A DNA stretch of 64,000 bases from a virus, in IMG/VR virus record IMGVR_UViG_3300048999_000191. One strand, 5' to 3'. The position numbers were made by a program, and so were the translations under genes. Shown piece after piece: positions 1 to 64,000 of the stretch (position 1 is the stretch's first letter; each line of letters begins with the position of its first letter). The notes beneath the pieces were generated by a model. It was given only the letters and a program-made list of their open reading frames with translations. It ran no database searches and was not told the origin of the DNA.

Positions 1-295
1 TGCCCGGGTCCGGCCGTTCGTCGAGGATGCCACCCAACTCGGGGTAATCCTCGACGGCCAGGTGCACTCCGGCGGCAGACCGACTGGTCGGCATCTTGGA
101 CAGCATCGAGGCGCTGTAGTTGCCGCCGCCCATGCCGTTGTCGAGCTTGACGACGTAGTTCTCCGCGCCCGCGATCGGACCGTCTTCGACCTGCTCGACC
201 ACGCCCGGGAATCCGTCGATGGTCATGACGTGCTCGCCCGGCTGGTACTCCCAGTAGTCCTCGGGACGAACGCCGCCGACGTGCCGCGTGGTCAT
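1..295 (-). CDS. Putative head-module protein downstream of portal (partial, runs off window)
   Basis: ATG at 295 with GAGGAGG RBS; open frame [40 protein letters not shown]...; absent from ORF track because open-ended. Confidence 0.7.
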
Positions 296-348
296 GTGGC
301 CTCCTCAGTGTTTGGGTGGCCTGGCCACCACGACCGGCAGGCCGGGCG

Positions 349-2553
349 TCAGCCCGTCTCCTCGTCCCACTCCGGCTTCCACTTCTCGCCGGGGTCGACC
401 TGGACATATCGGCGCATCCCGATGTGCCGGGGCGGTCCGTAGAGACCGGTGGGCCGGTAGTTCTCCGGGCGCTTGACGACCGTCCCGCTCTCCTCGTCGT
501 GGATGTCCTCGATCGAGTTGTCCGGAGGGACGTAGTGCGCGGCGATGGCATGCCGGATCTGGCCGTACCGGTAGCGGAACGAGGCCACCTTGCGCGACGC
601 GGGCTTCGGCATGCTGGCTCGCTGCTCGTCAGACTCCGGCGGCCGCTGGTCGCCCTCCTCGGGCACCTGGGCGTTGATCGGCATGGGGATCACCTGGGCC
701 TGCGAGTCGGTGTTGTCCGCGCCCTCGCCCTCGGCCAGGTCCTCTTCGGTCGGAGCCAGCGCAGGGGTCGGCGTGTCGCTGTTGCCCATCGTCGGGATGA
801 CCATGTCCTGCTCGGATGGGTCCTGGGCGTTGAGCGCCATCGGCTGGAAATCCTTCTTCAGATCGTCCGGGATCGGCAGACCCGCGTCCCGGAGGGCCTC
901 GTAGGTCTCCTTGCGGGTCTCCTGTTCCAGCACGGCCAGCCGGATCTGCTCCTGCTTCTTCTGCTCCAGCATCTCCTCGAAGTCAAGGCCGGTGCCGAGG
1001 ATCCGGCGCTCCTGCGGGATCGGCACGCCGGTGGCGGTGAGGGCCTCGATGAACTGGCGCTCCTGGGCCTGGTCGGCCAGGTTGAGGGTGTCGAACTCCA
1101 GCTCGGGCACGAGCAGCTTCGGCTGCTCGACGATCTTGTCCTCGCCGGTCTCCTCGTCGCGCAGCAGGACCTCTTCCATCTTCACGTACCGCTTGCCGTT
1201 GCGGACGTCGTAGTCGAAGTGCTCCTGGGCCTCGGCCACGATCCGCATGCGATCGCGCGCGAAGTCCTTGAGCTGCTTCTGGTGATCGGTCATCAGCTGC
1301 GTGACGATGTCTCGGTTGAGCGCATCGGCCGCATAGGTCTCGCCCGCCTCGGCGCCCTGGAGCATGGTCCGGCTCAGCCCGAAGGTCTGGAGCATCCGGT
1401 CCTCGATGCGGTCGAAATCGCCAGAGAGATCCGGCATCTCCTCCTTGCCGAAGACGTTCTCGATGGTCGTGGCGAAGTTGTGGACCATGACGCGGAAGTC
1501 GGCGGCCAGTGCGTCGTCCAGCGACTCGCGGAAGTCGTCCAGCTCGTCCTGGGTCGGGATCCAGGGGACGTCGGTACCCAGGTCGCTCGCGGTGGCGCCG
1601 AGCTTGGCCAGCAGCAGCGGCGTATAGAGCCGGTCGGAGATGGCGTCCTGCGCGGTGTTGAGCATCTCCTCCTGGAGCACGGCCCGGAACGCCCGCATGA
1701 TGATCGGGATGCCGCGCTTGTGGAAGGTGTCGGCCTCGAACTTGATCTGCTTGAGCAGCATGCCGCTGACCGGCATCCGGCTGTTCTCGCCCGCGTAGGC
1801 GACCAGCTCGGGGTAGCTGTCCACCAGCTGCTGGTACTCCCACACCGGCTGCCGGTTGCGCAGCACGTCGCGCAGGGCCTGCGGCAGCTTGATCAGGAAA
1901 CGGGGGTCACGGCTGATCGGGCTGCGCTCCACGAACACGTCGTTCGGGTGCAGCAGCTCCTCGGACTCCCAGACGCCGAGGACCTCGTTGAAGGTCCCAA
2001 GCGGGAAGGCCTCGCCGACCATCCACTTCTCGCGGGAGACGTCGACCAGGAACTTCCGGTAGTCCAGCTGCTCGAAGAACAGGTCCTCGTAGAATTCCTT
2101 GAGCTGATTGTCCTTGCATTTGATGGACATTCCCTGAAGCGGGTACTTCGCGTAGATGTCGATGCAGCTGGCGATAATCGGGTGGCTCAGGTAAAGCAGG
2201 CGACAGAATTCCCGCAGCTTCGCCATTTCCTCGTCTTTGGAAATGTCGAAGGGGAGATTGTTCTGTCGCCAGTAGAACATCGGGTCGCGCGGGCGCCCCA
2301 GGGCGAATGCGAGGTCACCGCCCCCGCCCCCGCCGGTGAAGGTGTCGGAGACGATCCCGCCGCCACCGGTAGCGCGCTTGCGCAGCGCCGAGACCCGGCG
2401 GTTGCGGCGCATCTCGGCGACCACGGGATCCTCGGTGTAGGCCCGGCCAGGGGAGAGGCTCCGGGTGGGCACGACAATGCCCGAGGACCTGGCTCCCGGC
2501 GTTCCCTCGGGACGCGGCTGCCCTCGACGATCGTTGACCCGGAAGTCGGCCAC
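349..2553 (-). CDS. Phage portal protein
   Basis: 734 aa; portal-like segments (LYLSHPIIASCIDIYAKYP, RGIPIIMRAFRAV, DFRVMVHNF) resembling large actinobacterial myovirus portals; head-gene context. Confidence 0.75.
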   Translation of the reverse strand: MADFRVNDRRGQPRPEGTPGARSSGIVVPTRSLSPGRAYTEDPVVAEMRRNRRVSALRKRATGGGGIVSDTFTGGGGGGDLAFALGRPRDPMFYWRQNNLPFDISKDEEMAKLREFCRLLYLSHPIIASCIDIYAKYPLQGMSIKCKDNQLKEFYEDLFFEQLDYRKFLVDVSREKWMVGEAFPLGTFNEVLGVWESEELLHPNDVFVERSPISRDPRFLIKLPQALRDVLRNRQPVWEYQQLVDSYPELVAYAGENSRMPVSGMLLKQIKFEADTFHKRGIPIIMRAFRAVLQEEMLNTAQDAISDRLYTPLLLAKLGATASDLGTDVPWIPTQDELDDFRESLDDALAADFRVMVHNFATTIENVFGKEEMPDLSGDFDRIEDRMLQTFGLSRTMLQGAEAGETYAADALNRDIVTQLMTDHQKQLKDFARDRMRIVAEAQEHFDYDVRNGKRYVKMEEVLLRDEETGEDKIVEQPKLLVPELEFDTLNLADQAQERQFIEALTATGVPIPQERRILGTGLDFEEMLEQKKQEQIRLAVLEQETRKETYEALRDAGLPIPDDLKKDFQPMALNAQDPSEQDMVIPTMGNSDTPTPALAPTEEDLAEGEGADNTDSQAQVIPMPINAQVPEEGDQRPPESDEQRASMPKPASRKVASFRYRYGQIRHAIAAHYVPPDNSIEDIHDEESGTVVKRPENYRPTGLYGPPRHIGMRRYVQVDPGEKWKPEWDEETG

Positions 2554-2560
2554 GCGCCAC

Positions 2561-2749
2561 CTACTTCTTCCTGCTGGAGGACGTGCCCGCAGCCTTCTGG
2601 GTGGCGGGTTCGATCACACCGTAGTTGATCAGCCGGTCCACCTCGGCGGCCTCGGCCGGAGTGTCGCGGCTCAGCTCGACGGTGCTGTCCAACGCGTGCT
2701 CGCCGGAGTCGTCGGTCCAGCCGTCCTGGAGGACGCGGTAGTGCGGCAT
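2561..2749 (-). CDS. Small hypothetical protein, head module
   Basis: 62 aa, translationally coupled to upstream gene. Confidence 0.6.
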   Translation of the reverse strand: MPHYRVLQDGWTDDSGEHALDSTVELSRDTPAEAAEVDRLINYGVIEPATQKAAGTSSSRKK

Positions 2750-3366
2750 CAGTGAACCCCGATCTGGCTGCGGATGACCTTCAGGACTGCCTTCCGGTCG
2801 CGCGCGGCCTCCAGGGCCACGTGCCGGAGAAAGGCGTCGTGGGGGACGGCCACGCCCGAGCGCGTCCGGTAGGACTTCTTGGCAAACGGGTTGCCTCCGC
2901 CGTCCTTGTCGTCCTCTTCGTCGTCGTCCGGCGGCCCAGCGGCGTCCTGGCCGTCCGCGAACGGATTGTCGGACTCCTCGTCCTCCGGATCGACGTCGAT
3001 GCCCTCAGCGGCGTCCTGAGCCTGCATCATCTGGTCGTCGTCCTGGCCGGGCCACTGCGGGCCCATCCCGGGCACCTGGATCGGCTGGCCGTTGATGGTC
3101 TGCGGGAAGGCCGGATAGCGCGGTTGGACCTGCACGGTGAAGCAGTTCTTGCAGAAGCCGCACTCGATCGTGCCATCCGAGCGCGCGATCACCTGGCCGG
3201 AGCCACAACTGGGGCAGTGGTAGACCACCTGAGGATCGCCAGAGTCGTGCGCGAGCTTCCGAATCGGCGGCATGTCCTCGGCGAGCAGCCGGGCCAGCCG
3301 CTGCCCGCGCGGTGCGTTCTCCGGCAGATCGGTGAAGCCCAGCCGGACCACGTAGCGCTCAGTCAT
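2749..3366 (-). CDS. Zinc-ribbon protein with acidic linker, head module
   Basis: CPSC...CGFC motif; operon with portal. Confidence 0.7.
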   Translation of the reverse strand: MTERYVVRLGFTDLPENAPRGQRLARLLAEDMPPIRKLAHDSGDPQVVYHCPSCGSGQVIARSDGTIECGFCKNCFTVQVQPRYPAFPQTINGQPIQVPGMGPQWPGQDDDQMMQAQDAAEGIDVDPEDEESDNPFADGQDAAGPPDDDEEDDKDGGGNPFAKKSYRTRSGVAVPHDAFLRHVALEAARDRKAVLKVIRSQIGVH

Positions 3367-3865
3367 CGGTCCCTCCGCAGGCCTGGGTGAGCAGGTCCCG
3401 GCTGGCCACGCGGTAGATCAGGTTCCGATCCTCCTCGTCCAGCTCGGCGAGGTAGGCCTGGAGGCTGGCCGAGTGCCGCAGCCGAGCCTCGGCGAAGGCC
3501 AGGGCTTCCTCGCCGACGTCCGTCGTGTCGGCGAAGGCGCCGACGCTGGCCAGCTGCTGGATCACGCTCGCGACACCGCCGGTGGCCATCAGGTGCGCGG
3601 CGCCGGTCTTGCTCACCGGCCCGACCTCCAGCGAGTCCTCCCAGCCGTCCGGGTCGACCATGGCCGCCTGGACCCGCTTGGTGGCCGGGGCCGCGACCTC
3701 GTCCAGCTCGCGCTCGAAGGTCACCGAGGCCCCACGGGTCCCGGTGAACCACTGCACGTGCCCGGCGTTCGAGCTGGCGAGCGCGAGGATCTTGCCGTGC
3801 GTGCCGAGCCGGATACCGTTGCTGCCGTCGCCGATGCTGGTGAGCATCTGCCCCTCGTGGAACAT
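3359..3865 (-). CDS. Hypothetical protein, head module
   Basis: 168 aa, overlaps/abuts neighbours. Confidence 0.7.
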   Translation of the reverse strand: MFHEGQMLTSIGDGSNGIRLGTHGKILALASSNAGHVQWFTGTRGASVTFERELDEVAAPATKRVQAAMVDPDGWEDSLEVGPVSKTGAAHLMATGGVASVIQQLASVGAFADTTDVGEEALAFAEARLRHSASLQAYLAELDEEDRNLIYRVASRDLLTQACGGTDD

Positions 3866-4738
3866 TCACGCCTCCGGGTACTGGATCACCGATTGACGAG
3901 CCAGATGCACCGCTTCGGACAGGGAGAGCCCCGGATTGACCTGGCCGATGGTGGCGATCCTGCGCAGGATCTGGCCGTCCTTCTTGCCCGCGAAGACGCG
4001 CTTCTTGTCGCGCCGGAACTGGTCCTGACCCCAGCCGCCCGCGCGCTCTCGCGGCGGGTGGTACGGGTCGATCTCCGGGTGCACATCGAGGTCGGCCAGC
4101 GAGCCGCAGAGCTTCATCCCGCAGAACCAGTGCGCGTGGTCGCGGTAGTCGGGGATGATCGATGTGTCGGCCGTGCCGCAGCGCGGGCAGCTGGCGCCCC
4201 TGAGCAGCAGGCCGGGCTTGTCCGTCTGCGCCACGCGCCGCTGGCCCAGGAACGGCGTCTTGGTCACCCAGGGATCGTCGTAGCCGTGCTCGGCGACCAG
4301 CGGCGCGGGCGGGTTCTCGCCGTAGCCGGGGTGCGGGTCGTGCTTGTCGTAGACGTAGAGGTTCGACTCGTTCACCTGGCCCGGGACCGGGCGCGTCGGG
4401 GCGCGGCCCTGGGTCTCGGTGTGTGCCGGGGCATTCAGGCCGTTCGGGTGCGGCCCGGGGCCGGGGTACTCGTCCCAGCCCGCCACCGGGTCAGTGCCCA
4501 CCGGCGCCCGGCCATCGTCGTCTTTCGGACGCGGCATCGGCGGCTGTGAGGCCTCGCGCAGGAACGCGGTGAAGGTCGGCTCCGGTCCGGCTCGATGGAC
4601 TGCGATCCGGCGCTGTGCCTCGTCGCTGTCGTCCCAGAGATCGACGTTCTTCGAGCCGCAGGCGTGCAGGATCTCCGGCTCGGGGCGATCGATCTTGCCG
4701 CGTTCGCCGCAGTCCAGGCAGATGATCTGGATGCTCAC
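3866..4738 (-). CDS. Hypothetical Cys-motif protein, head module
   Basis: CLDC, CPRC motifs; GTGA overlap with upstream gene. Confidence 0.7.
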   Translation of the reverse strand: MSIQIICLDCGERGKIDRPEPEILHACGSKNVDLWDDSDEAQRRIAVHRAGPEPTFTAFLREASQPPMPRPKDDDGRAPVGTDPVAGWDEYPGPGPHPNGLNAPAHTETQGRAPTRPVPGQVNESNLYVYDKHDPHPGYGENPPAPLVAEHGYDDPWVTKTPFLGQRRVAQTDKPGLLLRGASCPRCGTADTSIIPDYRDHAHWFCGMKLCGSLADLDVHPEIDPYHPPRERAGGWGQDQFRRDKKRVFAGKKDGQILRRIATIGQVNPGLSLSEAVHLARQSVIQYPEA

Positions 4739-6714
4739 TCCCGCTCCTCCTCTTCTTCCTCGTCGGGGCCGCCGTCGGAAGAGCGCACGGGGATGGGTCG
4801 GCCGGGCCGCTGCGGAGTGTTGACGTTCCGCGAGACTGCATCCTGCCGAGGTCGCTGCTCGGCGGGCTTGTCCCAGTTGTTCAGGTCGAACTCGTCGCCG
4901 GAGTCGACGCCGAGCGGGTTGTCCGCCGTGGGCCGGTTCATCGTGTCCGCGACCACGTACCGGCTGGCCATGAAGGGGTTGTTGCCGCTGTTGGGGTTGG
5001 GACCCGCCTGCTCCGGTCCGCCTCCCCCGGTGGCGAAGGGATTGGCGCTGGCCGACTGGTTCGGGATCGTCAGTGGCTGGCCCGCCTCCGCGCCGGGCCC
5101 ACCGGGCTGCATGGAAGCCGGGGGCGTCGGCGCGCTGCTGGTGTCGGTCTGCGAGGGGGCGACGCCACCGGTGTCCGAGGAGGACGCTTCGGCGACCACC
5201 CAGCGCAGCGAAGCGGCCTTCGCCGATTCACTCGCGCCGGGAACGTTGGCGTAGAGCGCCTTCTGGAATTCGTGAGCGTCCTCTTTGGACTTCGGCTCGT
5301 CGTTCTTGCGTTCGCCCTTGGCGTTGAACACCGCGTAGCCACCATCGACCGGGCGGACCTCATACGGGGCGTGTTCGCCACCGCCGGGGGCGGTGTGTCG
5401 GACGGCCATGACCCGATTCGCCTGCTGAGCGGCGATCCAGGGGTGATCCTCGTGCAGCCGGACACCGTGACCTGGGTTGCCGCCGAGGTGCTTCCAGGTG
5501 TCGCCCTCGCGGTAGACCGGGCTGTTGCAGTGCGCGCAGGCGCCGTGGTTGTCCTTGTCGGCCACCACCCAGCGCGAGGCCTGCTTGCCCGAGTTCGAGT
5601 AGGACACGTCCCCGCCGGTCGATCCACCGGACTGCACCGGCGGCACCCCGCCGTAGGCGTCGACCCGCTCGTCCGGCTCGGGCAGCGCGATGTCCGGCGG
5701 GAAGCCGCCCTGGTTCGCGGTGCCCGCCGTGCCCTCGGTGTCGGTGAAGTAGTCCGGGTTCTGGCCGGGGCCGGTCTGCACGCCCTCGCCGACGTAGCCC
5801 GCCGAGCTGGCCTTGCCGAAGTTCATCGGCCGGTCGACCCAGCCCGCGTTCGGCGGGACCACCCACTGGCTCGGCTGCATCGGGTACTGCTCGTTCATCG
5901 GGTTGTACGGGTCCGGCTCCATCTGCGCGAACTGGCCATCGGAGCCGGTGTTCGGGCCCGCCTCCGGCCCGTTGCTGAAGTAGGCCGGATTGCCCGGGGT
6001 GCCGCTCTGCCCGCCGTCGGGGACGTCGGACTCGGCCAGCGCCTCGTGCCGGATCCAGTCGACGCCCTGGGCCGTGGCCACGATGGGGTCGGCGGTGATC
6101 TCCCGGGTGTCGAAGTCGATCGCCTCGTAGTCGGCCTCCTTGACCAGGAGGAAGTCCTGCGTCAGCGACGCGGTCACCCGCGTGCGGAAGTCGTCCTCGG
6201 GGAAGAGCTGCTCCAGCTCGTCCCCGCACAGCGCCATCCGGTGACCGAACTCCCGCTCGGTTCGCGCGGCTGAGAGGAACGGCCAGATGGCCGACGTGGC
6301 CACCTTGGCGCGCACCAGGCGCTCGTGCTCCAGTTCCTGCGCGACGTCGTGGGACGCCTCGACCCACAGATCGACGGTCATCGTCTCCTCCACCGGTCGA
6401 AGCCGGGCGTTGTGCAAGGTGGTCACGTCCACACTGGGTCCCGGGCCGAGATACGGCGTCGGGCTGTAAGGCGGCTTCGGCGGCTCGTCCGGGCTCTGCC
6501 ACATCGGGTCCGTGGTCACCGGCTTCCCGGTGGGCTCGGCGCCGTTGTAGGGAGCCGGGCCGCCGGGTGTCGCCGGGTCCTGGCCATCGGTGTCCGGCCG
6601 GGTCCCGAGGTCGCGCGGAGTCTGGTAGCCCGCCGGGTCCTGGGACTGCGGATCCAGGCCCATCCCCTCGACGTCGGCCGACGAGAAGCCGTCGGCGGTG
6701 CGTACCAGGCTCAT
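4735..6714 (-). CDS. Large acidic Pro/Gly-rich putative scaffold/internal head protein
   Basis: Likely start MSLVRTAD at 6714; low complexity; repeated ASR[WY]VVA[DE]-like motifs. Confidence 0.65.
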   Translation of the reverse strand: MSLVRTADGFSSADVEGMGLDPQSQDPAGYQTPRDLGTRPDTDGQDPATPGGPAPYNGAEPTGKPVTTDPMWQSPDEPPKPPYSPTPYLGPGPSVDVTTLHNARLRPVEETMTVDLWVEASHDVAQELEHERLVRAKVATSAIWPFLSAARTEREFGHRMALCGDELEQLFPEDDFRTRVTASLTQDFLLVKEADYEAIDFDTREITADPIVATAQGVDWIRHEALAESDVPDGGQSGTPGNPAYFSNGPEAGPNTGSDGQFAQMEPDPYNPMNEQYPMQPSQWVVPPNAGWVDRPMNFGKASSAGYVGEGVQTGPGQNPDYFTDTEGTAGTANQGGFPPDIALPEPDERVDAYGGVPPVQSGGSTGGDVSYSNSGKQASRWVVADKDNHGACAHCNSPVYREGDTWKHLGGNPGHGVRLHEDHPWIAAQQANRVMAVRHTAPGGGEHAPYEVRPVDGGYAVFNAKGERKNDEPKSKEDAHEFQKALYANVPGASESAKAASLRWVVAEASSSDTGGVAPSQTDTSSAPTPPASMQPGGPGAEAGQPLTIPNQSASANPFATGGGGPEQAGPNPNSGNNPFMASRYVVADTMNRPTADNPLGVDSGDEFDLNNWDKPAEQRPRQDAVSRNVNTPQRPGRPIPVRSSDGGPDEEEEEERE

Positions 6715-6719
6715 CGCGG

Positions 6720-8039
6720 TCAGCCCTGCGCCTGGTCCAGCCACGCCTCGCGGGTGGCGATGAACTTCAGCGCGAGGCTGATCTCCGGGTCGGCCGCGTA
6801 CCGCGAGCCGGTGGTCATCACGCGGCCGCCGACGTCGGCGTGCAGGTCGGCCCCCGGCTGGAGGTTGTCGCCCGGGTCGTTGGTGTAGTCGTTGGCCTCG
6901 TCGGCGCCGAAGGGCTTCAGCGGCTGGTTGCCGTTGTCGCCGCCGGTGCCGTAGGGCGGCGGGGCCTGACCCAGGTTGCTGCCGCCCGCGCCCTGCGGCG
7001 GGACGCCCGGCTGGTAGCCGCCCGCGCCCATGTCGCCCGCCCAGCCCGAGTCGTCGTAGCCCGCCTGCTTCATCGCGGCCACGTAGGCCTGCCGCGCGGC
7101 GAGGGCCGCCTGCCGGGCCGCGCCCTTGCGCTGATCACGCTCGGCGATCTGCTGCTCGGCCTGCTGGATGCTCTGGCCGACGTTGTTGGGCGAGAGCACC
7201 CAGGGGAAGGCCACGTCCTGGGGCAGCTGCGTGGGACGCTGCTGGGTGTCGCTGGGGTCCACCGTCTGCTGGACCTGGTCCAGGCCGGAGTACGCCTCGT
7301 GGCGGCTGGCCGACCGCTGGTTGCCGTTCATGTTGCTCCCGTCTCGCTGGGTTCCTTCGTCACCGTTGGCCACATCCGCCGAGGGGTCGGACTGCCCGAG
7401 GGCCGGGTCGTTGACCGGCACCACGTCCTGAGAAGCGCCAGAGCCGGTGTTGGCTTCCAGCTCCTGGATCTGCGGCGCACGCTCGGAGGTCGTGGCCTCC
7501 AGCGGCAGCGCGTTGTCGTAGTTACCCTGGCCGAACCCGGAGCCCGGCATGCCCTGCTGAGCGGCCGCCTCCTTGACCGCGCCGGTGCGCACGTCGCGGG
7601 AGCGCATCTCGTTCACGGTCTCGACGAAGGAGGTGTAGGCGTCCTCGCTGTGCTGGCCGAAGGGCCCGGCGATCACGGCGGCACGCCCGGCCAGGTGCTG
7701 GCCGAATTCCTCGGGCTCGGCCTTGACCTCGGGGCTGACGGCCTCGTACCAGAGCGTGGCCTCGGCGGTGATCTGCTGGGCCATCTTGTCGCGGTCGGGC
7801 GCGGTGTCGATCGAGTCCAGCCAATCACTGCTGGCCGTGACGTGGCTGAAGACCGGGACCGGCGCGAAACGGTCACCGATGATCGTGGTGGCCAGGTCGA
7901 CGTCGCGCGCCGCCTGAGCCTCTGCGCGGATCGCCTGAGAGACCTGCTCGGCCTCACCGACAAGCCGCTGCTGCTCGGCGAGCGAGTCCGCCTGAGCTGC
8001 CTTACGCAGGAGCTGCGCACGGTCTTGGCTGTTGGGCAT
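6720..8039 (-). CDS. Acidic putative scaffold/internal head protein, first gene of head operon
   Basis: Start MPNSQDRAQ at 8039 after GAGGAAGG; Ala/Gln/Gly-rich. Confidence 0.65.
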   Translation of the reverse strand: MPNSQDRAQLLRKAAQADSLAEQQRLVGEAEQVSQAIRAEAQAARDVDLATTIIGDRFAPVPVFSHVTASSDWLDSIDTAPDRDKMAQQITAEATLWYEAVSPEVKAEPEEFGQHLAGRAAVIAGPFGQHSEDAYTSFVETVNEMRSRDVRTGAVKEAAAQQGMPGSGFGQGNYDNALPLEATTSERAPQIQELEANTGSGASQDVVPVNDPALGQSDPSADVANGDEGTQRDGSNMNGNQRSASRHEAYSGLDQVQQTVDPSDTQQRPTQLPQDVAFPWVLSPNNVGQSIQQAEQQIAERDQRKGAARQAALAARQAYVAAMKQAGYDDSGWAGDMGAGGYQPGVPPQGAGGSNLGQAPPPYGTGGDNGNQPLKPFGADEANDYTNDPGDNLQPGADLHADVGGRVMTTGSRYAADPEISLALKFIATREAWLDQAQG

Positions 8040-8112
8040 GGACTGACGCCTTCCTCGCGGGTGCTTCTCGGACATTGGGTCGGGAAGGCATCCGGGAGTA
8101 CAGGAGGACGCA

Positions 8113-8149
8113 GAAACGCCCCCGGCCAAGGGAGAGGAGCCGGGGGCGT
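8113..8149 (-). terminator. Intrinsic terminator separating accessory region from head operon
   Basis: 11-bp stem ACGCCCCCGGC/GCCGGGGGCGT followed by short T run on minus strand. Confidence 0.7.
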
Positions 8150-8188
8150 CAGCCTGAGGTTGCTCACTTCAGGGGAGTGCCGGTGATG

Positions 8189-8698
8189 CTAGCGCATCCG
8201 GGAGCGCCAGACCCGGAGCCGTCGACCCTGATCATGATCACTGCGCTCGCGTGTCGAGTCGGCGTAACGGTCGGTGGCCTCGATGAGGCCCTTGGACGTG
8301 GCCCGCCGGAGCATGGCGGCCATCCCGGCCGTCTTCGGCACCATGGTGCCGAGCGCGGTCCACAGGTCGTCGGTGGTGAACTCGCTCTGCCGGGTGGCCA
8401 CCTCGGTGATCACCGACTCGACGGTGAGCTGTTGCGCGGGCGTCCAGCTGGCGGCGGCCCGTTCCGAGCCCTCCCTGCCCGCCTGCGCGCCGTTGACGCG
8501 GCTGGCCATGGCCTGGAGCCGGGAGGTGGCGGCGGGCGCGTCCTGAGCCACCTTGGGCGCCGTGTAGCCGGGGTTGGGCCAGTCGACGAAGCCGCCCGCG
8601 CGGTCGCTCCAGCCCGAGCAGTGCATGTGGTTGCCTGAGGGCTTGTCGCAGAAGAGGACCTGGCCGCCGTCGTCGTGCCGGTTGCGGCACTCACTCAT
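8189..8698 (-). CDS. Hypothetical protein, Cys/His N-terminus, possible winged-helix C-terminus
   Basis: Start MSECRNRHDD; C-terminal FTTDDLW...LRVWRS. Confidence 0.6.
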   Translation of the reverse strand: MSECRNRHDDGGQVLFCDKPSGNHMHCSGWSDRAGGFVDWPNPGYTAPKVAQDAPAATSRLQAMASRVNGAQAGREGSERAAASWTPAQQLTVESVITEVATRQSEFTTDDLWTALGTMVPKTAGMAAMLRRATSKGLIEATDRYADSTRERSDHDQGRRLRVWRSRMR

Positions 8699-8978
8699 TC
8701 TCGGGTCCCGGCTCGTCCAGGTCCTCGTCGAAGGTGGGCCCGGCGTCGGCATCCACCTCGCAGCCGATCCGGAACCGGCCGCTCCACCGCTCGGGCTCGC
8801 CGTCACCGTGCTTGGAGTAGGTGGCGGGGCGCGCGTCCTCGACGATGAAGACGCTGATCTGCTCGATCGGCACCTCGAAGAACTGGGCTCCGTACTCGCG
8901 CGCCCGCGCGTCCAGTTCCTGGTAGGTCTGGCCCTCCACCTTGGTGGCGCAGTAGGCCATCTTCCGGGTCTTCTCCAT
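8691..8978 (-). CDS. Hypothetical protein
   Basis: 95 aa; preceded by weak RBS-hairpin copy. Confidence 0.6.
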   Translation of the reverse strand: MEKTRKMAYCATKVEGQTYQELDARAREYGAQFFEVPIEQISVFIVEDARPATYSKHGDGEPERWSGRFRIGCEVDADAGPTFDEDLDEPGPENE

Positions 8979-9127
8979 GATCTTCCTCCTGTGCGGCTCT
9001 TCCGGTGCAGAGCCCGTCGAACGTTCTCGGGTAATGAACGAGCCCTCGCGGCTCGGGGTTACCGCGAGGGCTCGTTCTGACCGGATGAGTGGGTGTCGGG
9101 GGACCCTCCATCCGGGGCTTGGAGTGA

Positions 9128-9373
9128 CTAGCGGCCGAGAGCGGCCAGCCCGGCGGCGGTCAGCATCGCGGGGACGCGCTCACCGAGGGCGGCGATGTGG
9201 TCCGGAGCAAGAAGGCCGAGATGGGCGAGGCGGTGAGCCAGCGGCTGATCCCCGCAGCTCAGGCCGTCGATGAACAGGTCGGGCTCGCTGCTCACGGTCA
9301 GCATCGCGCGTCCAGCGGCGACGGCTCGGAGAAATGACCTCGGGCGGCCCGAGTCCAGCAGTGTGTCAGTCAT
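9128..9373 (-). CDS. Hypothetical protein of actinomycete type
   Basis: LRAVAAGRA..SSEPDLFIDGL.CGDQ..AH.LAH.GLL, recalled from actinomycete hypothetical proteins. Confidence 0.55.
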   Translation of the reverse strand: MTDTLLDSGRPRSFLRAVAAGRAMLTVSSEPDLFIDGLSCGDQPLAHRLAHLGLLAPDHIAALGERVPAMLTAAGLAALGR

Positions 9374-9482
9374 GATCCTCGGCTCCAGGTTGGCGAGGTG
9401 ATGGGTCCACACATTGCGATGCGACTGCGAGCTTGATCACAGTCGGACCTCCTGTGCGGTCTGTCGTACTGATCACTCTAAA

Positions 9483-9498
9483 CTACCCAAACGAGTAG
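9483..9498 (-). promoter_or_regulatory. Palindromic operator copy (1 mismatch)
   Basis: ctacccaaacgagtag. Confidence 0.65.
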
Positions 9499-9579
9499 TG
9501 CAAGCGACCCCCGGAAGATCACCCGTTTGGGTATCTTCCGAGGGTCGTGCAGTACCCCTCGCTCACCAGCCGGTTACCG

Positions 9580-9852
9580 TCAGTCCTCGACGGTCGCGGG
9601 GCTTTTGTCGAGGCTCACCGCGAGGGCGTCGATGTCCTCGCGGTCCAGTAGCCCCTTCCGGAAGCCGAGGCTCACGGCCTGGGTACGGCTGTTCGCGCCG
9701 ACCTTGCCGAAGATGCTGCGGATGTGCGACTTCACGTTGTCGACCCCGGTCTCGATGTGACCGGAGATCTGTTCGTTCGTCAGGCCGACGGCCACCAGAC
9801 GGAAGACCTCGTCCTCCTTCGCCGTCAGCGGACGGTGCTCGGTCGTGCTCAT
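9580..9852 (-). CDS. LuxR/GerE-family HTH transcriptional regulator
   Basis: LTAKEDEVFRLVAVGLTNEQIS...NVKSHIRSIFGKVGANSRTQAV..G. Confidence 0.9.
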   Translation of the reverse strand: MSTTEHRPLTAKEDEVFRLVAVGLTNEQISGHIETGVDNVKSHIRSIFGKVGANSRTQAVSLGFRKGLLDREDIDALAVSLDKSPATVED

Positions 9853-9919
9853 GTCGTTCTCTTTCCTCTGAGTCGGGGGTACTTCTACGTCCGATACTAC
9901 CCCAATGAGTACTACCCGT

Positions 9920-10204
9920 CTAGGGGGTGTTGGCCTTGTACCACTCGGTTGACGGGCGCTCGTGCTTGTCGTCGATTGCCAGCACGGCCTCGGCCAGGTC
10001 GCGGGAGCTGCCGCTCTCCTCGATCTGCCACAGGATCTCGCGCTTGGCCACGCAGGTGACCTTGAGCGTGCGCTGGTCGCCGGAACCGGTGATCTTGCCC
10101 TTCACCTTGGCGCCGAGGGCCCTCTCCTTGACCTTGACGTCGGCCAGCCAGATCTTCAGCAGCGACCAGCTGAGCAGGTTGTTGATCTTATCCTGGAAAC
10201 TCAT
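9920..10204 (-). CDS. Hypothetical protein
   Basis: 94 aa, ATGA-coupled. Confidence 0.6.
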   Translation of the reverse strand: MSFQDKINNLLSWSLLKIWLADVKVKERALGAKVKGKITGSGDQRTLKVTCVAKREILWQIEESGSSRDLAEAVLAIDDKHERPSTEWYKANTP

Positions 10205-10476
10205 GAGCGGACCTTTCTCGGGATGGAGTCGACGATCTCGACGTTGATCATGTGCTTGTCGCGCAGGCCCAGATGGCGGGCCAGCGCGCGGGCGGCGGAC
10301 TCGTAGCGCGCCGCCCGGCCCGCCTCGATGCCGTTCTCGGCGAAGGCGATGTAGCTGTGACGGCCGGTCCGCCGGATCGAGCCGATGAGGTCGACGTCCG
10401 GGAACACGACGTGGGCTTCACCCCAGTCGATCAGTTCGACCAGGGCCAGGATGGGCGGCAGGAACGGGGTCGGCAT
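10201..10476 (-). CDS. Hypothetical protein
   Basis: 91 aa, RBS hairpin upstream. Confidence 0.65.
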   Translation of the reverse strand: MPTPFLPPILALVELIDWGEAHVVFPDVDLIGSIRRTGRHSYIAFAENGIEAGRAARYESAARALARHLGLRDKHMINVEIVDSIPRKVRS

Positions 10477-10515
10477 GGCGATCTCCTCCAGTGCGGGGAT
10501 TTTGGTCAGGTCAGC

Positions 10516-10779
10516 TCATGAGCAGCACTCGGCGACCCAGGAGTAGTCCGGGGGCGCGGGCTGGCGGATGAGCGTGCCGGGCGGGAAGCCCGTTCCGCAC
10601 TGCCCGCAGGTGCCCGGCCACTGAGCCGGGAACCAGCGCGGGTCGGTCGCCAGCAGCTTCGCGCGCAGGGCCCGGGTGTCGGCCTCGGACTGCTCCTCGA
10701 CGGTCTTGTTGTTGCCCCGGCAGTGCGCGCACCCGAGCGAGGGCATGTCGTACAGCTCGCACCACGGCTCGTTGATCAT
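10516..10779 (-). CDS. Cys-rich hypothetical protein
   Basis: MINEPWCELYDMPSLGCAHC...CGQC. Confidence 0.6.
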   Translation of the reverse strand: MINEPWCELYDMPSLGCAHCRGNNKTVEEQSEADTRALRAKLLATDPRWFPAQWPGTCGQCGTGFPPGTLIRQPAPPDYSWVAECCS

Positions 10780-11024
10780 GATTTCCTCCGGAGGGGGATG
10801 CCGTCGCCGGACGCCGACTTCGGGCCGATGGTGGGCAGCGGGGACCACTTGACCCATCGGAGACGGGGGTGGCGGGGCGTGTTCGGGCCGGAGACGACCC
10901 AGATCTGCTCGCAGCCCTCGCACTGCCAGCGCGTGCCCTCCGGCAGCTCAGGACGGAACCAGGGCGAGATCGACGGCAGCTTGCAAGGGTGGTCCGGCTT
11001 GCGCTCGGGTGGCAGGAAGCCCAT
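10776..11024 (-). CDS. Hypothetical protein
   Basis: MGFLPPERKPDHPC; coupled to neighbours. Confidence 0.5.
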   Translation of the reverse strand: MGFLPPERKPDHPCKLPSISPWFRPELPEGTRWQCEGCEQIWVVSGPNTPRHPRLRWVKWSPLPTIGPKSASGDGIPLRRKS

Positions 11025-11251
11025 CAGCGATCGCCTCGCAGGTCCCAGCCGTAAAAAGTACGGGCGTACTGCTCGCCGCCATCGACCTTGCCGGTGACGT
11101 TCGGCGCGATCCGGACGACGTTCTCCACGGCGTCCACCACGGGTCCCAGATCGGCCGGGTGGCGCGTGGTCAGGGTGATGACGACCTCGAACACCTCCGG
11201 CGCCTCCTCGGCGCTGTCCGGCAGCAGCTGGATGCCCTCCAGGTCGTCCAT
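11024..11251 (-). CDS. Hypothetical protein
   Basis: 75 aa, AGGAG RBS. Confidence 0.55.
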   Translation of the reverse strand: MDDLEGIQLLPDSAEEAPEVFEVVITLTTRHPADLGPVVDAVENVVRIAPNVTGKVDGGEQYARTFYGWDLRGDR

Positions 11252-11349
11252 CGCTACTCCTTTCGGGTGAATCGGCAGAAAGTCGTGGGGGTTGCATTAC
11301 TCAGCGCGCCTAAGACGGCATATGAACCGTCCGGGCGGCGGGCCTACAA

Positions 11350-11862
11350 CTAGCCGTAGAAGGCCGTGAGCATCCAGTGCGGCTTCTGCTCGACGGCCAG
11401 CTCCTCATCCCAGCGCTTGCTCGGGACCATGATCTTCGGCATTCCGAGCGCTCGGGCCGCGTTGAACAGCTTGGCGTCCCAACCCTCCTCGACCCGGCGC
11501 CGTTCCAGCTCAACGAGGTCGATCGTTGTCGGGTCGCTGCCGAGCCCCGTCTCATTCCAGGCGACCAGCAGGTGGCGGAAGTAGTCGTGGTTGCCGCTGC
11601 TGATCACCTGGACGCCCAGCTGGCTCCTGACCGCGCGCTTGCGGGTGAAGTAGCCGTCGTCCTCGTCGTCCGTCTCGGTGAAGCCCGCGTCGACCAGGAG
11701 CTTGTCCTCCACCCATTCGGCGAAATCGAACTCGTCCTCTTCGTCCTCGGTCAGCTCCGGCGGCCGCCACTGGCCGTAGTCCAGGTTGGGGAGGTTCCAG
11801 CCGTCCTCGTCGCCGCCGAGGTCGAAGCCGTAGGCCAGCTTCGCGGTCGATGACATTCCCAT
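11350..11862 (-). CDS. Acidic hypothetical protein
   Basis: 170 aa, high-GC codon usage. Confidence 0.65.
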   Translation of the reverse strand: MGMSSTAKLAYGFDLGGDEDGWNLPNLDYGQWRPPELTEDEEDEFDFAEWVEDKLLVDAGFTETDDEDDGYFTRKRAVRSQLGVQVISSGNHDYFRHLLVAWNETGLGSDPTTIDLVELERRRVEEGWDAKLFNAARALGMPKIMVPSKRWDEELAVEQKPHWMLTAFYG

Positions 11863-11877
11863 GATCGTTTCCCTTCG

Positions 11878-12264
11878 TCAGAAGAACATGACGGCCGTGA
11901 AGATCCCTGGCCCCTTGGCGTTGTCGCTCAGCTCCCAGACCATCCAGGCGTAGCCCTCCGGGTGATCGGGGCCGGTGGGGACGATCCGGCAGCGCCGCAC
12001 GCGCGCGCTCTTGATCTTTTCCCAGACCTCGTCGGCCAGGGCGGCGATGCCCTTCTCGGTGTCCGGCCACGCCGTCTCGTCCTCGACCTCGGGCTGACCG
12101 GCGTCGTAGGCCCAGCCGCCGATACGCTGGCCGTTCCAGTCCGAGTCGATAGCCTCTTCCAGCGCGAGCCGGTAGGCCTCACAAGGGTCGGTCACACCGC
12201 GCACCATGAAGCCGTCTTCGGCGAAGAAGTGCACGGCGACCTTGGACGCCTTACTTCCCGGCAT
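11878..12264 (-). CDS. Hypothetical protein
   Basis: 128 aa. Confidence 0.6.
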   Translation of the reverse strand: MPGSKASKVAVHFFAEDGFMVRGVTDPCEAYRLALEEAIDSDWNGQRIGGWAYDAGQPEVEDETAWPDTEKGIAALADEVWEKIKSARVRRCRIVPTGPDHPEGYAWMVWELSDNAKGPGIFTAVMFF

Positions 12265-13024
12265 CGGGCACCTCGTCTCCGAGCAGCCACTGTCGCGCGC
12301 CTGGGGTGCCGAAGTCCGGCGCCTCCTCGATGTCCCACCGGCGTCGCTGGGTCTCGGTGATGTGCTCCTGCTGGTCGCGCTTGTCGGTGTAGCGGACCTC
12401 CTCGATCTTCCAGCGCGGGACGATGATCGTGCCCCGCTTGAAACGCGGGTCCTCGTCGTTCCAGTTGATCCCCTTCTCCGACCGCAGCAGCTCCTGCATG
12501 CCTCCGGCGCTCAGCCCGTGCAGCCGTTTCGGGCTGAAGTGCGCCTGCGCGAGCATCGAGATCGAGTTGCGCGTGGCGTCGCGCTGACGCCAGAGGAAGT
12601 AGTTGATCACTTCCAGGTCGTCCGGGATCGTGAAAGTCCGGGCGTCGAAGAAGGCCAGGCGGCCCGCCGGGCGCAGTTTGTTGAACTGCGCCGTGGCCAT
12701 CGAGGAGGCCACCGAGACGATCTTCTGCACGTTGCCGTCGAACCACGCCTCGGTCTGGCGGGTGGCGAAGTCGGTGAGCAGGATGCTGATCTCGTCGGAC
12801 TGGGTGTAGCCCACCCGTGCCCCCTGGATCTCTTGGCAGAGGAACCGGGTGGTCTCGGCCATGTCGTCCATCAGCCGCTTGTCGTACGGCTTCTCCAGGC
12901 CCCTGGTGTAGGTGTGGAAGGCCTTACCGTCGAGCCGGATCAGGGTGTGCGTACGCCGAGGCAGGTGGGTCTGCGCCCGGCGCTCGTAGTGCCCCTTCAT
13001 CCGGTCACCCATGGGATCGTTCAT
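12251..13024 (-). CDS. thg1: tRNA(His) guanylyltransferase Thg1-like protein
   Basis: GDRMK.YE, IRLDGKAFHTYT, YTQSDEIS, FDGNVQK, FDAR, YFLWRQ.DATRNS, FKRG motifs. Confidence 0.93.
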   Translation of the reverse strand: MNDPMGDRMKGHYERRAQTHLPRRTHTLIRLDGKAFHTYTRGLEKPYDKRLMDDMAETTRFLCQEIQGARVGYTQSDEISILLTDFATRQTEAWFDGNVQKIVSVASSMATAQFNKLRPAGRLAFFDARTFTIPDDLEVINYFLWRQRDATRNSISMLAQAHFSPKRLHGLSAGGMQELLRSEKGINWNDEDPRFKRGTIIVPRWKIEEVRYTDKRDQQEHITETQRRRWDIEEAPDFGTPGARQWLLGDEVPDAGK

Positions 13025-13236
13025 CAGCCCTCCGCCGGATAGAGCGGAGTATCGAACCACCGCTGCATGGTCACCTCGTGCCCGTCGCTGTCGTCGAGGT
13101 GCTCGGGGATGCCGTACGGGAACTCCTGTGAGCTGTGCCGCATTCCGAAGGACTCGTGGAAGACGGCCGGTCGCTCGCAGACGTCGCACCATGGCGCGCG
13201 GTTGTAGCGCCGCATCAGCTCGCGGTCGCTGACCAT
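13024..13236 (-). CDS. Hypothetical protein
   Basis: 70 aa, coupled. Confidence 0.55.
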   Translation of the reverse strand: MVSDRELMRRYNRAPWCDVCERPAVFHESFGMRHSSQEFPYGIPEHLDDSDGHEVTMQRWFDTPLYPAEG

Positions 13237-13451
13237 CAGTCGTTCTCATCCTCGGGAAACATCTTGTCCCAGCACTTCGGGTGCGTGCCGGAGATCAGCG
13301 TCTCGCGCTGGTTCGGGGGCATCTGCGGCCAGACGTCCTGGATGAACTCGCCCGCCTGCCAGCGCCGGACCTCCTCAGCGTCCAGCGTGAACTCGCTCGT
13401 CTTCGAGCACTCGGGGCAGGCGGGCGTGGTGAAGGTGATCATGTTGCTCAT
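13236..13451 (-). CDS. Small Zn-finger-like phage protein
   Basis: CPEC...RETLISGTHPKCWD, recalled from actinophage small proteins. Confidence 0.7.
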   Translation of the reverse strand: MSNMITFTTPACPECSKTSEFTLDAEEVRRWQAGEFIQDVWPQMPPNQRETLISGTHPKCWDKMFPEDEND

Positions 13452-13894
13452 CAGTCCTCCGTGGACTCGTTGAAGTCGGTCTCCAGCAGCGTGAAGTCCT
13501 GGCGGCGGAACTCGCCGATGTCCGTCGGCCCGCCGCTGGTCATGATGGTGACGAAGAAGAGCCGCTGATCGCGCCAGCGGTTGACCTCGTGGAACGTGCT
13601 GATTCGGCCGACCACGTTCGCCTCGTGCAGCCGGACGTGGTCGCCCTGCTCGACGTCCGTACCGGTATAGGCCGGGGAGCCGGGCACCTGGCCGACGATC
13701 TCGGAGTGCTGGGCAATGCCATCACCGAGCCGGACGCCGATGTTGCCGGGCGAGGTCGACCAGAGGCAGGTCCACTCGGTGTCCGGCAGCTGATCGTCCG
13801 GGTAGGTCGGCTGCATCCGGACCCAGATCGTGTAGCCCGGCGCCTCGCCGTCGTCGTGGTGGTCCTCGCGGCGGACCGTGCCGATGGGATCCAT
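13451..13894 (-). CDS. Hypothetical protein
   Basis: Start MDPIGTVRR fixed by RBS hairpin. Confidence 0.65.
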   Translation of the reverse strand: MDPIGTVRREDHHDDGEAPGYTIWVRMQPTYPDDQLPDTEWTCLWSTSPGNIGVRLGDGIAQHSEIVGQVPGSPAYTGTDVEQGDHVRLHEANVVGRISTFHEVNRWRDQRLFFVTIMTSGGPTDIGEFRRQDFTLLETDFNESTED

Positions 13895-13931
13895 GCTCGC
13901 CTCCAGTGCGGCTCGTGATGTACTTCTGATA

Positions 13932-13947
13932 CTACCTGATCGGGTAG
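13932..13947 (-). promoter_or_regulatory. Palindromic operator in promoter
   Basis: ctacctgatcgggtag. Confidence 0.8.
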
Positions 13948-13956
13948 TGTGCAGCA

Positions 13957-13986
13957 AGGGCCGGGAGGCGCGAACCTCCCGGCCCT
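13957..13986 (-). terminator. Intrinsic terminator-like hairpin
   Basis: AGGGCCGGGAGG/CCTCCCGGCCCT just after stop at 13992. Confidence 0.7.
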
Positions 13987-13991
13987 GGCGG

Positions 13992-14729
13992 CTACACCTC
14001 GCCGACCTCGCCGATCGTGGAGACCATCCTGCCGGTACCCAGCGACTGCTGGAGCTGGGTCAGGACGGAACTCCGCTTGCGCTGGACGATCGCGGTCCGC
14101 AGGGTCTCGGTCATCCCGAGCAGCGCATCCAGCCGGACCTCATCGACCGCCGAGAGCGCTTCGTGCACCCGCTCCAGGTCCGGCTCGGAGGCGTGCGGGT
14201 CCATGGTCACGAAGGCCTCATAGGCCGCGTCCGCCGCCTCGGCGACCGGCGAGATGGGCTCCTCGACCCTCTCTTCGCCGAAGGACAGCGAGAAGGCTCC
14301 GACCCCGCCGGGGAACTGCATGGTCTGGCCCGGGGTGATCGGCCAGGTCTCGCCGGTGGCGTCGTGCCAGCGCACCACCGGCGCCCGGCCGGGAGTGGCC
14401 ACGAACGGCGTGACGAGCTGCACCAGCTCGTCCACCAGCTCCTTTCGCTCTCCCATCCCCAGCGTGCCGGGGACCGCGTTCTCCAGCCGCAGCCGCAGGT
14501 CCTCCAGCTGGAGGTTCCGCTCCTCCATCGCCTGCCGGAGGTAGATCGAGAGGTCCAGGGACTCCTCGTAGGCGTCGCGCAGCGCGTCGCGGCCGTTGTC
14601 GACCTGGAGCGGCGTGCCGTACCGCTCGGTGCCGAGCGCCTTGCGATCCTGGTGGTCCTGGGACACCAGGTCGTGGATGTGGACGCTGTCGTTCGGCGTC
14701 GGCCGCTGCTGCTCTTCGTGTTCGGTCAC
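13992..14729 (-). CDS. MazG-like / dNTP pyrophosphohydrolase-fold protein with C-terminal extension
   Basis: R...G.ERYGTPL...NGRDALRDAYEESLDL.IYLRQ. Confidence 0.65.
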   Translation of the reverse strand: MTEHEEQQRPTPNDSVHIHDLVSQDHQDRKALGTERYGTPLQVDNGRDALRDAYEESLDLSIYLRQAMEERNLQLEDLRLRLENAVPGTLGMGERKELVDELVQLVTPFVATPGRAPVVRWHDATGETWPITPGQTMQFPGGVGAFSLSFGEERVEEPISPVAEAADAAYEAFVTMDPHASEPDLERVHEALSAVDEVRLDALLGMTETLRTAIVQRKRSSVLTQLQQSLGTGRMVSTIGEVGEV

Positions 14730-15049
14730 GCGTGCTCCTCGGTGGAAAGGTTGATGCGGTGTGGGATCTCGGACAGGGTCTCGAACTGCTCCCAGTCGTA
14801 CAGGCCCTGCGGCGCATGGCCCTCGATGGCCCACTTGCGCAGACCACCCTCGCCGTCCACGCCGTCCGGACCCCAATAACCGAAGTCGCCGGTGCGCTTG
14901 AGCACGAGCACGGGGTCGCCGTTCTCGCACCATATCCGCGCCTCGACGGCGTCCGGCTCGGCCATGTACTCGCCGGTACAATTTCGGCCATCTTCGGCGA
15001 TCAGCGCCCAGCTGTAGCCGCTGGGCAGCGCGGGCAGGAAATCAGTCAT
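14726..15049 (-). CDS. Hypothetical protein
   Basis: MTDFLPALPSG; coupled. Confidence 0.6.
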   Translation of the reverse strand: MTDFLPALPSGYSWALIAEDGRNCTGEYMAEPDAVEARIWCENGDPVLVLKRTGDFGYWGPDGVDGEGGLRKWAIEGHAPQGLYDWEQFETLSEIPHRINLSTEEHA

Positions 15050-15756
15050 CAGGCCTCCAGGCGCTGGTGGACGGCGAGGTAATCGTGGATCCCGGCCCAC
15101 TGCGGGATGCCCACGGTGGCGATCTCCTTGAAGAGCGCCGAGCCCGGCTCGCAGGTGCAGCCATCGGCGCCCCAGCAGAAGCAGCTGTCCTGGCCGAGCA
15201 GCTGGTGGAAACGACCGTCGCCGGTGCAGCCGCCGGAGCCCTCGCCGACGTAGATGACCTTCTCGCCCTCGAACAACTCGATCATCTTGTGCGACCAGGC
15301 CGCGTCGTACTCCGGCCAGACGGTCAGCAGCGTGCGGTCGGAGTGACCGATCACGGCGGTGTGATCGCCCAGCAGGACCTCGGCCCAAGCACCCTCGTGC
15401 CAGTCCGAGACGTGCGGCGCCGGGTCGTAGGCGATGACGTCCACGCCGCGATCACGCAGCATCTTCGTCCAGTAGCCGCCACCCGCGCCGATCTCCACCA
15501 CACCGCGCGGCGAGTGGTCGGCAATCGCGGTCAGGGCCTTCTCGTTCGGGACGGCCCAGGCGAACTTCTTGCAGGGCTCGTCGACCGACGCCGTGCTGCC
15601 GGTGCACTTGCAGGTCGACCAGCGCGCCGGACGCTCGTCGTCGAAGCTCAGCTTGCGGGCCTGCTCGCACACCTTCTCGTGGTGCAGGCGGCGCTCGTAG
15701 AAGTCGAGGTACGGGTTCATGATCAGCTCCCCAGTTTCTTGGTCAGGACGCCTCAT
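15049..15756 (-). CDS. Class I SAM-dependent methyltransferase-like protein
   Basis: FAWAVP, VVEIGAGGGYW, VIAYD, LLTVWP, IYVGE.SGGCTG. Confidence 0.7.
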   Translation of the reverse strand: MRRPDQETGELIMNPYLDFYERRLHHEKVCEQARKLSFDDERPARWSTCKCTGSTASVDEPCKKFAWAVPNEKALTAIADHSPRGVVEIGAGGGYWTKMLRDRGVDVIAYDPAPHVSDWHEGAWAEVLLGDHTAVIGHSDRTLLTVWPEYDAAWSHKMIELFEGEKVIYVGEGSGGCTGDGRFHQLLGQDSCFCWGADGCTCEPGSALFKEIATVGIPQWAGIHDYLAVHQRLEA

Positions 15757-15878
15757 CACGCCCATCCCCGGCCCGCGTGCTTGCGGGTGCGGCGGTAGGC
15801 CTTCTTGTTGCGATGCGGGCTGGCGGCCGAGCTGCGGTGCAGCTCCTGTACCTGCTGGATCTTCGTCTTCGCGGACAT
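15756..15878 (-). CDS. Small basic protein (40 aa)
   Basis: MSAKTKIQQVQELHRSSAASPHRNKKAYRRTRKHAGRGWA; follows promoter and RBS hairpin; TGATG-coupled. Confidence 0.7.
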   Translation of the reverse strand: MSAKTKIQQVQELHRSSAASPHRNKKAYRRTRKHAGRGWA

Positions 15879-15914
15879 CGGGACCTCCGGTGCGGTCAAC
15901 GTGATACGCCCACC

Positions 15915-15930
15915 CTACCTGAATGGGTAG
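15915..15930 (-). promoter_or_regulatory. Palindromic operator in promoter (extended IR 15907-15938)
   Basis: cgcccacc-ctacctgaatgggtag-ggtgggcg. Confidence 0.85.
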
Positions 15931-15952
15931 GGTGGGCGCAAGAGGGCGCTGG

Positions 15953-16255
15953 TCAGCGTGGCGGGACCAGGTCCTTCAGGTGATCCGGTATGCGCTTCCC
16001 CTCCCGGAAGCTCCAGAGCCGGACGGAGTCCAGGGCCACAGCCAGCATGGTGATGTTGCCGAGGATGAAGCCGGTGTCGGTCGCCGTGGTGATGCTGTGG
16101 ACGATGAAGACCAGCTGGGCGACTGCGAGGATCCACCAGCCCGCGATCTTGCCGCGCCGGGTGAACAGCACCGAGGTCACGTTGCCGATCGAGACGATCC
16201 AGGGGAACGGGTGATGCAGTGGGTTCAGATCGATGGATAGGTGAATCCAGGACAT
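15953..16255 (-). CDS. Small PnuC-like membrane protein
   Basis: Three hydrophobic segments; RRGKIAGWWIL..AQLVF pattern. Confidence 0.55.
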   Translation of the reverse strand: MSWIHLSIDLNPLHHPFPWIVSIGNVTSVLFTRRGKIAGWWILAVAQLVFIVHSITTATDTGFILGNITMLAVALDSVRLWSFREGKRIPDHLKDLVPPR

Positions 16256-16367
16256 GATCGCCTCCAGTGCGGGGAATTGTCGACTGAACCTACCACCGAG
16301 GTGACAGAACGTGGACAAAAGATCACGCCCCCGGGCAGGGAGGTCCCGGGGGCGTGAAGTTCGCAGG

Positions 16368-16685
16368 TCAGCGACCGAGCAGCAGGTCCATCGTCCGCGA
16401 CTTGATCGTGGCACTCAGCTCCAGCATCTCGACGTCGGAGAGCATGCCGACCGCCTCGGCGATCGCGGCCACCTTGTTGCCGCCGAGGTCGTACTGGCCC
16501 ACCCGGACGGCCGCCTGATGGGCGTCCCACTCCGCACGGTCGAAGATGAGGATCGGGCTGGCTTCGCCGAGCTTGCCGTCCCGGACGGCGATCTCGTCCT
16601 GGTCGGCCTGGCTCAGGTCCACCTCGACGCAGTTGTCGCCCTTCTCGCTGCATCTGCCGGGCTTCTGCCACTGACGTTCGATCAT
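16368..16685 (-). CDS. DUF397 (BldB/Scr2-like) domain protein
   Basis: WQK..CS....NCVEV...IAVRDGK....PILIF...EW.A....VR.GQYD. Confidence 0.85.
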   Translation of the reverse strand: MIERQWQKPGRCSEKGDNCVEVDLSQADQDEIAVRDGKLGEASPILIFDRAEWDAHQAAVRVGQYDLGGNKVAAIAEAVGMLSDVEMLELSATIKSRTMDLLLGR

Positions 16686-16773
16686 GTGGTGCTCCTTCAG
16701 TGTGGTGCCCTCACCGCCCAGGTGCGGCAGGGGAGCGCTCGGGTGATCAATGAGGGAACAAGCGACCCCGTCC

Positions 16774-16866
16774 GGCGACATCCACCGGCTCTACGCCCCG
16801 AGCGCGAGTGAGGTTCGAGCCCGCGCGCTTCCCCGCAGGGGCTGGAGTCGGGTCTGGTGGGACGCC
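16774..16866 (+). ncRNA. Putative structured RNA with T-loop-like apex
   Basis: Long imperfect stem with G-U pairs on + strand; GGTTCGAGCC near apex. Confidence 0.35.
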
Positions 16867-16949
16867 TATCACCGTCAGCGCCACGACGTCGTCCAGCTGG
16901 TCATCTCAGTTCGTAGGGAATATTACTTTGAACCGTGTAGCCTGGCAAT

Positions 16950-17354
16950 ATGCCATACGCAAACCCCGCCCAGCAGCGAGAGTATCAGCGCCATTGGATG
17001 GCTCAGCGCCGGACCGAGTGGATCTCTGAGCATGGCCCTTGCTGTTTTTGCGGTTCGGATGTGGGCCTTGAAGTTGACCACATCGACCGAGCCACCAAGG
17101 TGGACCATCGGATCTGGAGCTGGTCTGCCGCTCGTCGCCAGATCGAGTTGGCAAAGTGCCAGGTACTTTGTGGTGTCTGTCATCTTCGGAAAACGCGCGA
17201 AGAACAATCTCTAAAAAATTATCACGGAACCTGCACTGGATATAGAAAGTACAAATGTCGTTGCGATCTATGCAAGGCAGCTCATGCTGCCTACTTTCGC
17301 GACTGGCGCAGCCGCAAAAAGGGATCTGACGGCCCCAGGTTGCCTAGGACCTGA
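16950..17354 (+). CDS. HNH endonuclease, probably homing type
   Basis: CCFC...LEVDHID...CQVLCGVCH..KT plus HGT.TGY...KCRCDLC; lower GC; opposite strand; next to tRNA. Confidence 0.85.
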   Translation: MPYANPAQQREYQRHWMAQRRTEWISEHGPCCFCGSDVGLEVDHIDRATKVDHRIWSWSAARRQIELAKCQVLCGVCHLRKTREEQSLKNYHGTCTGYRKYKCRCDLCKAAHAAYFRDWRSRKKGSDGPRLPRT

Positions 17355-17418
17355 GACCGCCACTGTCCTCACGGATACAGCATCTCGCGACCCACCAAGA
17401 GTGCACCGAATCAGATCC
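17316..17418 (-). ncRNA. Putative multi-branched structured RNA downstream of tRNA
   Basis: Terminal stem GGATCTGA/TCAGATCC, inner hairpins (one GUGA tetraloop), followed by T5. Confidence 0.45.
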
Positions 17419-17446
17419 GGGAGAGCGTGGCTGACTGTCGAGATCG

Positions 17447-17519
17447 TGGACCCGGGTGGACTCGAACCACCGACCTCTCCCGTTTCGGGGGAGCGCTCTG
17501 CCATCTGAGCTACAAATCC
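17447..17519 (-). tRNA. tRNA-Phe(GAA), atypical
   Basis: GGATTTG TA GCTC AGATGGCA GAGC G CTCCC CCGAAAC GGGAG AGGTC GGTGG TTCGAGT CCACC CGGGTCC A; no encoded CCA. Confidence 0.85.
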
Positions 17520-17559
17520 GGGTGGTGCTCCGACGACCCGCGCCAGAGCACCCTTGAGG

Positions 17560-17640
17560 CTACAGCCCCGTTTCGATGTCCTTCTTCCACGCGTCGATCA
17601 TGTCGTCGAGCTTGTCCTTCAGGCTGATCTCGAACCCCAT
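17560..17640 (-). CDS. Micro-protein (26 aa)
   Basis: MGFEISLKDKLDDMIDAWKKDIETGL after RBS hairpin 17647-17662. Confidence 0.55.
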   Translation of the reverse strand: MGFEISLKDKLDDMIDAWKKDIETGL

Positions 17641-17758
17641 AGGGGTCACCTCCAGTGCGGTGTGTGGTCTCGTGGCCGGGGGCCTGCTCCTGAGTCGGTG
17701 CGGGCCCCCGATCCGTTACGAGGGTGCGGGGTCTTGCTCTCCGCTGTCCTGATTAACA

Positions 17759-17774
17759 CTACCCGACTGGGCAG
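17759..17774 (-). promoter_or_regulatory. Palindromic operator in promoter upstream of micro-ORF and tRNA
   Basis: ctacccgactgggcag. Confidence 0.7.
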
Positions 17775-17795
17775 TGTCGCGCAAGGGGTAGACCA

Positions 17796-18482
17796 TCAGA
17801 CTCCGGCCTCCTGACGGCGCCGCTGGGCGTCCAGGAACACCCAGACGTCCTGGTTGTGCCGGGCGTCGGCCAGCGCGTCGTGCTTGGCGGCCTCCTGCTT
17901 CGGAAGGTCGGCCCACGACACGCCGATGTCGTGCGCGAAGTGCTGGAGGTCGTGGGTGAACATCGGCAGGTGCTTCGGCCGCGCCATCATCGGGCCCCAG
18001 AGCTGCATCAGGCCCACGTGGTCGTAGGCGCCGTAGTTCGCCCACAGCTCGACGTCGCCGACGTCGTCCATCTCGTCGTCGTGCATGCCGTGGTCGAGCC
18101 GGTTCAGGAAGTAGTTCCGGACCTCATTCGCGATCACCCACTTGGGCTTCACGTCCCGGTCGGTCAGGTTCAGCTCCCAGTCCAGGCAGGTGCCACGATG
18201 GATGGACCGGCCCGAGTCGGGCTCGAAGTACGGCTGCCGCTTGCTCATGGCGGCCTTCTCCAGCTGCTGAGCCACCTTGTGGTCGTCGAGCAGCGGCAAG
18301 TGCTTGATCACCTCCTTGGCCAGGAAGTCGTGCTCGGAGATCCGTCGGTGCAGGTCCTCGTCGGTCTGGATGTCCGAGTTGATCGCGTAGTACTCGTTGC
18401 CGTCGTCGGAGATGATGCCGATCGAGATCAGCTCGATGGTGACGCCGTTCTCCAGAAATTCAAGATCGTAAAAGTGCTTCAT
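17796..18482 (-). CDS. DEDDh 3'-5' exo(ribo)nuclease, RNase AS/Rv2179c-like
   Basis: FYDLEFLE.G.TIELISIG, LWANYGAYDHV.L.QLWG.M, HDALADARH. Confidence 0.88.
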   Translation of the reverse strand: MKHFYDLEFLENGVTIELISIGIISDDGNEYYAINSDIQTDEDLHRRISEHDFLAKEVIKHLPLLDDHKVAQQLEKAAMSKRQPYFEPDSGRSIHRGTCLDWELNLTDRDVKPKWVIANEVRNYFLNRLDHGMHDDEMDDVGDVELWANYGAYDHVGLMQLWGPMMARPKHLPMFTHDLQHFAHDIGVSWADLPKQEAAKHDALADARHNQDVWVFLDAQRRRQEAGV

Positions 18483-18510
18483 GAGGATTCCTCCTGTGCG
18501 GAAACGATGG

Positions 18511-18837
18511 TCACTCGACGACGTCCATAACGTCGAGCCCTTCGAACTTGGCGCGCAGCCGGGCGTAGGTCTTGCGCTCCCAGGCCTCGGTGCGATCGTG
18601 CTGCTTCCGACTCCACTCGGCGCGCTGCCTGCGCTCGGTCTCGGTGGGTTCGTCTTCCCACATGACCGTGGCCGCCGCCAGCTCGATGTTCCAGAAGTCG
18701 ATGTCCGGGTAATGCTCGTTGAAGTGGTTGAAGAACTCGCCCAGGGTCACCTTGCCCTTCATTCCCAGGCGGCACCTGATCTTGCCATCCGGGTCGTTGG
18801 TGGGCCACATCCGCTGGGCCTGGGGGTCGAAGTTCAT
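18511..18837 (-). CDS. Hypothetical protein
   Basis: MNFDPQAQ...YARLRAKFEG. Confidence 0.6.
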   Translation of the reverse strand: MNFDPQAQRMWPTNDPDGKIRCRLGMKGKVTLGEFFNHFNEHYPDIDFWNIELAAATVMWEDEPTETERRQRAEWSRKQHDRTEAWERKTYARLRAKFEGLDVMDVVE

Positions 18838-19160
18838 CGGCGTCTCCTCGCGCGCATGCGCCGGGTGTACTCCCGGCCGTTCGGGGTGGGGATCTTCGGA
18901 CGTTCGGCGACGGCCCAGTGCCCCCGGAAATCGGCGTGGCCGCAGCGGCAGCCCGCCGGGCCTACTCCGGAAAGGTCGTGGACGCCGCAGGGGCAGTAGA
19001 ACTCCACGCAGCAGCGGTGCTCGCAGACCATCCGGACCAGCGGGCCGTCGCTCGGCGCGCCGCAGCACCTGCGCGGTGGGACGATGTAGTCCTTGCCGCA
19101 CTCGTCGAACAGCTCGTGCCACAGGTCGCCCTTTGCCGAGCAGCCGCAGGGGAGCGTCAT
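18834..19160 (-). CDS. Cys-rich hypothetical protein
   Basis: Many Cys; ATGA overlaps on both sides. Confidence 0.55.
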   Translation of the reverse strand: MTLPCGCSAKGDLWHELFDECGKDYIVPPRRCCGAPSDGPLVRMVCEHRCCVEFYCPCGVHDLSGVGPAGCRCGHADFRGHWAVAERPKIPTPNGREYTRRMRARRRR

Positions 19161-19678
19161 CGGCCTCGCCTGGACCCGGTGAAGTCGGGGCAGGTGGGGT
19201 CGCCGCAGTCACTCGGGCCTTTGACGTGATGCCAGTCCGCGTCATCCGAGGACCAGACGTGCTCGACGCCCCTCGTGTCGATGTAGGGCGAGGTGGCGTA
19301 CCGAGCGTTTGTCTTGGCCACCTCGCCGGTCAGGGTCACGAAGGCGGGCATCTGGTGCAGCAGCCGGTGCAGGATGCGGTCGGCATTGTCCACGGCCACC
19401 TCGACCCCGGCCAGGTGCAGCCGGGACTGGATCGCGAACTGGTCCTGCTCGTAGACCAGCACCAGCTTGCGCAGGCCCGGCCCACCCTTCTGCTTGATCA
19501 GGCCGTCGATGGCGATCCCGGCCGGGTGGTTCTCGGTGAGGTGCAGCGCCTCGCGCTTGGTGTCGACGATGATGACCCGGCTCCAGGACGGCCACACGCT
19601 GATGGCATGCCCGCCGAGCACCCAGCGCAGCAGCTCGGTGGTCTTGCCCTCCTGACGCTCGGTGGCGAGGACCTTCAT
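19157..19678 (-). CDS. Small P-loop-like protein
   Basis: RQEGKTTELL and VAVDN motifs. Confidence 0.55.
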   Translation of the reverse strand: MKVLATERQEGKTTELLRWVLGGHAISVWPSWSRVIIVDTKREALHLTENHPAGIAIDGLIKQKGGPGLRKLVLVYEQDQFAIQSRLHLAGVEVAVDNADRILHRLLHQMPAFVTLTGEVAKTNARYATSPYIDTRGVEHVWSSDDADWHHVKGPSDCGDPTCPDFTGSRRGR

Positions 19679-19950
19679 CAGACAGAGTCCTTCACCGTGG
19701 AGTCGGCGACGGGGCTCTCCTGCTCGTCCTCGGGCTCGTTCGGGCCCTTGCCGTCGCCGGTGACCTTGAGCACCGCCGCGCGGATGCAGGACTTCCGGCA
19801 GGCGAACCACTCGCCGCCCGTCTCACCCTTGACGGTGGCCAGTTCGACCTTGCCGTGATAACCCTCGGGCCGAGTCCCCTTCTCGACGATCGCGGTGGCG
19901 TTGCAGCCGCCGCAGGTGAACTTGTCTGCCGTGATCTCTTCGCGGGCCAT
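19678..19950 (-). CDS. Small Zn-binding hypothetical protein
   Basis: CGGC...CRKSC. Confidence 0.6.
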   Translation of the reverse strand: MAREEITADKFTCGGCNATAIVEKGTRPEGYHGKVELATVKGETGGEWFACRKSCIRAAVLKVTGDGKGPNEPEDEQESPVADSTVKDSV

Positions 19951-19972
19951 GGGGTCCTTTCGGGGTTGGATA

Positions 19973-20005
19973 CTACCCAGAAGGGTAGGCTACTCGTTCG
20001 GGTAG
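19973..20005 (-). promoter_or_regulatory. Tandem pair of palindromic operators
   Basis: ctacccagaagggtag g ctactcgttcgggtag. Confidence 0.8.
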
Positions 20006-20014
20006 GGCAAGGGG

Positions 20015-20473
20015 CTACGGACGTCGATGGCGGTCGCGCTCCATGCCTCGGTGGATCTCCATCGCCAAGGCGCTTGCACGGTCGGCGCCGACATCGCCCA
20101 GCGCGATGATCGCGCTCTTGAGCTGCTCGTCGCGCTGCTGTTCGGCCGCGAGTGCATTGCCCGGCCTGCCGCGTCGGAGCAATTCGCGACCGGCGTTCAT
20201 CTTGGCCTCGATCCGCAGGAGCCGCTGTTCCTCGGTCTGGGCCGCGTCGATGCTGCGCGGGAACACGTACCGCAGGGCCTGCGAGTAACGCTCGAAGGGC
20301 ACCGGCTCCCGGCTGGCGTGCGCGGAGTTGTAAACCTCGTAGGAGATCGTCCCGCCCTTCATGATCATGAACAGCGCCAGCGCGTTGTGGTCCTGCCGGG
20401 TGGCCATGAGCAGGACGTACCGGCCTCGGGCGCGGTAGGTGAACAGATGGCGCAGAGGGTCGAGGATCTTCAT
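20015..20473 (-). CDS. Hypothetical protein
   Basis: MKILDPLRHLF; coupled. Confidence 0.55.
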   Translation of the reverse strand: MKILDPLRHLFTYRARGRYVLLMATRQDHNALALFMIMKGGTISYEVYNSAHASREPVPFERYSQALRYVFPRSIDAAQTEEQRLLRIEAKMNAGRELLRRGRPGNALAAEQQRDEQLKSAIIALGDVGADRASALAMEIHRGMERDRHRRP

Positions 20474-21138
20474 CGCAACATCAGCTCCAGGGCCTTCTTC
20501 TCGGGGGCGGTGATGGTCAGGCCGAACTTGGCTTTCACGGTGATCCAGTTGCTCGCGTAGGTGTGCCAGTAGGACACCAGTGGCGGCTTCCAGCGATCGG
20601 GCGTCTTGTCGCCCTTCTCCTGGTTCAGGGTGTCGGTGACCGCGATCAGCTGCGGGTCGGTGAGGTCGTTGGCGAAGGCGATCCGACGATCCGGGGTCCA
20701 GGCCCAGGCTCCGGAGGCCCAGGCCTCGCCGAGCGGGACCACATGGTCGATGTCGACCTCGGAGGCCCGCGTCCAGAGCTTGTCGTCGTAGGGACTGCGC
20801 CAGGACCCGGCGACCGGACGGCATTGAGCGTCGGTCCGGACCCCGAGACCTTGATCTCGCAGCACGGTCTCGCGGGTGTCGCAACCGTGGCCCTGACTGG
20901 CCCAGCCTCGGCCGAATTTGGCCCGCTCGTACTTCCCGGCTGGGTGGGGTGTCTCGACGTGCAGGGCGCCGAGCTGGGCGTGGATGGCGTCCTCGCCACC
21001 GGCCGGGACCGGGGCGACCGCCGCGCTCGATGGGTCGGCAAGCTGTCTCGCCGAGCCCATGCAGCCGGTGAGACCGGCGATGGCGATCGCGAGAGCGGCC
21101 AGGGTAAGTCCGGCCCGCCGCAGGTAGGAGGTGGTCAT
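20470..21138 (-). CDS. Lipoprotein HNH-family (DUF1524) nuclease
   Basis: Lipobox LTGC; GCDTRE.VL, DIDHVVPL.EAW.SGA..W, FANDL, N..KGDK.P..W.P. Confidence 0.85.
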   Translation of the reverse strand: MTTSYLRRAGLTLAALAIAIAGLTGCMGSARQLADPSSAAVAPVPAGGEDAIHAQLGALHVETPHPAGKYERAKFGRGWASQGHGCDTRETVLRDQGLGVRTDAQCRPVAGSWRSPYDDKLWTRASEVDIDHVVPLGEAWASGAWAWTPDRRIAFANDLTDPQLIAVTDTLNQEKGDKTPDRWKPPLVSYWHTYASNWITVKAKFGLTITAPEKKALELMLR

Positions 21139-21143
21139 GGGTC

Positions 21144-21725
21144 TCAGCGCCTCTTCTCGGTCTTGCGATTGCCGCTCCAGCTGCGACGCCCGCGTTGAGC
21201 GGGTTTGCGCTTCACCAGCGGCTCGGTGGGCTTCGGGTTCTTTCTCGTGCTCGTCAGGACCTTCCGCCTGATCTTCTCCGGCGGCCGGGGCGGCTCGGTC
21301 TCCAGCAGGAAGTCCAGGTTCTCGGCGACAGCCTGCGCAGTCAGCCAGTCCTTGGCCTCTTCGGCCTCGGCGCCCAGGGCGTAGAAATGGTTCACCCGGT
21401 CCTGCCACTCGACGTGGACCCGCCGGACCTCGGCCTCGCCTTGCAGCTGAGCCGCGCCCTCTTGAGCCAGGATCTTGCTGCGGTAGGTCCCCTCATCCAT
21501 CAGCAAGGGCCGAGACTCATCTCGTCGGAGGAGGTCACCGGCGGCCAGCAACACCAGGGCCACTGGCCACACCAGCGAGAGCAACGTGGTTAGGAACCAG
21601 GCACGGCCGCGCAGACGGATCTCCAGGGCTCGGCGAGTGGAGCTACCGATCTGGGCGTAACTGATCACGAGCTTGACGCAGGCGAGAGCCATGAATAGGC
21701 CTAAGGCGAAGCCGATGATCGTCAT
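21144..21725 (-). CDS. Membrane protein
   Basis: Two N-terminal hydrophobic helices; promoter and RBS hairpin upstream. Confidence 0.65.
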   Translation of the reverse strand: MTIIGFALGLFMALACVKLVISYAQIGSSTRRALEIRLRGRAWFLTTLLSLVWPVALVLLAAGDLLRRDESRPLLMDEGTYRSKILAQEGAAQLQGEAEVRRVHVEWQDRVNHFYALGAEAEEAKDWLTAQAVAENLDFLLETEPPRPPEKIRRKVLTSTRKNPKPTEPLVKRKPAQRGRRSWSGNRKTEKRR

Positions 21726-21767
21726 GCGCTGCCTCCGATGCGGCTTGGTCTCGTTGAGTCGACAATA

Positions 21768-21783
21768 CTACCCGAATGGGTAG
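21768..21783 (-). promoter_or_regulatory. Palindromic operator in promoter
   Basis: ctacccgaatgggtag; TTGCGC-17-TATTGT. Confidence 0.85.
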
Positions 21784-21865
21784 GGCGCAAGCGGGGTTTG
21801 ATCTCGATCGGTTCTCGTGCGGTTATCGCGAGATTCCGGGGTAAGTGAGTGAGACCGTTATCAAC

Positions 21866-21917
21866 GCCAGAAGCCCCCAACCACATCCTCGGAGAGGTGT
21901 GATCGGGGGCTTCTGGT
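21866..21917. terminator. Long hairpin / terminator
   Basis: CCAGAAGCCCCC/GGGGGCTTCTGG. Confidence 0.6.
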
Positions 21918-22033
21918 GCAATCGGTGACCGGTTCCAACCCGGACCGCTGGCCCGACCTACAACCTGATCTCCGACTGCTTCACCACCATATCAGAACGG
22001 GTAGTACATCCGTCCACCCGGCGATCGTCACAA

Positions 22034-22192
22034 TCATCCGCCCGTCATGACATCTCGCGCGAGCGCGAGAAGCTCGTCCACCTCGGTCTCGGCACCCTCG
22101 TGGGTAGCCCAGGCGTCATACTGGCTCGCCCGCGCGCTGACGCTGTAGCGCCGGATCTCCGGATCGAAGTAAACCTCGATCAGTCGCTCCAT
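22034..22192 (-). CDS. Small hypothetical protein (52 aa)
   Basis: MERLIEVYFDPEIRRYSV; coupled. Confidence 0.5.
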   Translation of the reverse strand: MERLIEVYFDPEIRRYSVSARASQYDAWATHEGAETEVDELLALARDVMTGG

Positions 22193-22347
22193 CATCCGAA
22201 CCAGCTCCCGATCCAGTAGGCGATGTCGTGCACGCGGTTGGCCGCGTCCTGCGGGTTGATCACGACGTACACGATCAGGCCGAGGATGATCAGGCGCTTG
22301 AAGAAGGCCCCGGTGCTGATCTTGCGCTTGCTCTCGGTGGTCTTCAT
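22192..22347 (-). CDS. Small membrane protein
   Basis: MKTTESKRK...LIILGLIVYVVINP. Confidence 0.55.
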   Translation of the reverse strand: MKTTESKRKISTGAFFKRLIILGLIVYVVINPQDAANRVHDIAYWIGSWFG

Positions 22348-22724
22348 CACCGCTCCCCTCGCTTCCAGACGGCCAGCCTGACGAGTCCCACCTTCTCGCA
22401 GGCGGAGATGGGATCGTTGTCCCATGAGACGGTGGGGGCGTCCGGGACCGTGTAGTCGGTGATCTCGATGCCGGTGGCCACCCGGCGCTCGGTGAGCCGG
22501 GGGCCGGTCACCAGCCGAAAGTCGAACTCCTCGGTGGGTGTCCCCCAGTACCGGCAGACGCCCACGCAGAAGGGGTGACGGCCGATGTCCCGGATAACGT
22601 CGCCCTCCGGGTCGTGCTCGATCAGGGGCTTGCCGTCCGGGTGGTGGTGGTAGCCCAGCTGGCAGCCGCAGGGGACCGGGATCTCGCCCTCCAGTCTCAT
22701 GTGCGGCTGCGTCGGGACGGTCAT
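22347..22724 (-). CDS. Hypothetical protein
   Basis: 125 aa, coupled. Confidence 0.55.
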   Translation of the reverse strand: MTVPTQPHMRLEGEIPVPCGCQLGYHHHPDGKPLIEHDPEGDVIRDIGRHPFCVGVCRYWGTPTEEFDFRLVTGPRLTERRVATGIEITDYTVPDAPTVSWDNDPISACEKVGLVRLAVWKRGER

Positions 22725-23452
22725 CGCAGGCGCACCTCCAGCGGCCAGAAGTCGTCTCCAAGGTCACCGAGGAGGCCGTGCGGACGATCGAAGTCCGGTC
22801 CGAGCATCAGCTTCTCTGTGACGATTCGAGAGGTCCTCCCGAGCACCAGGAACCCGGAGAACTGGTTGAGCAGCCCCTGGGGCATGTGGACCTTGTAGAA
22901 GTAGCCCTGCCGGATGTTCGCCAGCACGTGGATCCGCCCGGCCCGGCCGACCTGGAGCAGGCGCTGGAGTCCGTTCAGGAGGCTCTTCCCCGCCTCGCTC
23001 GGGTCGTAACTCGCGGGCAGCGTGGCGAGTTCGAGGATGTCGTGCAGCTCCGGAACCGTCACCAGCATCGGCGCGATGTCCTCGCCCTGCTCGATACGCG
23101 CGGCGCGCTCCACCGCGATCAGGTTGAGCCGCGTCACCTGCGTCGCGCAGCTGGACAGCGAGATGTGCCACCACGGCGGTCGCTCGTGCGCTCCGTGGTA
23201 CTCCTCGTCCCACCAGACCTTCGGGTCCAGCTGGATGCGCTCGCTGTCGTGCTTACGGGCCACCAGCCGGACCAGGTTCTCTCCGGCGCCGTAGGATTCC
23301 CGCTCGATCACGAGCATGTGCGCACGCTCCTGCCACGCCCAGACGGCCTCCAGGCCGTTCTCGTACCGGCCCAGGGGGATGCCCGGTGTCATGCTGTGCC
23401 GGAGTCGGATGCGGGGGAGCCGATTCAGAGTCCGGAGCCTGCTGAAGATCAC
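22721..23452 (-). CDS. Degenerate FtsK/SpoIIIE-like domain protein
   Basis: HMLVI...(no GKS), MLVTVPEL (Walker B-like), LLQVGRAGRIHVL. Confidence 0.5.
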   Translation of the reverse strand: MIFSRLRTLNRLPRIRLRHSMTPGIPLGRYENGLEAVWAWQERAHMLVIERESYGAGENLVRLVARKHDSERIQLDPKVWWDEEYHGAHERPPWWHISLSSCATQVTRLNLIAVERAARIEQGEDIAPMLVTVPELHDILELATLPASYDPSEAGKSLLNGLQRLLQVGRAGRIHVLANIRQGYFYKVHMPQGLLNQFSGFLVLGRTSRIVTEKLMLGPDFDRPHGLLGDLGDDFWPLEVRLR

Positions 23453-23784
23453 TGAACCTCCTCAAGCCACTCGGGCGGCGGTGAGACGGGGAACGAGACG
23501 TTGCGCAGCTCGATCCGCTCGCCCAGCTCGGGGACAGGCGTGGGCTCGTCGAACTCGGCCATGAACCTCAGGCCGATGAGGCTGGCCACGTTCGCCTCGC
23601 TGAAGCCCTCCGGCTCCCACCCCATGAACTCCATGAGGCAGTCGCCGGAGGTCAGGAACGCCCGGCGCGTCTCCCAGCCGAGCGCGGTGACCCAGACGTG
23701 CACCCGGGAATGGTCCTCGCAGTCCAGCGGCATGGGGTCCAGCTCGGCGTCGAGGATGCGGATGACCGAGCGCATCAGGACCAC
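23449..23784 (-). CDS. Hypothetical protein
   Basis: 111 aa. Confidence 0.55.
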   Translation of the reverse strand: MVLMRSVIRILDAELDPMPLDCEDHSRVHVWVTALGWETRRAFLTSGDCLMEFMGWEPEGFSEANVASLIGLRFMAEFDEPTPVPELGERIELRNVSFPVSPPPEWLEEVQ

Positions 23785-24143
23785 TCTCCGTACGAGACTT
23801 CGTCCGGCCCGGCCGGGGCGAAACCCTCGTAGCGGTCGCTCGGGCGATCCAGGTCACGCTGCGCCTCGACCTCGCGGAAGAACTCCTCGACCGAGTACGT
23901 GATGCCGTACTCGTCCTCGATCCGGCCCTCGGCGTAGGTGACCTCGGCCGTCAGGAACTCGCGCCAGGTCTGCGCGTCGAACAGGCCCCGGGGGACGCCC
24001 GGGACGTCGTCGCCGTTGAAGCCCTGCCAGACGAAGACGGAACCGGCGGAACGCCTGCCGATGTGGACCTCGGCCTCGCGACCGGGCTTGCCGCACTCGC
24101 CGCAGTTCTGCGGGTCGCGGCGCAGGTAGAAGTTCATGGACAC
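23775..24143 (-). CDS. Hypothetical phage protein
   Basis: MNFYL..C..C..HIGRRSAG..F...I.DEYG; promoter and RBS hairpin. Confidence 0.7.
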   Translation of the reverse strand: MSMNFYLRRDPQNCGECGKPGREAEVHIGRRSAGSVFVWQGFNGDDVPGVPRGLFDAQTWREFLTAEVTYAEGRIEDEYGITYSVEEFFREVEAQRDLDRPSDRYEGFAPAGPDEVSYGEWS

Positions 24144-24183
24144 AGTGATCTCCTCCAGTGCGGGGTTACTGCCCGTGGGGATA

Positions 24184-24199
24184 GTACCCGATTGGGTAG
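24184..24199 (-). promoter_or_regulatory. Palindromic operator in promoter
   Basis: gggata-gtacccgattgggtag-tatccc. Confidence 0.8.
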
Positions 24200-24496
24200 T
24201 ATCCCGCAAGCCTCAGCGGCGGCGGTTCAGCTCGTCCTCGACCTCGCCGATGACCTGGTCCTGGAAGGCCCGGACCTGGTTCGCCAGCGGCGCCGTCTCC
24301 GCGCGCTCGACGGCGCTGGCCGCGCGCACCTGGACCTCGTAGCAGCCCTTGACGCGGCACGACGTCACGACCTTGCGGCCCATGTCCGACGGGAACTCCA
24401 TCCCGCTGAAGTCGTGCTCGTGCTCGCCGGGCCCCGCCGATGCGGCCTCGCGCGCCGGGAAGATCCAGGCCTTGAGCTTCTCGATCGGGTTCATGA

Positions 24497-24829
24497 TCAC
24501 TCCTCGTTGGATTCCACCAGCTGCTCGTGACATCGGCAGCAGGTCCTGGGACGCCCCTCGTTGTCGAAGGCGTCGTCGCTGTTGAAGATCGGCTGCGGGA
24601 CCTCGGTGGTCTCCCGCATGTCTGAGAGGCCGTTCTCGGCGGCCCAGATCTCGATCTCGGATTCCAGCACCGCACCGGCGCGCACGGGGCCGGTCGTGCT
24701 GGTGCCCATCGCCTCCAGGGTGCAGCGCGGGCAGTACTCCTCGGTGCGCCAGGCGTAGCCGACGATGTCGGTCGAGTGGCTGCTGTAGTTGTGGGTGAAG
24801 CCGGTTCCGTTGAAGGTCATGGTCAGCAC
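24497..24829 (-). CDS. Hypothetical protein
   Basis: YCPRC...CCRC. Confidence 0.6.
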   Translation of the reverse strand: MLTMTFNGTGFTHNYSSHSTDIVGYAWRTEEYCPRCTLEAMGTSTTGPVRAGAVLESEIEIWAAENGLSDMRETTEVPQPIFNSDDAFDNEGRPRTCCRCHEQLVESNEE

Positions 24830-25065
24830 TCCTCGGGGAGTTCGGCGCCGGAGGAAAGATCCTGCTCGGCGAAGGCAGCGGCGGCCAGCTCCTTCAGCTC
24901 GGCCAGGGTGATCCGGAGTTTCCAGAAGCCCTCGTGCTCGTAGCCTTCGGGCTGGTGCTCGGACCAGTCGCCGATCCGGATGCTCCTGCCCTGATCGTCC
25001 TCGATCTCAACGAACCGAGGACCTTCCGGACCGGGGTGACCATCGAAGATGATGTTGATGCTCAT
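24823..25065 (-). CDS. Hypothetical protein
   Basis: IIFDGHPGPEGPRFVEIEDDQGRSI.IG.W. Confidence 0.65.
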   Translation of the reverse strand: MSINIIFDGHPGPEGPRFVEIEDDQGRSIRIGDWSEHQPEGYEHEGFWKLRITLAELKELAAAAFAEQDLSSGAELPEEC

Positions 25066-25403
25066 GCGCCGTCCTCCTGCTCGTTGATCATGTCGTCCCA
25101 CAGGAGATCTTCGCGGATCTCGGAGATGTTGAGCGGCATGGGTGCGCCCTCGTTGAGCAGGCGGACCGCCTCGATCCCGATCGCCAACGACACCTCTTCG
25201 CCCAGGCAGCCCTCGAAGACCTCGCTGGTGATGGTGTCGAACCAGATGGATCGGTGCGTGTCGACAATCCGGCACCAGGGGTCTTGGAGGTGTGAGTAGC
25301 CCATGCCGTCGTTGCCGACCTGCCGGAGCTGGTACCGGCCCGTCAGGGCCCAGTCTGGGCAGCCCACAACGGCTGCCCAGGTCTGAGTCGCGGCGTCGAT
25401 CAT
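25062..25403 (-). CDS. Hypothetical protein
   Basis: MIDAATQTW; coupled. Confidence 0.55.
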   Translation of the reverse strand: MIDAATQTWAAVVGCPDWALTGRYQLRQVGNDGMGYSHLQDPWCRIVDTHRSIWFDTITSEVFEGCLGEEVSLAIGIEAVRLLNEGAPMPLNISEIREDLLWDDMINEQEDGA

Positions 25404-25405
25404 GA

Positions 25406-25771
25406 TCAGCCCCAGGTCACGCGACGATTGTGGGCGATCGCGTACTCCGCGAGCGTGCGCATCTCGGCGAGCTTGTCCTGGGTGTAGCCCGACCGGCGGC
25501 CGCCCTCGATCCAGCGCGGGTTGTCCAGGTCGGCCACCACCGGGCGGCCCTCGTCCTTCGGCGCGAGACCCAGGGCGATCAGCACGCGGCCGAGGAAGTC
25601 GTACCCCGTCGGGTAGTCGAAGTTCATGGGCAGGTTCCACGGGTCCGTCGGCAGGCCGAGGACCTCCAAGAGCGAGCCCGCGTTGCCGTTGTTGACGTTG
25701 ATGCCGGGCGAGGCCTCCCACACCGAGTCGTGGTCGAAGTTGGTGCACTCGACGTTGAAGTCGACGCTCAT
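25406..25771 (-). CDS. Hypothetical phage protein
   Basis: 121 aa; promoter and RBS hairpin. Confidence 0.7.
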   Translation of the reverse strand: MSVDFNVECTNFDHDSVWEASPGINVNNGNAGSLLEVLGLPTDPWNLPMNFDYPTGYDFLGRVLIALGLAPKDEGRPVVADLDNPRWIEGGRRSGYTQDKLAEMRTLAEYAIAHNRRVTWG

Positions 25772-25811
25772 GGTGGCCTCCAGTGCGGCTCAATTGGTGA
25801 TGTGATCCACC

Positions 25812-25827
25812 CTACCCGATCGGGTAG
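25812..25827 (-). promoter_or_regulatory. Palindromic operator in promoter (perfect palindrome)
   Basis: cacc-ctacccgatcgggtag-ggtg. Confidence 0.85.
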
Positions 25828-25935
25828 GGTGTTGGCAAGCGGGAGAGCCCGCGTCCGGCTCGCCCAAGCAGACGCGGGCTCTCGACCCCTGGGCCGCTGT
25901 TACAACAGCGGGCTGTCTCGGGTGAAGAAAGATCG

Positions 25936-26253
25936 TCAGACCGGGTAGATCTCGACCTCAGAGTCCATGAAGTACAGCCCGTGGTCATAGCTGGACCACG
26001 GCGGCAGATCCTGGGCGGAGCGCAGATCACTGCGGAACACCTCGACGAACGGATCTTCGGTAGCCACGCCTCGCTGAGGGACGGGGATGCCCAGCTCGCG
26101 GTAACCCTCGTCCGTGGCTCCGAGCTGACCAGAGCCGAAGTACTTGATCAGCCCCTTCTCGGACAGCGACTGGAACGTCCGGCCGTGCATCCCCTGCTGA
26201 CCATGCTCAATCAGCTCGTAGAGTGCGTTGCGTTGGACATGAGTGAGCGTCAT
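25936..26253 (-). CDS. Possible winged-helix protein
   Basis: RTFQSLSEKGLI...TDEGY. Confidence 0.55.
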   Translation of the reverse strand: MTLTHVQRNALYELIEHGQQGMHGRTFQSLSEKGLIKYFGSGQLGATDEGYRELGIPVPQRGVATEDPFVEVFRSDLRSAQDLPPWSSYDHGLYFMDSEVEIYPV

Positions 26254-26288
26254 TTCAACCTCCGGTGCGGCCTTTGATACCGCCGATA

Positions 26289-26304
26289 CTACCCGAACGG
26301 GTAG
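26289..26304 (-). promoter_or_regulatory. Palindromic operator in promoter
   Basis: ctacccgaacgggtag. Confidence 0.85.
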
Positions 26305-26381
26305 GGATGTGGCAAGGTCCATCTGCCAGATAGGCTGACGGGGTTCGAGCATCGCTCAGGAACCGAGGGGGCAGCGCCAGC

Positions 26382-26909
26382 ATGGTGAACCCGGAACGGG
26401 CGCTGGCCCTGACCGAGGCCGTGAAGCTCCACGCCGAGTCGTTCGGCGAAAGGCAGCCCGAGGAAGACCGGAACGCGGTGGTCGCCACGGCGCTCCGGTT
26501 CTACGCCTTCCTCACCGGCCCCGCGACGGCGTCAGTGGCCTTCGGCCCCATCGTGAAGCAGAACACCCTGGAACCCACCGGAAAGGCTGGTACCGCCATG
26601 GCCCAGATCCACGACGACGAAGAGTTCGACGTCGCCCTCGCCGCCGCCGACGCCAAGGGCGCCGAGGTCCTCGACCGCATCGGCGACACCACGGACGACC
26701 CGACCTTCGTCAGCTCGGACGAGGCCGTTTTCACCTACCGGACGTTCAACGAAGACCCGCGCAAGGCCACCGTGGTCGCGGGCCTGCCGGGCAAGGCCGT
26801 CGGCACCATCACCCTCGGCGAGCTGGAGATCACCCACGCGGTGGACGTCGTCGCCGGTGACGTCGCCACGGTGAACATCACCGAAGGCGAAGCCCGCAAG
26901 CAGGCCTGA
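26382..26909 (+). CDS. Hypothetical protein with beta-rich (Ig-like) C-terminal half
   Basis: Strong GC3 codon bias on + strand; followed by bidirectional hairpin. Confidence 0.7.
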   Translation: MVNPERALALTEAVKLHAESFGERQPEEDRNAVVATALRFYAFLTGPATASVAFGPIVKQNTLEPTGKAGTAMAQIHDDEEFDVALAAADAKGAEVLDRIGDTTDDPTFVSSDEAVFTYRTFNEDPRKATVVAGLPGKAVGTITLGELEITHAVDVVAGDVATVNITEGEARKQA

Positions 26910-26950
26910 TCGGCTACCCTGACCCGTGGGTTAGGGGCCCGCCTCAACGC

Positions 26951-27008
26951 AGCGAACCCCCGCCGGATCTGTCTCCCTAGGACAGTGCTCTCCGCGCGGG
27001 GGTTCGTT
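26951..27008. terminator. Bidirectional terminator between convergent genes
   Basis: CGAACCCCCGC/GCGGGGGTTCG. Confidence 0.7.
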
Positions 27009-27019
27009 GTGTCCGGGGG

Positions 27020-27412
27020 TCAGCAGACCGAGGTACCGTCCGGCCAGCGAATGTCCGCCTTCTCGATGATCAGCTTGCCGCGCCAGATGCCGTACCGGGC
27101 GACGTCACCCTGCTCGTTGCCCTTACGGACCAGCCAGCCCACCGCGTCGCGGTCGGGACCGATCAGCTCGGCGATCTCCTCCAGGTGACTCTCCAGCTCG
27201 TAGTGCGTGTGCCGCTCCTCGGGGCCGACGACCGCGACGGCCGTGCGGGTAACGATCTCGTCGTCGCCCTCGGTGCGCGTCTTCACGTCCAGCTCGAACC
27301 AGACGCCCCGCAGCGCGCCGAGGTCGCCCACGTAGTCGCTGTCGGCGACCATGCTCCAGGGCAGCGGCGGGTCGATCTCGATGCGGCCTTCCAGACTGCT
27401 GTAGTAACCCAT
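27020..27412 (-). CDS. Hypothetical protein
   Basis: MGYYSSLEGRIEIDPPL; RBS hairpin 27415-27430. Confidence 0.7.
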   Translation of the reverse strand: MGYYSSLEGRIEIDPPLPWSMVADSDYVGDLGALRGVWFELDVKTRTEGDDEIVTRTAVAVVGPEERHTHYELESHLEEIAELIGPDRDAVGWLVRKGNEQGDVARYGIWRGKLIIEKADIRWPDGTSVC

Positions 27413-27432
27413 GCGTCCTCCAATGTGGACAG

Positions 27433-27786
27433 TCAGACCCAGTCCATTTCGTACTCTTCGGCCAGTCCGGAGAGCCAGCGTCCGGCCCACTCGTCGCCGA
27501 ATTCCATCGCCTGCCGCAGCGCGTAGATCAGGCCGACGAGCTGATTGGTCGTGAGGTCCATCGCGCCGAGGTGCTCGGGCCACTGGGCCGAGTCGTGGAT
27601 CGGGATCTCCGTGAAGTCCTCGCCCCAGGCATGGCCGCAGAAGAACGCGGTCTCCAGGGCGTTGGCCATGTCCTGACGGCAGCCTTCGCAGCCGGTGAAC
27701 GAGTGGACGGACAAGTTCTCGTGCTCGACGGCCCTCACGAGCGCCTCGACGGCCTCCGTGCTGCCGAAGGTGAACATGTCCATCAC
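27433..27786 (-). CDS. Hypothetical protein
   Basis: 117 aa. Confidence 0.6.
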   Translation of the reverse strand: MMDMFTFGSTEAVEALVRAVEHENLSVHSFTGCEGCRQDMANALETAFFCGHAWGEDFTEIPIHDSAQWPEHLGAMDLTTNQLVGLIYALRQAMEFGDEWAGRWLSGLAEEYEMDWV

Positions 27787-28244
27787 GCCACCTTCCCACC
27801 GGACAGACGCCGGTTCTCGACCAGCGCGGGGGTCAGCTGCACGATTTCCTCCCAGTGCGCCACCACGATCTGCCGGGCCTCCTCCTTCGCCTGGTCCCAG
27901 GTCGGCGGATTCGGCATCACCACAGCGTCCTGGACGAACATCTCATAGTCCGACCCGGAGACGTGCTGGATGGGCTGGCCGCGCAGCTGGAACCAGTGTT
28001 CGGAGGCGACCTGCCCGGCCGCCGTCATGATCAGCATTCCCCGGTAGAGCTTCCAGCCGCCCGGCTCCGGGTTGTCGCCCGGCACCGGGTACATGAAGCT
28101 CTTCAGCTCGCAGTAGCCGCTGGTGGCCTCGCCGGACCACCAGGAGATCTCCATCTTGATGTTCCCCGGCGTCAGCCCGCACTCCCTGGCGACGATCGCG
28201 TGGCCCAGCTCGTGCGCGGCCACCATCTCCGGGTCCCAGCTCAT
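27783..28244 (-). CDS. Zincin-like (FtsH/M41-type) metallopeptidase domain protein
   Basis: AAHELGHAIVA, AAGQVASE, GSD. Confidence 0.75.
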   Translation of the reverse strand: MSWDPEMVAAHELGHAIVARECGLTPGNIKMEISWWSGEATSGYCELKSFMYPVPGDNPEPGGWKLYRGMLIMTAAGQVASEHWFQLRGQPIQHVSGSDYEMFVQDAVVMPNPPTWDQAKEEARQIVVAHWEEIVQLTPALVENRRLSGGKVA

Positions 28245-29005
28245 TCGCCCTCACCCCGCGCCACGTCACTCTTGGCCATCAGGGCGACAGTCAGCCGCTC
28301 GGACGCCTGGTGCTCGGGGCTGCCCACCTCGACCGGGCCGTCCGCCGACAGCGCGACGTCCGCGAGGATCTGCGCGGTGGTGCGCGAGTCGCCCTCGAAG
28401 GTCTCGTCGGGGTCGACGCCCAGCTGGGTCAGGTAGTCCGACATCCGCTCGGCCGCCGCGTCCCGCTCCGTGACGACGTGGACGCCGCGCTTCCGCGCCG
28501 CCGTCTCCAGGATCGCGGGGAACTCGTCCTCGACGACGAGGATCATCGGGGGCTGCCCGCCGCCGCGCTCGTCGATCACCTTCTGCACCGAGTCGAGCGC
28601 GTCGAGCATCCGCTTACGCTCTTCAAAGGGCAGCGCCTTGAGCGCCTTGCCCGTCGAGTCTGCCTCGCGCACGAGGTCCGGCCCGAGCACCTTGTCCAGC
28701 TCGGCGATGATGGTCTGGAGTCCGTAGCGCTGCGCCCGCGTCCCGAATGGCATCTTGTCGAGCAGCTGGTAGGCGGTGTCGCGTGCCTTGCTGGCGGCCT
28801 GAATGCTCTCGTCCGCCACCCGGACCGTCATGACGCGCTCCTTGGCCGTCTGGCGCAGCTCACGCTCATAGACGCGGGACACGCGGGAGAAGGCGCCGTT
28901 CAGCGGTGGCGCGGCCAGTTCGTCGATCGCCGGTCGCGGGTACACGTGCTCGCCCCAGGCTTCGGCCCGGACGTCGTCCAGGTAGCTCTCGATCGATTCG
29001 CTCAT
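28241..29005 (-). CDS. Hypothetical protein
   Basis: MSESIESYLDD; contains PMILVVEDEFP segment. Confidence 0.6.
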   Translation of the reverse strand: MSESIESYLDDVRAEAWGEHVYPRPAIDELAAPPLNGAFSRVSRVYERELRQTAKERVMTVRVADESIQAASKARDTAYQLLDKMPFGTRAQRYGLQTIIAELDKVLGPDLVREADSTGKALKALPFEERKRMLDALDSVQKVIDERGGGQPPMILVVEDEFPAILETAARKRGVHVVTERDAAAERMSDYLTQLGVDPDETFEGDSRTTAQILADVALSADGPVEVGSPEHQASERLTVALMAKSDVARGEGE

Positions 29006-29211
29006 GACATACCCTCCAGGGGGACGATGGCGGCCTCGTGGCCGGTGACGGACAGGACCCACGCGGCCGCCGCTTCCTTGCAGCCGGGCAGATCGCAGAC
29101 GTAGACGGATGCGTGCGGTTCGCTGTCGACCGGCATCCCGGTCGGCCAGCAGGCCCGCTCGTGGAAGCCCTGGTTGTGGAAGCAGTCGGGCATCGGGACG
29201 CGGTCCATCAA
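29002..29211 (-). CDS. Small Cys/His protein
   Basis: 69 aa, coupled. Confidence 0.5.
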   Translation of the reverse strand: MMDRVPMPDCFHNQGFHERACWPTGMPVDSEPHASVYVCDLPGCKEAAAAWVLSVTGHEAAIVPLEGMS

Positions 29212-29309
29212 CTCCTCCGCCTCGCGTCCTTGAGCGCCTTGGCCAGCTCGCGCTGAGCCGTCTTCTCGGCGGCCTCACGCGCCTGCTTCTCGGCTTCGGT
29301 CTCCGGCAT
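29208..29309 (-). CDS. Micro-protein (33 aa, helical)
   Basis: MPETEAEKQAREAAEKTAQRELAKALKDARRRS after promoter and RBS hairpin. Confidence 0.6.
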   Translation of the reverse strand: MPETEAEKQAREAAEKTAQRELAKALKDARRRS

Positions 29310-29350
29310 GTCGGACCTCCAGTGCGGTCAGGGTGAGCCTCCAGGTTACC

Positions 29351-29366
29351 CTACCCAGAAGGGTAG
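29351..29366 (-). promoter_or_regulatory. Palindromic operator filling promoter spacer
   Basis: ctacccagaagggtag; TTGACC-18-TAACCT. Confidence 0.85.
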
Positions 29367-29479
29367 GGTCAACCGGTTACAGAAAGCAGTACGCCGCCGC
29401 GAGCGCGAGGAACACGATGGCGGCGGCGCTGCCGACGAAGGCGCGCGCGATGCGCAGCCCAGCCGAGGACATGGATCTC

Positions 29480-29845
29480 CTACGGGGTAAAGGGGACGGT
29501 CGGGTGGAGCTGGAGCGTACCGTCCGCGCTCAGCTCCGAGAGCAGGAAGTAGTTGTTGTGGTTCGGGTCCTTGGACCAGGCATCCGGCCAGCGCGTCGAC
29601 TGCCAGATCGCGATCTCGCCGACGAGGGTGAACTGGCTGATCCACTCGGCCGGGTTGTTTGTCAGCTCCGTCAGGGGGCTGAAGGCCAGCAGCTTCTCCA
29701 GGTAGGTCCGCATGAGCGGCCAGTTCGTCTCGGGGTTCGGCACGTCGGCGAAGTTGCCGACGATGGTGATCAGCGGTGTCTTGATCACATCCGGCGCACC
29801 GATCGCGGTCAACTCGGCAATGGCGTGGTCACCCAGCGCGGTCAT
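29480..29845 (-). CDS. Hypothetical phage protein
   Basis: HAIAEL...PLTELT.NP.EW...WQSTR. Confidence 0.65.
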   Translation of the reverse strand: MTALGDHAIAELTAIGAPDVIKTPLITIVGNFADVPNPETNWPLMRTYLEKLLAFSPLTELTNNPAEWISQFTLVGEIAIWQSTRWPDAWSKDPNHNNYFLLSELSADGTLQLHPTVPFTP

Positions 29846-29909
29846 CTGATCTCCTCGGTCCGGCAGCGTCACCCGTTGAGGCGCGTAATGCCGCCGGACC
29901 GCAGGCCAA

Positions 29910-30407
29910 TCAGTCCTCGGAGGTGTGGGCGAGGCGGTCGCCGACCTCCTTGCCGGTCTCCACGACCATGCCGCCGTCCGGCGTCACGCTGGCCACCAGC
30001 AGCCCGGACTTGCTCATCACGTTGCCCCAAGACCCCCTGCGCGCGGACATGTCCGGGAAGACGGCCACGTCGTCCTCGGAGTCCTCCGGTTCGCCACCGT
30101 TCTCCTCGTTCGGATTCACCTCGAACCAGGTCCGGCCGAAGTTGGACGCGTAGACCTTGCCGTTCTCGTACGCGTAGGCGTAGTCCGTCGTGCCGGAGTC
30201 GTCCCACGGCCAGGGCCACGGCTCGATCGGCAGCGTCCTGTCGTCGCGCGAGGCGAGGAAGTTCGTCACCGCCACGCGGTACTCGTGCTCGGTCGTGGGG
30301 AAGAAGACCGCGTCGTCGACCCCGGCCGGGTAGCCGTCCCAGCTGATCGAGCCGAGCCACTCGGCCTCGGGGCCACGCCCCACGTAGAAGTCGCTGCGAG
30401 TTCCCAT
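29910..30407 (-). CDS. Hypothetical protein
   Basis: MGTRSDFYVGRG..AEWLGSI.WDGYP. Confidence 0.7.
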   Translation of the reverse strand: MGTRSDFYVGRGPEAEWLGSISWDGYPAGVDDAVFFPTTEHEYRVAVTNFLASRDDRTLPIEPWPWPWDDSGTTDYAYAYENGKVYASNFGRTWFEVNPNEENGGEPEDSEDDVAVFPDMSARRGSWGNVMSKSGLLVASVTPDGGMVVETGKEVGDRLAHTSED

Positions 30408-30575
30408 ATTGTTACTCCTTGCATCCGAAGGTTTCGCCCGCCTGGAGGCAGGTGACGATCCGAGCAGGGGGCGTCTCGGCCGTGTGCGTCAATGCGTAAA
30501 TCGCGCAGCCCCCGATGTATCCCCCGAGGAAGATCGCGAACCCGATGGCGATCCCAGCCGCCCAGCGCAGTGCCG

Positions 30576-30938
30576 TCACGGGAGCACGCTGCCCTCGATC
30601 ACGAGCATGTCCGGCGGGATCGCGCCCTCCTTCAGCACGGCGGCCACCAGCGCCTTGACGCACGGAGTGCTCGTGAGCCACTGGATCGGGTCCTGCGGCA
30701 ACGCGCGCTCCTGCGAGTTCTCCCAGGCCATCCAGACGTCGTCCGGCGCGTCGCGCAGGTACCGCGACTCGTCCTTCGCGTCCCGCCAAGCCTTCTGCCG
30801 GTAGAGCTGCCCGGCCCGGCGCTCCAGGAAGCGCAGCACGTTGATCCGGTGCGACTGCTCCATCTCGCTGATCAGGTAGGGGAAGCCGTCCTGGCCCAGC
30901 CACCGCGTGTCCTGCTCCAGCACGTCGATGATCGACAT
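30576..30938 (-). CDS. Hypothetical protein
   Basis: 120 aa. Confidence 0.65.
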   Translation of the reverse strand: MSIIDVLEQDTRWLGQDGFPYLISEMEQSHRINVLRFLERRAGQLYRQKAWRDAKDESRYLRDAPDDVWMAWENSQERALPQDPIQWLTSTPCVKALVAAVLKEGAIPPDMLVIEGSVLP

Positions 30939-31141
30939 CTAGCCACCTCCTCCGAGGATCGCGGTGCGGACCGCCAATTCGGTGTTCGCATCGAAGTTGC
31001 CGCCTGCGCCCGAGGGCGGGTCCGGCGGTTTGTCCCACGGGTCGTTGCCCGTGAGGTAGATGTGCAGCCGCTGCCACCACGGCCGGTGACCCGGCTTTCG
31101 CCGGGCCCAGGCTGGCTCATCGAAGCCGTCCCACATGCCCA

Positions 31142-31477
31142 TCAGCTTCCCTCCCAGTGCTTCACGAGCATCTCGACCGCCTTGGCGCAGCGGTCGGAGT
31201 TAACCACCGGGATGCCGACCGGCGGGGTGTGGTTGTAGTAGCTGACCTCGTAGTCCTCCGGCAGCGCGAAGGCGTCGAAGTAGACGTGGCTGCCGGTCTG
31301 CACTCGGGCGATCCAGCCGAGGTAGTACCAGTTGTCGTCACCGGCCCGGCCCATGACGATCCAGTGCGCGCTGCCCGGCTCCATCGCCTTGACCAGCTCG
31401 GAGGTGCGCAGGTGCCGCCTCGTGACCTTGTGGATCTTGCGGGTGGCGCCACTCGGATACTGGAAGTCGGTACTCAT
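31142..31477 (-). CDS. Hypothetical protein
   Basis: 111 aa, coupled. Confidence 0.55.
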   Translation of the reverse strand: MSTDFQYPSGATRKIHKVTRRHLRTSELVKAMEPGSAHWIVMGRAGDDNWYYLGWIARVQTGSHVYFDAFALPEDYEVSYYNHTPPVGIPVVNSDRCAKAVEMLVKHWEGS

Positions 31478-32061
31478 CGGCCCGCCAGCTTCCGCGCGCG
31501 CTCCATGACGCCGGGCTCCTGCGCCGTGCCGCCGCCGTTGACGAGCAGGAACAGCTCAGCCTCAGCTTCCGGGCTGGGCAGCTGCGCCTCGGCCACCGGC
31601 AGCTGGAACCGGTGACCCATGTGGCGCTGCTGCGGTAGCGTCAGCCAGCTGTACTTGGTCCACTTCTGCCCGGTCTGCGCGCCGCCGAAATCGATCGTCT
31701 GCTCGACGTCCTCCAAGTCGAACCAGTCGGCCGGGACGGTGAGCATGTCCTCGAACCACCAGCGCGCGGTCTCGATGCGCTGCTTGCCGTCCACGCAGCC
31801 GTAGATCTTCGCGTCCTCGCGCTTGTAGACGTCGCCGGTCGTCTTGCGCCAGCCGGGGTTGTCCCGCAGGTTGATGATCACGATGCCGACCGGGACACCC
31901 ATGATCCAGGACTTGATCAGTTCGCGGCGCTGGTCGACGTTCCAGACGTGGTCGCGCTGGTAGGGCGGGTCCATGTCCATTTGCGGGACCATCTGCCGCG
32001 CGACCTCGCGGGCACTGCGGTTGGTCGGGGAGAGGCGGTACTCGGGGAGCGGCATGATCAT
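31474..32061 (-). CDS. DUF262 (ParB/Srx-like) domain protein
   Basis: PPYQRDHVW...Q...LIKS...G.P.G, VDGKQR, NGGGT. Confidence 0.85.
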   Translation of the reverse strand: MIMPLPEYRLSPTNRSAREVARQMVPQMDMDPPYQRDHVWNVDQRRELIKSWIMGVPVGIVIINLRDNPGWRKTTGDVYKREDAKIYGCVDGKQRIETARWWFEDMLTVPADWFDLEDVEQTIDFGGAQTGQKWTKYSWLTLPQQRHMGHRFQLPVAEAQLPSPEAEAELFLLVNGGGTAQEPGVMERARKLAGR

Positions 32062-32384
32062 GCACCTGCCATCTCGAAGAACTCGACGCGAGCCTTGGCG
32101 CCCACCTCGACGGAATCGAAGGCCAGCGTCCCCTCGGCATCGCCGGTGTCGCGGGCGATGTAGAGCCGGGCGCGCAACAACCCGTGCCGGTTGGGCACGG
32201 TGCCGGTCTGCACGACCCGGGCGAGCTGCTTGCTGTTCCAGCTCTCGACGATGAGGCCCGCCGGGGTGATGGCCACCAGGTCGTAACGCCCGGCCGCGTC
32301 CGTCTCAACGAAGAACCGGAACAGGTCGGGAGTGAAGTTGTGCCACAGGGCGTCGATCTCGGCGCGGGTGATGGTGTCCTGCAT
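32058..32384 (-). CDS. Hypothetical protein
   Basis: 108 aa; promoter and RBS hairpin. Confidence 0.65.
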   Translation of the reverse strand: MQDTITRAEIDALWHNFTPDLFRFFVETDAAGRYDLVAITPAGLIVESWNSKQLARVVQTGTVPNRHGLLRARLYIARDTGDAEGTLAFDSVEVGAKARVEFFEMAGA

Positions 32385-32420
32385 GGTGACCTCCAGTGCG
32401 GTCTCGGTAATGACCCCACA

Positions 32421-32436
32421 CTACTCGATCGGGTAG
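32421..32436 (-). promoter_or_regulatory. Palindromic operator in promoter
   Basis: ccccaca-ctactcgatcgggtag-tgtgggg; TTGCCC-17-TAGTGT. Confidence 0.85.
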
Positions 32437-32663
32437 TGTGGGGCAACCCCCTTACAGCGGATTGCCCCAGACGATCCGGCCGGTGTCCCGGCGGTAGGGG
32501 CGATGCTTCGGCTGCGGCGCGCTCGGGGCGTAGTCCGGGTCGTTCAGCTGGCGGATCTTGCGATCCACGGTGACCGGGTTGGTGTAGACGGCCTGCTCGG
32601 TCGGATGGCCCGAGGCGTCGCAGGGCGTTCCCTCGGCGTCCAGGATCCGGTAGACGACGCTGC

Positions 32664-33188
32664 TCACAGCTCGACCTCGGCCTTCGGCGGCATCCAGCCC
32701 GCCTCGACGAGCAGCTTGCGGATCTCCATCGCCTGGTCCTTCATGCCGCCCGCCTCGAAGCCGACCTGAGAGACGATGTAGTCGACGATCGGCCGCGCGT
32801 CCTCCTCGAACGGGATGACGTCGACCGGCGCCATCTCCTGGGCGATCAGCTCGGAAGCGTCTTCGAGCTTCGGCGCCTCGTCGGCGTCGAACGAGGTGCC
32901 GCCGCCGGTGACCTCGGCCCCCTCGACCTTCGCCGCGATCTCGTCGGCCACGGCGTAGATCTCGGTCAGCTCGTTGTAGACGAAGTTCGTCTTGTGCGCG
33001 ATGACCGAGGTATAGGTCTTCTCGGGGACGTAGGGTTCGAAGTCGTCGCCGTAGCTGAACGGCACGCCCTTCTCGTAGTGGAAGACATCCTTCTCGCGGT
33101 CGACGGTCCAGCCCGCCTTCTCGCAGAGGGCGATCAGCTCGGTGGCCGCGTCGCGGGTGGGAACACTGAAGTCGATGTCACGGATCAC
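32664..33188 (-). CDS. Acidic hypothetical protein
   Basis: GTG start fixed by RBS hairpin 33195-33210. Confidence 0.65.
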   Translation of the reverse strand: MIRDIDFSVPTRDAATELIALCEKAGWTVDREKDVFHYEKGVPFSYGDDFEPYVPEKTYTSVIAHKTNFVYNELTEIYAVADEIAAKVEGAEVTGGGTSFDADEAPKLEDASELIAQEMAPVDVIPFEEDARPIVDYIVSQVGFEAGGMKDQAMEIRKLLVEAGWMPPKAEVEL

Positions 33189-33225
33189 AGGGATTCCTTC
33201 CGATGCAGGATGTTGCGAGTCGACA

Positions 33226-33241
33226 CTACCCGATCGAGTAG
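33226..33241 (-). promoter_or_regulatory. Palindromic operator in promoter
   Basis: ctacccgatcgagtag. Confidence 0.8.
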
Positions 33242-33850
33242 TGCAGGTCAAACGCGGCGGCGCGGGTGCACACGCTCCTTGCGCTCGATGAAGTAGCGGG
33301 TCTTGACCTCCACGGCGGCGATGCTCGCGTGCTTGCGGGACAGGCCGCCCGCCATCAGATCCTGGACCAGCTGCTCGTACTGGTCCTCGACGGTCGGATG
33401 GGACGCGTTGGTGCCCGCGCACGAGCACCGGGTGCCGCAGAGCATGAGCGCGCAAGTGGCCATCAGCGGACCCTCACTTCCTGCATCACCGAGTTGTCCG
33501 GCGTGAAATGCGTCTCGACGTAGGTCACTCGAACGAGCGAGTAGACCCCGTACACGGTGATCAGCGCTCCCTCGCGTATCGCGGGTGCGGTGCCACTCCA
33601 CACCACGGTGTCGGGGTCGTTCTCGTGAGCGATCTTGGTGTGGATCATCACGAGCCCCAGACCGGGCAGAAGTACAACGAGCCGTCCGGCCGGTCACACA
33701 CCGGCTTCCAGCTCTGCTGGACGATCACCTCGTGCGCCCAGGGCCAGATGTCGGTCCCGGCCACGAGCAGGAAGCCGAGAAGAAACGCGATCGCGGCCAG
33801 GATGCCGAGCAGGCGCCAGCAGCCGTGACCGACCGGGGGGCGGGTGGCCA

Positions 33851-34138
33851 TCAGATCATTCCTCCCGGCCCACGGCGGTCGCACTCCAGCCGGACGGCCA
33901 TGCGCAGCTTGTCCAGCTCCTCGGCGCCCAGCGAGCGCAGGTCCGGATCCGGGTTCTCGATGTGGACCACGAAGCCCTTGTAGGCGGGCGCCTTGGGCCA
34001 CTCGGCCTCGAACCCCTTACGCTCGACGATCGCGGCGCAGGCGGCCAACCAGGACGACGAGCGTCGCTTCCCGGCTGTCCTGGTGAAGTCGGCCGCGCGA
34101 TTCAACGCGGCAACGCCGCCTCGGATGAACTCACTCAT
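33851..34138 (-). CDS. Hypothetical protein
   Basis: 95 aa; first of a coupled run 33248-34138. Confidence 0.55.
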   Translation of the reverse strand: MSEFIRGGVAALNRAADFTRTAGKRRSSSWLAACAAIVERKGFEAEWPKAPAYKGFVVHIENPDPDLRSLGAEELDKLRMAVRLECDRRGPGGMI

Positions 34139-34255
34139 CAGATCTCTCCTCGCTGATCACGGACGACTGCGCAGCGTTTCTTACGCCTGGAGGTAACAAA
34201 CGCTGCGTCAGCCGATGTGCGGAGTGGCCAAAGGTAGAACCCTTGCCAGTCGACA

Positions 34256-34271
34256 CTACCCGATCGAGTAG
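34256..34271 (-). promoter_or_regulatory. Palindromic operator in promoter
   Basis: ctacccgatcgagtag. Confidence 0.8.
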
Positions 34272-34277
34272 TATGGG

Positions 34278-35297
34278 TCAACCTCGGACGTCGTGGACGC
34301 GAGGCTTGTTGATCACCGGCGTGCCCTCGGGCCCGCGCGGATGCTCGGCGATCAGGATCCGTTTACGCAGCTTCCGGCCGGGCCCGTATGCCTGATTCCG
34401 CCAGTGCTCGGACACGGTCACCCGGTGGTCGAGCTTGTGGCCGGTGCCTGGGTTCTGGACTGGCTTGTGTGCGCCCGCGTGCTGCCGGACGTTCACCACG
34501 GAGATGTCGTCGACCCGAGAGCTGACCAGTCCCGTCCGGGCGGCTCGGCGGCGGGCGTGACGCTCAATTGGCTCGTCGCTCTCCGGCAACGGCTGATTCA
34601 TCATCTGGAAGGCGGCGTAAAGCATCCGGCCGATGTTGTAGAGACTCACCACGTCCTCGGCCGTTTCACCTTCGGCACGGACCTGTTCGACCCGCTCGCG
34701 CTGCTTGTCGGTCAGCTCGGAGTACTCCGGCCCTACCATGCTCGTCGGCCCGGCCATCATGAACTGGCTGATCCATAACCCCTGGTTGATGCGATTCGTG
34801 TCTTCGAACCACGGTTCATCTCGCATTCGAGACACATCGGTACTGGGCTCGCGACTGGCATCGTTCCAGACCGTGAACAGATACCCCCGATCGGTCGCAC
34901 CGGTCTCCTTCGTGACGAGTTCGATCATGGTCCACGTCAGGATGTGGATGCGCACCACGCGCGCCTTCGCGTCGGGGTCAGCCAGGTAATTGAAAGCTTC
35001 CTCGAAGACCAACACACCCTTATCGGTCCGGGGCAGGCCGGACTGCTCAAAGCTGATGTTGTCGTCGAGCGCGTCCATCCGCTCGCGCAGCTCCGGCATG
35101 GCCGAGGCGCGCATCCGGTACGTTGGCGCCTCCAGGACGTCCTTGTGCAGGTGCAGGGCGGCGGCGGTGGGCTTGTCCAGGCCGAGCGACCATGTGGCCA
35201 CGCGTGAGACGTAGCGCTGCACGTCGCGGTTGCCGGTAACGATCGCGAGCTTGGTGTGGATGTCCAGCGCCTCAGCGCGGCTGAGCCCAGTCACCAT
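34278..35297 (-). CDS. Hypothetical protein with C-terminal V..HWRNQAYGPG...I.I..H.RGP motif
   Basis: 339 aa; basic C-terminal motif recalled from actinobacterial phage/plasmid proteins. Confidence 0.7.
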   Translation of the reverse strand: MVTGLSRAEALDIHTKLAIVTGNRDVQRYVSRVATWSLGLDKPTAAALHLHKDVLEAPTYRMRASAMPELRERMDALDDNISFEQSGLPRTDKGVLVFEEAFNYLADPDAKARVVRIHILTWTMIELVTKETGATDRGYLFTVWNDASREPSTDVSRMRDEPWFEDTNRINQGLWISQFMMAGPTSMVGPEYSELTDKQRERVEQVRAEGETAEDVVSLYNIGRMLYAAFQMMNQPLPESDEPIERHARRRAARTGLVSSRVDDISVVNVRQHAGAHKPVQNPGTGHKLDHRVTVSEHWRNQAYGPGRKLRKRILIAEHPRGPEGTPVINKPRVHDVRG

Positions 35298-35683
35298 CAG
35301 CGCACCTTCGCGAAGAGGATGCCGCCCACAATGAACAGCAGGGCTCCGAGGACCCACATCAGCGTCCAGAAGCCGTCGTCACTCAGCTCGATCGCGTACA
35401 TCAGTGGATCTCCTGTCGGACCCAGAGCCACATGAGCGCGTAACGCTTCCACATCTCCGCGTAGAAGCCGGGCAACGGTTCCATGATCAGTTATTCCTTC
35501 CTCGGCCCAGGCCGAATCCCGAGAGCCAGGCGAGCGGCACGGCAGCGCAGACCAGGTACATCGTCGTGGTCTGCGGCGCCCCCTGCACCGAGTTCGAGAT
35601 CATCACCATGAGGATCAGGATCAGCCCGGCGGTGGCTCCGAGGCCGACCGCGAACCACAGTGCGCGCTTGTCCACACCCATGA

Positions 35684-36004
35684 TCAGCTCTCCCCGCCGT
35701 AGATGACGACCAGCGACGACTCGTCACGGACCTCGTAGACGAAGCCCTGTTCGGCGGCCAGCGACTGACCCGCCTCGCTCAGGGTGTACTTCAGCGGCCA
35801 GCAGTCCATGGCGTACCAGACGACCTCGACGCGGCCCTTGGGCAGCTGCGCGACCTCGTGGCCGTTCGAGTTGAACTCGCGGACGTTGACGTCGAAGTGC
35901 TTCGCGGCGTCGATGGCCACGGTGGCGGCCACGGCGGCTTCGAGCGAGGTCCCCACCCCGCACCACGCCGGGCCGAGGATGTAGCTGGACGAGTGGGCTC
36001 CCAT
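35684..36004 (-). CDS. Hypothetical protein
   Basis: Start fixed by RBS hairpin 36008-36023. Confidence 0.65.
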   Translation of the reverse strand: MGAHSSSYILGPAWCGVGTSLEAAVAATVAIDAAKHFDVNVREFNSNGHEVAQLPKGRVEVVWYAMDCWPLKYTLSEAGQSLAAEQGFVYEVRDESSLVVIYGGES

Positions 36005-36044
36005 GTTGACCTCCGGTGCGGTCCTTGAACTGACAAAACCCACA

Positions 36045-36060
36045 CTACCCGTTCAGGTAG
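36045..36060 (-). promoter_or_regulatory. Palindromic operator in promoter
   Basis: ctacccgttcaggtag; TTGACT-17-TAGTGT. Confidence 0.85.
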
Positions 36061-36083
36061 TATGAGTCAAGTCGGCGGAGTGA

Positions 36084-36383
36084 TCAGCTGATCTCCTTGA
36101 TGGTCAACGCGATCGCGCGGCCGCACCCTGCTTCTTCCTCGGCCCGATAGCCGTAAGCGAACTGGATGTTGAAGAGACTCTTGTGCATGATCATTTCGGG
36201 GATGCCGTTGTTGCGCAGGTGACCCTCGCGATCGTCGAGCCAGCCGAGGTAGTTGCCCTCGGGATCCTCGATCACCTCAACCGGCACGGGCTCGGCGCAG
36301 CCATGCATCTTGACCGTGCGACGGTCGCTGATCACGAGCCACTCGCAGTCGCCCTTGGGGTAGCCGAACATCTCCCAGCTCAT
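36084..36383 (-). CDS. Hypothetical protein
   Basis: 99 aa. Confidence 0.6.
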   Translation of the reverse strand: MSWEMFGYPKGDCEWLVISDRRTVKMHGCAEPVPVEVIEDPEGNYLGWLDDREGHLRNNGIPEMIMHKSLFNIQFAYGYRAEEEAGCGRAIALTIKEIS

Positions 36384-36572
36384 TCGTCGACCACCTGCTG
36401 GAACTCGTAAAGGCGCGGGCCGCGCTCGTGCTCGACAATGATCGAGCCGCGCAGCGCCGCCTCGGCCTCTTCCTCGGTTTCGTACGCACGCGGGCTCATG
36501 ATCCGCTTCGAGTCGAGAGGTCGGTGGTGCCCCTGATGACGCGCGCCAGCGCGCCTCGCTTCATCGGTTCGG

Positions 36573-36905
36573 TCACGTCTGCTCCTCGGGTTTCTTGATC
36601 TCGGCCAGGATGGGCACGAGCAGCTTGCGAACTCGGTCGAGGCTCTCGATGGCGTCGTTCCACTCGAAGTACTCGGTGCTGTTGGCCAGCACCTCCTCCA
36701 CGCGCTTGCGGAAGGCGCGCAGCTGATACACCTCGTTCATCACCTCGAAGACCGGCGTGCCCGCGTAGTACTCCTGCTCGGGGCTCGCCAGGAGCCCGAG
36801 CATGATCTGGGCGTCCCGCAGCTCTCGCCGCACCTTCTTCAACTCGTCGGCGACCACGGGAGACACCTTGTGCCACTGGTCACCGATCTTGATCAGCACG
36901 CTCAC
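36573..36905 (-). CDS. Hypothetical protein
   Basis: GTGA-coupled. Confidence 0.55.
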   Translation of the reverse strand: MSVLIKIGDQWHKVSPVVADELKKVRRELRDAQIMLGLLASPEQEYYAGTPVFEVMNEVYQLRAFRKRVEEVLANSTEYFEWNDAIESLDRVRKLLVPILAEIKKPEEQT

Positions 36906-37723
36906 CCGTGCAGCTCCTCTTCCCACTGCCACAGCGGCCGGACCTCGATCAGGTCGCGGGTGTCCAGCAGCGTGTAGTTGCCCTGCTCGCCGTCCATGTC
37001 CAAGCCGATCACCTTGGTCCCGTACGGCTCGATGGTCTGGCGGATGTCGCGGTGGTAGTGCCCGTGGATCAGCGCCTCGGGCTGGATCTTGTCCACGACG
37101 TCTTGGAGCTGCTCGCGATGCGCGTCACTGCGCGCGAGATCCATCACGTCCCACAGGCGCGACGGCTGGCCGAAGCTCATCCGCACCGCGCTGGGTGAGT
37201 CGTGGGTGAGCATCACGTGCACCTTGCCCGATCGCATGGCGTGCTTGAGCTGCTCGCCGGTGAAGGTCTCCTCCGGCCACCAGCCGAGCTTCTGCTCCTC
37301 CCGGATGACCTTGTCGACTGACACGGCGCCGCCCAGACCCATCCAGGTCTTGTGGTGCCAGGTCCAGCGGTGCCCGCGCGGGATCCAGAAGATCGACGCC
37401 TCCGGCCCGGGGCGGTCGATCGGGACGAGCCCGTGGTTTCCGTGGCTCAGCTCCTCCTCGCGCAGCGCGATCAGCTCGGGGTGCCACTCGTGGTTGCCGT
37501 CCACGAACCACAGCTCGATGTCGGCGAGCTGGAGCGAGAACGAGATGTCGTCCAGGAACTGGCGCCCGGCCGCGCCCGGCCAGACACCGAAGTCGCCCGC
37601 GTGCAGGATGATCTTGCGCTTCTCGCGACGAAGCAGCTCGGCGGCCTTGCCGATGACATGGCGACCCCAGCCTTGGTTGCCATGCCAATCGCCCGCGAGC
37701 ACCACGGCGCCGGGATCCGTCAT
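36902..37723 (-). CDS. Calcineurin-like metallophosphoesterase
   Basis: GDWHGN, HAGDFG, DGNHE, LTHDSP, HGHYH. Confidence 0.9.
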   Translation of the reverse strand: MTDPGAVVLAGDWHGNQGWGRHVIGKAAELLRREKRKIILHAGDFGVWPGAAGRQFLDDISFSLQLADIELWFVDGNHEWHPELIALREEELSHGNHGLVPIDRPGPEASIFWIPRGHRWTWHHKTWMGLGGAVSVDKVIREEQKLGWWPEETFTGEQLKHAMRSGKVHVMLTHDSPSAVRMSFGQPSRLWDVMDLARSDAHREQLQDVVDKIQPEALIHGHYHRDIRQTIEPYGTKVIGLDMDGEQGNYTLLDTRDLIEVRPLWQWEEELHG

Positions 37724-37968
37724 CGGTTCCTCGCGTTCATCTTCAGCGCGTAGGCCTTCAGGCCATCGATCGCCGGACCGGCCAGGGTCTCCACGCTGAC
37801 CACCCGGCCGTCGTCGAGCACCATGCCGTCGAGGCGGTCCCAGACGTCTTCCCAGTCGACCCGGATGGCCTGGTACCAGCCGTCCACGATGTCGTCCACT
37901 GCGCGCTTGACCTCGTCCGGAATCTCCTCGAAGGAAGTCCGCGAGGTGATCTCCAGGTAGTCGCTCAT
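37720..37968 (-). CDS. Hypothetical protein
   Basis: 82 aa, coupled. Confidence 0.6.
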   Translation of the reverse strand: MSDYLEITSRTSFEEIPDEVKRAVDDIVDGWYQAIRVDWEDVWDRLDGMVLDDGRVVSVETLAGPAIDGLKAYALKMNARNR

Positions 37969-38315
37969 CGGTTCTTCTTCCTCTCACTCTTCTCCCAGCG
38001 CTCCAGCGCGGCCGCGCCTTTGTCGTTGAACAGCAGGGAGGTCGGCCGGTCCAGCAGCTCGTACTTCCGGCCGTCGGCCCGGGACAGATACTGCGAGGCG
38101 CGCAGCTCGCGCAGCGTGTCGACCATGTCCGGGTCCACCAGCTCGATGTCACCCAGCTTCGGCTCGTACATGAACGAACCCATCGCGGTCGGGATGTCCG
38201 GGACGAAGAACAGCTCGTGCTGAGCGGCCAGGCGCAGGGCGTTCAGGCGCTTCTGCGTCTTGACCAGCCCGACGGGATCGTCCACGTACGGGCGCTTCTT
38301 CGGGTCGAGTGCCAT
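37965..38315 (-). CDS. Hypothetical protein
   Basis: MALDPKKRP; coupled. Confidence 0.6.
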   Translation of the reverse strand: MALDPKKRPYVDDPVGLVKTQKRLNALRLAAQHELFFVPDIPTAMGSFMYEPKLGDIELVDPDMVDTLRELRASQYLSRADGRKYELLDRPTSLLFNDKGAAALERWEKSERKKNR

Positions 38316-38581
38316 CACACGCCCTCCGGCTGGCTCGGGAACTCGTCTGGCCACCCGGTCGCCTTGACCTTGAGGTAGTTCTCGAAGGCCTGGTGCTGGG
38401 CGTTGTCCCAGTGCTGGGCCGCATCGCGCAGCACGGTCAGCAGGCTGGCAACCTGGTCGACCGCCTCGCAGGTAATGGCCTCTTCGAGCAAGCTCAGGGC
38501 TCGGTCGGCCTGCTGGGCGGTCAGCGCCGCCACGCCGCGCTCCCTCATCCGCTCGATGAGCACTTCGGTGGTGCTGTCCAT
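38315..38581 (-). CDS. Hypothetical protein
   Basis: MDSTTEVLIE. Confidence 0.55.
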   Translation of the reverse strand: MDSTTEVLIERMRERGVAALTAQQADRALSLLEEAITCEAVDQVASLLTVLRDAAQHWDNAQHQAFENYLKVKATGWPDEFPSQPEGV

Positions 38582-39112
38582 CGGGTCTTCCTTCCGTCGG
38601 TGCTTCACGACTTCCCTTCGCTCTCGTGGCGGGTGCTCGACCGGCGTGGTCACGACTCCATCGCTTCGCGCAGGACGTACAGGCCCTCCGAGGTGATGTT
38701 GCACTTCCAGACCCGGTCCTCGTCCGCTAGCTCGGCGGTGATCAAGCCGCGCCGAACGAGAGCGTTGAGCGTCCGGACGTAGGTCGACCTCGCCAGGAAG
38801 GTGACGTCTGGGCCGCGCCAGTCGATCTCGGAAAGCACCCGGTGCATGGTCTTGCTTGAGCCTCATGATCACCACTCCTCGTCGTCGTAGACAGCCTGAA
38901 GCTGGTGCTGGCTGGGGGCGACGATCTGGCTCCCCGGGCACTCTTCCTCGGAGTGGCGCTGGCGCATGGTCTTGCAGCGCTCGGGCGCGTGCTGCGGGCA
39001 GCCGGGGGCGGTCTGGTCTTCCAGCACCAGGCCGCACGGCGCCTTCGGGCAGGGGCACTCGTCTTCCAGCGGGCTGCCCGACCAGCTGCGGCCGATGTGG
39101 TGGGTCATCGCT

Positions 39113-39508
39113 CTACCGGCCCATCAGTGCATCGGCGGAACGGCGGGAGACAGCCAGCTCGGCCTCGCGGACCCGCTGGCGGCTCTTGATCTCCTGGCTC
39201 TCGCGATAGGCCAGCTCGGCCAGCGCCATCTCGCCGTAGCCGTGGAAGTCGATCTCGGCGACTCGCCAGAGCATCTGGTCCAGGGAGCGGCTGAAGTCGC
39301 GCACCGGTGCTCCCAGCACATCGATCACGCGGACCAGGACGTTGGCCACGCGCTCGCCCTCGGCGGTGAGCAGGGTGACCGGGACCAGGGTGTCGACGCC
39401 CAGGCCGTTGAGGTTCGGGCGCTGCACCAGCCAGCCAGTGATCTGCTCGCGCAGGCCGTAGGCCTTGTACTTCTCGCCGGTGACGAGCTTCGGGGCGATG
39501 TGGGTCAT
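39113..39508 (-). CDS. Hypothetical protein
   Basis: 131 aa; promoter and RBS hairpin. Confidence 0.65.
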   Translation of the reverse strand: MTHIAPKLVTGEKYKAYGLREQITGWLVQRPNLNGLGVDTLVPVTLLTAEGERVANVLVRVIDVLGAPVRDFSRSLDQMLWRVAEIDFHGYGEMALAELAYRESQEIKSRQRVREAELAVSRRSADALMGR

Positions 39509-39548
39509 GGGAGCCTCCGGTGCGGCTGGTTGCGCTGACTCCCTGATA

Positions 39549-39564
39549 CTACCCGAACGGGTAG
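39549..39564 (-). promoter_or_regulatory. Palindromic operator in promoter
   Basis: gata-ctacccgaacgggtag-tatc. Confidence 0.85.
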
Positions 39565-39571
39565 TATCTGT

Positions 39572-39859
39572 CTACCCGCGCCGGGCGCGCCACTTCGCCA
39601 GCAGGTCGGCGCCCTTCGAGGTGACCCGCAGTCGGCGGCGACCCTGGTGCCCGACCATGATGTGCTCGCCGTGCACGATGGCCTCGGCCGCGAGCAGCAG
39701 CAGCACGGGATGCCGGTCCTCCGGCCTGTGGACGAACACCTCGCGGCGGATGTAGCTGACGCCCAGGCCGCCCGGATTAAAGGAATGCAGATCGCCGTTC
39801 TCGGCTGCGGTGAGCGTCTCCTGACGCTCGGGCGTCCATGCGATCTCGCGGTCGCTCAT
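39572..39859 (-). CDS. Possible winged-helix protein
   Basis: RLRVTSKGADLLAKW; promoter and RBS hairpin. Confidence 0.6.
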   Translation of the reverse strand: MSDREIAWTPERQETLTAAENGDLHSFNPGGLGVSYIRREVFVHRPEDRHPVLLLLAAEAIVHGEHIMVGHQGRRRLRVTSKGADLLAKWRARRG

Positions 39860-39906
39860 CCTGACCTCCAGTGTGGTCCTGCATGTGCAGATGGATGAGC
39901 ATCAAG

Positions 39907-39922
39907 CTACCCGAACGGGTAG
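39907..39922 (-). promoter_or_regulatory. Palindromic operator in promoter
   Basis: ctacccgaacgggtag; TTGAGC-17-TAGCTT. Confidence 0.85.
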
Positions 39923-40050
39923 ATCGGCTCAAGGGGCCAACCGGATGATCACAGGTCAGCCAGGCTGTAGGCCGTCGCTTGAGGGTATTTCTGCTGTCAT
40001 GACACGGGCCCCGTCCGGCCGAAGCCAGGCGGGGCCCGTGGTGCTCTCGA

Positions 40051-40356
40051 TTAGGCAGAGACGTCGAACAGGTCGACGATCTTGCCGCCGTACAGCTCAC
40101 CCTCGACCTGCTCGGCGTTGGTCCAGCCCGGCACGGTGAGCGTGCCCACGAGCATGTCCACGTCGGGGTCGTCGAGGTAGCCCTCCACGGTCGCCTCGTC
40201 GGCCAGGTCGTCGAGCAGCCGGACCGGCTCGTCCTCGGGGATGGCGTAGTTGAGCCAGCTCAGCTTCTCGGCGAGGTCGGCCAGCGCCGTCTCGTTGCCG
40301 TCCACCTGGAGCCAGAACGTGCCCTCGACGCTGTCGAGGTACTTGCGGAACTGCAC
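40051..40356 (-). CDS. Hypothetical protein, paralog of 40646-41026
   Basis: FWLQVDGNETAL. Confidence 0.6.
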   Translation of the reverse strand: MQFRKYLDSVEGTFWLQVDGNETALADLAEKLSWLNYAIPEDEPVRLLDDLADEATVEGYLDDPDVDMLVGTLTVPGWTNAEQVEGELYGGKIVDLFDVSA

Positions 40357-40364
40357 GTGATCTC

Positions 40365-40649
40365 CTACTCGTCGTCTTCGTCCGTGGCCAGCGTGCGCAT
40401 CGCCTCGCCGTACCACTCCCAGTTGTCCACGCCCGCCTGCTCCAGGGCGTTGAGCTTGTCCTGGTCCTCGATCAGGCGCTTGTACCTATTGCGGCCGACC
40501 ACCTTGCCCCGGGACAGGTAATCGGCGATCCGGCGCAGGTCCTGCTGCACCTCGTCGCTGGAGCCGCTACGCGCCGCGTCCTGCTTGTCGAACCAGTCGG
40601 CCAGGAAGCGCAGCTTGCTCGCGTCGTCGTCGTAGACGGCCGTGCTCAC
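40365..40649 (-). CDS. Hypothetical phage protein
   Basis: LNALEQAGVDNWEWY.EA motif. Confidence 0.65.
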   Translation of the reverse strand: MSTAVYDDDASKLRFLADWFDKQDAARSGSSDEVQQDLRRIADYLSRGKVVGRNRYKRLIEDQDKLNALEQAGVDNWEWYGEAMRTLATDEDDE

Positions 40650-41026
40650 GCGGGCGCCGTCTCCTGGAACAGTTCGCAGACGCCGCCCTTGTTCAGGTCC
40701 TGCTCGATGCGGCCGCCGAAGTCGGTGGGCGCGGGCCAGTCCGGCACCCGCAGCACGCCGGTGACCTTGTGGTCGCTGGCCATGTAGCCGCCCTCCTCCT
40801 CGTCGGCCTGCTCGATCAGGACGTCCACGTAGGACTCGTCCTTGGCGTGGTCGATCGAGTCGAGCACGAAGGGAGAGCCGGGCTCCCCGTCGCGGTAGAG
40901 CGCCGCGAGCGCGTCCAGCGCGACGTGCAGGCGCAGCAGCGCGTCCTCGTTGCCGTCGACCTGGAGCCAGAAGCGCCAGGTCTCGCCTTCCCACTCGTTC
41001 TCCTCGGTGAGCTTCACGAACTTCAT
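40646..41026 (-). CDS. Hypothetical phage protein
   Basis: ENEWEGETWRFWLQVDGNEDAL. Confidence 0.7.
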   Translation of the reverse strand: MKFVKLTEENEWEGETWRFWLQVDGNEDALLRLHVALDALAALYRDGEPGSPFVLDSIDHAKDESYVDVLIEQADEEEGGYMASDHKVTGVLRVPDWPAPTDFGGRIEQDLNKGGVCELFQETAPA

Positions 41027-41037
41027 GATGATCTCCC

Positions 41038-41313
41038 TCAGGGGTTCTTGATCTCGATCCGCATGCGGCGAGCCTTCTCCGGGACCTCCGCCACCCAGAC
41101 CGAGCCCACAGCGAGGTCGAAGAAGCTCGCCAGGGCGCGCGTGAGGTGGAAGATGCCGTCGACCGTCTGGCCCGGTGTCAGCTCCACGATGAGCCCGTCA
41201 CCGTCCTCGTCGAGCGGCCGCGAGCCGATGAGCGGGGTGAGCCGATTCGGGCAGGTCTCCTTGTTGGAGAGAGTCTCCCACTGCTCGCGCAGGGTCTTGA
41301 TGTCGTTGGACAT
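41038..41313 (-). CDS. Hypothetical protein
   Basis: 91 aa, AAGGAG RBS. Confidence 0.6.
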   Translation of the reverse strand: MSNDIKTLREQWETLSNKETCPNRLTPLIGSRPLDEDGDGLIVELTPGQTVDGIFHLTRALASFFDLAVGSVWVAEVPEKARRMRIEIKNP

Positions 41314-41433
41314 GGTGATCTCCTTCGGTGTGGTGGAAGGGCGGCCACCGCAGGCAGAACAGGTGGCTCCGCGCCCAACCAGCCCGACGCGCTATCCTGC
41401 GGTTGTTCTGTGGCTGTCCACGCCGCCCTTGAT

Positions 41434-41742
41434 CTAGATCTTTTCGACGTCGAGCAGCTTCCCGTGCTGATCCGGCGGTCCGTCCTCGGGATCGCGTGGG
41501 TGGCCGAAGTTCATGGCCTCCCAGACCTCGTCCGGCGCGGGGACGTAGACGACTGGCCAGCCCACCACGTCCACGTCCGTCTCGGTCTCCATCGGCCCCC
41601 AGAGGTCGACGATGTGCCACTTGGCGTCTTGGCCCTCCTGGTCCAGCAAGATCGCGTGCGCGAAGCCCTCGGGGGACCGCCGGACAGTGCCGTGCGGCAG
41701 CCTGTTCGCGTCGTCCACCGTGATGGTCGAGTTGGTGATCAC
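41434..41742 (-). CDS. Hypothetical protein
   Basis: 102 aa. Confidence 0.55.
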   Translation of the reverse strand: MITNSTITVDDANRLPHGTVRRSPEGFAHAILLDQEGQDAKWHIVDLWGPMETETDVDVVGWPVVYVPAPDEVWEAMNFGHPRDPEDGPPDQHGKLLDVEKI

Positions 41743-41965
41743 AAGTCCTCCGGCGGGGTCAGGAACGGCACCATGCCCATCTCGCGCTCGATCGGCGCGT
41801 CATCGCGCGGGGGACGGTCGACGATGATCTCCAGGCCGCCCCACGGGTCGAACACGATCCAGCGCTGCGCGAGCGCAGGGTCAGGGTGCTCGGGGTGCTG
41901 ATCCGGCCAGAACAGTGCAGCCGCGCCGCCCACGTCGTAGAACATACCGGGGATCCACTCACCGC

Positions 41966-42397
41966 TCATGCGCACTCCTCCTCGTCGATCGTGATGCCGA
42001 ACAGCTCCTCCGCGACGTCCAGGTAGCCGTAGATCGCCACCAGCACGTCCTGCGTGCTGCCGAGGTAGGCCAGCGCGTGCAGACGGTGGTTGCCGTCCTC
42101 CAGCATCACCGCGCCCGACGCCGTGACGTCCACCTCCAGCCGTTCCCCGGGTGGCCAGTCGTGGTGGACCAGGTAGGCAATCCGCTCGGCATGAGCTTGC
42201 GCGCTGCACGGACCGCGCATCCAGCTCCGCTCGGGCGGCTCGGGGTTCAGCCGCCCCTCGGCCAGCGCCGAGGTGACCTGATCGCGAGTGACCCCGCCCA
42301 CGCTCCAGACATCCACCTCGAAGGGCCTGAGCAGGTCGATGAGCACCGGCGCCGAGACGGTCGCCTGGCAGTGCTGGGGCCCGGCGTCGACCCTCAT
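41966..42397 (-). CDS. ParB/Srx-like small domain protein
   Basis: HAERIAYL...LEDGNHRLHAL.Y. Confidence 0.6.
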   Translation of the reverse strand: MRVDAGPQHCQATVSAPVLIDLLRPFEVDVWSVGGVTRDQVTSALAEGRLNPEPPERSWMRGPCSAQAHAERIAYLVHHDWPPGERLEVDVTASGAVMLEDGNHRLHALAYLGSTQDVLVAIYGYLDVAEELFGITIDEEECA

Positions 42398-42621
42398 CCC
42401 TGCTCTTCCTTCGCGGAGTTGATCATGTTCTTGTACGCCTCGTTCACGTCCTGGCTTTCGACGTTCGCGTACGCCAGCGCGAGCGCCATGAGCAAGGCGT
42501 CGGACTGGTTCACCCGGCGGCGGAGCTTGTGCTGCACGTATAGCTGCCACTGGGTCAACGTGGCTCGCGCGTCGCTCTTGAGCGAGATGCTGGTGTAGCC
42601 GTAGCGGTTGTCGTCGGCCAT
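42394..42621 (-). CDS. Possible ribbon-helix-helix DNA-binding protein
   Basis: YTSISLKSDARATL...VNQSDALLMAL. Confidence 0.5.
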   Translation of the reverse strand: MADDNRYGYTSISLKSDARATLTQWQLYVQHKLRRRVNQSDALLMALALAYANVESQDVNEAYKNMINSAKEEQG

Positions 42622-43430
42622 CACGCCAGCTTGAAGTGGTCGTCGGTCAGCTCGGTCAGGCCCTTGAGCGCGAGGACCTTGATCTTCTTCCCCTCGCGCT
42701 TAGCGTTCCAGGCCTTGGCCCCGGCGGCCAGGAACGGCTTCACCGGCTTCTCGCCGCCCTTCTGCGCGGAGCGGATGATCAACGCCCGCAGGGCCAGCTC
42801 GGGGTCCCCAGCGTGTAGCCCCTCGCCGTTGCGCACGCCCTCCCAGAACTCCAGGGCCGTGGCCGCGTCGATCCGGAAGGTGAGGAAGTACAGGCAGCCG
42901 AAGGCGGCCGGGAGGGCGCCGATCTCGTTGCGCAGGCCCATGCCGTAGCGCACGGCCTGGCCCATTGCGTCGCGGTTCTGGATGACGTAGTCGACGATCT
43001 CGGCGTCGGTGGGCTTGTAGACCTCACCCCGGACCTCTTCGACCTCCCACAGCAGCACAAGCCGGGTGACGGCCTGGGCCGACTTCGCCGACGGGATGCC
43101 GTGGCCCATGGTCAGCTCGTCGGAGGCAGACCGGCGCCGGTTCTTGTCCATCTTGAACCGGTCTTCGCGAGCGATGTTCTCGACGATGATGAATTCGAGC
43201 GTCACGCCCGCATCGATCAGCGCGCTCAGCCGGTGCTGGCCGTCGATCAGGTGGCCCTCGGTGTCGAACTTGATCGTCTCGCCGATGTTGGGGAACTGGC
43301 CGTTGCGCATGTCGCGGGCGAGCTTGCTAACCCAGGTCGGCGAGATCTTCCGGTTCTCGTTGTTCGTCGCCAGCCACTTCTTCGCCAGCTGGGGCGTCAC
43401 CGGGATCTTGCGGTGCTTGATATCGCTCAA
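42621..43430 (-). CDS. ParB-like (DGQHR) N-terminal domain protein
   Basis: VTPQLAKKWL..N..NR...LARDMRNG.F...LIDGQHRL.A. Confidence 0.8.
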   Translation of the reverse strand: MSDIKHRKIPVTPQLAKKWLATNNENRKISPTWVSKLARDMRNGQFPNIGETIKFDTEGHLIDGQHRLSALIDAGVTLEFIIVENIAREDRFKMDKNRRRSASDELTMGHGIPSAKSAQAVTRLVLLWEVEEVRGEVYKPTDAEIVDYVIQNRDAMGQAVRYGMGLRNEIGALPAAFGCLYFLTFRIDAATALEFWEGVRNGEGLHAGDPELALRALIIRSAQKGGEKPVKPFLAAGAKAWNAKREGKKIKVLALKGLTELTDDHFKLA

Positions 43431-43472
43431 GACGGGGTCTCCATTCCCTCCGGTGCGGGGTACCCGATCAGA

Positions 43473-43488
43473 CTACCCGATCAGGTAG
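43473..43488 (-). promoter_or_regulatory. Palindromic operator (plus extra half-site near 43460)
   Basis: ctacccgatcaggtag. Confidence 0.8.
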
Positions 43489-43633
43489 GTTCTGACCAGA
43501 GAATCTCCGCTTTCCCAGCATAAAACGCATCGTGGCTACAGAATGTCACATAGCCCTTGAGCTGCGGAAAGTGTCGGGTCTCCTCCAGGGTCTACCTCGG
43601 CACCTGGAGATCAATTACTACTCTCTGTGATTT

Positions 43634-43978
43634 CTACAAGAAACGCTCGATCGTGCCGTCGGGAAGCACCAGCTTCGTGTAGTGCTCGCGGGCCACTCGG
43701 CACAGCTTGGGCTTGCGCAGATGCAGTCGGGCGGCCGCGCGCGCCTCGTTGAGCGAGTGCCCGAAGAACTCGCATTCGCTCTCCACCTCGATGTGCGGGA
43801 AGAAGCCCACCGGCAGCCGGACCACGCACGGCACGATGACCCTGATCGTGCCCTCTGACCAGGTGCGCGGCGGGGCGATGGTCGGCCAGGCCTTGGGGTC
43901 GTTGTCCCGGTTCAGGCGCCAGCAGATGCCGCACTCGCAGGAGGGCGGATCGAGGAAGATGTCCGGGGCCGCCGTCAC
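43634..43978 (-). CDS. Hypothetical protein
   Basis: Last of a coupled run 43634-45212. Confidence 0.5.
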   Translation of the reverse strand: MTAAPDIFLDPPSCECGICWRLNRDNDPKAWPTIAPPRTWSEGTIRVIVPCVVRLPVGFFPHIEVESECEFFGHSLNEARAAARLHLRKPKLCRVAREHYTKLVLPDGTIERFL

Positions 43979-44909
43979 TCCGGGTGCCGCTCGAACCAGG
44001 CGTTGAGCGCTTCGCGTAGCGCGTCCAGTTCCGATGCAGCGTCACCGGCGCGGTCGATGATCTCCTGGGCGTCCGGCCAATTCGCGGCGACCTCCTTGAT
44101 CTCCTCGACGTCGATGGCCGCGAGCAGAACATGATCCACGTCCTCCTCCAGTGGGCCGCTCTTGCGCAGCTCCTCGCGGCTCACCGACGCTCACCGGCCA
44201 GCTTGCGGATGGTCAGCCGGTTGCGCATCTCCTCGGCGAACTCGTGGTACTGCGGGTCGAAGCTGGCCAGCACGTTGACGTGCTCATCGCACACGCTCAG
44301 CCTGCCGTCGAACTCGACCTCGACGGTGAACGGCTCGCCGACCGGCCTCGGCTCCGGCCGATAGTCGTGCACGGTGACGGGCTCACGAGAGCCGATCGCG
44401 GTGAAGGAGTAGTCCGAGCGTGTGGGGCGCAGCGGTTCGGAGATCATGCTGGTCCCGATCCCTTCGGCGCGCGGCCGTGCGCCAGCTCGTTGTTGACCCA
44501 GCTCGTCATGGCCTGGTTCGGCCCGGCGAAGTTCGCGTGGTCGATGCAGACGAGGTAGCCGTTGACCACGGTCAGTGCGGCATCCAGCCAGGCCGCCGGG
44601 CGCTCTCCGGGTTCGAGGAAGAGGCACACGCTGCATCGCAGCGGCTGGCCCTTCACGCCGACGCTCCGAGGATGGCTCGGGCGAAGGCGAGAGCCTGCGG
44701 GCCGACGTCGAACGACGTGGTCAGCTCGGCGGTGGCCGCAGCGTGATCGGCTCGGATCGCCTCGTTGCGGTGCCGGGAGGGGATGAGCACACCCCGAGTG
44801 CCGCCGCAGCGGTGGCAGGTGTGCTTCCAGGTCAGGCTGGCGCCGTGGCGCTTCCACCCGCACTGGGCGCACACCCACGTACCGCACACGGGGCACTCGG
44901 GGATGGTCA

Positions 44910-45212
44910 TCAGCGAGAGCAGCGCGGGTCGGCGAGCTTGACCAGCGTGACGGTGGAGGTCAGGCCGCCGCCGTTCTGGCCACCGGCGGTGTCCGAGCCT
45001 CGCGAGGTGACGGCGAGCGAGTCGCCTGCGGTGTTGCAGAACTCGATGACGTTGCGGAAGCCGTCCGGCAGCTGGTAGGCGCCGACGATCTTCGGCGGCT
45101 TGACGTTGGCCGGGAGCGGGTCCGGACCGGACTGCTGGGACAGACCGGCGCAGCCACTCAGGGCGAACAACGCGCCGATGGCGCTGGCGCCGATGGCGAT
45201 CTTCTTGTTCAT
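44910..45212 (-). CDS. Small lipoprotein
   Basis: MNKKIAIGASAIGALFALSGC lipobox; promoter and RBS hairpin. Confidence 0.75.
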   Translation of the reverse strand: MNKKIAIGASAIGALFALSGCAGLSQQSGPDPLPANVKPPKIVGAYQLPDGFRNVIEFCNTAGDSLAVTSRGSDTAGGQNGGGLTSTVTLVKLADPRCSR

Positions 45213-45254
45213 GGGGTGCTCCTCCGATGCGGGGCAGGTAGATATGGGTAGACC

Positions 45255-45270
45255 CTACCCGAGTGGGTAG
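45255..45270 (-). promoter_or_regulatory. Palindromic operator in promoter
   Basis: gacc-ctacccgagtgggtag-ggtc; TTGACC-17-TAGGGT. Confidence 0.85.
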
Positions 45271-45288
45271 GGTCGGTCAAGCGGTGGT

Positions 45289-45579
45289 TCAGCTCAGCGC
45301 CTTCAGGATCGCGGCCTCGATGTCGTCGATGAGAATCAGCGCGGTGTCGGAAGCGGGATCACCCTCCCAGGGCTTGTGCCCCGCACGCTGCTCCTCCAAC
45401 ACCGTGAGCGCGGCCTGGACAGCCTCGAAGGCCTTGCCCCCGACTTCGCCCCGGACCACGGAGATACTCGCGTCCGGGGGCAGCTGAGAGCCCCAACCGG
45501 TGGCGCTCAGGTTGACGTACTCCTGCTCGCGGGCGTAGTCGCGCAGCCGCTGCCGCGCCATGCTGATGCCGTCGGTCAT
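45289..45579 (-). CDS. Hypothetical protein
   Basis: 96 aa. Confidence 0.55.
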   Translation of the reverse strand: MTDGISMARQRLRDYAREQEYVNLSATGWGSQLPPDASISVVRGEVGGKAFEAVQAALTVLEEQRAGHKPWEGDPASDTALILIDDIEAAILKALS

Positions 45580-45832
45580 CCCTGCATCTCCCTCTTGATC
45601 ACTTTGAGTAGTCGCCGGGCGAGGTTCTGCTGGCCCACCACGAGCCCGTGTGCGAAGTCGTTGGGCGCGTCCTCGGCGCGCAGCATGGCGACCTCGCCGA
45701 GGATGTCCAGCGCAGCCCCCATCGCGTCCATCTGCCGGTCGGCGACGGCCTTCACCTCACCCAGCTCCAGCACGTCCATCAGCGACTGGGCGGAGGCCAC
45801 GATCTCGTCGTGGTCCGGGTGCCGGGGCGCGC

Positions 45833-46612
45833 TCACTTGACCGGAGCCCTGCGGTAGAGCGCCACCATGCGCGCGGTCTCGTCTCGGGCGTCGTACTCGG
45901 GAAGCGTGCGCACGAGGGTGTAGTTCACGACTGCTCCGGAGGCATTGACCACGCGGATGTCCGGGTGGACCTGGTCGGACTTGGCCAGTTCTCCGCGATC
46001 CTCGTCGAGCAGCGTGTACATCGGCTCGGGCACCGGCGGCTTGGGCTTCTCTTGCTCGGCGACGTCCTCTACGTTGCGGTAGCAGGTGCGGCTGGTGATG
46101 CCGTAGGCACCCGGGCCGAACTCGGAGACCGGGAGACCCTCGCGCTGGTAGCGCCGCGACGAGCCGTCCGCGCCGACGTAGTCGAAGAACTTCAGGTTGA
46201 ACGGCTCGGTGCCGCTCCACAGCACCTCGGCCGTCTCGGCGTCGAGCAGCTCGTACCGGTGCATCTCGGGCTCGGGCTCGACCGGCAGGAAGGCGCGGGC
46301 GATGCTCTCGCGCACGTCCTCGGGCAGTTCCAGCATCACCGCGTCCACGACCAGGTTCGGCGCGTAGTTGCGGGTCAGCTCGTGCACGGCGCCGCGCAGC
46401 TTCTGCGGCAGGCCGGTGCCGTCCTGGATGACATCCCAGTCGGGCTTCAGCACTCCGGTGGGGAGTGCAGACAAGGTCACGCCGTCGTCGATCAGGTGCT
46501 GGAGTACCTTGCGGCGCTCCTCGGGCTCCAGGCGCTTGATGGACTCGATGGCCACCGTCCTGCCGGTGAACAGCCGATGCAGGGTCTCCAGGCTGGCGAT
46601 CAATTCGGTCAC
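45833..46612 (-). CDS. Hypothetical protein
   Basis: 259 aa; RBS hairpin without operator. Confidence 0.65.
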   Translation of the reverse strand: MTELIASLETLHRLFTGRTVAIESIKRLEPEERRKVLQHLIDDGVTLSALPTGVLKPDWDVIQDGTGLPQKLRGAVHELTRNYAPNLVVDAVMLELPEDVRESIARAFLPVEPEPEMHRYELLDAETAEVLWSGTEPFNLKFFDYVGADGSSRRYQREGLPVSEFGPGAYGITSRTCYRNVEDVAEQEKPKPPVPEPMYTLLDEDRGELAKSDQVHPDIRVVNASGAVVNYTLVRTLPEYDARDETARMVALYRRAPVK

Positions 46613-46717
46613 TTGTGGGCCTCCAATGCGGCGTTAATGCGGGGATGAAGTCATCTTCTTTGTAAGACTTTGTGGTGCGCAATGTAGCAAGAAGTCCCTG
46701 CGAATGCAGGACGCCTC

Positions 46718-47266
46718 TTAGATGATTTCCTTGAGGTCCGTCATGACCTCGTACAGCTCCTCGCGGCTTTTCTCCATCTCGGCCGCTAGGTGCCCCTCGG
46801 TGTCCTGCGTCCTCCCCTTGATCACGGCCAGCTCGGTGAGCGTCGAGACCGTGCTGTAGAGGGCGATGCGGGCCGCCAGCGTGACCCGGCCGTCGTCAGT
46901 GGACAGCGAGGTGATGCCGTCCTCCCTGCACGCGTCCACTATGTTCATCGCGCTGTTGAGCGCGTGCTGGACCGGAGTGGGCTTCTCGGGCTCGACCAAA
47001 CCGGCCTTGACCAGCCAGCTGTCCAGCTCGCGCTCGGCATGCGCCTGAGCATCGGCCAGCCTCATCAGCTTCAGGGTCTCCTGCTTGCCATCCACCGTGT
47101 GGTAGGTCAGCGCGTAGGGCAGCTCGTAGTACTCGATCTTCACGCCGTCGTAAGCCCTGGGGTCGCGCGCGGTAAGTCGCAGGGTGAAGAACTTGACCCG
47201 GCCGCGCACGCCCACCCAGGCGTGCTCGCCCTCCAGCTTGCGCCAGCCGATCTTGGGTTCACTCAT
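46718..47266 (-). CDS. Hypothetical protein
   Basis: 182 aa. Confidence 0.65.
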   Translation of the reverse strand: MSEPKIGWRKLEGEHAWVGVRGRVKFFTLRLTARDPRAYDGVKIEYYELPYALTYHTVDGKQETLKLMRLADAQAHAERELDSWLVKAGLVEPEKPTPVQHALNSAMNIVDACREDGITSLSTDDGRVTLAARIALYSTVSTLTELAVIKGRTQDTEGHLAAEMEKSREELYEVMTDLKEII

Positions 47267-47607
47267 GATCGAACCTTCTCTTCCAGGTAGACGTTGCCCT
47301 CCCAGGTCGTGCCGATGCCGTACCGGCCCAGCTCGATCCGCTGGTCTTCGGTCAGGCCGGGGAAACGGGTCAGGTCACGCGCGCTGTTGCGTAGCGCGAT
47401 GCGGGTGCGCTCCGTCGCCGCGTCGATGTGCCGGTCGGCGCCCTGGCGGATGCTGGCATTGAAGCCCCGGTCGAAGAAGCTCAGGAAGCGGCCGAACTTG
47501 TTCCGCTCGTAGTTCGCCTCAAAGCCAGCCAGGGCTCGGGCGAGGATGTCCTGCTGAGCCTGCTCGTTCTCGTTGCGCAGGCGCAGCAGCTCGCGGTAGT
47601 CGCTCAT
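47263..47607 (-). CDS. Hypothetical protein
   Basis: 114 aa. Confidence 0.6.
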   Translation of the reverse strand: MSDYRELLRLRNENEQAQQDILARALAGFEANYERNKFGRFLSFFDRGFNASIRQGADRHIDAATERTRIALRNSARDLTRFPGLTEDQRIELGRYGIGTTWEGNVYLEEKVRS

Positions 47608-47609
47608 GA

Positions 47610-48116
47610 TCAGTTCACCTCTCGCTCGACCTCGACGCCGAGGTCCTCCTGAGCCTGCTGGACGATGTCGATCATCGTGTCCAGGAGGTTGAGCGCTCTG
47701 TAGTACTCGGGGTCCTTGCCCATCTGCTCCAGGGACTTGAGCTGGGCCTTCAGGAACTCGCCGAAGACCATCAGGGCCTGAGTGGCCACGTACCCGGCGC
47801 GCTGCTCGTCGGTCTCGCCGTCCTTGAACCAGCGCACCTCGCTCCGAAGACGCTCAACCAGCTCCTGCGCGAGGGTGTTCTCTTCCTCGTGCTCCTCGGG
47901 CAGCGCGAGGCCCGTCTGCTCCGCGAATTCGGCCAGCACCTTCTCGGCGATCGCGCGCGACTTCGTAACGTTGCCGCAAGTGTGCATCGCACCGGTCCAG
48001 ATGAACTTGAGGCTCCAGTCGGAGCTGTTCGGGGTGGCCAGGAAGGCACTTCGGGTCCCGACCTTGCCGAGCCAGCCGAGCGCGGCGCTCTGGTACTCCC
48101 AGATGATGCGTCCCAT
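47610..48116 (-). CDS. Hypothetical protein
   Basis: 168 aa. Confidence 0.65.
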   Translation of the reverse strand: MGRIIWEYQSAALGWLGKVGTRSAFLATPNSSDWSLKFIWTGAMHTCGNVTKSRAIAEKVLAEFAEQTGLALPEEHEEENTLAQELVERLRSEVRWFKDGETDEQRAGYVATQALMVFGEFLKAQLKSLEQMGKDPEYYRALNLLDTMIDIVQQAQEDLGVEVEREVN

Positions 48117-48118
48117 GA

Positions 48119-48538
48119 TCAGATCTCCTCGGGGGTGTAGGTGACCTGGTAGGTCTTCTGGTCGTAGTCGCTGGTGCCGATGTGCACCCAGGTGCGCGCC
48201 GGGATGTGCTGTTCCGTGCGGCCGTTGACCAGGTACTTCGGCGAGTCGGTCCAGACGGCGTAGCGCTTGTCCCCGCTCGGCGAGGCCACGATCATGCCCG
48301 GGAAGGCCAGCAGGCCACCCTGCACGCGCAGCGCGGTCAGATACGGGTCGCCGTCCTTGGCCAGCTGGATGCTGCGCTGGTTGACGTACATGTGCGCCTC
48401 ATCGGCCAGCGCCAGGGCCTGGGCTTTGTTCTCGGCCGAGATGTAGTAGCCACCCTGGGAGAAGCGCAGGCCGAACATGGTGCCGATCACGTGGGGCAAC
48501 GGGTCGTTGCTCTCGCGGGAGCGAAAGATCTTGGTCAT
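48119..48538 (-). CDS. Hypothetical protein
   Basis: 139 aa; promoter and RBS hairpin. Confidence 0.7.
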   Translation of the reverse strand: MTKIFRSRESNDPLPHVIGTMFGLRFSQGGYYISAENKAQALALADEAHMYVNQRSIQLAKDGDPYLTALRVQGGLLAFPGMIVASPSGDKRYAVWTDSPKYLVNGRTEQHIPARTWVHIGTSDYDQKTYQVTYTPEEI

Positions 48539-48576
48539 TGCGACCTCCGGTGCGGTCTCGAACTGATACGCCCACC

Positions 48577-48592
48577 CTACCTGAATGGGTAG
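48577..48592 (-). promoter_or_regulatory. Palindromic operator in promoter (identical to copy at 15915)
   Basis: ctacctgaatgggtag; TTGCGC-18-TAGGGT. Confidence 0.85.
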
Positions 48593-48821
48593 GGTGGGCG
48601 CAAGGGCTCAGCTACGCGGGAAGGCGCTGATGTACTGCACGGCCACCGCGTCGGTGTCCGGCTGCTCGTCGAGGTCGATGAACGAACTGGTGACCACGTA
48701 GAAGTGGCCGCCGGTCCGGAAGACCGTGCCCTCGGGGAGCAGCGGGTACAGCTCGTGGCGCTCGTCGAAGCCGCCGCCGGGGGTCTCGATGCTGATGTAG
48801 GTGTCGAACATGGTGGCCTCC

Positions 48822-49055
48822 TCAGGCGTCGATGCGCAGGTGCTTGTTGGCGGCGTCGTGGGCCGGGCCCACCGGGATCTCGATCTGGGCGCCGTAGTCG
48901 TAGTGCTCGCCGGGGTCGATGACCATCATGATCACGATCGCCGCACCCTGCTCCTGCACGACCTCCTGCACCTCGAAGCAGGCGTGCAACTCGACGTCGA
49001 TGACGCTGTGGCCCACCAGGTCGGCGGTGGCGGTCTCGGCGGTGAGCATCTGCAT
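48822..49055 (-). CDS. Hypothetical protein
   Basis: 77 aa; promoter and RBS hairpin. Confidence 0.65.
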   Translation of the reverse strand: MQMLTAETATADLVGHSVIDVELHACFEVQEVVQEQGAAIVIMMVIDPGEHYDYGAQIEIPVGPAHDAANKHLRIDA

Positions 49056-49094
49056 CTTGGCCTCCGGTGCGGCTTGGCTGGTGATACCTGAACC

Positions 49095-49110
49095 CTACCC
49101 GTTCGGGTAG
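49095..49110 (-). promoter_or_regulatory. Palindromic operator in promoter
   Basis: ctacccgttcgggtag; TTGACG-17-TAGGGT. Confidence 0.85.
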
Positions 49111-49627
49111 TGTGCGTCAAGCCAGGCAGCAGAAACGGGCGACGGCATCAGCTGCCTGAAGTAGCCGATCGACGGCTTCTTCAGGCCCTGGAACTGGAAC
49201 TTGTCCATCAGCGCCAGCCCCTCGTTCTGCCGCCAGTGCCACAACAGGGTGCGCACGGCCGGGGGCAGGGCACGCCACTCGGTGGTGCCGTGGCGCTCGT
49301 AGAAGCGCCACGTCCACGCGTTGTGCTCCAGCAGCGAGCGCTCACGCAGGGCCAGCAGCACCTCCAGTTCGACCTCATCCGGCGGCGTGGCGATGCGGTG
49401 CTCTGCGGCGCGGCGGAAGTTCTCGTTGGCCTCCTGGGCCGCCTGAGCGGCCGATGCGGCGTCGAGGTGCTTGCACTTCCAGTGGCCCGTCCACAGGTCA
49501 CGCACACCCGCCTCGGTGGGCGTGCGCACGCCGCGCAGGACGTCGAGGTAGCGGTCTTCGATGATCACGGGTCTCTCCCATGCAGCAGAGGGCCGGGGCG
49601 CCATGGGGACGCCCCGGCCGAGGTGGA

Positions 49628-50179
49628 TCAGGCGTTCAGGTCGGCCAGCATCGCCCGGCCGAGGTCGGTCAGGATGACCTGCTGGTAGGTGTGCGTGGTG
49701 GCGTGGACGTTGGCCGGGCGGACGTCGAGCGTGACGGCCTTGAGGTTCGTCAGCTTGCGCAGGGCCTCGCGACGCTCCGTCGAGATCGTGATGGGCATGC
49801 GGCCGATCACCTCGTAGAAGCTGTCCGCCAGCGCGCCGGTGCGATGCACCGTGGTGGTCGCCACCACCGAGCGCAGCGCCCAGGCGAACTCGTAGCTGTT
49901 GCGCTCGCTGATGTGGTTCAGGATGTCCTGGGCCTTGGCCTCGGCGTCGAGCGCGTCAACGACCTCGTCGGCGTCCACGCCGTGCTCGTCGAGCAGCTCG
50001 CGGGCGGTGAGCGAAACGAGCTTCGCGTACTTGAGCACCTCGGCGTGGCCCGACCCGAGAGCGGAGACCAGCTCCTCCAGCTTGTTGCGCTGGACGCGAT
50101 AGAGATTGATCAGGTCCTGCGCGTCCTCGCTCAGCTCGGCGGTCTCGGGCGTGGTGTCGGTGTCGAAGTCGTTCAGCAT
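49628..50179 (-). CDS. Hypothetical protein
   Basis: Start MLNDFDTD fixed by RBS hairpin. Confidence 0.7.
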   Translation of the reverse strand: MLNDFDTDTTPETAELSEDAQDLINLYRVQRNKLEELVSALGSGHAEVLKYAKLVSLTARELLDEHGVDADEVVDALDAEAKAQDILNHISERNSYEFAWALRSVVATTTVHRTGALADSFYEVIGRMPITISTERREALRKLTNLKAVTLDVRPANVHATTHTYQQVILTDLGRAMLADLNA

Positions 50180-50219
50180 CTTGGCCTCCGGTGCGGCGTT
50201 CAGCGGGTATGACACGACC

Positions 50220-50235
50220 CTACCCGTTTGGGTAG
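50220..50235 (-). promoter_or_regulatory. Palindromic operator in promoter
   Basis: cgacc-ctacccgtttgggtag-ggtcg; TTGACC-17-TAGGGT. Confidence 0.85.
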
Positions 50236-50504
50236 GGTCGGTCAAGGGTCAGGAGTGGCCGAGTTGCGCGGCCAGGAACGGCGCCCGCTCGTCTTCGGGC
50301 AAGCAGGTGATCAGGTCACCGATCAGCTTGGGCAGGTCCTCGCGGCTCACGCGCGAGGTCAGCTCGACCTCATGCGCCTCCGTGGTCAAGCGAACTCGTA
50401 CGTCCGCCGTGCCGGGGTCGCCCACCTGCGCTGCCACGCTGGTGGTCACTTCGCTCCGGGCGTGGCGCTCTGTGCGGTCGAAGTAGCTGTCCATGATCGT
50501 CTCC

Positions 50505-50945
50505 TCAGACCAGGTTGACGACGACGGCGCCGTACTTCGTGCCGTCCCACTCGACCTCGAAGCCCTCACCCCGGAAGACCTCCACGAGCGTCTGCGCGGC
50601 CGTCAGGTCCGGGCCGCCGTGGTTGAAGTAGACGACGTGCGCGCACCGCTCCTCGCGCTTCTGGTGGCGACGGCTGCCGGAGAAGCCGTCCTCGTCCTCG
50701 TCGCCATCGCTCCACGGCTCATCGCGGTAGAAGGGCTGGCCGTTGCGCCACACCAACTCGTTGTCCTGGCCGCCGTAGTGGAAGGCGTTCGGCGTGGTCT
50801 TCGCAGCCTCGTCGCTGGGCAGGCCGACGTCCAGGCCGGTGGTGCAGCTGCGGCAGCAGGTCATGACGTTGACCGCCAGGTGGACGCCACGGGCCCGGAC
50901 GCCGTTCACGGCGGCCTCGAACTTGGTCTCGACGTTGGTGAGCAT
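50505..50945 (-). CDS. Hypothetical protein (DUF6891-like)
   Basis: N..CCRSC...GFEVEWDGT. Confidence 0.6.
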   Translation of the reverse strand: MLTNVETKFEAAVNGVRARGVHLAVNVMTCCRSCTTGLDVGLPSDEAAKTTPNAFHYGGQDNELVWRNGQPFYRDEPWSDGDEDEDGFSGSRRHQKREERCAHVVYFNHGGPDLTAAQTLVEVFRGEGFEVEWDGTKYGAVVVNLV

Positions 50946-50947
50946 GA

Positions 50948-51277
50948 TCAGATTCCCATCTCCGCGCGAAGCGCGGCAGTCTGGCGGCTGTAGACGTTGG
51001 CGTAAGCCGTCTGGAGCTGGTAGCGGGCGTTGTCGGCGCTCACCGGGCCGAAGTCGACGAACTCCTGAACGATCTGCTTGGCGTCGCGCAGGGTGTCGGC
51101 GATGTCGGTGCTGGCGATGATCGGCTGACCGACCGCGTGCGTCACGTCCGCCGTGGTCTTCAGCTCACGGACGAGGATGTGCCAGCTCTTGCCGTCCTGG
51201 TAGATCGTGAACTGGTGCGTGTCGCTGCGGGCGAAGTAGGTGCCGGACCAGTCCTGGCGCTTGTAGGTGATCTCCAC
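50948..51277 (-). CDS. Hypothetical protein
   Basis: GTG start after RBS hairpin. Confidence 0.65.
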   Translation of the reverse strand: MEITYKRQDWSGTYFARSDTHQFTIYQDGKSWHILVRELKTTADVTHAVGQPIIASTDIADTLRDAKQIVQEFVDFGPVSADNARYQLQTAYANVYSRQTAALRAEMGI

Positions 51278-51318
51278 GACGACCTCCGATGCGGTCTCTG
51301 TAACTGACAAGACCCACA

Positions 51319-51334
51319 CTACCCGTTCAGGTAG
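51319..51334 (-). promoter_or_regulatory. Palindromic operator in promoter
   Basis: gacccaca-ctacccgttcaggtag-tgtgggtc; TTGACC-17-TAGTGT. Confidence 0.88.
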
Positions 51335-51443
51335 TGTGGGTCAAGTGCCGTGCTCAGGTCAGTGCCGTGGTGACGCTCTCGTCGTCGATCATGGATCCGA
51401 TGTGCAGGTGCGGTGAGCAGGCCGCCAGATACAGGAAAGTTGG

Positions 51444-51605
51444 GGGCGGGCGCACACGCCCAGCGCCGCCCGCCGACCTGGACTGTCCAGGTAATCGGCA
51501 AGGTACGGCGACAAGGGCCCTGAAGGCCTCTCATTTCGCCGTAGAGAGTGCGGAGAGGCTCGGCGCCCCACGAGTCCCTCCGCGTCCCCAGGCACGTCCT
51601 GGGGA
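51444..51605. other. Array of five adjacent hairpins (putative structured RNA or DNA element)
   Basis: IRs at 51444-51471, 51472-51499, 51504-51543, 51550-51583, 51585-51605. Confidence 0.5.
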
Positions 51606-51616
51606 GCTTGTTCGCC

Positions 51617-51826
51617 CTACTTGGGCCGGGTGTAGGGCACCTCGTCGTCGGCGTCGAAGTAGCGCGGGGCGTGCCCGCCATCGGCGTGACGCACGCCGAC
51701 GTAGACCTGGAGCTTGCCGTTGACGGGGTTGACGCCCTCGGACACGGCGTCGGTCAGGATGGTGATCAAGACGTTTCCGTCGGCGTCGCGGTACTCGTCG
51801 CCCGCCTGGAGTTCCTTCGCGAGCAT
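51617..51826 (-). CDS. Small hypothetical protein
   Basis: 69 aa. Confidence 0.6.
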   Translation of the reverse strand: MLAKELQAGDEYRDADGNVLITILTDAVSEGVNPVNGKLQVYVGVRHADGGHAPRYFDADDEVPYTRPK

Positions 51827-51880
51827 GGCTCGCTCCCTTCGTGAGGAGAGGCCGGGGGCGCGAGACCCCCGGCCGGTGGA

Positions 51881-52774
51881 CTACTTGACGGCGTACCACT
51901 CGCGGGCGGTCTTGCCCGCCGCCTTGCGGGCGGCCTCGTCCCGGCGAGCCGGGGCCAGCTTCTTGTCCGCCTTGGTGGCGATCTCGTCGAGCACCTCGGC
52001 CAGCGGGCGGTCTTGCTTGACCGCGATGGCCTTGATCAGCCGCTGCGCGTAGAGCCGCTCGCGCTTGGACATCTCGATCAGCTGCGCCGCGTGGCTCTCG
52101 GTCTCGGCCTGGTCGGCGTAGATGTCGTCGAGGCCGGACTGCTCCAGCGCGTCCACGGCCTTGATCTGCGCGGCGCGCAGGGTCTTGATCGTGTAGCCGT
52201 CGTCGTCCTTGAGCGGCGTGCCGTCCACGTCAGTGATGCCGTTCGCGGCGGCCTTGGCCTGCTTCACGGCGGCGGCGGTCTGGCGAGCCTCACGCTCGGC
52301 GATGCGAGCCGGGGTGTCCACGCGGGCGTCGCGCTTGGCCTGCATGACCTCGACGGGCAGATTCGGGAAGCAGCGGGCGCAGGCGTCCATCCCGGAGAGC
52401 GTGCCCATCTCGTCGTGGTCGGTGCCCGAGAACTGAGTCAACCAGCCGAAGTCGGTGTCGGCGAAGCAGGTGTCGCAACTGGTCGAGGTGTGCACGTGGC
52501 CGTTGCTGTTGAGGACCAGGTAGTAACGGTTCCAGCCGCCACGGCCTCGGTATTCGTCGTCCAGCTCGCCCAGCTCGGTGACCAGCAGCTCCATCTCGGC
52601 GTGGAAAGTCTTGATCTCGGCCTTGGCCTTGGCGATGGAGTCGTCGCTGTAGTTGCACTTCATCACATAGTCGGCACGCATCAGGCCGTGCTTGATCTCG
52701 CCCCGACGGATCATGATGGCGGCGATGCGGGTGTCGATCTCGGCGGGCGAAGCGGTGGCGAGGTTGGCGATCAT
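51881..52774 (-). CDS. Hypothetical phage protein with Zn-binding motif
   Basis: GGWNRYYLV....GHVH....C.TC...CARCFP. Confidence 0.75.
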   Translation of the reverse strand: MIANLATASPAEIDTRIAAIMIRRGEIKHGLMRADYVMKCNYSDDSIAKAKAEIKTFHAEMELLVTELGELDDEYRGRGGWNRYYLVLNSNGHVHTSTSCDTCFADTDFGWLTQFSGTDHDEMGTLSGMDACARCFPNLPVEVMQAKRDARVDTPARIAEREARQTAAAVKQAKAAANGITDVDGTPLKDDDGYTIKTLRAAQIKAVDALEQSGLDDIYADQAETESHAAQLIEMSKRERLYAQRLIKAIAVKQDRPLAEVLDEIATKADKKLAPARRDEAARKAAGKTAREWYAVK

Positions 52775-52821
52775 CTGGGCCTCCGGTGCGGCTCATTCTT
52801 GCTGACAAGAACGACATTACC

Positions 52822-52837
52822 CTACCCATTCGGGTAG
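52822..52837 (-). promoter_or_regulatory. Palindromic operator filling promoter spacer
   Basis: ctacccattcgggtag; TTGACA-18-TAATGT. Confidence 0.88.
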
Positions 52838-52839
52838 TG

Positions 52840-53154
52840 TCAACCGCTGGGCTGCACCGACATGTGCGTGTAGGTCACGCCACCGATCTCGACCCCCTCG
52901 TCCAGCTCGCGCCACGGCGCGCCCTGAGCGGCCTCGTGCAAGCTCAGAACGCCCTGCTGCTGGCGGTCATTGCCGGGGAACCAGAAGGGCACCACAAAGC
53001 CGTTCAGCTCGCGCAAGAGCGGGTTCAGCCGGTGCGGCTCCACGTTGCTCAGGTGCAGGCGAATGTCCGCCAGCGACTGCGGATTGCCCAGGGCCGGAGT
53101 GAGGAACTGGTAGGCGGCCATGAGGCGCTCGGTCAGCTCGGCGTCCATGGTCAT
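52840..53154 (-). CDS. Hypothetical protein
   Basis: MTMDAELTERL. Confidence 0.6.
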   Translation of the reverse strand: MTMDAELTERLMAAYQFLTPALGNPQSLADIRLHLSNVEPHRLNPLLRELNGFVVPFWFPGNDRQQQGVLSLHEAAQGAPWRELDEGVEIGGVTYTHMSVQPSG

Positions 53155-53459
53155 TCGCCCGCTTTCGCGGCACGGCGGGCGGCGATGCCGTTGTCGTCCT
53201 TGAGGGTCACCAGCGCCCGGCCGCCGAGCTGACCCAGCAGGTGGGCCACGTCGTGGAACGCACCAGTCTCGGAGGAGCACGAGGACCACGGGCTGCCGTT
53301 GACCGTGACGCTCCACATCATGCTGCCGAACCTGCGCGAGACCGTGATCTCCGGCGTCTGCTCGGCGGTCGCCGCCTCGTCGAGGATGTCGAGCGGATCG
53401 ATCTCGTGCCGGTATGTGTGCGCGGCCGGGTCCCACTCACCCCAGATTGCGTCGCTCAT
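53151..53459 (-). CDS. Hypothetical protein
   Basis: 102 aa. Confidence 0.55.
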   Translation of the reverse strand: MSDAIWGEWDPAAHTYRHEIDPLDILDEAATAEQTPEITVSRRFGSMMWSVTVNGSPWSSCSSETGAFHDVAHLLGQLGGRALVTLKDDNGIAARRAAKAGE

Positions 53460-53647
53460 CAGAAGTCACCGGCCTGGCTGTGGCCGCCCGCCCAGGCTTC
53501 CGGCAGGAAGCCGTTGCCGGAGAGCCAGTTGTCGAGGCCCTCGACCAGCTCGATGAGGCGCGCGGTGTTCCCCGCGCTCAGCTCGCCGTAGTTGGCGTGG
53601 TCCTCGGTCAGCCTGCGGATCTCGGCCAGTGCAGCGTTGGGGTCCAT
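53459..53647 (-). CDS. Small phage protein
   Basis: MDPNAALAEIR...LDNWLS..GFLP..W. Confidence 0.7.
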   Translation of the reverse strand: MDPNAALAEIRRLTEDHANYGELSAGNTARLIELVEGLDNWLSGNGFLPEAWAGGHSQAGDF

Positions 53648-53923
53648 GTCAAAGCTCCTCGGTCTCGTTGCGGACCTCCTGGACACCTATGGCGATGAGG
53701 TAGGAGGCGAAGTTCTGCCAGTCGCGCGCGATGGCGCGGCCCTTGACGTTGTAGATCCAGCCGTCCGCGTGGACGGTGTAGCCGTGCTCCTGGCCGTACT
53801 GCTTCGCGGCGGCGATCTGCACCGGTGTCGGGTCTTCCTGGGGCGGGAAGGGCCGGATGGCCTCGTTGCTCACGTCAGGCCCCTTTCTGGCGGGGGCTCC
53901 ACCGGGAGCCCCCGCCGGTTGTC

Positions 53924-54820
53924 TCAGCGGATGATGCTGGCCTTGGCGGGCCGCTTCAGGTAGGCAAAGGTCTCGTCGTCGGAGGCCTGCTCGAAGGTGG
54001 CGGTGAAGGCCACCCGGGTGCCCTGCTCGACGTCGGCGATCGCGGCCGGGACGGTGCCCCAGACCCGGGCACCGTTGTCCAGGGTCACGGTCATCACCAT
54101 GCGGACGCCGCCGGTGAAGTCGTTGTCCCGGGTGTCCAGCTTGGTCACGGTGCCCTCGATCGCCACGCGACCCTCGGGGGCCGGACCGGCGTCGTTCTTG
54201 ACGGCCGCGATCTCCGCGTTGCGCTGCTCCTGCTCGGCGAAGCGCTCGTCGAGCTGGGTCAGGATCCGGCTGACGAAGGCCAGCTGCTTCGCGGAGACGT
54301 CGCCGCCATACTGGCGGGCCTTGCGGGCGATGTCGGCGAGCGGACCAACGCCCCAGATGTCCGCACCGGCGGGAGCGGCCGCCTCGATGTTCCAGGCGTA
54401 GGTGGCGTAGGCGAGGTCCTGGTGGGCATCGCAGGCGGCCAGGAAACCGTCCAGCAGCTTGTGCGCCTCGCGGGCGGCCTTGGCCTCGGCCATCATCCGC
54501 TTGACCTCGTCCTTGGCCATCGCGAAGCGACCAGCCAGGCAGTCCGGGCCGACCTCGACCAGCGCGGCCGACGGGTGGTGGAAGAGGACCGCGACGTAGC
54601 GCAGGTGCTGGCCGCAGGCGTCGCACTGGTGGTGCGGGTGGACGAGCACGTAGGGGAAGCCCTCGGTCTCCATCGCGCGGACCGCCTTGCGGCCCCGGCT
54701 GTCGTCGGCGCGGAACGGGCTGGTGTCGGTGTCCAGCACGCCGATGAACTTGTAGTCGGCCGGGTCGAAGTTGTCGTGGTTGGCGGAGTGGATGTCGTGG
54801 CGAGCGATCGTGCTGGTCAT
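53924..54820 (-). CDS. Hypothetical protein with Zn motif and C-terminal OB-fold-like domain
   Basis: CDACG..LRY...VGPDC; GRVAIEGTV...RVWGTVP...V.FTATF. Confidence 0.7.
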   Translation of the reverse strand: MTSTIARHDIHSANHDNFDPADYKFIGVLDTDTSPFRADDSRGRKAVRAMETEGFPYVLVHPHHQCDACGQHLRYVAVLFHHPSAALVEVGPDCLAGRFAMAKDEVKRMMAEAKAAREAHKLLDGFLAACDAHQDLAYATYAWNIEAAAPAGADIWGVGPLADIARKARQYGGDVSAKQLAFVSRILTQLDERFAEQEQRNAEIAAVKNDAGPAPEGRVAIEGTVTKLDTRDNDFTGGVRMVMTVTLDNGARVWGTVPAAIADVEQGTRVAFTATFEQASDDETFAYLKRPAKASIIR

Positions 54821-54868
54821 CGTGGCCTCCGGTGCGGCTCGTTCCGTGCTGACAGGAAGAACTCTACA

Positions 54869-54884
54869 CTACCCATCTGGGTAG
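54869..54884 (-). promoter_or_regulatory. Palindromic operator filling promoter spacer
   Basis: ctacccatctgggtag; TGGACA-18-TAGAGT. Confidence 0.85.
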
Positions 54885-54928
54885 TGTCCATACCCTCTGA
54901 CCTGCGTCTTTCGAACGCTCGCCTGGCG

Positions 54929-55246
54929 CTACACTTCCCGGTAGACGCGCGGGCGCCGCTCCGGACCCACCAGGTCGCCGCAGTCGACGATCCAGACGGG
55001 GCCCTCGGCGGTGCCCGGCCGGATGATGCCCCAGCCGAGGCCGTAAGGGTCGTCCTTCATCACGTGGGTGAGGAAGCGCGCGGCGAGGTAGGGCGCGTCG
55101 TCGTAACGCGTGTCGGACCCGGCGGCCTCGTTGGCCTGGAAAAACTTGATCATGACCTTGCTGACTTCGCTGCCGTAGTAATGCGTGTAGATCGCGGCCT
55201 CGACGCGGTCGAATTCCTTGAAGTGGATCATGCCCCGATCGCCCAT
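54929..55246 (-). CDS. Hypothetical protein
   Basis: MGDRG.I...IYTHYYG...RYDD..YLAARF. Confidence 0.7.
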   Translation of the reverse strand: MGDRGMIHFKEFDRVEAAIYTHYYGSEVSKVMIKFFQANEAAGSDTRYDDAPYLAARFLTHVMKDDPYGLGWGIIRPGTAEGPVWIVDCGDLVGPERRPRVYREV

Positions 55247-55353
55247 GATGGACTCCCTTCGTTGTGGGTGTTTCCGGTGGTGGGTAGACGGCCCCGCCCC
55301 ACCGGAGTGACGGGGGCCGCCGGTCTGTGGTTACAGCTGAGTCAACCCCTGGG

Positions 55354-55995
55354 TCACTCGCCGTTTTCGATCGTCGTTCGGATGGCGGGCAGCGCCTTGA
55401 GCGCGAACCACTCGGCCGGGCCACTCTCGCTCATGTGATACGAGCCGAAGTCCACCAGGCCCTCACGGCCGTCGTGCCACTCGCCGGTGTACTCGTTCTT
55501 CCACTTCCACTCGCAGCCTCGCTGGTCCAGCCAGAGGCCCAGCTCGTGCACGAAGCGCGCGTGCCGGTCCGAGCACGACTCGCCGCGCTCGTTCATGAAG
55601 CTGTAGCCGGTATCGATCGAGACCTCGACGGTGGCCCAGCCGTTCTCCGTGGGGTCACTGGCGACCCACTCCTCGTGCTCGCGCACGTCCTCGGCCGTGA
55701 CCTTGTAACGCTTCTTCGGCAGGTCCCACTTCGCCCAACCGACCTCGGTCTCGCAGGAGTCGGTGTGCACGTGGGTCATCGGGCCATCGGCGCCGTAGTA
55801 CATGATCAGCCAACCGTCGAGATCAATGCCGGGCTCGTGCCACAGGCTCTTCTGGCCCTTGCGATTGCCCTTCTCGACCTCGTCCCGGATCGAAACGTGG
55901 TCCGGGGTGTCGAGCAGCGTCCGGCAGTACAAGAAGATCTCGCGTGCACTCACGGGAGCGACGGCGCGGATCGCGATGCGGGTGTCGAGAGTCAT
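55354..55995 (-). CDS. Hypothetical phage protein
   Basis: MTLDTRIAI...VSIDTGYS; RBS hairpin. Confidence 0.7.
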   Translation of the reverse strand: MTLDTRIAIRAVAPVSAREIFLYCRTLLDTPDHVSIRDEVEKGNRKGQKSLWHEPGIDLDGWLIMYYGADGPMTHVHTDSCETEVGWAKWDLPKKRYKVTAEDVREHEEWVASDPTENGWATVEVSIDTGYSFMNERGESCSDRHARFVHELGLWLDQRGCEWKWKNEYTGEWHDGREGLVDFGSYHMSESGPAEWFALKALPAIRTTIENGE

Positions 55996-56016
55996 GATCA
56001 ATCCTCCAGTGTGGGA

Positions 56017-56265
56017 TCAGGACAGGGCGAAGTTGATCCGACTTTCGGTGACCTCGTACTCGGCCAGCTGCTCCAGCAGCATCTCGCGGAAGTCCGCATC
56101 CGAAGCGGTGTCGACGACCTGACCGTTTTCGATGCCCTGCCACTCGTCACCTTTGCGGATCCAGGCGCACCCCTTGGTCGCGGTCCAGCCGGTCATCTCC
56201 CGAGCCGGAGTGAAGCGGAAGGCGGCCTTGAGCAGGTGTTCGGTGCGGAAGGTGTCGAGCGACAT
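56017..56265 (-). CDS. Hypothetical protein
   Basis: 82 aa; promoter and RBS hairpin. Confidence 0.65.
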   Translation of the reverse strand: MSLDTFRTEHLLKAAFRFTPAREMTGWTATKGCAWIRKGDEWQGIENGQVVDTASDADFREMLLEQLAEYEVTESRINFALS

Positions 56266-56304
56266 TGCGACCTCCGGTGTGGTCCTTGACTGACAAGACC
56301 CACA

Positions 56305-56320
56305 CTACCCGTTTAGGTAG
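56305..56320 (-). promoter_or_regulatory. Palindromic operator in promoter
   Basis: gacccaca-ctacccgtttaggtag-tgtgggtc; TTGACC-17-TAGTGT. Confidence 0.88.
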
Positions 56321-56340
56321 TGTGGGTCAAGCTCCGCCGC

Positions 56341-56712
56341 TCAGGCGTCCTGCGCGGCACGGTCCATGGCCTCGGCGAGCATCCGCTGGCGCGGCGCGTC
56401 GTCCCAGGTGTGCGGGCCGGTCAGGGCCTTGATCGCCGAGGCGATGGCGCCCTGGCCGTGCGTGTACGTGTCGTCCTGCATCAGCACGTCGCCCGCCGGG
56501 CCGCTGTCGGTGGCGGGACGGCCGCACACGAAGAACTGGGTCATGTGCATGTACTGGCCCTCGCCGGTGCGGGTGAAGCCCTCCTCGGTGACCGCGTACA
56601 GCTCGGTGCCGGGCACCTGGGCCTGCCAGTAGCGCAGCATCGTGTGCTCATCCGAGATGAAGCTGGGCTGCTCGGGGCTGGTCAGCTCGACGTGGTCCAG
56701 GGCGATGGCCAT
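56341..56712 (-). CDS. Hypothetical protein
   Basis: 123 aa; own promoter. Confidence 0.65.
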   Translation of the reverse strand: MAIALDHVELTSPEQPSFISDEHTMLRYWQAQVPGTELYAVTEEGFTRTGEGQYMHMTQFFVCGRPATDSGPAGDVLMQDDTYTHGQGAIASAIKALTGPHTWDDAPRQRMLAEAMDRAAQDA

Positions 56713-56747
56713 CGGTTCCTCCGGTGTCGGTTGGTGATGACCTTATA

Positions 56748-56763
56748 CTACCCGATCGGGTAG
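56748..56763 (-). promoter_or_regulatory. Palindromic operator filling promoter spacer
   Basis: ctacccgatcgggtag; TTGACC-18-TAAGGT. Confidence 0.88.
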
Positions 56764-56978
56764 GGTCAAGACTGGACAGAAGGTGGACAGTTACCGGCGG
56801 TCGTCCAAGATGTCCAGCTCATCCCAGACCTCCGGCGGCTCTTCGAGCGAGACCTGCTCGCGGCAGGTCTCCGTGTCAACGGTGGTGACTGTGCCGTCGT
56901 CCTGCATGTACGCAATCTCCAGGCGATCCGGCGAAAGCCAGACATGGGTGATCATGCTGTTCCTCCAGGGGAGGTAGG

Positions 56979-57015
56979 CCGGACGGGGCGGGAAGAGAAT
57001 TGCCGCCCCGTCCGG
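56979..57015 (-). terminator. Terminator-like hairpin after ardC
   Basis: CCGGACGGGGCGG/CCGCCCCGTCCGG. Confidence 0.7.
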
Positions 57016-57020
57016 GGCTC

Positions 57021-57959
57021 TCAGGCGGCCGTGGTGGCCTTGTCGTCCTCGGTCTCCTCCTTGGCCACGGCGCGGCCCAAAACCATGTCAGCGGCCTTCT
57101 GGGCCTTCCCGGCGGCCACGATGACCGCGCGCGGGTCCTCCTTGATCGTCTTGATCCAGGAGGCCAGGTAGGCGGCCGAGTTCTTCTGGGTGCTCTCGAT
57201 GCCGGTCTCGGCGCAGAGGAACGCGGCGCCCATCTCGGCGATCAGCTCCTCGCGGCCGTAGGCGTGGCTGCCGAAGGCGTTGTTGCGGCTCTCCGCGCGG
57301 TTCAGGCGGTGCTCGGCGGCGGTCGAGTGGGTCAGCTCGTGGAACAGCGTCGCGTGGTACTCGTCCAGGCCGTGGAAGCTCTCCTTCAGCGGCATGGTCA
57401 GCTCGTCGGTGGCCCAGGTGAAGTGCGCCGAGTCGCCGCCGTGCTTGATGACCGGCTTGGCCTCCCAGGCGTCCACCACGGCCTGCGCGGCCGCGTGGCG
57501 CTCCTCGGGGCTGGGGACCGGACGGGCCACCGGGAAGGCGTCCTTCGGCAGTTTCTCGATGCCCTCGGTCTGGTCCAGGTTGAACACGTAGAAGTGCTTG
57601 AGCAGCGGGATCATCTTCTTCTTGCCGGTCGCCTCGTCCTCGATCGGCAGCAGCTTCCAGAAGGTGACCAGGGTGCCCTTCTGCGAGCCCTTCTCGCCCT
57701 TCAGGTGACCGCCCAGCTTGGCCATCTGGTTGAAGGTCAACCAGTACGCGCTGCGGTAACCCTTCTCGGCCTGCTCCAGGCCCAGCAGGAAGGCGTTGAC
57801 GCCCCGGTAGGCCTTGCCCGAGGAGAGCGACTTCGGCGCGCCGGTGACGCTGTCCCACGGCTTGTTCCACGGCGCGGTGCCGTTCTCCAGCGCGGTCAGG
57901 ATCTTGGTGGTGACGACGTCGTAGACATCGACCTTGGGCTTGCGGGCGGTGGTGGCCAT
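57021..57959 (-). CDS. ardC: ArdC-family ssDNA-binding antirestriction protein (DUF1738 + zincin-like domain)
   Basis: Y..VT.KI...LE.G..PW.KPW, Y.GVN, WLTFNQ, VFNLDQ, TLFHELTHST, FGS..Y.REELIAE.GAAF, AAYL.SW. Confidence 0.93.
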   Translation of the reverse strand: MATTARKPKVDVYDVVTTKILTALENGTAPWNKPWDSVTGAPKSLSSGKAYRGVNAFLLGLEQAEKGYRSAYWLTFNQMAKLGGHLKGEKGSQKGTLVTFWKLLPIEDEATGKKKMIPLLKHFYVFNLDQTEGIEKLPKDAFPVARPVPSPEERHAAAQAVVDAWEAKPVIKHGGDSAHFTWATDELTMPLKESFHGLDEYHATLFHELTHSTAAEHRLNRAESRNNAFGSHAYGREELIAEMGAAFLCAETGIESTQKNSAAYLASWIKTIKEDPRAVIVAAGKAQKAADMVLGRAVAKEETEDDKATTAA

Positions 57960-58004
57960 GTTGTCCTCCGGTGCGGACGGTGTTCTTTGCTGACAAGAAG
58001 GACA

Positions 58005-58020
58005 CTACCCGTTTAGGTAG
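58005..58020 (-). promoter_or_regulatory. Palindromic operator in ardC promoter
   Basis: ggaca-ctacccgtttaggtag-tgtcc; TTGACG-17-TAGTGT; RBS hairpin 57963-57978. Confidence 0.88.
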
Positions 58021-58045
58021 TGTCCGTCAAGCCCCTTCGGCGACA

Positions 58046-58330
58046 TCAGTCCAGCGGATCTTCGCCGGGTTCGAGGATCATCCAGGGACTGCCACCCGCA
58101 TCGACCAGTACACGGGTGCCCGGGTGATCGAACAATTCCAGCAGCACCTGGCCCTCGGGCATGTTCTCGGGCGTGAAGCCCACGAAAATCATCGAAGGGA
58201 CCGGCCAGGCCATTGGGTGCGGCTCGACGCTGGTCACCCGCACGACGGGGTACAGGGACCGTTCCCGGGTGCAGAACAGCCGGGAGCCGACCAGATCAGG
58301 CGTAGTGGATTCCAGGGTCAGGGGACGCAT
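58046..58330 (-). CDS. Hypothetical protein
   Basis: 94 aa. Confidence 0.5.
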   Translation of the reverse strand: MRPLTLESTTPDLVGSRLFCTRERSLYPVVRVTSVEPHPMAWPVPSMIFVGFTPENMPEGQVLLELFDHPGTRVLVDAGGSPWMILEPGEDPLD

Positions 58331-58334
58331 GCGA

Positions 58335-58562
58335 TCAGCCCGCGTTGAAATTCTCGTGCACGACGCCCTGCTTCACGCGGGGTCCTGCCGTGCCGAGCTT
58401 CTGGAGCTTCGCCTTCCCGTGCGCCCAGACGTCCGGCGACTGGTCACCACGCGTGCCCTTCGCCAGCTCGCGAGCGAGCTTCGGCGTGGCCGCCGCGACC
58501 ACGAGCGACTCCATCTCGTCGTAGCCGCAGTCCGGGCGTTCGATCAGGTAGAGGTTCAGCAT
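58335..58562 (-). CDS. Small phage protein
   Basis: LYLI.R...GYDE..S.VVAA...V....FNAG. Confidence 0.7.
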   Translation of the reverse strand: MLNLYLIERPDCGYDEMESLVVAAATPKLARELAKGTRGDQSPDVWAHGKAKLQKLGTAGPRVKQGVVHENFNAG

Positions 58563-58620
58563 GGCCGGTTCCCTTCGTGGAAGTGGCGGAGCGCCGGTGT
58601 GGCGCCCCGCCGGGGTGGAG

Positions 58621-58965
58621 TCAGTAGGTGATCGAGCCGCCGTCCATGCCGACCGGCATGACTCCGGCCTTGGCCAGCGCGCAGGCCTCGTCGGCGTCTT
58701 CGGCGTACTCCCAGCCCTCGTCGGCCCGGTTCTGCGCCCAGACGTGCTCGTGACCGGCTTCGCAGACGAACGCCCGGCCGTCGTCCCACGCCAGCGCGTC
58801 GCAGTTGAGGACGATCCGACCGCCGTCCTCGTCGGTCAGGTAACCCCAGCGGTCACGCGCGTAGGACTGCCAGCTGCACGGGCCAGCCTGCCCGGCGTAG
58901 CAGCGGCGGACCCCTTCGACGGTGAGATGGGTGCCCTTGCAGTTCCCGCAGGTGATGCTCGACAT
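58621..58965 (-). CDS. Small Cys/His-rich protein
   Basis: ITCGNCK..H..V..VR.C; promoter and RBS hairpin. Confidence 0.7.
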   Translation of the reverse strand: MSSITCGNCKGTHLTVEGVRRCYAGQAGPCSWQSYARDRWGYLTDEDGGRIVLNCDALAWDDGRAFVCEAGHEHVWAQNRADEGWEYAEDADEACALAKAGVMPVGMDGGSITY

Positions 58966-59015
58966 TCTGGCCTCCGGTGCGGCGCTCGCTTCGTGCTGAC
59001 AAGAGGAACGCTACA

Positions 59016-59031
59016 CTACCCATCCGGGTAG
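59016..59031 (-). promoter_or_regulatory. Palindromic operator filling promoter spacer
   Basis: ctacccatccgggtag; TTGACA-18-TAGCGT. Confidence 0.88.
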
Positions 59032-59234
59032 TGTCAACTACCAAGGTGCCCGGGGGCGGTGGATGACGCGCAGGCCCTGGCGCAGGATTCCCGGCGGAAG
59101 TGGCTCGATGGTCATCAGCCACATCGTCAGAACGGTGAGGATCCAGGCCAGCTGGCGAGCCAACCGGAGCAGCATCAGGACGCTCCAGCCGACCCACCGC
59201 AGGAAGTAGAACGTGACCAAGTCGTCGTACACGA

Positions 59235-59456
59235 TCAGACCTGCGTGGCGGCGGCGACGAGGATTGTGGGTGCTGTCGGGTGGGCGCGGAGAAGCCCCGC
59301 CATGATCCGGGCCTGGCTCTTGCCGCTGGACAGCGTGACCGTCCAGTCGCCGTGCTCGTCGCGGATGAAGATCATGTGTCGAATGTCCGAACGGGAGCTG
59401 GAGAGCGTGACTCGGCGTCCCAGGGAGTTCTTGGCGGTGTAGGCGATCTTCGACAT
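59235..59456 (-). CDS. Hypothetical protein
   Basis: 73 aa; promoter and RBS hairpin. Confidence 0.65.
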   Translation of the reverse strand: MSKIAYTAKNSLGRRVTLSSSRSDIRHMIFIRDEHGDWTVTLSSGKSQARIMAGLLRAHPTAPTILVAAATQV

Positions 59457-59501
59457 CTGGGCCTCCGGTGCGGCTCGGTGCTTGATGGGTTTAACGGTAC
59501 A

Positions 59502-59517
59502 CTACCCGAGTGGGTAG
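59502..59517 (-). promoter_or_regulatory. Palindromic operator filling promoter spacer
   Basis: ctacccgagtgggtag; TTGACA-18-TACCGT. Confidence 0.88.
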
Positions 59518-59738
59518 TGTCAAGCCATCTCCTCCAGCGAGTCGTACTCCACCGCCACCCGCTTACCGTCCACGAAGAGCACGGCGAGCGCGAGGGCATG
59601 GCGGCCGCCGGAGAGGCTGCCCAGGTAGGTGCCTTCCACCTGGTCGCCGGTCTCCGGCACGACGCCAGTCACCTCGGTGCCGATGTCCGGTTCACGCATC
59701 AGCTGCCCCGTTCACGTTTCACGCGTCCTCGGGCCAAT

Positions 59739-60317
59739 TCACGCACCACGGCTGGCCGCCCAGGAGTCCAAGGCGTCCCACAAGGCGTGTTCGCGGCGCC
59801 AGACGACATCGATGACCACGAGATCTGCCGCGTCAGCGATGGCTCGGGACGCGGCGCCGGAGACGTACCGGATGGAATCGTCGTAACGCGGCTTCCCTCG
59901 GCCGCCCACCTCGCCCCACTCGGAGTAGCGCACCAGCGGCTCGTCGTGAACGAGGCTGTCCAGCACGAGCATGCCCGCGCTTTCCATGACGGCCCGGAAG
60001 GTGTGCAGCTTGGCCCGATCCAGGAAGCCCTCGACGAAGGCCCGGGTTTCCACCAGCTGCTCGTCTTCGCTGAAGGTGCCGCCGGGCTGGCTCTGATAGG
60101 TGAAGAACCCGGCGGCGTTCGCCCGCGCGAGCACGGGCAACAGGGGTTCCGTCTCCGCGTCCGGCACGTCATAACCGCCCGGGTGCGCACCCAGTTCGCC
60201 TCGGGCCCACTGGGCTCCGCACTGGCCCAGCTCGTCGACACTCTTGGCCTCGCGCCACTGGCGGCGCTGTTGGCGGTAGTAGGCCCGGTCACTCCAGGCG
60301 TCCAGCAAGTTGATCAC
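59739..60317 (-). CDS. DUF6919-like hypothetical protein
   Basis: W..A..V.ELG...A.W..G...HPG, L...N.AGF.T..SQPG, Q...RAFVEGF, IDVVW.R...LW..L. Confidence 0.65.
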   Translation of the reverse strand: MINLLDAWSDRAYYRQQRRQWREAKSVDELGQCGAQWARGELGAHPGGYDVPDAETEPLLPVLARANAAGFFTYQSQPGGTFSEDEQLVETRAFVEGFLDRAKLHTFRAVMESAGMLVLDSLVHDEPLVRYSEWGEVGGRGKPRYDDSIRYVSGAASRAIADAADLVVIDVVWRREHALWDALDSWAASRGA

Positions 60318-60742
60318 ATGAGTCCCCTCTCGGCGTAGATGCGCAGCTGGTCCTCCAGCGCGTGGGAGACGCTGCGTCGGCTGGCCAGGATGGCCGCCTT
60401 CGCCTCGTCGTACGGGGCGCGCGGCACGATGAAGCGCAGCCGGGCGCGGGGCGTCTTGGCGCGGAACGGCGGGCGCCGCGCGGGGTCGTAGGCGGGATCC
60501 GGCCGGGCCTCGGCGGCGGCCGCGAACAGCAGAGCGCGAGCGACGGCGGCGTAGTCCACTCCGTCGCTCTCCGCGCGCTTGCTGGCGAGCCGGTTCACCT
60601 CGGCGTCGAGCAGGATGTCCGCCTCGAAGGTGGGCTGCTCCGGGTCGATGCCGTGCTGAGCCAGGATCTTCGAGAACGTGGCCTGAATCCGGGCCACCTG
60701 CGCATAGCCGCGTGCGTACCGGCCGATGCGTTCGATCGTCAC
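60314..60742 (-). CDS. Putative tandem ribbon-helix-helix DNA-binding protein
   Basis: Two beta-alpha-alpha-like units: FEADILLDAEVNRLASKRAESDGVDYAAVARALL and RLRFIVPRAPYDEAKAAILASRRSVSHALEDQL. Confidence 0.55.
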   Translation of the reverse strand: MTIERIGRYARGYAQVARIQATFSKILAQHGIDPEQPTFEADILLDAEVNRLASKRAESDGVDYAAVARALLFAAAAEARPDPAYDPARRPPFRAKTPRARLRFIVPRAPYDEAKAAILASRRSVSHALEDQLRIYAERGLM

Positions 60743-61185
60743 GCCTTGGCGTCCTCGGTCAGCTCGTCCTCGACGGCCAGGCCGACCTTCTCCACCGCGA
60801 CTACCTCCCAGGTCTCGGCGTACACGCCGTACAGCTTGACGACCGCGTCGTGCGCCAGGGCCACGGCTTCCACGTGATCGCGCGGCGGCCAGGTGACGAA
60901 CTTGTGGACGTAACCATCCACAAAGGTCGCTCGCCAGATCTCCTTGTCCTTCTGGGTGTGCTGGGCGGTCCAGCGCATGCCCACCGGAGTCATCGGCAGG
61001 TGATCACCGTTGCCCTGGGCCTTGGAGGTCCACTCCAGGCTCGCGCGCCGCTCCTTCGAGGGCTTCCCGCCGGTGTGCTTGGCCACCCACTCCGCCGAGC
61101 CGTCGAAGGCCTTCCCGAACGACTTGCCCGCTCGCGCGAAAAGGCCCGGCCCCTTCTTCTTCGGCCGCTTATTCGCCTTGGCCAT
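60739..61185 (-). CDS. Hypothetical protein
   Basis: 148 aa, GGGAGG RBS. Confidence 0.65.
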   Translation of the reverse strand: MAKANKRPKKKGPGLFARAGKSFGKAFDGSAEWVAKHTGGKPSKERRASLEWTSKAQGNGDHLPMTPVGMRWTAQHTQKDKEIWRATFVDGYVHKFVTWPPRDHVEAVALAHDAVVKLYGVYAETWEVVAVEKVGLAVEDELTEDAKA

Positions 61186-61231
61186 GATCCCTCCCGGGTT
61201 GGTTCAGGATTGTGTACTCGCAGGGTATGTT

Positions 61232-61250
61232 ACCCCGTAGGCTACGGGGT
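61232..61250. promoter_or_regulatory. Inverted repeat in divergent intergenic region
   Basis: ACCCCGTAG G CTACGGGGT at the strand switch. Confidence 0.5.
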
Positions 61251-61265
61251 GAGTATCCTACGGTC

Positions 61266-61535
61266 ATGACTTACGACCCTGAGCGTGACGAGACCCCGAG
61301 CTACGAGGGCGAGGTGGTCGAGGAGAAGGCCCGCATGCGCCCGCGTACGAAGGTGGCACTCGGCGGGCTCGTGGGCCTCGGCGTCTCGATCGTCGCCGAG
61401 CAGTACCTGATCGCCATCGGGCTGATCTGCGCCTACGTCGCGTGGATGTTCGTCCGCACGTGGCTGGCGAAGCGGCGCCGCGACCGCGCATGGCTCGACG
61501 GCGGCGGAACGATCGAGCGAGGAGGGATCCTGTGA
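61266..61535 (+). CDS. Small two-TM membrane protein (Spd-like)
   Basis: Hydrophobic pair of helices; first gene of + strand block. Confidence 0.65.
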   Translation: MTYDPERDETPSYEGEVVEEKARMRPRTKVALGGLVGLGVSIVAEQYLIAIGLICAYVAWMFVRTWLAKRRRDRAWLDGGGTIERGGIL

Positions 61536-62332
61536 AGCTGCCCGATGGCGGCAAGCTCGTGTCCTGGACGGGCTTCATCTTCGGCACGGCGGTGTCGGTC
61601 GCCGCGAATGTGCTGGCCGCCAGGATCCCGCCCGATCACGCCGCGTCGGACTGGACCCCTCGCACGGACACCCAGTTGGGCTCGGCGGTCTGGCCGCTGG
61701 CGCTGCTGCTGTCGATCGAGGTGCTCGCACGGGTCGCCTGGCCCAAGGGCGTCTGGTGGAACGTCGCACGCTTCGGTGGCCTGAGCATCGTGGCCAGCGG
61801 TGCGTTCGTCATCTCCTACCAGCACATCAACCACGTGCTGGCCTCGTGGGGCTACGAATGGCTGAGCCAGGGCGTCGGCCCGCTGGTGATCGACGGCTTG
61901 ATGGTCATCTGCGGCGTGGCGATGCTGGCCAAGCCGGGCGCGCTGCGCAAGCTGCTCGCGGGCAAGGACGCGCCGGAGCGGAGGGACGTCATTCCCGAGG
62001 TCCCGAAGCCGATGCTGCGGCCGCTGAACGAGCCGAACATCGGCGGCCCGAGTAAGTCCTCGTCCGTCGAGGACTCGACGGCCCCGGCTGAGCTGGAGCA
62101 CGGCGTCCCGGCGCAGCGCAACGGACACCGGGTGTCGGCAGCGCTGAAGACCGGCCCGAAGCCGCGCAAGACCTCGGGCCAGAGCGACGAGGAGATCGCC
62201 ACCCTGCTGCGCGGGGAGATCGAGCGGGACGAGAACCCGGACCTCACCAAGCGCGGCGTGATGACGCGATTCGGCGTCGGCGCACCGCGCTGGACCAAGA
62301 TCACCGAGCTACTGAAGAAGGAGGAGTCGTGA
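61532..62332 (+). CDS. DUF2637-family membrane protein (actinomycete conjugative element type)
   Basis: VSVAANV, WPLALLLSIEVL.R..W, ISYQH, PL.IDGLM; HTH-like C-terminus. Confidence 0.75.
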   Translation: MKLPDGGKLVSWTGFIFGTAVSVAANVLAARIPPDHAASDWTPRTDTQLGSAVWPLALLLSIEVLARVAWPKGVWWNVARFGGLSIVASGAFVISYQHINHVLASWGYEWLSQGVGPLVIDGLMVICGVAMLAKPGALRKLLAGKDAPERRDVIPEVPKPMLRPLNEPNIGGPSKSSSVEDSTAPAELEHGVPAQRNGHRVSAALKTGPKPRKTSGQSDEEIATLLRGEIERDENPDLTKRGVMTRFGVGAPRWTKITELLKKEES

Positions 62333-64000
62333 GCGGTGAGTCGAAGGGGGTCGTGAAGGAGATCCTCGGCACGGCGGGCGGCGTGCTCGTCGCCGAGGGG
62401 ATCGGGCGGGGGTGGAAGCGCGGCCGCAAGCTGATGTTCCGGTGGCGGCGCGCGCTCACCCCGCTGTGGTTCGGGTTCCTGATCTTCCTGACCTGCGTCA
62501 TCTGGCGCTGGCAGATCCCGCAGTGGTGGCCGATCGTGCTCACCATCCCGGTCGGCGGCGGCCTGCTGGCGGTCTTCGGGCCGAAGCTGTCGGATCGCTG
62601 GTCCCGGGTGGCGATGGCCTTCGTGCCCAGTGGGCTCGACAAGGGCAAGGACGGCGTGCTGGACCGGCTCGTGGAGCGGATCTACTTCGGCACGCTCACC
62701 ACCTACATCGGCGCCTACATGGTCCTACGCATCGTGGACGGCTCCAGTTCGTTCTCCGGCTACATGTGGCAGATCGGAGTGGCTGCCTTCGGCGGCGCCT
62801 GGTGGTACCACCGCCGGGTGCGGGTGGCCGGACGGGCCGACCGCTTCGCGAAGAAGTGGCCGAAGCTCTCCGACAAGACGACCTGCCCGCCCCGGCTCGC
62901 GCCGCTGGTCGGCTCGAAGGTGGTCGACGCGCGGGCGTACGGCAAGACCTCGGTGCTGAAGATCCGGCTCGGCGAAGGCCACACTGTGGACTCCGTCTCG
63001 CACCTGCGTGACGCGCTGGCGAGCTTCTTCGGGATGCGCCCGTCCTCGGTGTTCATCGCGCCGGACCAGGACCAGGCTCGCAACGTGGTCATGACCTTCC
63101 TGCCGAAGGACCCCTGGGACGGCAAGATCGCGCACCCGATCTTCACCGATAGCGAGATCAAGCCGGGCGAGATCAGCCTGAAGTCGATGGGCAAGCGCTT
63201 CGCCATGGGCCTGCACGCCCACGGCGAACGGATCATGTACCAGCTTCAGCACACGCTGGTGGTCGGCGCGTCCGACTCGGGCAAGTCCGGCTGGCTGCAC
63301 TCGCTGATGGCGTGGCTGGTCAGCTTCTTCGACGTCGTGATCGTCGGCATCGACATGGCCGCCGGGGCGACGCTGGGCGTCTGGCGCAAGACCCTCGCGC
63401 TGCCGCTGGCCGAGGACGTGGACTCGGCGGTCGTCATCCTGGAGCGCGTCTTCGGCGTGATCCGGGACCGGGAGTCCCGGCTGGGCCTGGCCTCGGAGGA
63501 CGACGACGACGCCGAGGACAGCGTCGAGCCCGACCGCAAGACCCCGTGGCTGATCCTGGTGATCGACGAGTTCCCGGACCTGCTGGCCGAGGCCAAGGCG
63601 ACCACGAAGTACAACGGAGACGGCAAGGCCGACGGCAACATGCTGAACTACGTGATCGCCCTGCTGTCGCGGATCGCGAAGAAGGCGCGCAAGTGTGGCG
63701 TGCGGATCGTCATCGCGAGCCAGAACGGGACCAAGGCGGACCTGGGCTCGAAGGAGATGCAGGCCCAGCTGCGCGCGATCGTGGGCCTGGGCCTGGACCC
63801 GCTCCAGTCCAAGAACCTCTGGCAGAACGACATGCACCGGGGCTGGAACTCGACGGCACTACGGAACGGCCAGTTCCTCCTGAAGGACGACGAGCACGGG
63901 ACTCCGGACCCGGGCAAGGGGTACTGGGTCGAGAACAAGGACCGCCGGGATCTCGTCAAGAAGGTGGCGCCGAAGGGATACCGCGAGGTCTTCCTGGAGC
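62329..64000 (+). CDS. TraB-like FtsK/SpoIIIE DNA translocase (partial, runs off window)
   Basis: GTG at 62329; N-terminal TM segments; Walker A HTLVVGASDSGKS; Walker B WLILVIDEF; IAKKARKCGVRIVIASQ; absent from ORF track because open-ended. Confidence 0.85.
   Translation, partial: MSGESKGVVKEILGTAGGVLVAEGIGRGWKRGRKLMFRWRRALTPLWFGFLIFLTCVIWRWQIPQWWPIVLTIPVGGGLLAVFGPKLSDRWSRVAMAFVPSGLDKGKDGVLDRLVERIYFGTLTTYIGAYMVLRIVDGSSSFSGYMWQIGVAAFGGAWWYHRRVRVAGRADRFAKKWPKLSDKTTCPPRLAPLVGSKVVDARAYGKTSVLKIRLGEGHTVDSVSHLRDALASFFGMRPSSVFIAPDQDQARNVVMTFLPKDPWDGKIAHPIFTDSEIKPGEISLKSMGKRFAMGLHAHGERIMYQLQHTLVVGASDSGKSGWLHSLMAWLVSFFDVVIVGIDMAAGATLGVWRKTLALPLAEDVDSAVVILERVFGVIRDRESRLGLASEDDDDAEDSVEPDRKTPWLILVIDEFPDLLAEAKATTKYNGDGKADGNMLNYVIALLSRIAKKARKCGVRIVIASQNGTKADLGSKEMQAQLRAIVGLGLDPLQSKNLWQNDMHRGWNSTALRNGQFLLKDDEHGTPDPGKGYWVENKDRRDLVKKVAPKGYREVFLE

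What the first reader, a model, noticed from the sequence alone, without database searches (positions are those of the whole stretch)
8983..59475. Covarying RNA hairpin (loop RCAYNGGA) overlapping the Shine-Dalgarno of more than 30 genes: candidate translational operator
Seen (mRNA sense): 3-6 bp stem plus a fixed 8-nt loop (GCACCGGA, GCACUGGA, GCAUCGGA, GCACAGGA, ACAUUGGA). Loop GGA plus the 3' stem form the SD, a few nt before the start codon. Stem sequence changes but pairing is kept: GACC/GGUC (9446, 36008 and many others), CACC/GGUG (17647), UUCC/GGAA (18488), GUCC/GGAC (27415, 57963), AGCC/GGCU (39512). At 33195, UCCU/AGGA is a compensatory change in the otherwise nearly invariant closing pair. 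It usually follows the operator-promoter but also occurs alone (near 10483, 16260, 18488, 27415, 46618, 56002). Inference: binding site for an RNA-binding translational repressor/activator or a site-specific RNase, giving a second control layer on the same regulon. I do not recognise it as a described motif.
Basis: partly seen in the sequence, partly recalled or inferred. Interest (0 to 1): 0.85.

Follow-up and report, generated by a model that had tools for sequence, protein, structure and literature searches.

The report
Ribosome-site RNA hairpin on phage early genes
About 34 genes of an uncultured ~150 kb actinobacterial phage start with the same small RNA hairpin built around their ribosome-binding site, which probably lets one still-unidentified factor control translation of the whole early gene set.

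Summary
The window is part of an uncultured ~150 kb actinophage. It holds 34-35 copies of NNCC-[GCAC(C/U/A)GGA]-GGNN, all on the minus strand. The loop's GGA plus the 3' arm form the Shine-Dalgarno (SD) site, usually 7 nt before the start codon.

Stem pairs 3 and 4 covary strongly and pairs 5-7 do not, so the stem is 4 bp and the loop 8 nt. Covariation survives collapsing related copies. Orthologous sites show compensatory and G.U changes. The predicted hairpin is weak (-3 to -5 kcal/mol) and no more stable than shuffled sequence, so structure rests on covariation alone.

The motif sits only at genes with an upstream gap of 20 nt or more, and follows 24 of 27 operator-promoters. Six related contigs carry it, one with a different promoter/operator. 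Cultured distant relatives lack it. Rfam and the literature search found nothing.

Best reading (about 0.5): an RNA operator in the translation-initiation region for an unidentified trans-acting factor, either a repressor or an SD-cutting RNase. No such factor was found.

The closest known thing is the Cluster K mycobacteriophage start-associated sequence (SAS/ESAS), whose function is still unknown. This is a new variant of that kind, and the first with covariation evidence.

Other first-stage notes in this scan flagged the promoter-operator cassettes on this same stretch.

The parts
8983..8998 (-). SD copy AGCC[GCACAGGA]GGAA, start codon at 8978
   Evidence: Only 2 contiguous pairs. Overlaps the 3' arm of the hairpin at 8997-9012.
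8997..9012 (-). Upstream hairpin with the same loop, (GG)CUCU[GCACCGGA]AGAG(CC). 6-bp stem, not itself the SD.
   Evidence: Covariance-model hit of 17.7 bits. The minimum-free-energy fold shows the 6-bp stem.
9446..9461 (-). GACC[GCACAGGA]GGUC, start codon GTG at 9440
   Evidence: 27.3 bits
10483..10498 (-). CCCC[GCACUGGA]GGAG, start codon at 10476, no promoter upstream
   Evidence: 24.0 bits
13898..13913 (-). AGCC[GCACUGGA]GGCG, start codon at 13894
   Evidence: 27.7 bits
15882..15897 (-). GACC[GCACCGGA]GGUC, start codon at 15878
   Evidence: 28.8 bits
16259..16274 (-). CCCC[GCACUGGA]GGCG, start codon at 16255
   Evidence: 26.4 bits
17647..17662 (-). CACC[GCACUGGA]GGUG, start codon at 17640 (small ORF upstream of tRNA-Phe)
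   Evidence: 28.8 bits
18488..18503 (-). UUCC[GCACAGGA]GGAA, start codon at 18482, inside an operon
   Evidence: 19.8 bits. The G001 and G004 orthologues have a plain SD.
21730..21745 (-). AGCC[GCAUCGGA]GGCA, start codon at 21725
   Evidence: 22.9 bits
24150..24165 (-). CCCC[GCACUGGA]GGAG, start codon GTG at 24143
   Evidence: 26.6 bits
25775..25790 (-). AGCC[GCACUGGA]GGCC, start codon at 25771
   Evidence: 28.9 bits
26257..26272 (-). GGCC[GCACCGGA]GGUU (two G.U pairs), start codon at 26253
   Evidence: 25.4 bits
27415..27430 (-). GUCC[ACAUUGGA]GGAC, start codon at 27412, inside an operon
   Evidence: 20.1 bits
29314..29329 (-). GACC[GCACUGGA]GGUC, start codon at 29309
   Evidence: 25.1 bits
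32388..32403 (-). GACC[GCACUGGA]GGUC, start codon at 32384
   Evidence: 31.1 bits
33195..33210 (-). UCCU[GCAUCGGA]AGGA (U:A closing pair), start codon GTG at 33188
   Evidence: 21.9 bits; fold
36008..36023 (-). GACC[GCACCGGA]GGUC, start codon at 36004
   Evidence: 31.6 bits; fold
39512..39527 (-). AGCC[GCACCGGA]GGCU, start codon at 39508
   Evidence: 28.3 bits. The G001 orthologue has GGCC/GGUC.
39863..39878 (-). GACC[ACACUGGA]GGUC, start codon at 39859
   Evidence: 26.3 bits
43445..43460 (-). CCCC[GCACCGGA]GGGA, before the conserved 269-aa DGQHR-like gene (start codon ambiguous, 43430-43444)
   Evidence: 21.1 bits. The motif is kept at this gene in G001, G002, L256 and L257.
45219..45234 (-). 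CCCC[GCAUCGGA]GGAG, start codon at 45212
   Evidence: 21.9 bits
46618..46633 (-). CGCC[GCAUUGGA]GGCC, start codon GTG at 46612, no promoter upstream
   Evidence: 24.3 bits
48542..48557 (-). GACC[GCACCGGA]GGUC, start codon at 48538
   Evidence: 28.4 bits
49059..49074 (-). AGCC[GCACCGGA]GGCC, start codon at 49055
   Evidence: 30.4 bits
50183..50198 (-). CGCC[GCACCGGA]GGCC, start codon at 50179
   Evidence: 27.1 bits
51281..51296 (-). GACC[GCAUCGGA]GGUC, start codon GTG at 51277
   Evidence: 27.0 bits. The G002 orthologue has GUCC/GGAU.
52778..52793 (-). AGCC[GCACCGGA]GGCC, start codon at 52774
   Evidence: 28.1 bits
54824..54839 (-). AGCC[GCACCGGA]GGCC, start codon at 54820
   Evidence: 29.6 bits
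56001..56016 (-). UCCC[ACACUGGA]GGAU, start codon at 55995. [quoted passage not shown]
   Evidence: 16.2 bits
56269..56284 (-). GACC[ACACCGGA]GGUC, start codon at 56265
   Evidence: 27.8 bits
56716..56731 (-). ACCG[ACACCGGA]GGAA, a degenerate copy with a G.G closing mismatch, start codon at 56712
   Evidence: 21.6 bits. The motif is lost in the G001 orthologue.
57963..57978 (-). GUCC[GCACCGGA]GGAC, start codon at 57959 (ArdC-like gene)
   Evidence: 30.4 bits; Pfam hit. The minimum-free-energy fold prefers the alternative CAC-triloop hairpin here.
58969..58984 (-). CGCC[GCACCGGA]GGCC, start codon at 58965
   Evidence: 26.4 bits
59460..59475 (-). AGCC[GCACCGGA]GGCC, start codon at 59456
   Evidence: 28.5 bits

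Best explanation
The element is a cis-acting RNA hairpin in the translation-initiation region of promoter-proximal, presumably early, phage mRNAs. It has a 4-bp stem of free but complementary sequence and an almost invariant 8-nt loop, GCAC(C/U/A)GGA.

The loop displays the first three SD bases, GGA, unpaired. The 3' arm holds the next two, GG, paired. The start codon follows at a fixed distance.

Shown here: the pairing is under selection, the loop is under strong purifying selection, the element is anchored to start codons, and it marks the first cistron of nearly every operator-controlled promoter.

Inferred: the hairpin is the operator for one trans-acting factor that recognises loop plus stem. 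That factor would be either a translational repressor that blocks 30S binding or an endoribonuclease that cuts within GGAG. By acting on the first cistron it would shut off, or time, translation of the whole early regulon, since downstream genes overlap by 1-4 nt and are probably translationally coupled. This would be a post-transcriptional layer on top of the DNA operator.

The hairpin alone is too weak (-3 to -5 kcal/mol) to block ribosomes strongly. That is the usual design of a protein-dependent operator.
For: RNA pairing:
- Stem pairs 3 and 4 are paired in 23/31 and 18/31 window copies, against 12.1 and 10.0 in permutations (p<=4e-4). Each of four relatives shows the same. Pairs 5-7 are at chance.
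- Tool test: covariation 0.344 against 0.090+-0.025, with 0 of 500 shuffles reaching it. An independent set of 89 hits, 88 of them from the four relatives, gives 0.357 against 0.100.
- The signal persists with one copy per flank-similarity cluster (46 clusters): 29.5 and 27.0 paired against about 15.
- Orthologous sites differ by G:C<->A:U<->U:A swaps and by G.U intermediates.

Anchoring to translation:
- Loop end to start codon is 7 nt in 21 of 31 copies (range 6-10). The distance from the -10 hexamer to the stem ranges from 12 to 28 nt.
- In two further contigs, most of the 22 hits end 2 nt past the first base of an independently called gene.
- 0 of 45 genes with an upstream gap under 20 nt carry it, against 32 of 67 with a larger gap. 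24 of 27 operator-promoters are followed by it. 8 copies lack a promoter and sit inside operons.

Loop selection:
- The distribution of mismatches to the motif is bimodal.
- The same loop occurs in G003, which has 59% GC and a different promoter/operator palindrome.
- The same loop sits on a 6-bp stem that is not the SD at 8997-9012.
- The base at 3'-arm position 3 follows its stem partner. It shows no preference for U, which would extend pairing with the anti-SD (the 16S 3' end is from my own knowledge).

Weak intrinsic stability.

Precedent: T4 RegB cuts GG^AG in early SD sites. [quoted passage not shown] T4 RegA represses about 30 early mRNAs (PMC3014915).
Against: - No trans factor was identified. 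RegB (PF10715), ParE/RelE (PF05016), CsrA (PF02599), S21 (PF01165) and S1 (PF00575) were not found in four relatives.
- Pfam scans of 109 window proteins and of about 65 proteins of relative G001 gave no RNA-binding regulator.
- Folding energies are not better than shuffled sequence.
- In some copies an alternative CCG/CGG hairpin with a CAC triloop competes.
- 12% of copies have a C.A mismatch at pair 3.
- 'Early' is inferred only from sigma-A-like promoters and from the motif's absence in the structural block.
Confidence: 0.5

Rival explanations
1. Autonomous ribosome-binding-site module with no dedicated phage factor. The hairpin presents GGA in a loop and the conserved GCAC contacts the host 30S subunit (rRNA or a ribosomal protein). 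This would give a standard, tuned initiation rate to first cistrons, allow coupling to upstream termination inside operons, or make early translation sensitive to temperature or ribosome state.
For: - Start-codon anchoring and use as the SD are shown.
- The hairpin is marginally stable.
- In operon-internal copies the upstream stop codon lies in or just before the 5' arm.
- No phage factor was found.
- The motif is kept in phages of 59% and 67% GC, which would fit a conserved host partner.
Against: - An invariant 5' half of the loop has no complementarity to the 16S 3' tail (my own knowledge of that sequence).
- Other genes of the same phage use plain GAAGGAG-type SD sites in similar intergenic positions.
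- The motif is absent from cultured relatives that infect Mycobacterium, Gordonia and Rhodococcus.
Confidence: 0.3
2. Pairing site for a trans-acting phage or host RNA. An antisense or small RNA would pair with the loop GCACYGGA and mask the SD.
For: A conserved single-stranded 8-nt loop would suit kissing interactions. One UCCAGUGC complement exists on the motif strand at 17233-17240, near tRNA-Phe.
Against: That single complement lies in an AT-rich island next to plus-strand ORFs, and I did not find it to be conserved or structured. No Rfam hit other than tRNA was found. No repeated anti-motif was seen.
Confidence: 0.07
3. DNA-level site: a second operator, a pause site or a nicking site recognised in double- or single-stranded DNA.
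For: It lies close to promoters in 24 of 27 cases. The strand bias also equals the direction of transcription and possibly of replication.
Against: - Complementarity is conserved without sequence conservation, which is not how DNA-binding proteins read sites.
- G.U-type pairs occur on the sense strand.
- Spacing to the start codon is fixed while spacing to the promoter varies.
- Copies occur inside operons without promoters.
Confidence: 0.05
4. No function of its own. The motif would be a passenger in a promoter-leader cassette that spread by duplication or gene conversion.
For: Some copies share whole leaders, for example 36008, 51281 and 56269. Other first-stage notes describe cassette arrays.
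Against: - Leaders between the -10 hexamer and the stem differ in length and sequence, and stems have diverged with compensation, yet the loop is nearly invariant.
- G003 has the motif behind an unrelated promoter type.
- Individual genes gain and lose the motif.
Confidence: 0.05

Closest known systems
[quoted passage not shown] 2011, PMC3203893; PMC11373665; PMC12699233)
   Same: - A short conserved asymmetric motif with complementary ends (GGG-AUAGGAG-CCC) that contains the SD and lies 3-9 nt before start codons.
- 11-19 copies per genome in the 2011 description, in one orientation, restricted to non-structural (early lytic) genes.
- About half are preceded by an ESAS, now read as a SigA-like promoter with an embedded inverted repeat. 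That is the same two-module layout as operator-promoter plus hairpin here.
- Membership turns over between related phages.
- Function is still unknown.
   Different: - Unrelated sequence: 13-nt GGGATAGGAGCCC against NNCC-GCACYGGA-GGNN.
- Unrelated phage lineage: a ~60 kb temperate siphovirus against a ~150 kb phage whose portal is only about 40% identical to those of Cluster C-like myoviruses.
- In SAS the whole SD lies in the would-be loop and the arms are invariant. In my test on five Cluster K genomes, covariation gave no information.
- Here the arms vary and covary, which shows an RNA hairpin.
T4 RegB endoribonuclease targets and the RegA translational-repressor regulon (review PMC3014915)
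   Same: - Post-transcriptional shut-off of some 30 early mRNAs at their ribosome-binding sites.
- RegB cuts GG^AG in early SD sites. Without S1 it needs GGA unpaired and the fourth G constrained, as in the predicted loop/stem junction here.
   Different: - No RegB (PF10715) or RelE-like homologue was found in four relatives.
- Strong RegB sites have an A-rich 3' consensus (GGAGRAYARAA), which is absent here.
- RegA sites are AU-rich and unstructured.
- This is a resemblance in logic and geometry only.
CsrA/RsmA binding sites (my own knowledge; not checked in a paper here)
   Same: GGA presented in the loop of a short hairpin that overlaps the SD. Binding blocks the ribosome. One protein has many targets.
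   Different: - The Csr consensus is a hexaloop A(N)GGA(N) in CANGGANG. Here the loop is 8 nt and the spacing differs.
- No CsrA (PF02599) was found in four relatives.
- CsrA is not typical of Actinobacteria (my own knowledge).
Single-gene phage translational operators (T4 gp43 hairpin operator, PMC3014915; RNA-phage coat-protein operators, my own knowledge)
   Same: A small hairpin with a sequence-specific loop, next to or overlapping the ribosome-binding site, bound by a phage protein to repress translation.
   Different: Those act on one gene each. This element heads more than 30 genes per genome.

Membership tests
Cluster K SAS | Match to GGGATAGGAGCCC with at most 2 mismatches | tested here: not met
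   The motif is NNCC-GCACYGGA-GGNN. SAS definition from PMC3203893 and PMC12699233.
Cluster K SAS | Lies 3-9 nt upstream of start codons and contains the SD | tested here: met
   Loop end to start codon is 6-10 nt, with a mode of 7. Most of the 22 hits in L256 and L257 end 2 nt past the first base of an independently called gene.
Cluster K SAS | Single orientation, restricted to non-structural genes | tested here: met
   34 of 34 copies are on the minus strand. None lies in the portal/head block at 1-8.7 kb.
Cluster K SAS | A subset is preceded by an ESAS (SigA-like promoter with an inverted repeat) | tested here: met
   24 of 27 TTGAC...ACTACCC-N4-GGGTAGT promoters are followed by the motif. 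ESAS description from PMC11373665.
Cluster K SAS | Occurs in Cluster K mycobacteriophages | tested here: not met
   The portal's best hits are Gordonia, Rhodococcus and Cluster C phages at about 40% identity. No nucleotide match to any deposited phage.
T4 RegB target site | GGAG in the SD of early genes | tested here: met
   GGAGG in 33 of the 35 listed copies and GGAAG in the other two (8997-9012 and 33195-33210). 'Early' is inferred.
T4 RegB target site | GGA unpaired and the fourth G constrained (S1-independent substrates) | tested here: inconclusive
   Predicted by the covariation-supported structure. No probing data. Criterion from PMC3014915.
T4 RegB target site | A-rich 3' consensus GGAGRAYARAA | tested here: not met
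   The 3' flank is the stem arm plus a GC-rich spacer.
T4 RegB target site | The phage encodes RegB (PF10715) | tested here: not met
   0 of 4 relatives have a match. The window's own genome outside the window could not be searched.
CsrA/Rsm binding site | CsrA-family protein present (PF02599) | tested here: not met
   0 of 4 relatives have a match. The host is unknown.
CsrA/Rsm binding site | GGA in a hairpin loop overlapping the SD | tested here: met
Any Rfam family | Score at or near a family's gathering threshold at the hairpin sites | tested here: not met
   Only tRNA at the gathering threshold. Nothing at the hairpins at E<=1 in 48-60 kb.

The most novel reading that the evidence does not exclude
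The hairpin is the recognition element of a still-unrecognised phage-encoded factor, either a structure-specific endoribonuclease that cuts the SD or a translational repressor. It would be a functional analogue of T4 RegB or RegA with no sequence similarity. It would switch off an entire early regulon in actinobacterial phages. The long-unexplained SAS of Cluster K mycobacteriophages would be the same kind of device.
Probability: 0.35. Interest if true: 0.75.

Novelty: new variant of a known kind. Interest (0 to 1): 0.6.

Why it matters
Start-associated sequences were described in Cluster K mycobacteriophages in 2011. The 2024 and 2025 papers read here still call their role unknown or unverified. 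Their arms never vary, so their sequence cannot reveal whether they act as RNA structure.

This element has the same position, orientation, gene class and promoter partner, but its arms vary and covary. That gives direct comparative evidence that such an SD-embedded element works as an RNA hairpin with a sequence-specific loop.

The question becomes testable with simple reporters and RNA pull-downs. It points to a regulon-wide post-transcriptional switch in actinobacterial phages, where almost nothing is known about translational control. It would also give a compact, portable ribosome-binding-site/operator module for high-GC hosts.

Tried and rejected
- Trans factor by family: RegB, ParE/RelE, CsrA, S21 and S1 were not found in relatives G001-G004.
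- Pfam and PHROG scans: 109 window proteins and about 65 proteins of relative G001 gave no RNA-binding regulator.
- RMF-like ORF: a 72-aa ORF in G001 scores 25.7 bits against a cut-off of 27.9. It is weak in G002, absent in G003, and has no match to solved structures. Not pursued as the partner.
- Clade-specific core genes: these were listed by presence in G001, G002 and G003 and absence from RedWattleHog and Loanshark. A small acidic 117-aa protein whose own gene carries the motif did not look like an RNA binder.
- The 269-aa gene: it is the only accessory-region gene family shared by all relatives (G001 carries two copies). It has a DGQHR/ParB-like consensus, so it is more likely to act on DNA.
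- Anti-motif RNA at 17233-17240: judged to be chance.
- Alternative fold CCG/YGG with a CAC triloop: it competes in some copies. It is not supported because loop position 5 is often A, and position -3 is rarely U.
- Mimicry of a tRNA D-arm or of 16S helix 45, and extended pairing with the anti-SD: considered from memory and dropped for lack of a consistent match.
- Cluster K SAS covariation: the arms are almost invariant, and the apparent signal is explained by mixing true and chance sites.
- Literature search for the motif string: only primers turned up.

Full report
**What the window is.** The window has 67% G+C, and nearly all genes are on the minus strand. ORF 349-2553(-) is a portal protein (PHROG 2833, E 6e-147). 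Its best deposited relatives are about 40% identical: Gordonia phages RedWattleHog and Stormageddon, Rhodococcus phages Finch and E3, and Cluster C mycobacteriophages. No deposited phage matches at the nucleotide level, and no whole genome is held for the window. Accessory genes include ArdC, a Thg1-like enzyme, GmrSD, Tad3, DUF397 and a GerE regulator. The window is therefore a 64 kb piece of an uncultured actinobacterial phage of about 150 kb. A protein look-up shows its own contig to be 154,911 bp.

**The observation.**
- The bare 8-mer RCAYNGGA is not enriched overall (47 found, 40 expected), but 44 of 47 matches lie on the minus strand.
- With its context the element is NNCC-[GCAC(C/U/A)GGA]-GGNN, followed by about 3 nt and a start codon.
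- A covariance model built from 34 copies finds 34 hits at E<=0.05, all on the minus strand. Scores then drop from 16 to 14 bits into noise on both strands.
- Among 68 start sites with a GGARG SD, 27 have no mismatch to CCRCAYN just upstream, 2 have one mismatch, and the rest centre on 4-5 mismatches. It is a discrete class, not the tail of ordinary SD context.

**Is it a hairpin?** Copies were selected by the loop and the first two bases of the 3' arm (GGARG) only, so stem pairs 3 and 4 played no part in the selection.
- Stem pairs 3 and 4, counted from the loop, form standard pairs in 23/31 and 18/31 window copies. Permutations give 12.1 and 10.0 (p<=4e-4).
- The same holds separately in four related genomes. 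Pairs 5-7 are at chance everywhere. The closing pair shows rare C:G to U:A double changes.
- The structure-count tool gives a covariation score of 0.344 against 0.090+-0.025 in shuffles (0 of 500 reach it), and at most 0.072 for slid partners. RNAalifold recovers the helix.
- An independent set of 89 hits, 88 of them from the four relatives, gives 0.357 against 0.100. That alignment was fitted to the model, so it leans towards the structure.
- Copies share ancestry, so I collapsed 149 copies into 46 clusters by flank similarity and sampled one per cluster. Pairs 3 and 4 stay at 29.5 and 27.0 of 46, against about 15 expected. Pair 5 is at chance.
- Orthologous genes in different phages differ by compensatory swaps: CGCC/GGCA, AGCC/GGCC and GACC/GGUC at one gene; GUCC/GGAU against GACC/GGUC at another. 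They also differ by G.U intermediates.

Thermodynamics adds little. The hairpin is worth only -3 to -5 kcal/mol. Leaders do not fold better than shuffled sequence, with z-scores from -0.25 to +0.7. In some copies a CCG/CGG hairpin with a CAC triloop competes. The case for structure rests on covariation.

**Where it sits.**
- The distance from the loop to the start codon is 7 nt in 21 of 31 copies (range 6-10). The distance from the -10 hexamer to the stem varies from 12 to 28 nt. The element is anchored to translation, not to the promoter.
- In the 8.9-59.6 kb region, 32 of 67 predicted genes with an upstream gap of 20 nt or more carry it. None of the 45 genes that overlap or abut the previous gene do.
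- 24 of 27 promoters of the type TTGAC...ACTACCC-N4-GGGTAGT(-10) are followed by it within 75 nt.
- 8 copies have no such promoter and lie inside operons, several with the upstream stop codon in or just before the 5' arm. This argues against a role that needs the 5' end of the mRNA.
- The head and portal block at 1-8.7 kb has none.
- At 8997-9012 the same loop sits on a 6-bp stem that is not the SD, directly upstream of an SD copy.

**Relatives.**
- IMG/VR holds four relatives: G001 (155 kb, 80-95% identical where alignable), G002 (150 kb, about 70%), G004 (a 40 kb fragment) and G003 (155 kb, 59% G+C, most distant).
- Pattern counts on the gene strand against the other strand are 44/2, 35/3, 12/3 and 24/2. 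Reversed-pattern controls give 0-7.
- The model finds 88 hits in these four, and 1 in 290 kb of RedWattleHog plus Loanshark. The simple pattern is at control level in RedWattleHog, Finch, E3 and Loanshark.
- Two further contigs of about 150 kb, L256 and L257, carry 12 and 10 hits in 20 kb. Most of these end 2 nt past the first base of a gene called independently by the collection's own gene caller. A more distant contig, L255, has none.
- G003 keeps the hairpin but has a different promoter/operator (GTAGCAAGAAAnCTTGCTAC). The two modules are therefore separable, and the loop is conserved over a larger distance than the operator.
- Between the window and G001 the motif is kept at 19-22 of 22-23 orthologues. 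At greater distance about half keep it, and clear gains or losses occur. Window 18488 has the motif where G001 and G004 have a plain SD.

**What it most likely does.** Four things are established.
- The pairing is selected.
- The five loop bases that are not needed for SD pairing are almost invariant, while the stems drift.
- The base at 3'-arm position 3 follows its stem partner rather than the anti-SD (the 16S 3' end is from my own knowledge).
- The element is the ribosome-binding site of first cistrons.

A weak hairpin with a sequence-specific loop at the ribosome-binding site is the classic design of a translational operator. I therefore favour a trans-acting factor that recognises loop plus stem and either blocks the 30S subunit or cuts the SD.

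The T4 precedent is close in logic. RegB cuts GG^AG in early SD sites. Without S1 it needs GGA unpaired and the fourth G constrained, which is the predicted loop/stem junction here. RegA represses about 30 early mRNAs (PMC3014915). This step is inference. No RegB, RelE-like, CsrA, S21 or S1 homologue, and no other candidate, was found, and no RNA data were available.

The main rival is an autonomous ribosome-binding-site module read by the host ribosome. DNA-level, antisense-RNA and passenger readings are much less likely, for the reasons given under rivals.

**What is known.** Nothing matches in Rfam, and the motif string does not appear in the searched literature. The kind of element has a precedent, the SAS/ESAS of Cluster K mycobacteriophages.
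- The SAS is a 13-nt GGGATAGGAGCCC, 3-9 nt before the start codons of 11-19 non-structural genes (the 2011 count), in one orientation.
- About half are preceded by an ESAS, now read as a SigA-like promoter with an inverted repeat.
- Its function is still undefined (PMC3203893, PMC11373665, PMC12699233).
- The layout is the same, but the sequence and the phage lineage are not.
- In five Cluster K genomes the SAS arms are nearly invariant, so covariation cannot be tested there.

I therefore class the element as a new variant of a known kind. Its added value is the first comparative evidence that such an element is an RNA hairpin.

**Verdict.** I put about 0.85 on a selected RNA hairpin tied to translation initiation, and about 0.5 on an operator for a trans-acting factor. 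Interest is 0.6.

Noticed in passing
window 9.4-59.5 kb, minus strand; for example 36030-36075: 27 copies of a sigma-A-like promoter, TTGAC...-10 TAG(T/G)(G/A)T, with a palindrome ACTACCC-N4-GGGTAGT whose right arm overlaps the -10 hexamer. This is the 'operator-promoter' of the other first-stage notes. 24 of the 27 are followed by the hairpin.
   Followed up: partly
G003 (IMGVR_UViG_3300036772_000367), for example L207:5600-5700: The 59% GC relative has a different promoter-associated palindrome (GTAGCAAGAAAnCTTGCTAC) in front of the same SD hairpin. This suggests the DNA operator system was swapped while the RNA element was kept.
   Followed up: partly
window 51826-51880, 55246-55290, 41313-41360, 16685-16730, 11251-11300 (minus strand): A second class of intergenic leaders lacks the hairpin and has a canonical extended SD (CAC..GAAGG(G)AG). 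Some follow terminator-like GC hairpins. They may belong to a different temporal class.
   Followed up: no
window 42621-43430 (-): A 269-aa protein (PHROG 5931, no Pfam hit) with invariant ...LIDGQHRL..., a DGQHR/ParB-like consensus. It is the only accessory-region gene family shared by G001, G002 and G003, and G001 carries two copies. It keeps the hairpin in front of it in the window, G001, G002, L256 and L257, but not in G003. It has about 200 homologues, including one in a Streptomyces chromosome.
   Followed up: partly
G001 74151-74366 (L190:14151-14366), just after an Lsr2-like gene: A 72-aa ORF with a sub-threshold match to ribosome modulation factor RMF (PF04957, 25.7 bits against a cut-off of 27.9; the ...PY...W..GW.G motif). 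It is weak in G002 and absent in G003. An RMF-like protein would act at the anti-SD region of the 30S subunit. No link to the hairpin was shown.
   Followed up: partly
window 16750-17350: An AT-richer island of about 600 bp with plus-strand ORFs (16750-17214 and 16950-17354). It lies between tRNA-Phe (17446-17519, minus strand) and the next minus-strand gene and looks like an inserted foreign gene.
   Followed up: no
window 12251-13249 (-) and 57021-57959 (-): A Thg1-like 3'-5' nucleotidyltransferase (PF04446, E 1e-26) and an ArdC-like anti-restriction/metallopeptidase gene. Elsewhere in 8.7-59.5 kb there are Pfam hits to Tad3 (anti-Thoeris), GmrSD, an Rv2179c-like 3'-5' exoribonuclease, DUF397 and GerE.
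   Followed up: no
Cluster K phages Anaya, ZoeJ, Pixie, Kratio and Unicorn (L241-L254): The SAS arms GGG/CCC are almost invariant. A few ATAGGAG sites have other complementary arms (UAC/GUA in Pixie, UGG/CCA in Kratio), but not more often than chance once true and chance sites are separated.
   Followed up: yes
G001 71794-72147 and orthologues in G002 and G003: A small acidic protein (81-117 aa) with a conserved C-terminal VAPTxDGxGxxRLxFD motif. It is specific to the motif-bearing clade and its own gene carries the hairpin. Function unknown.
   Followed up: partly
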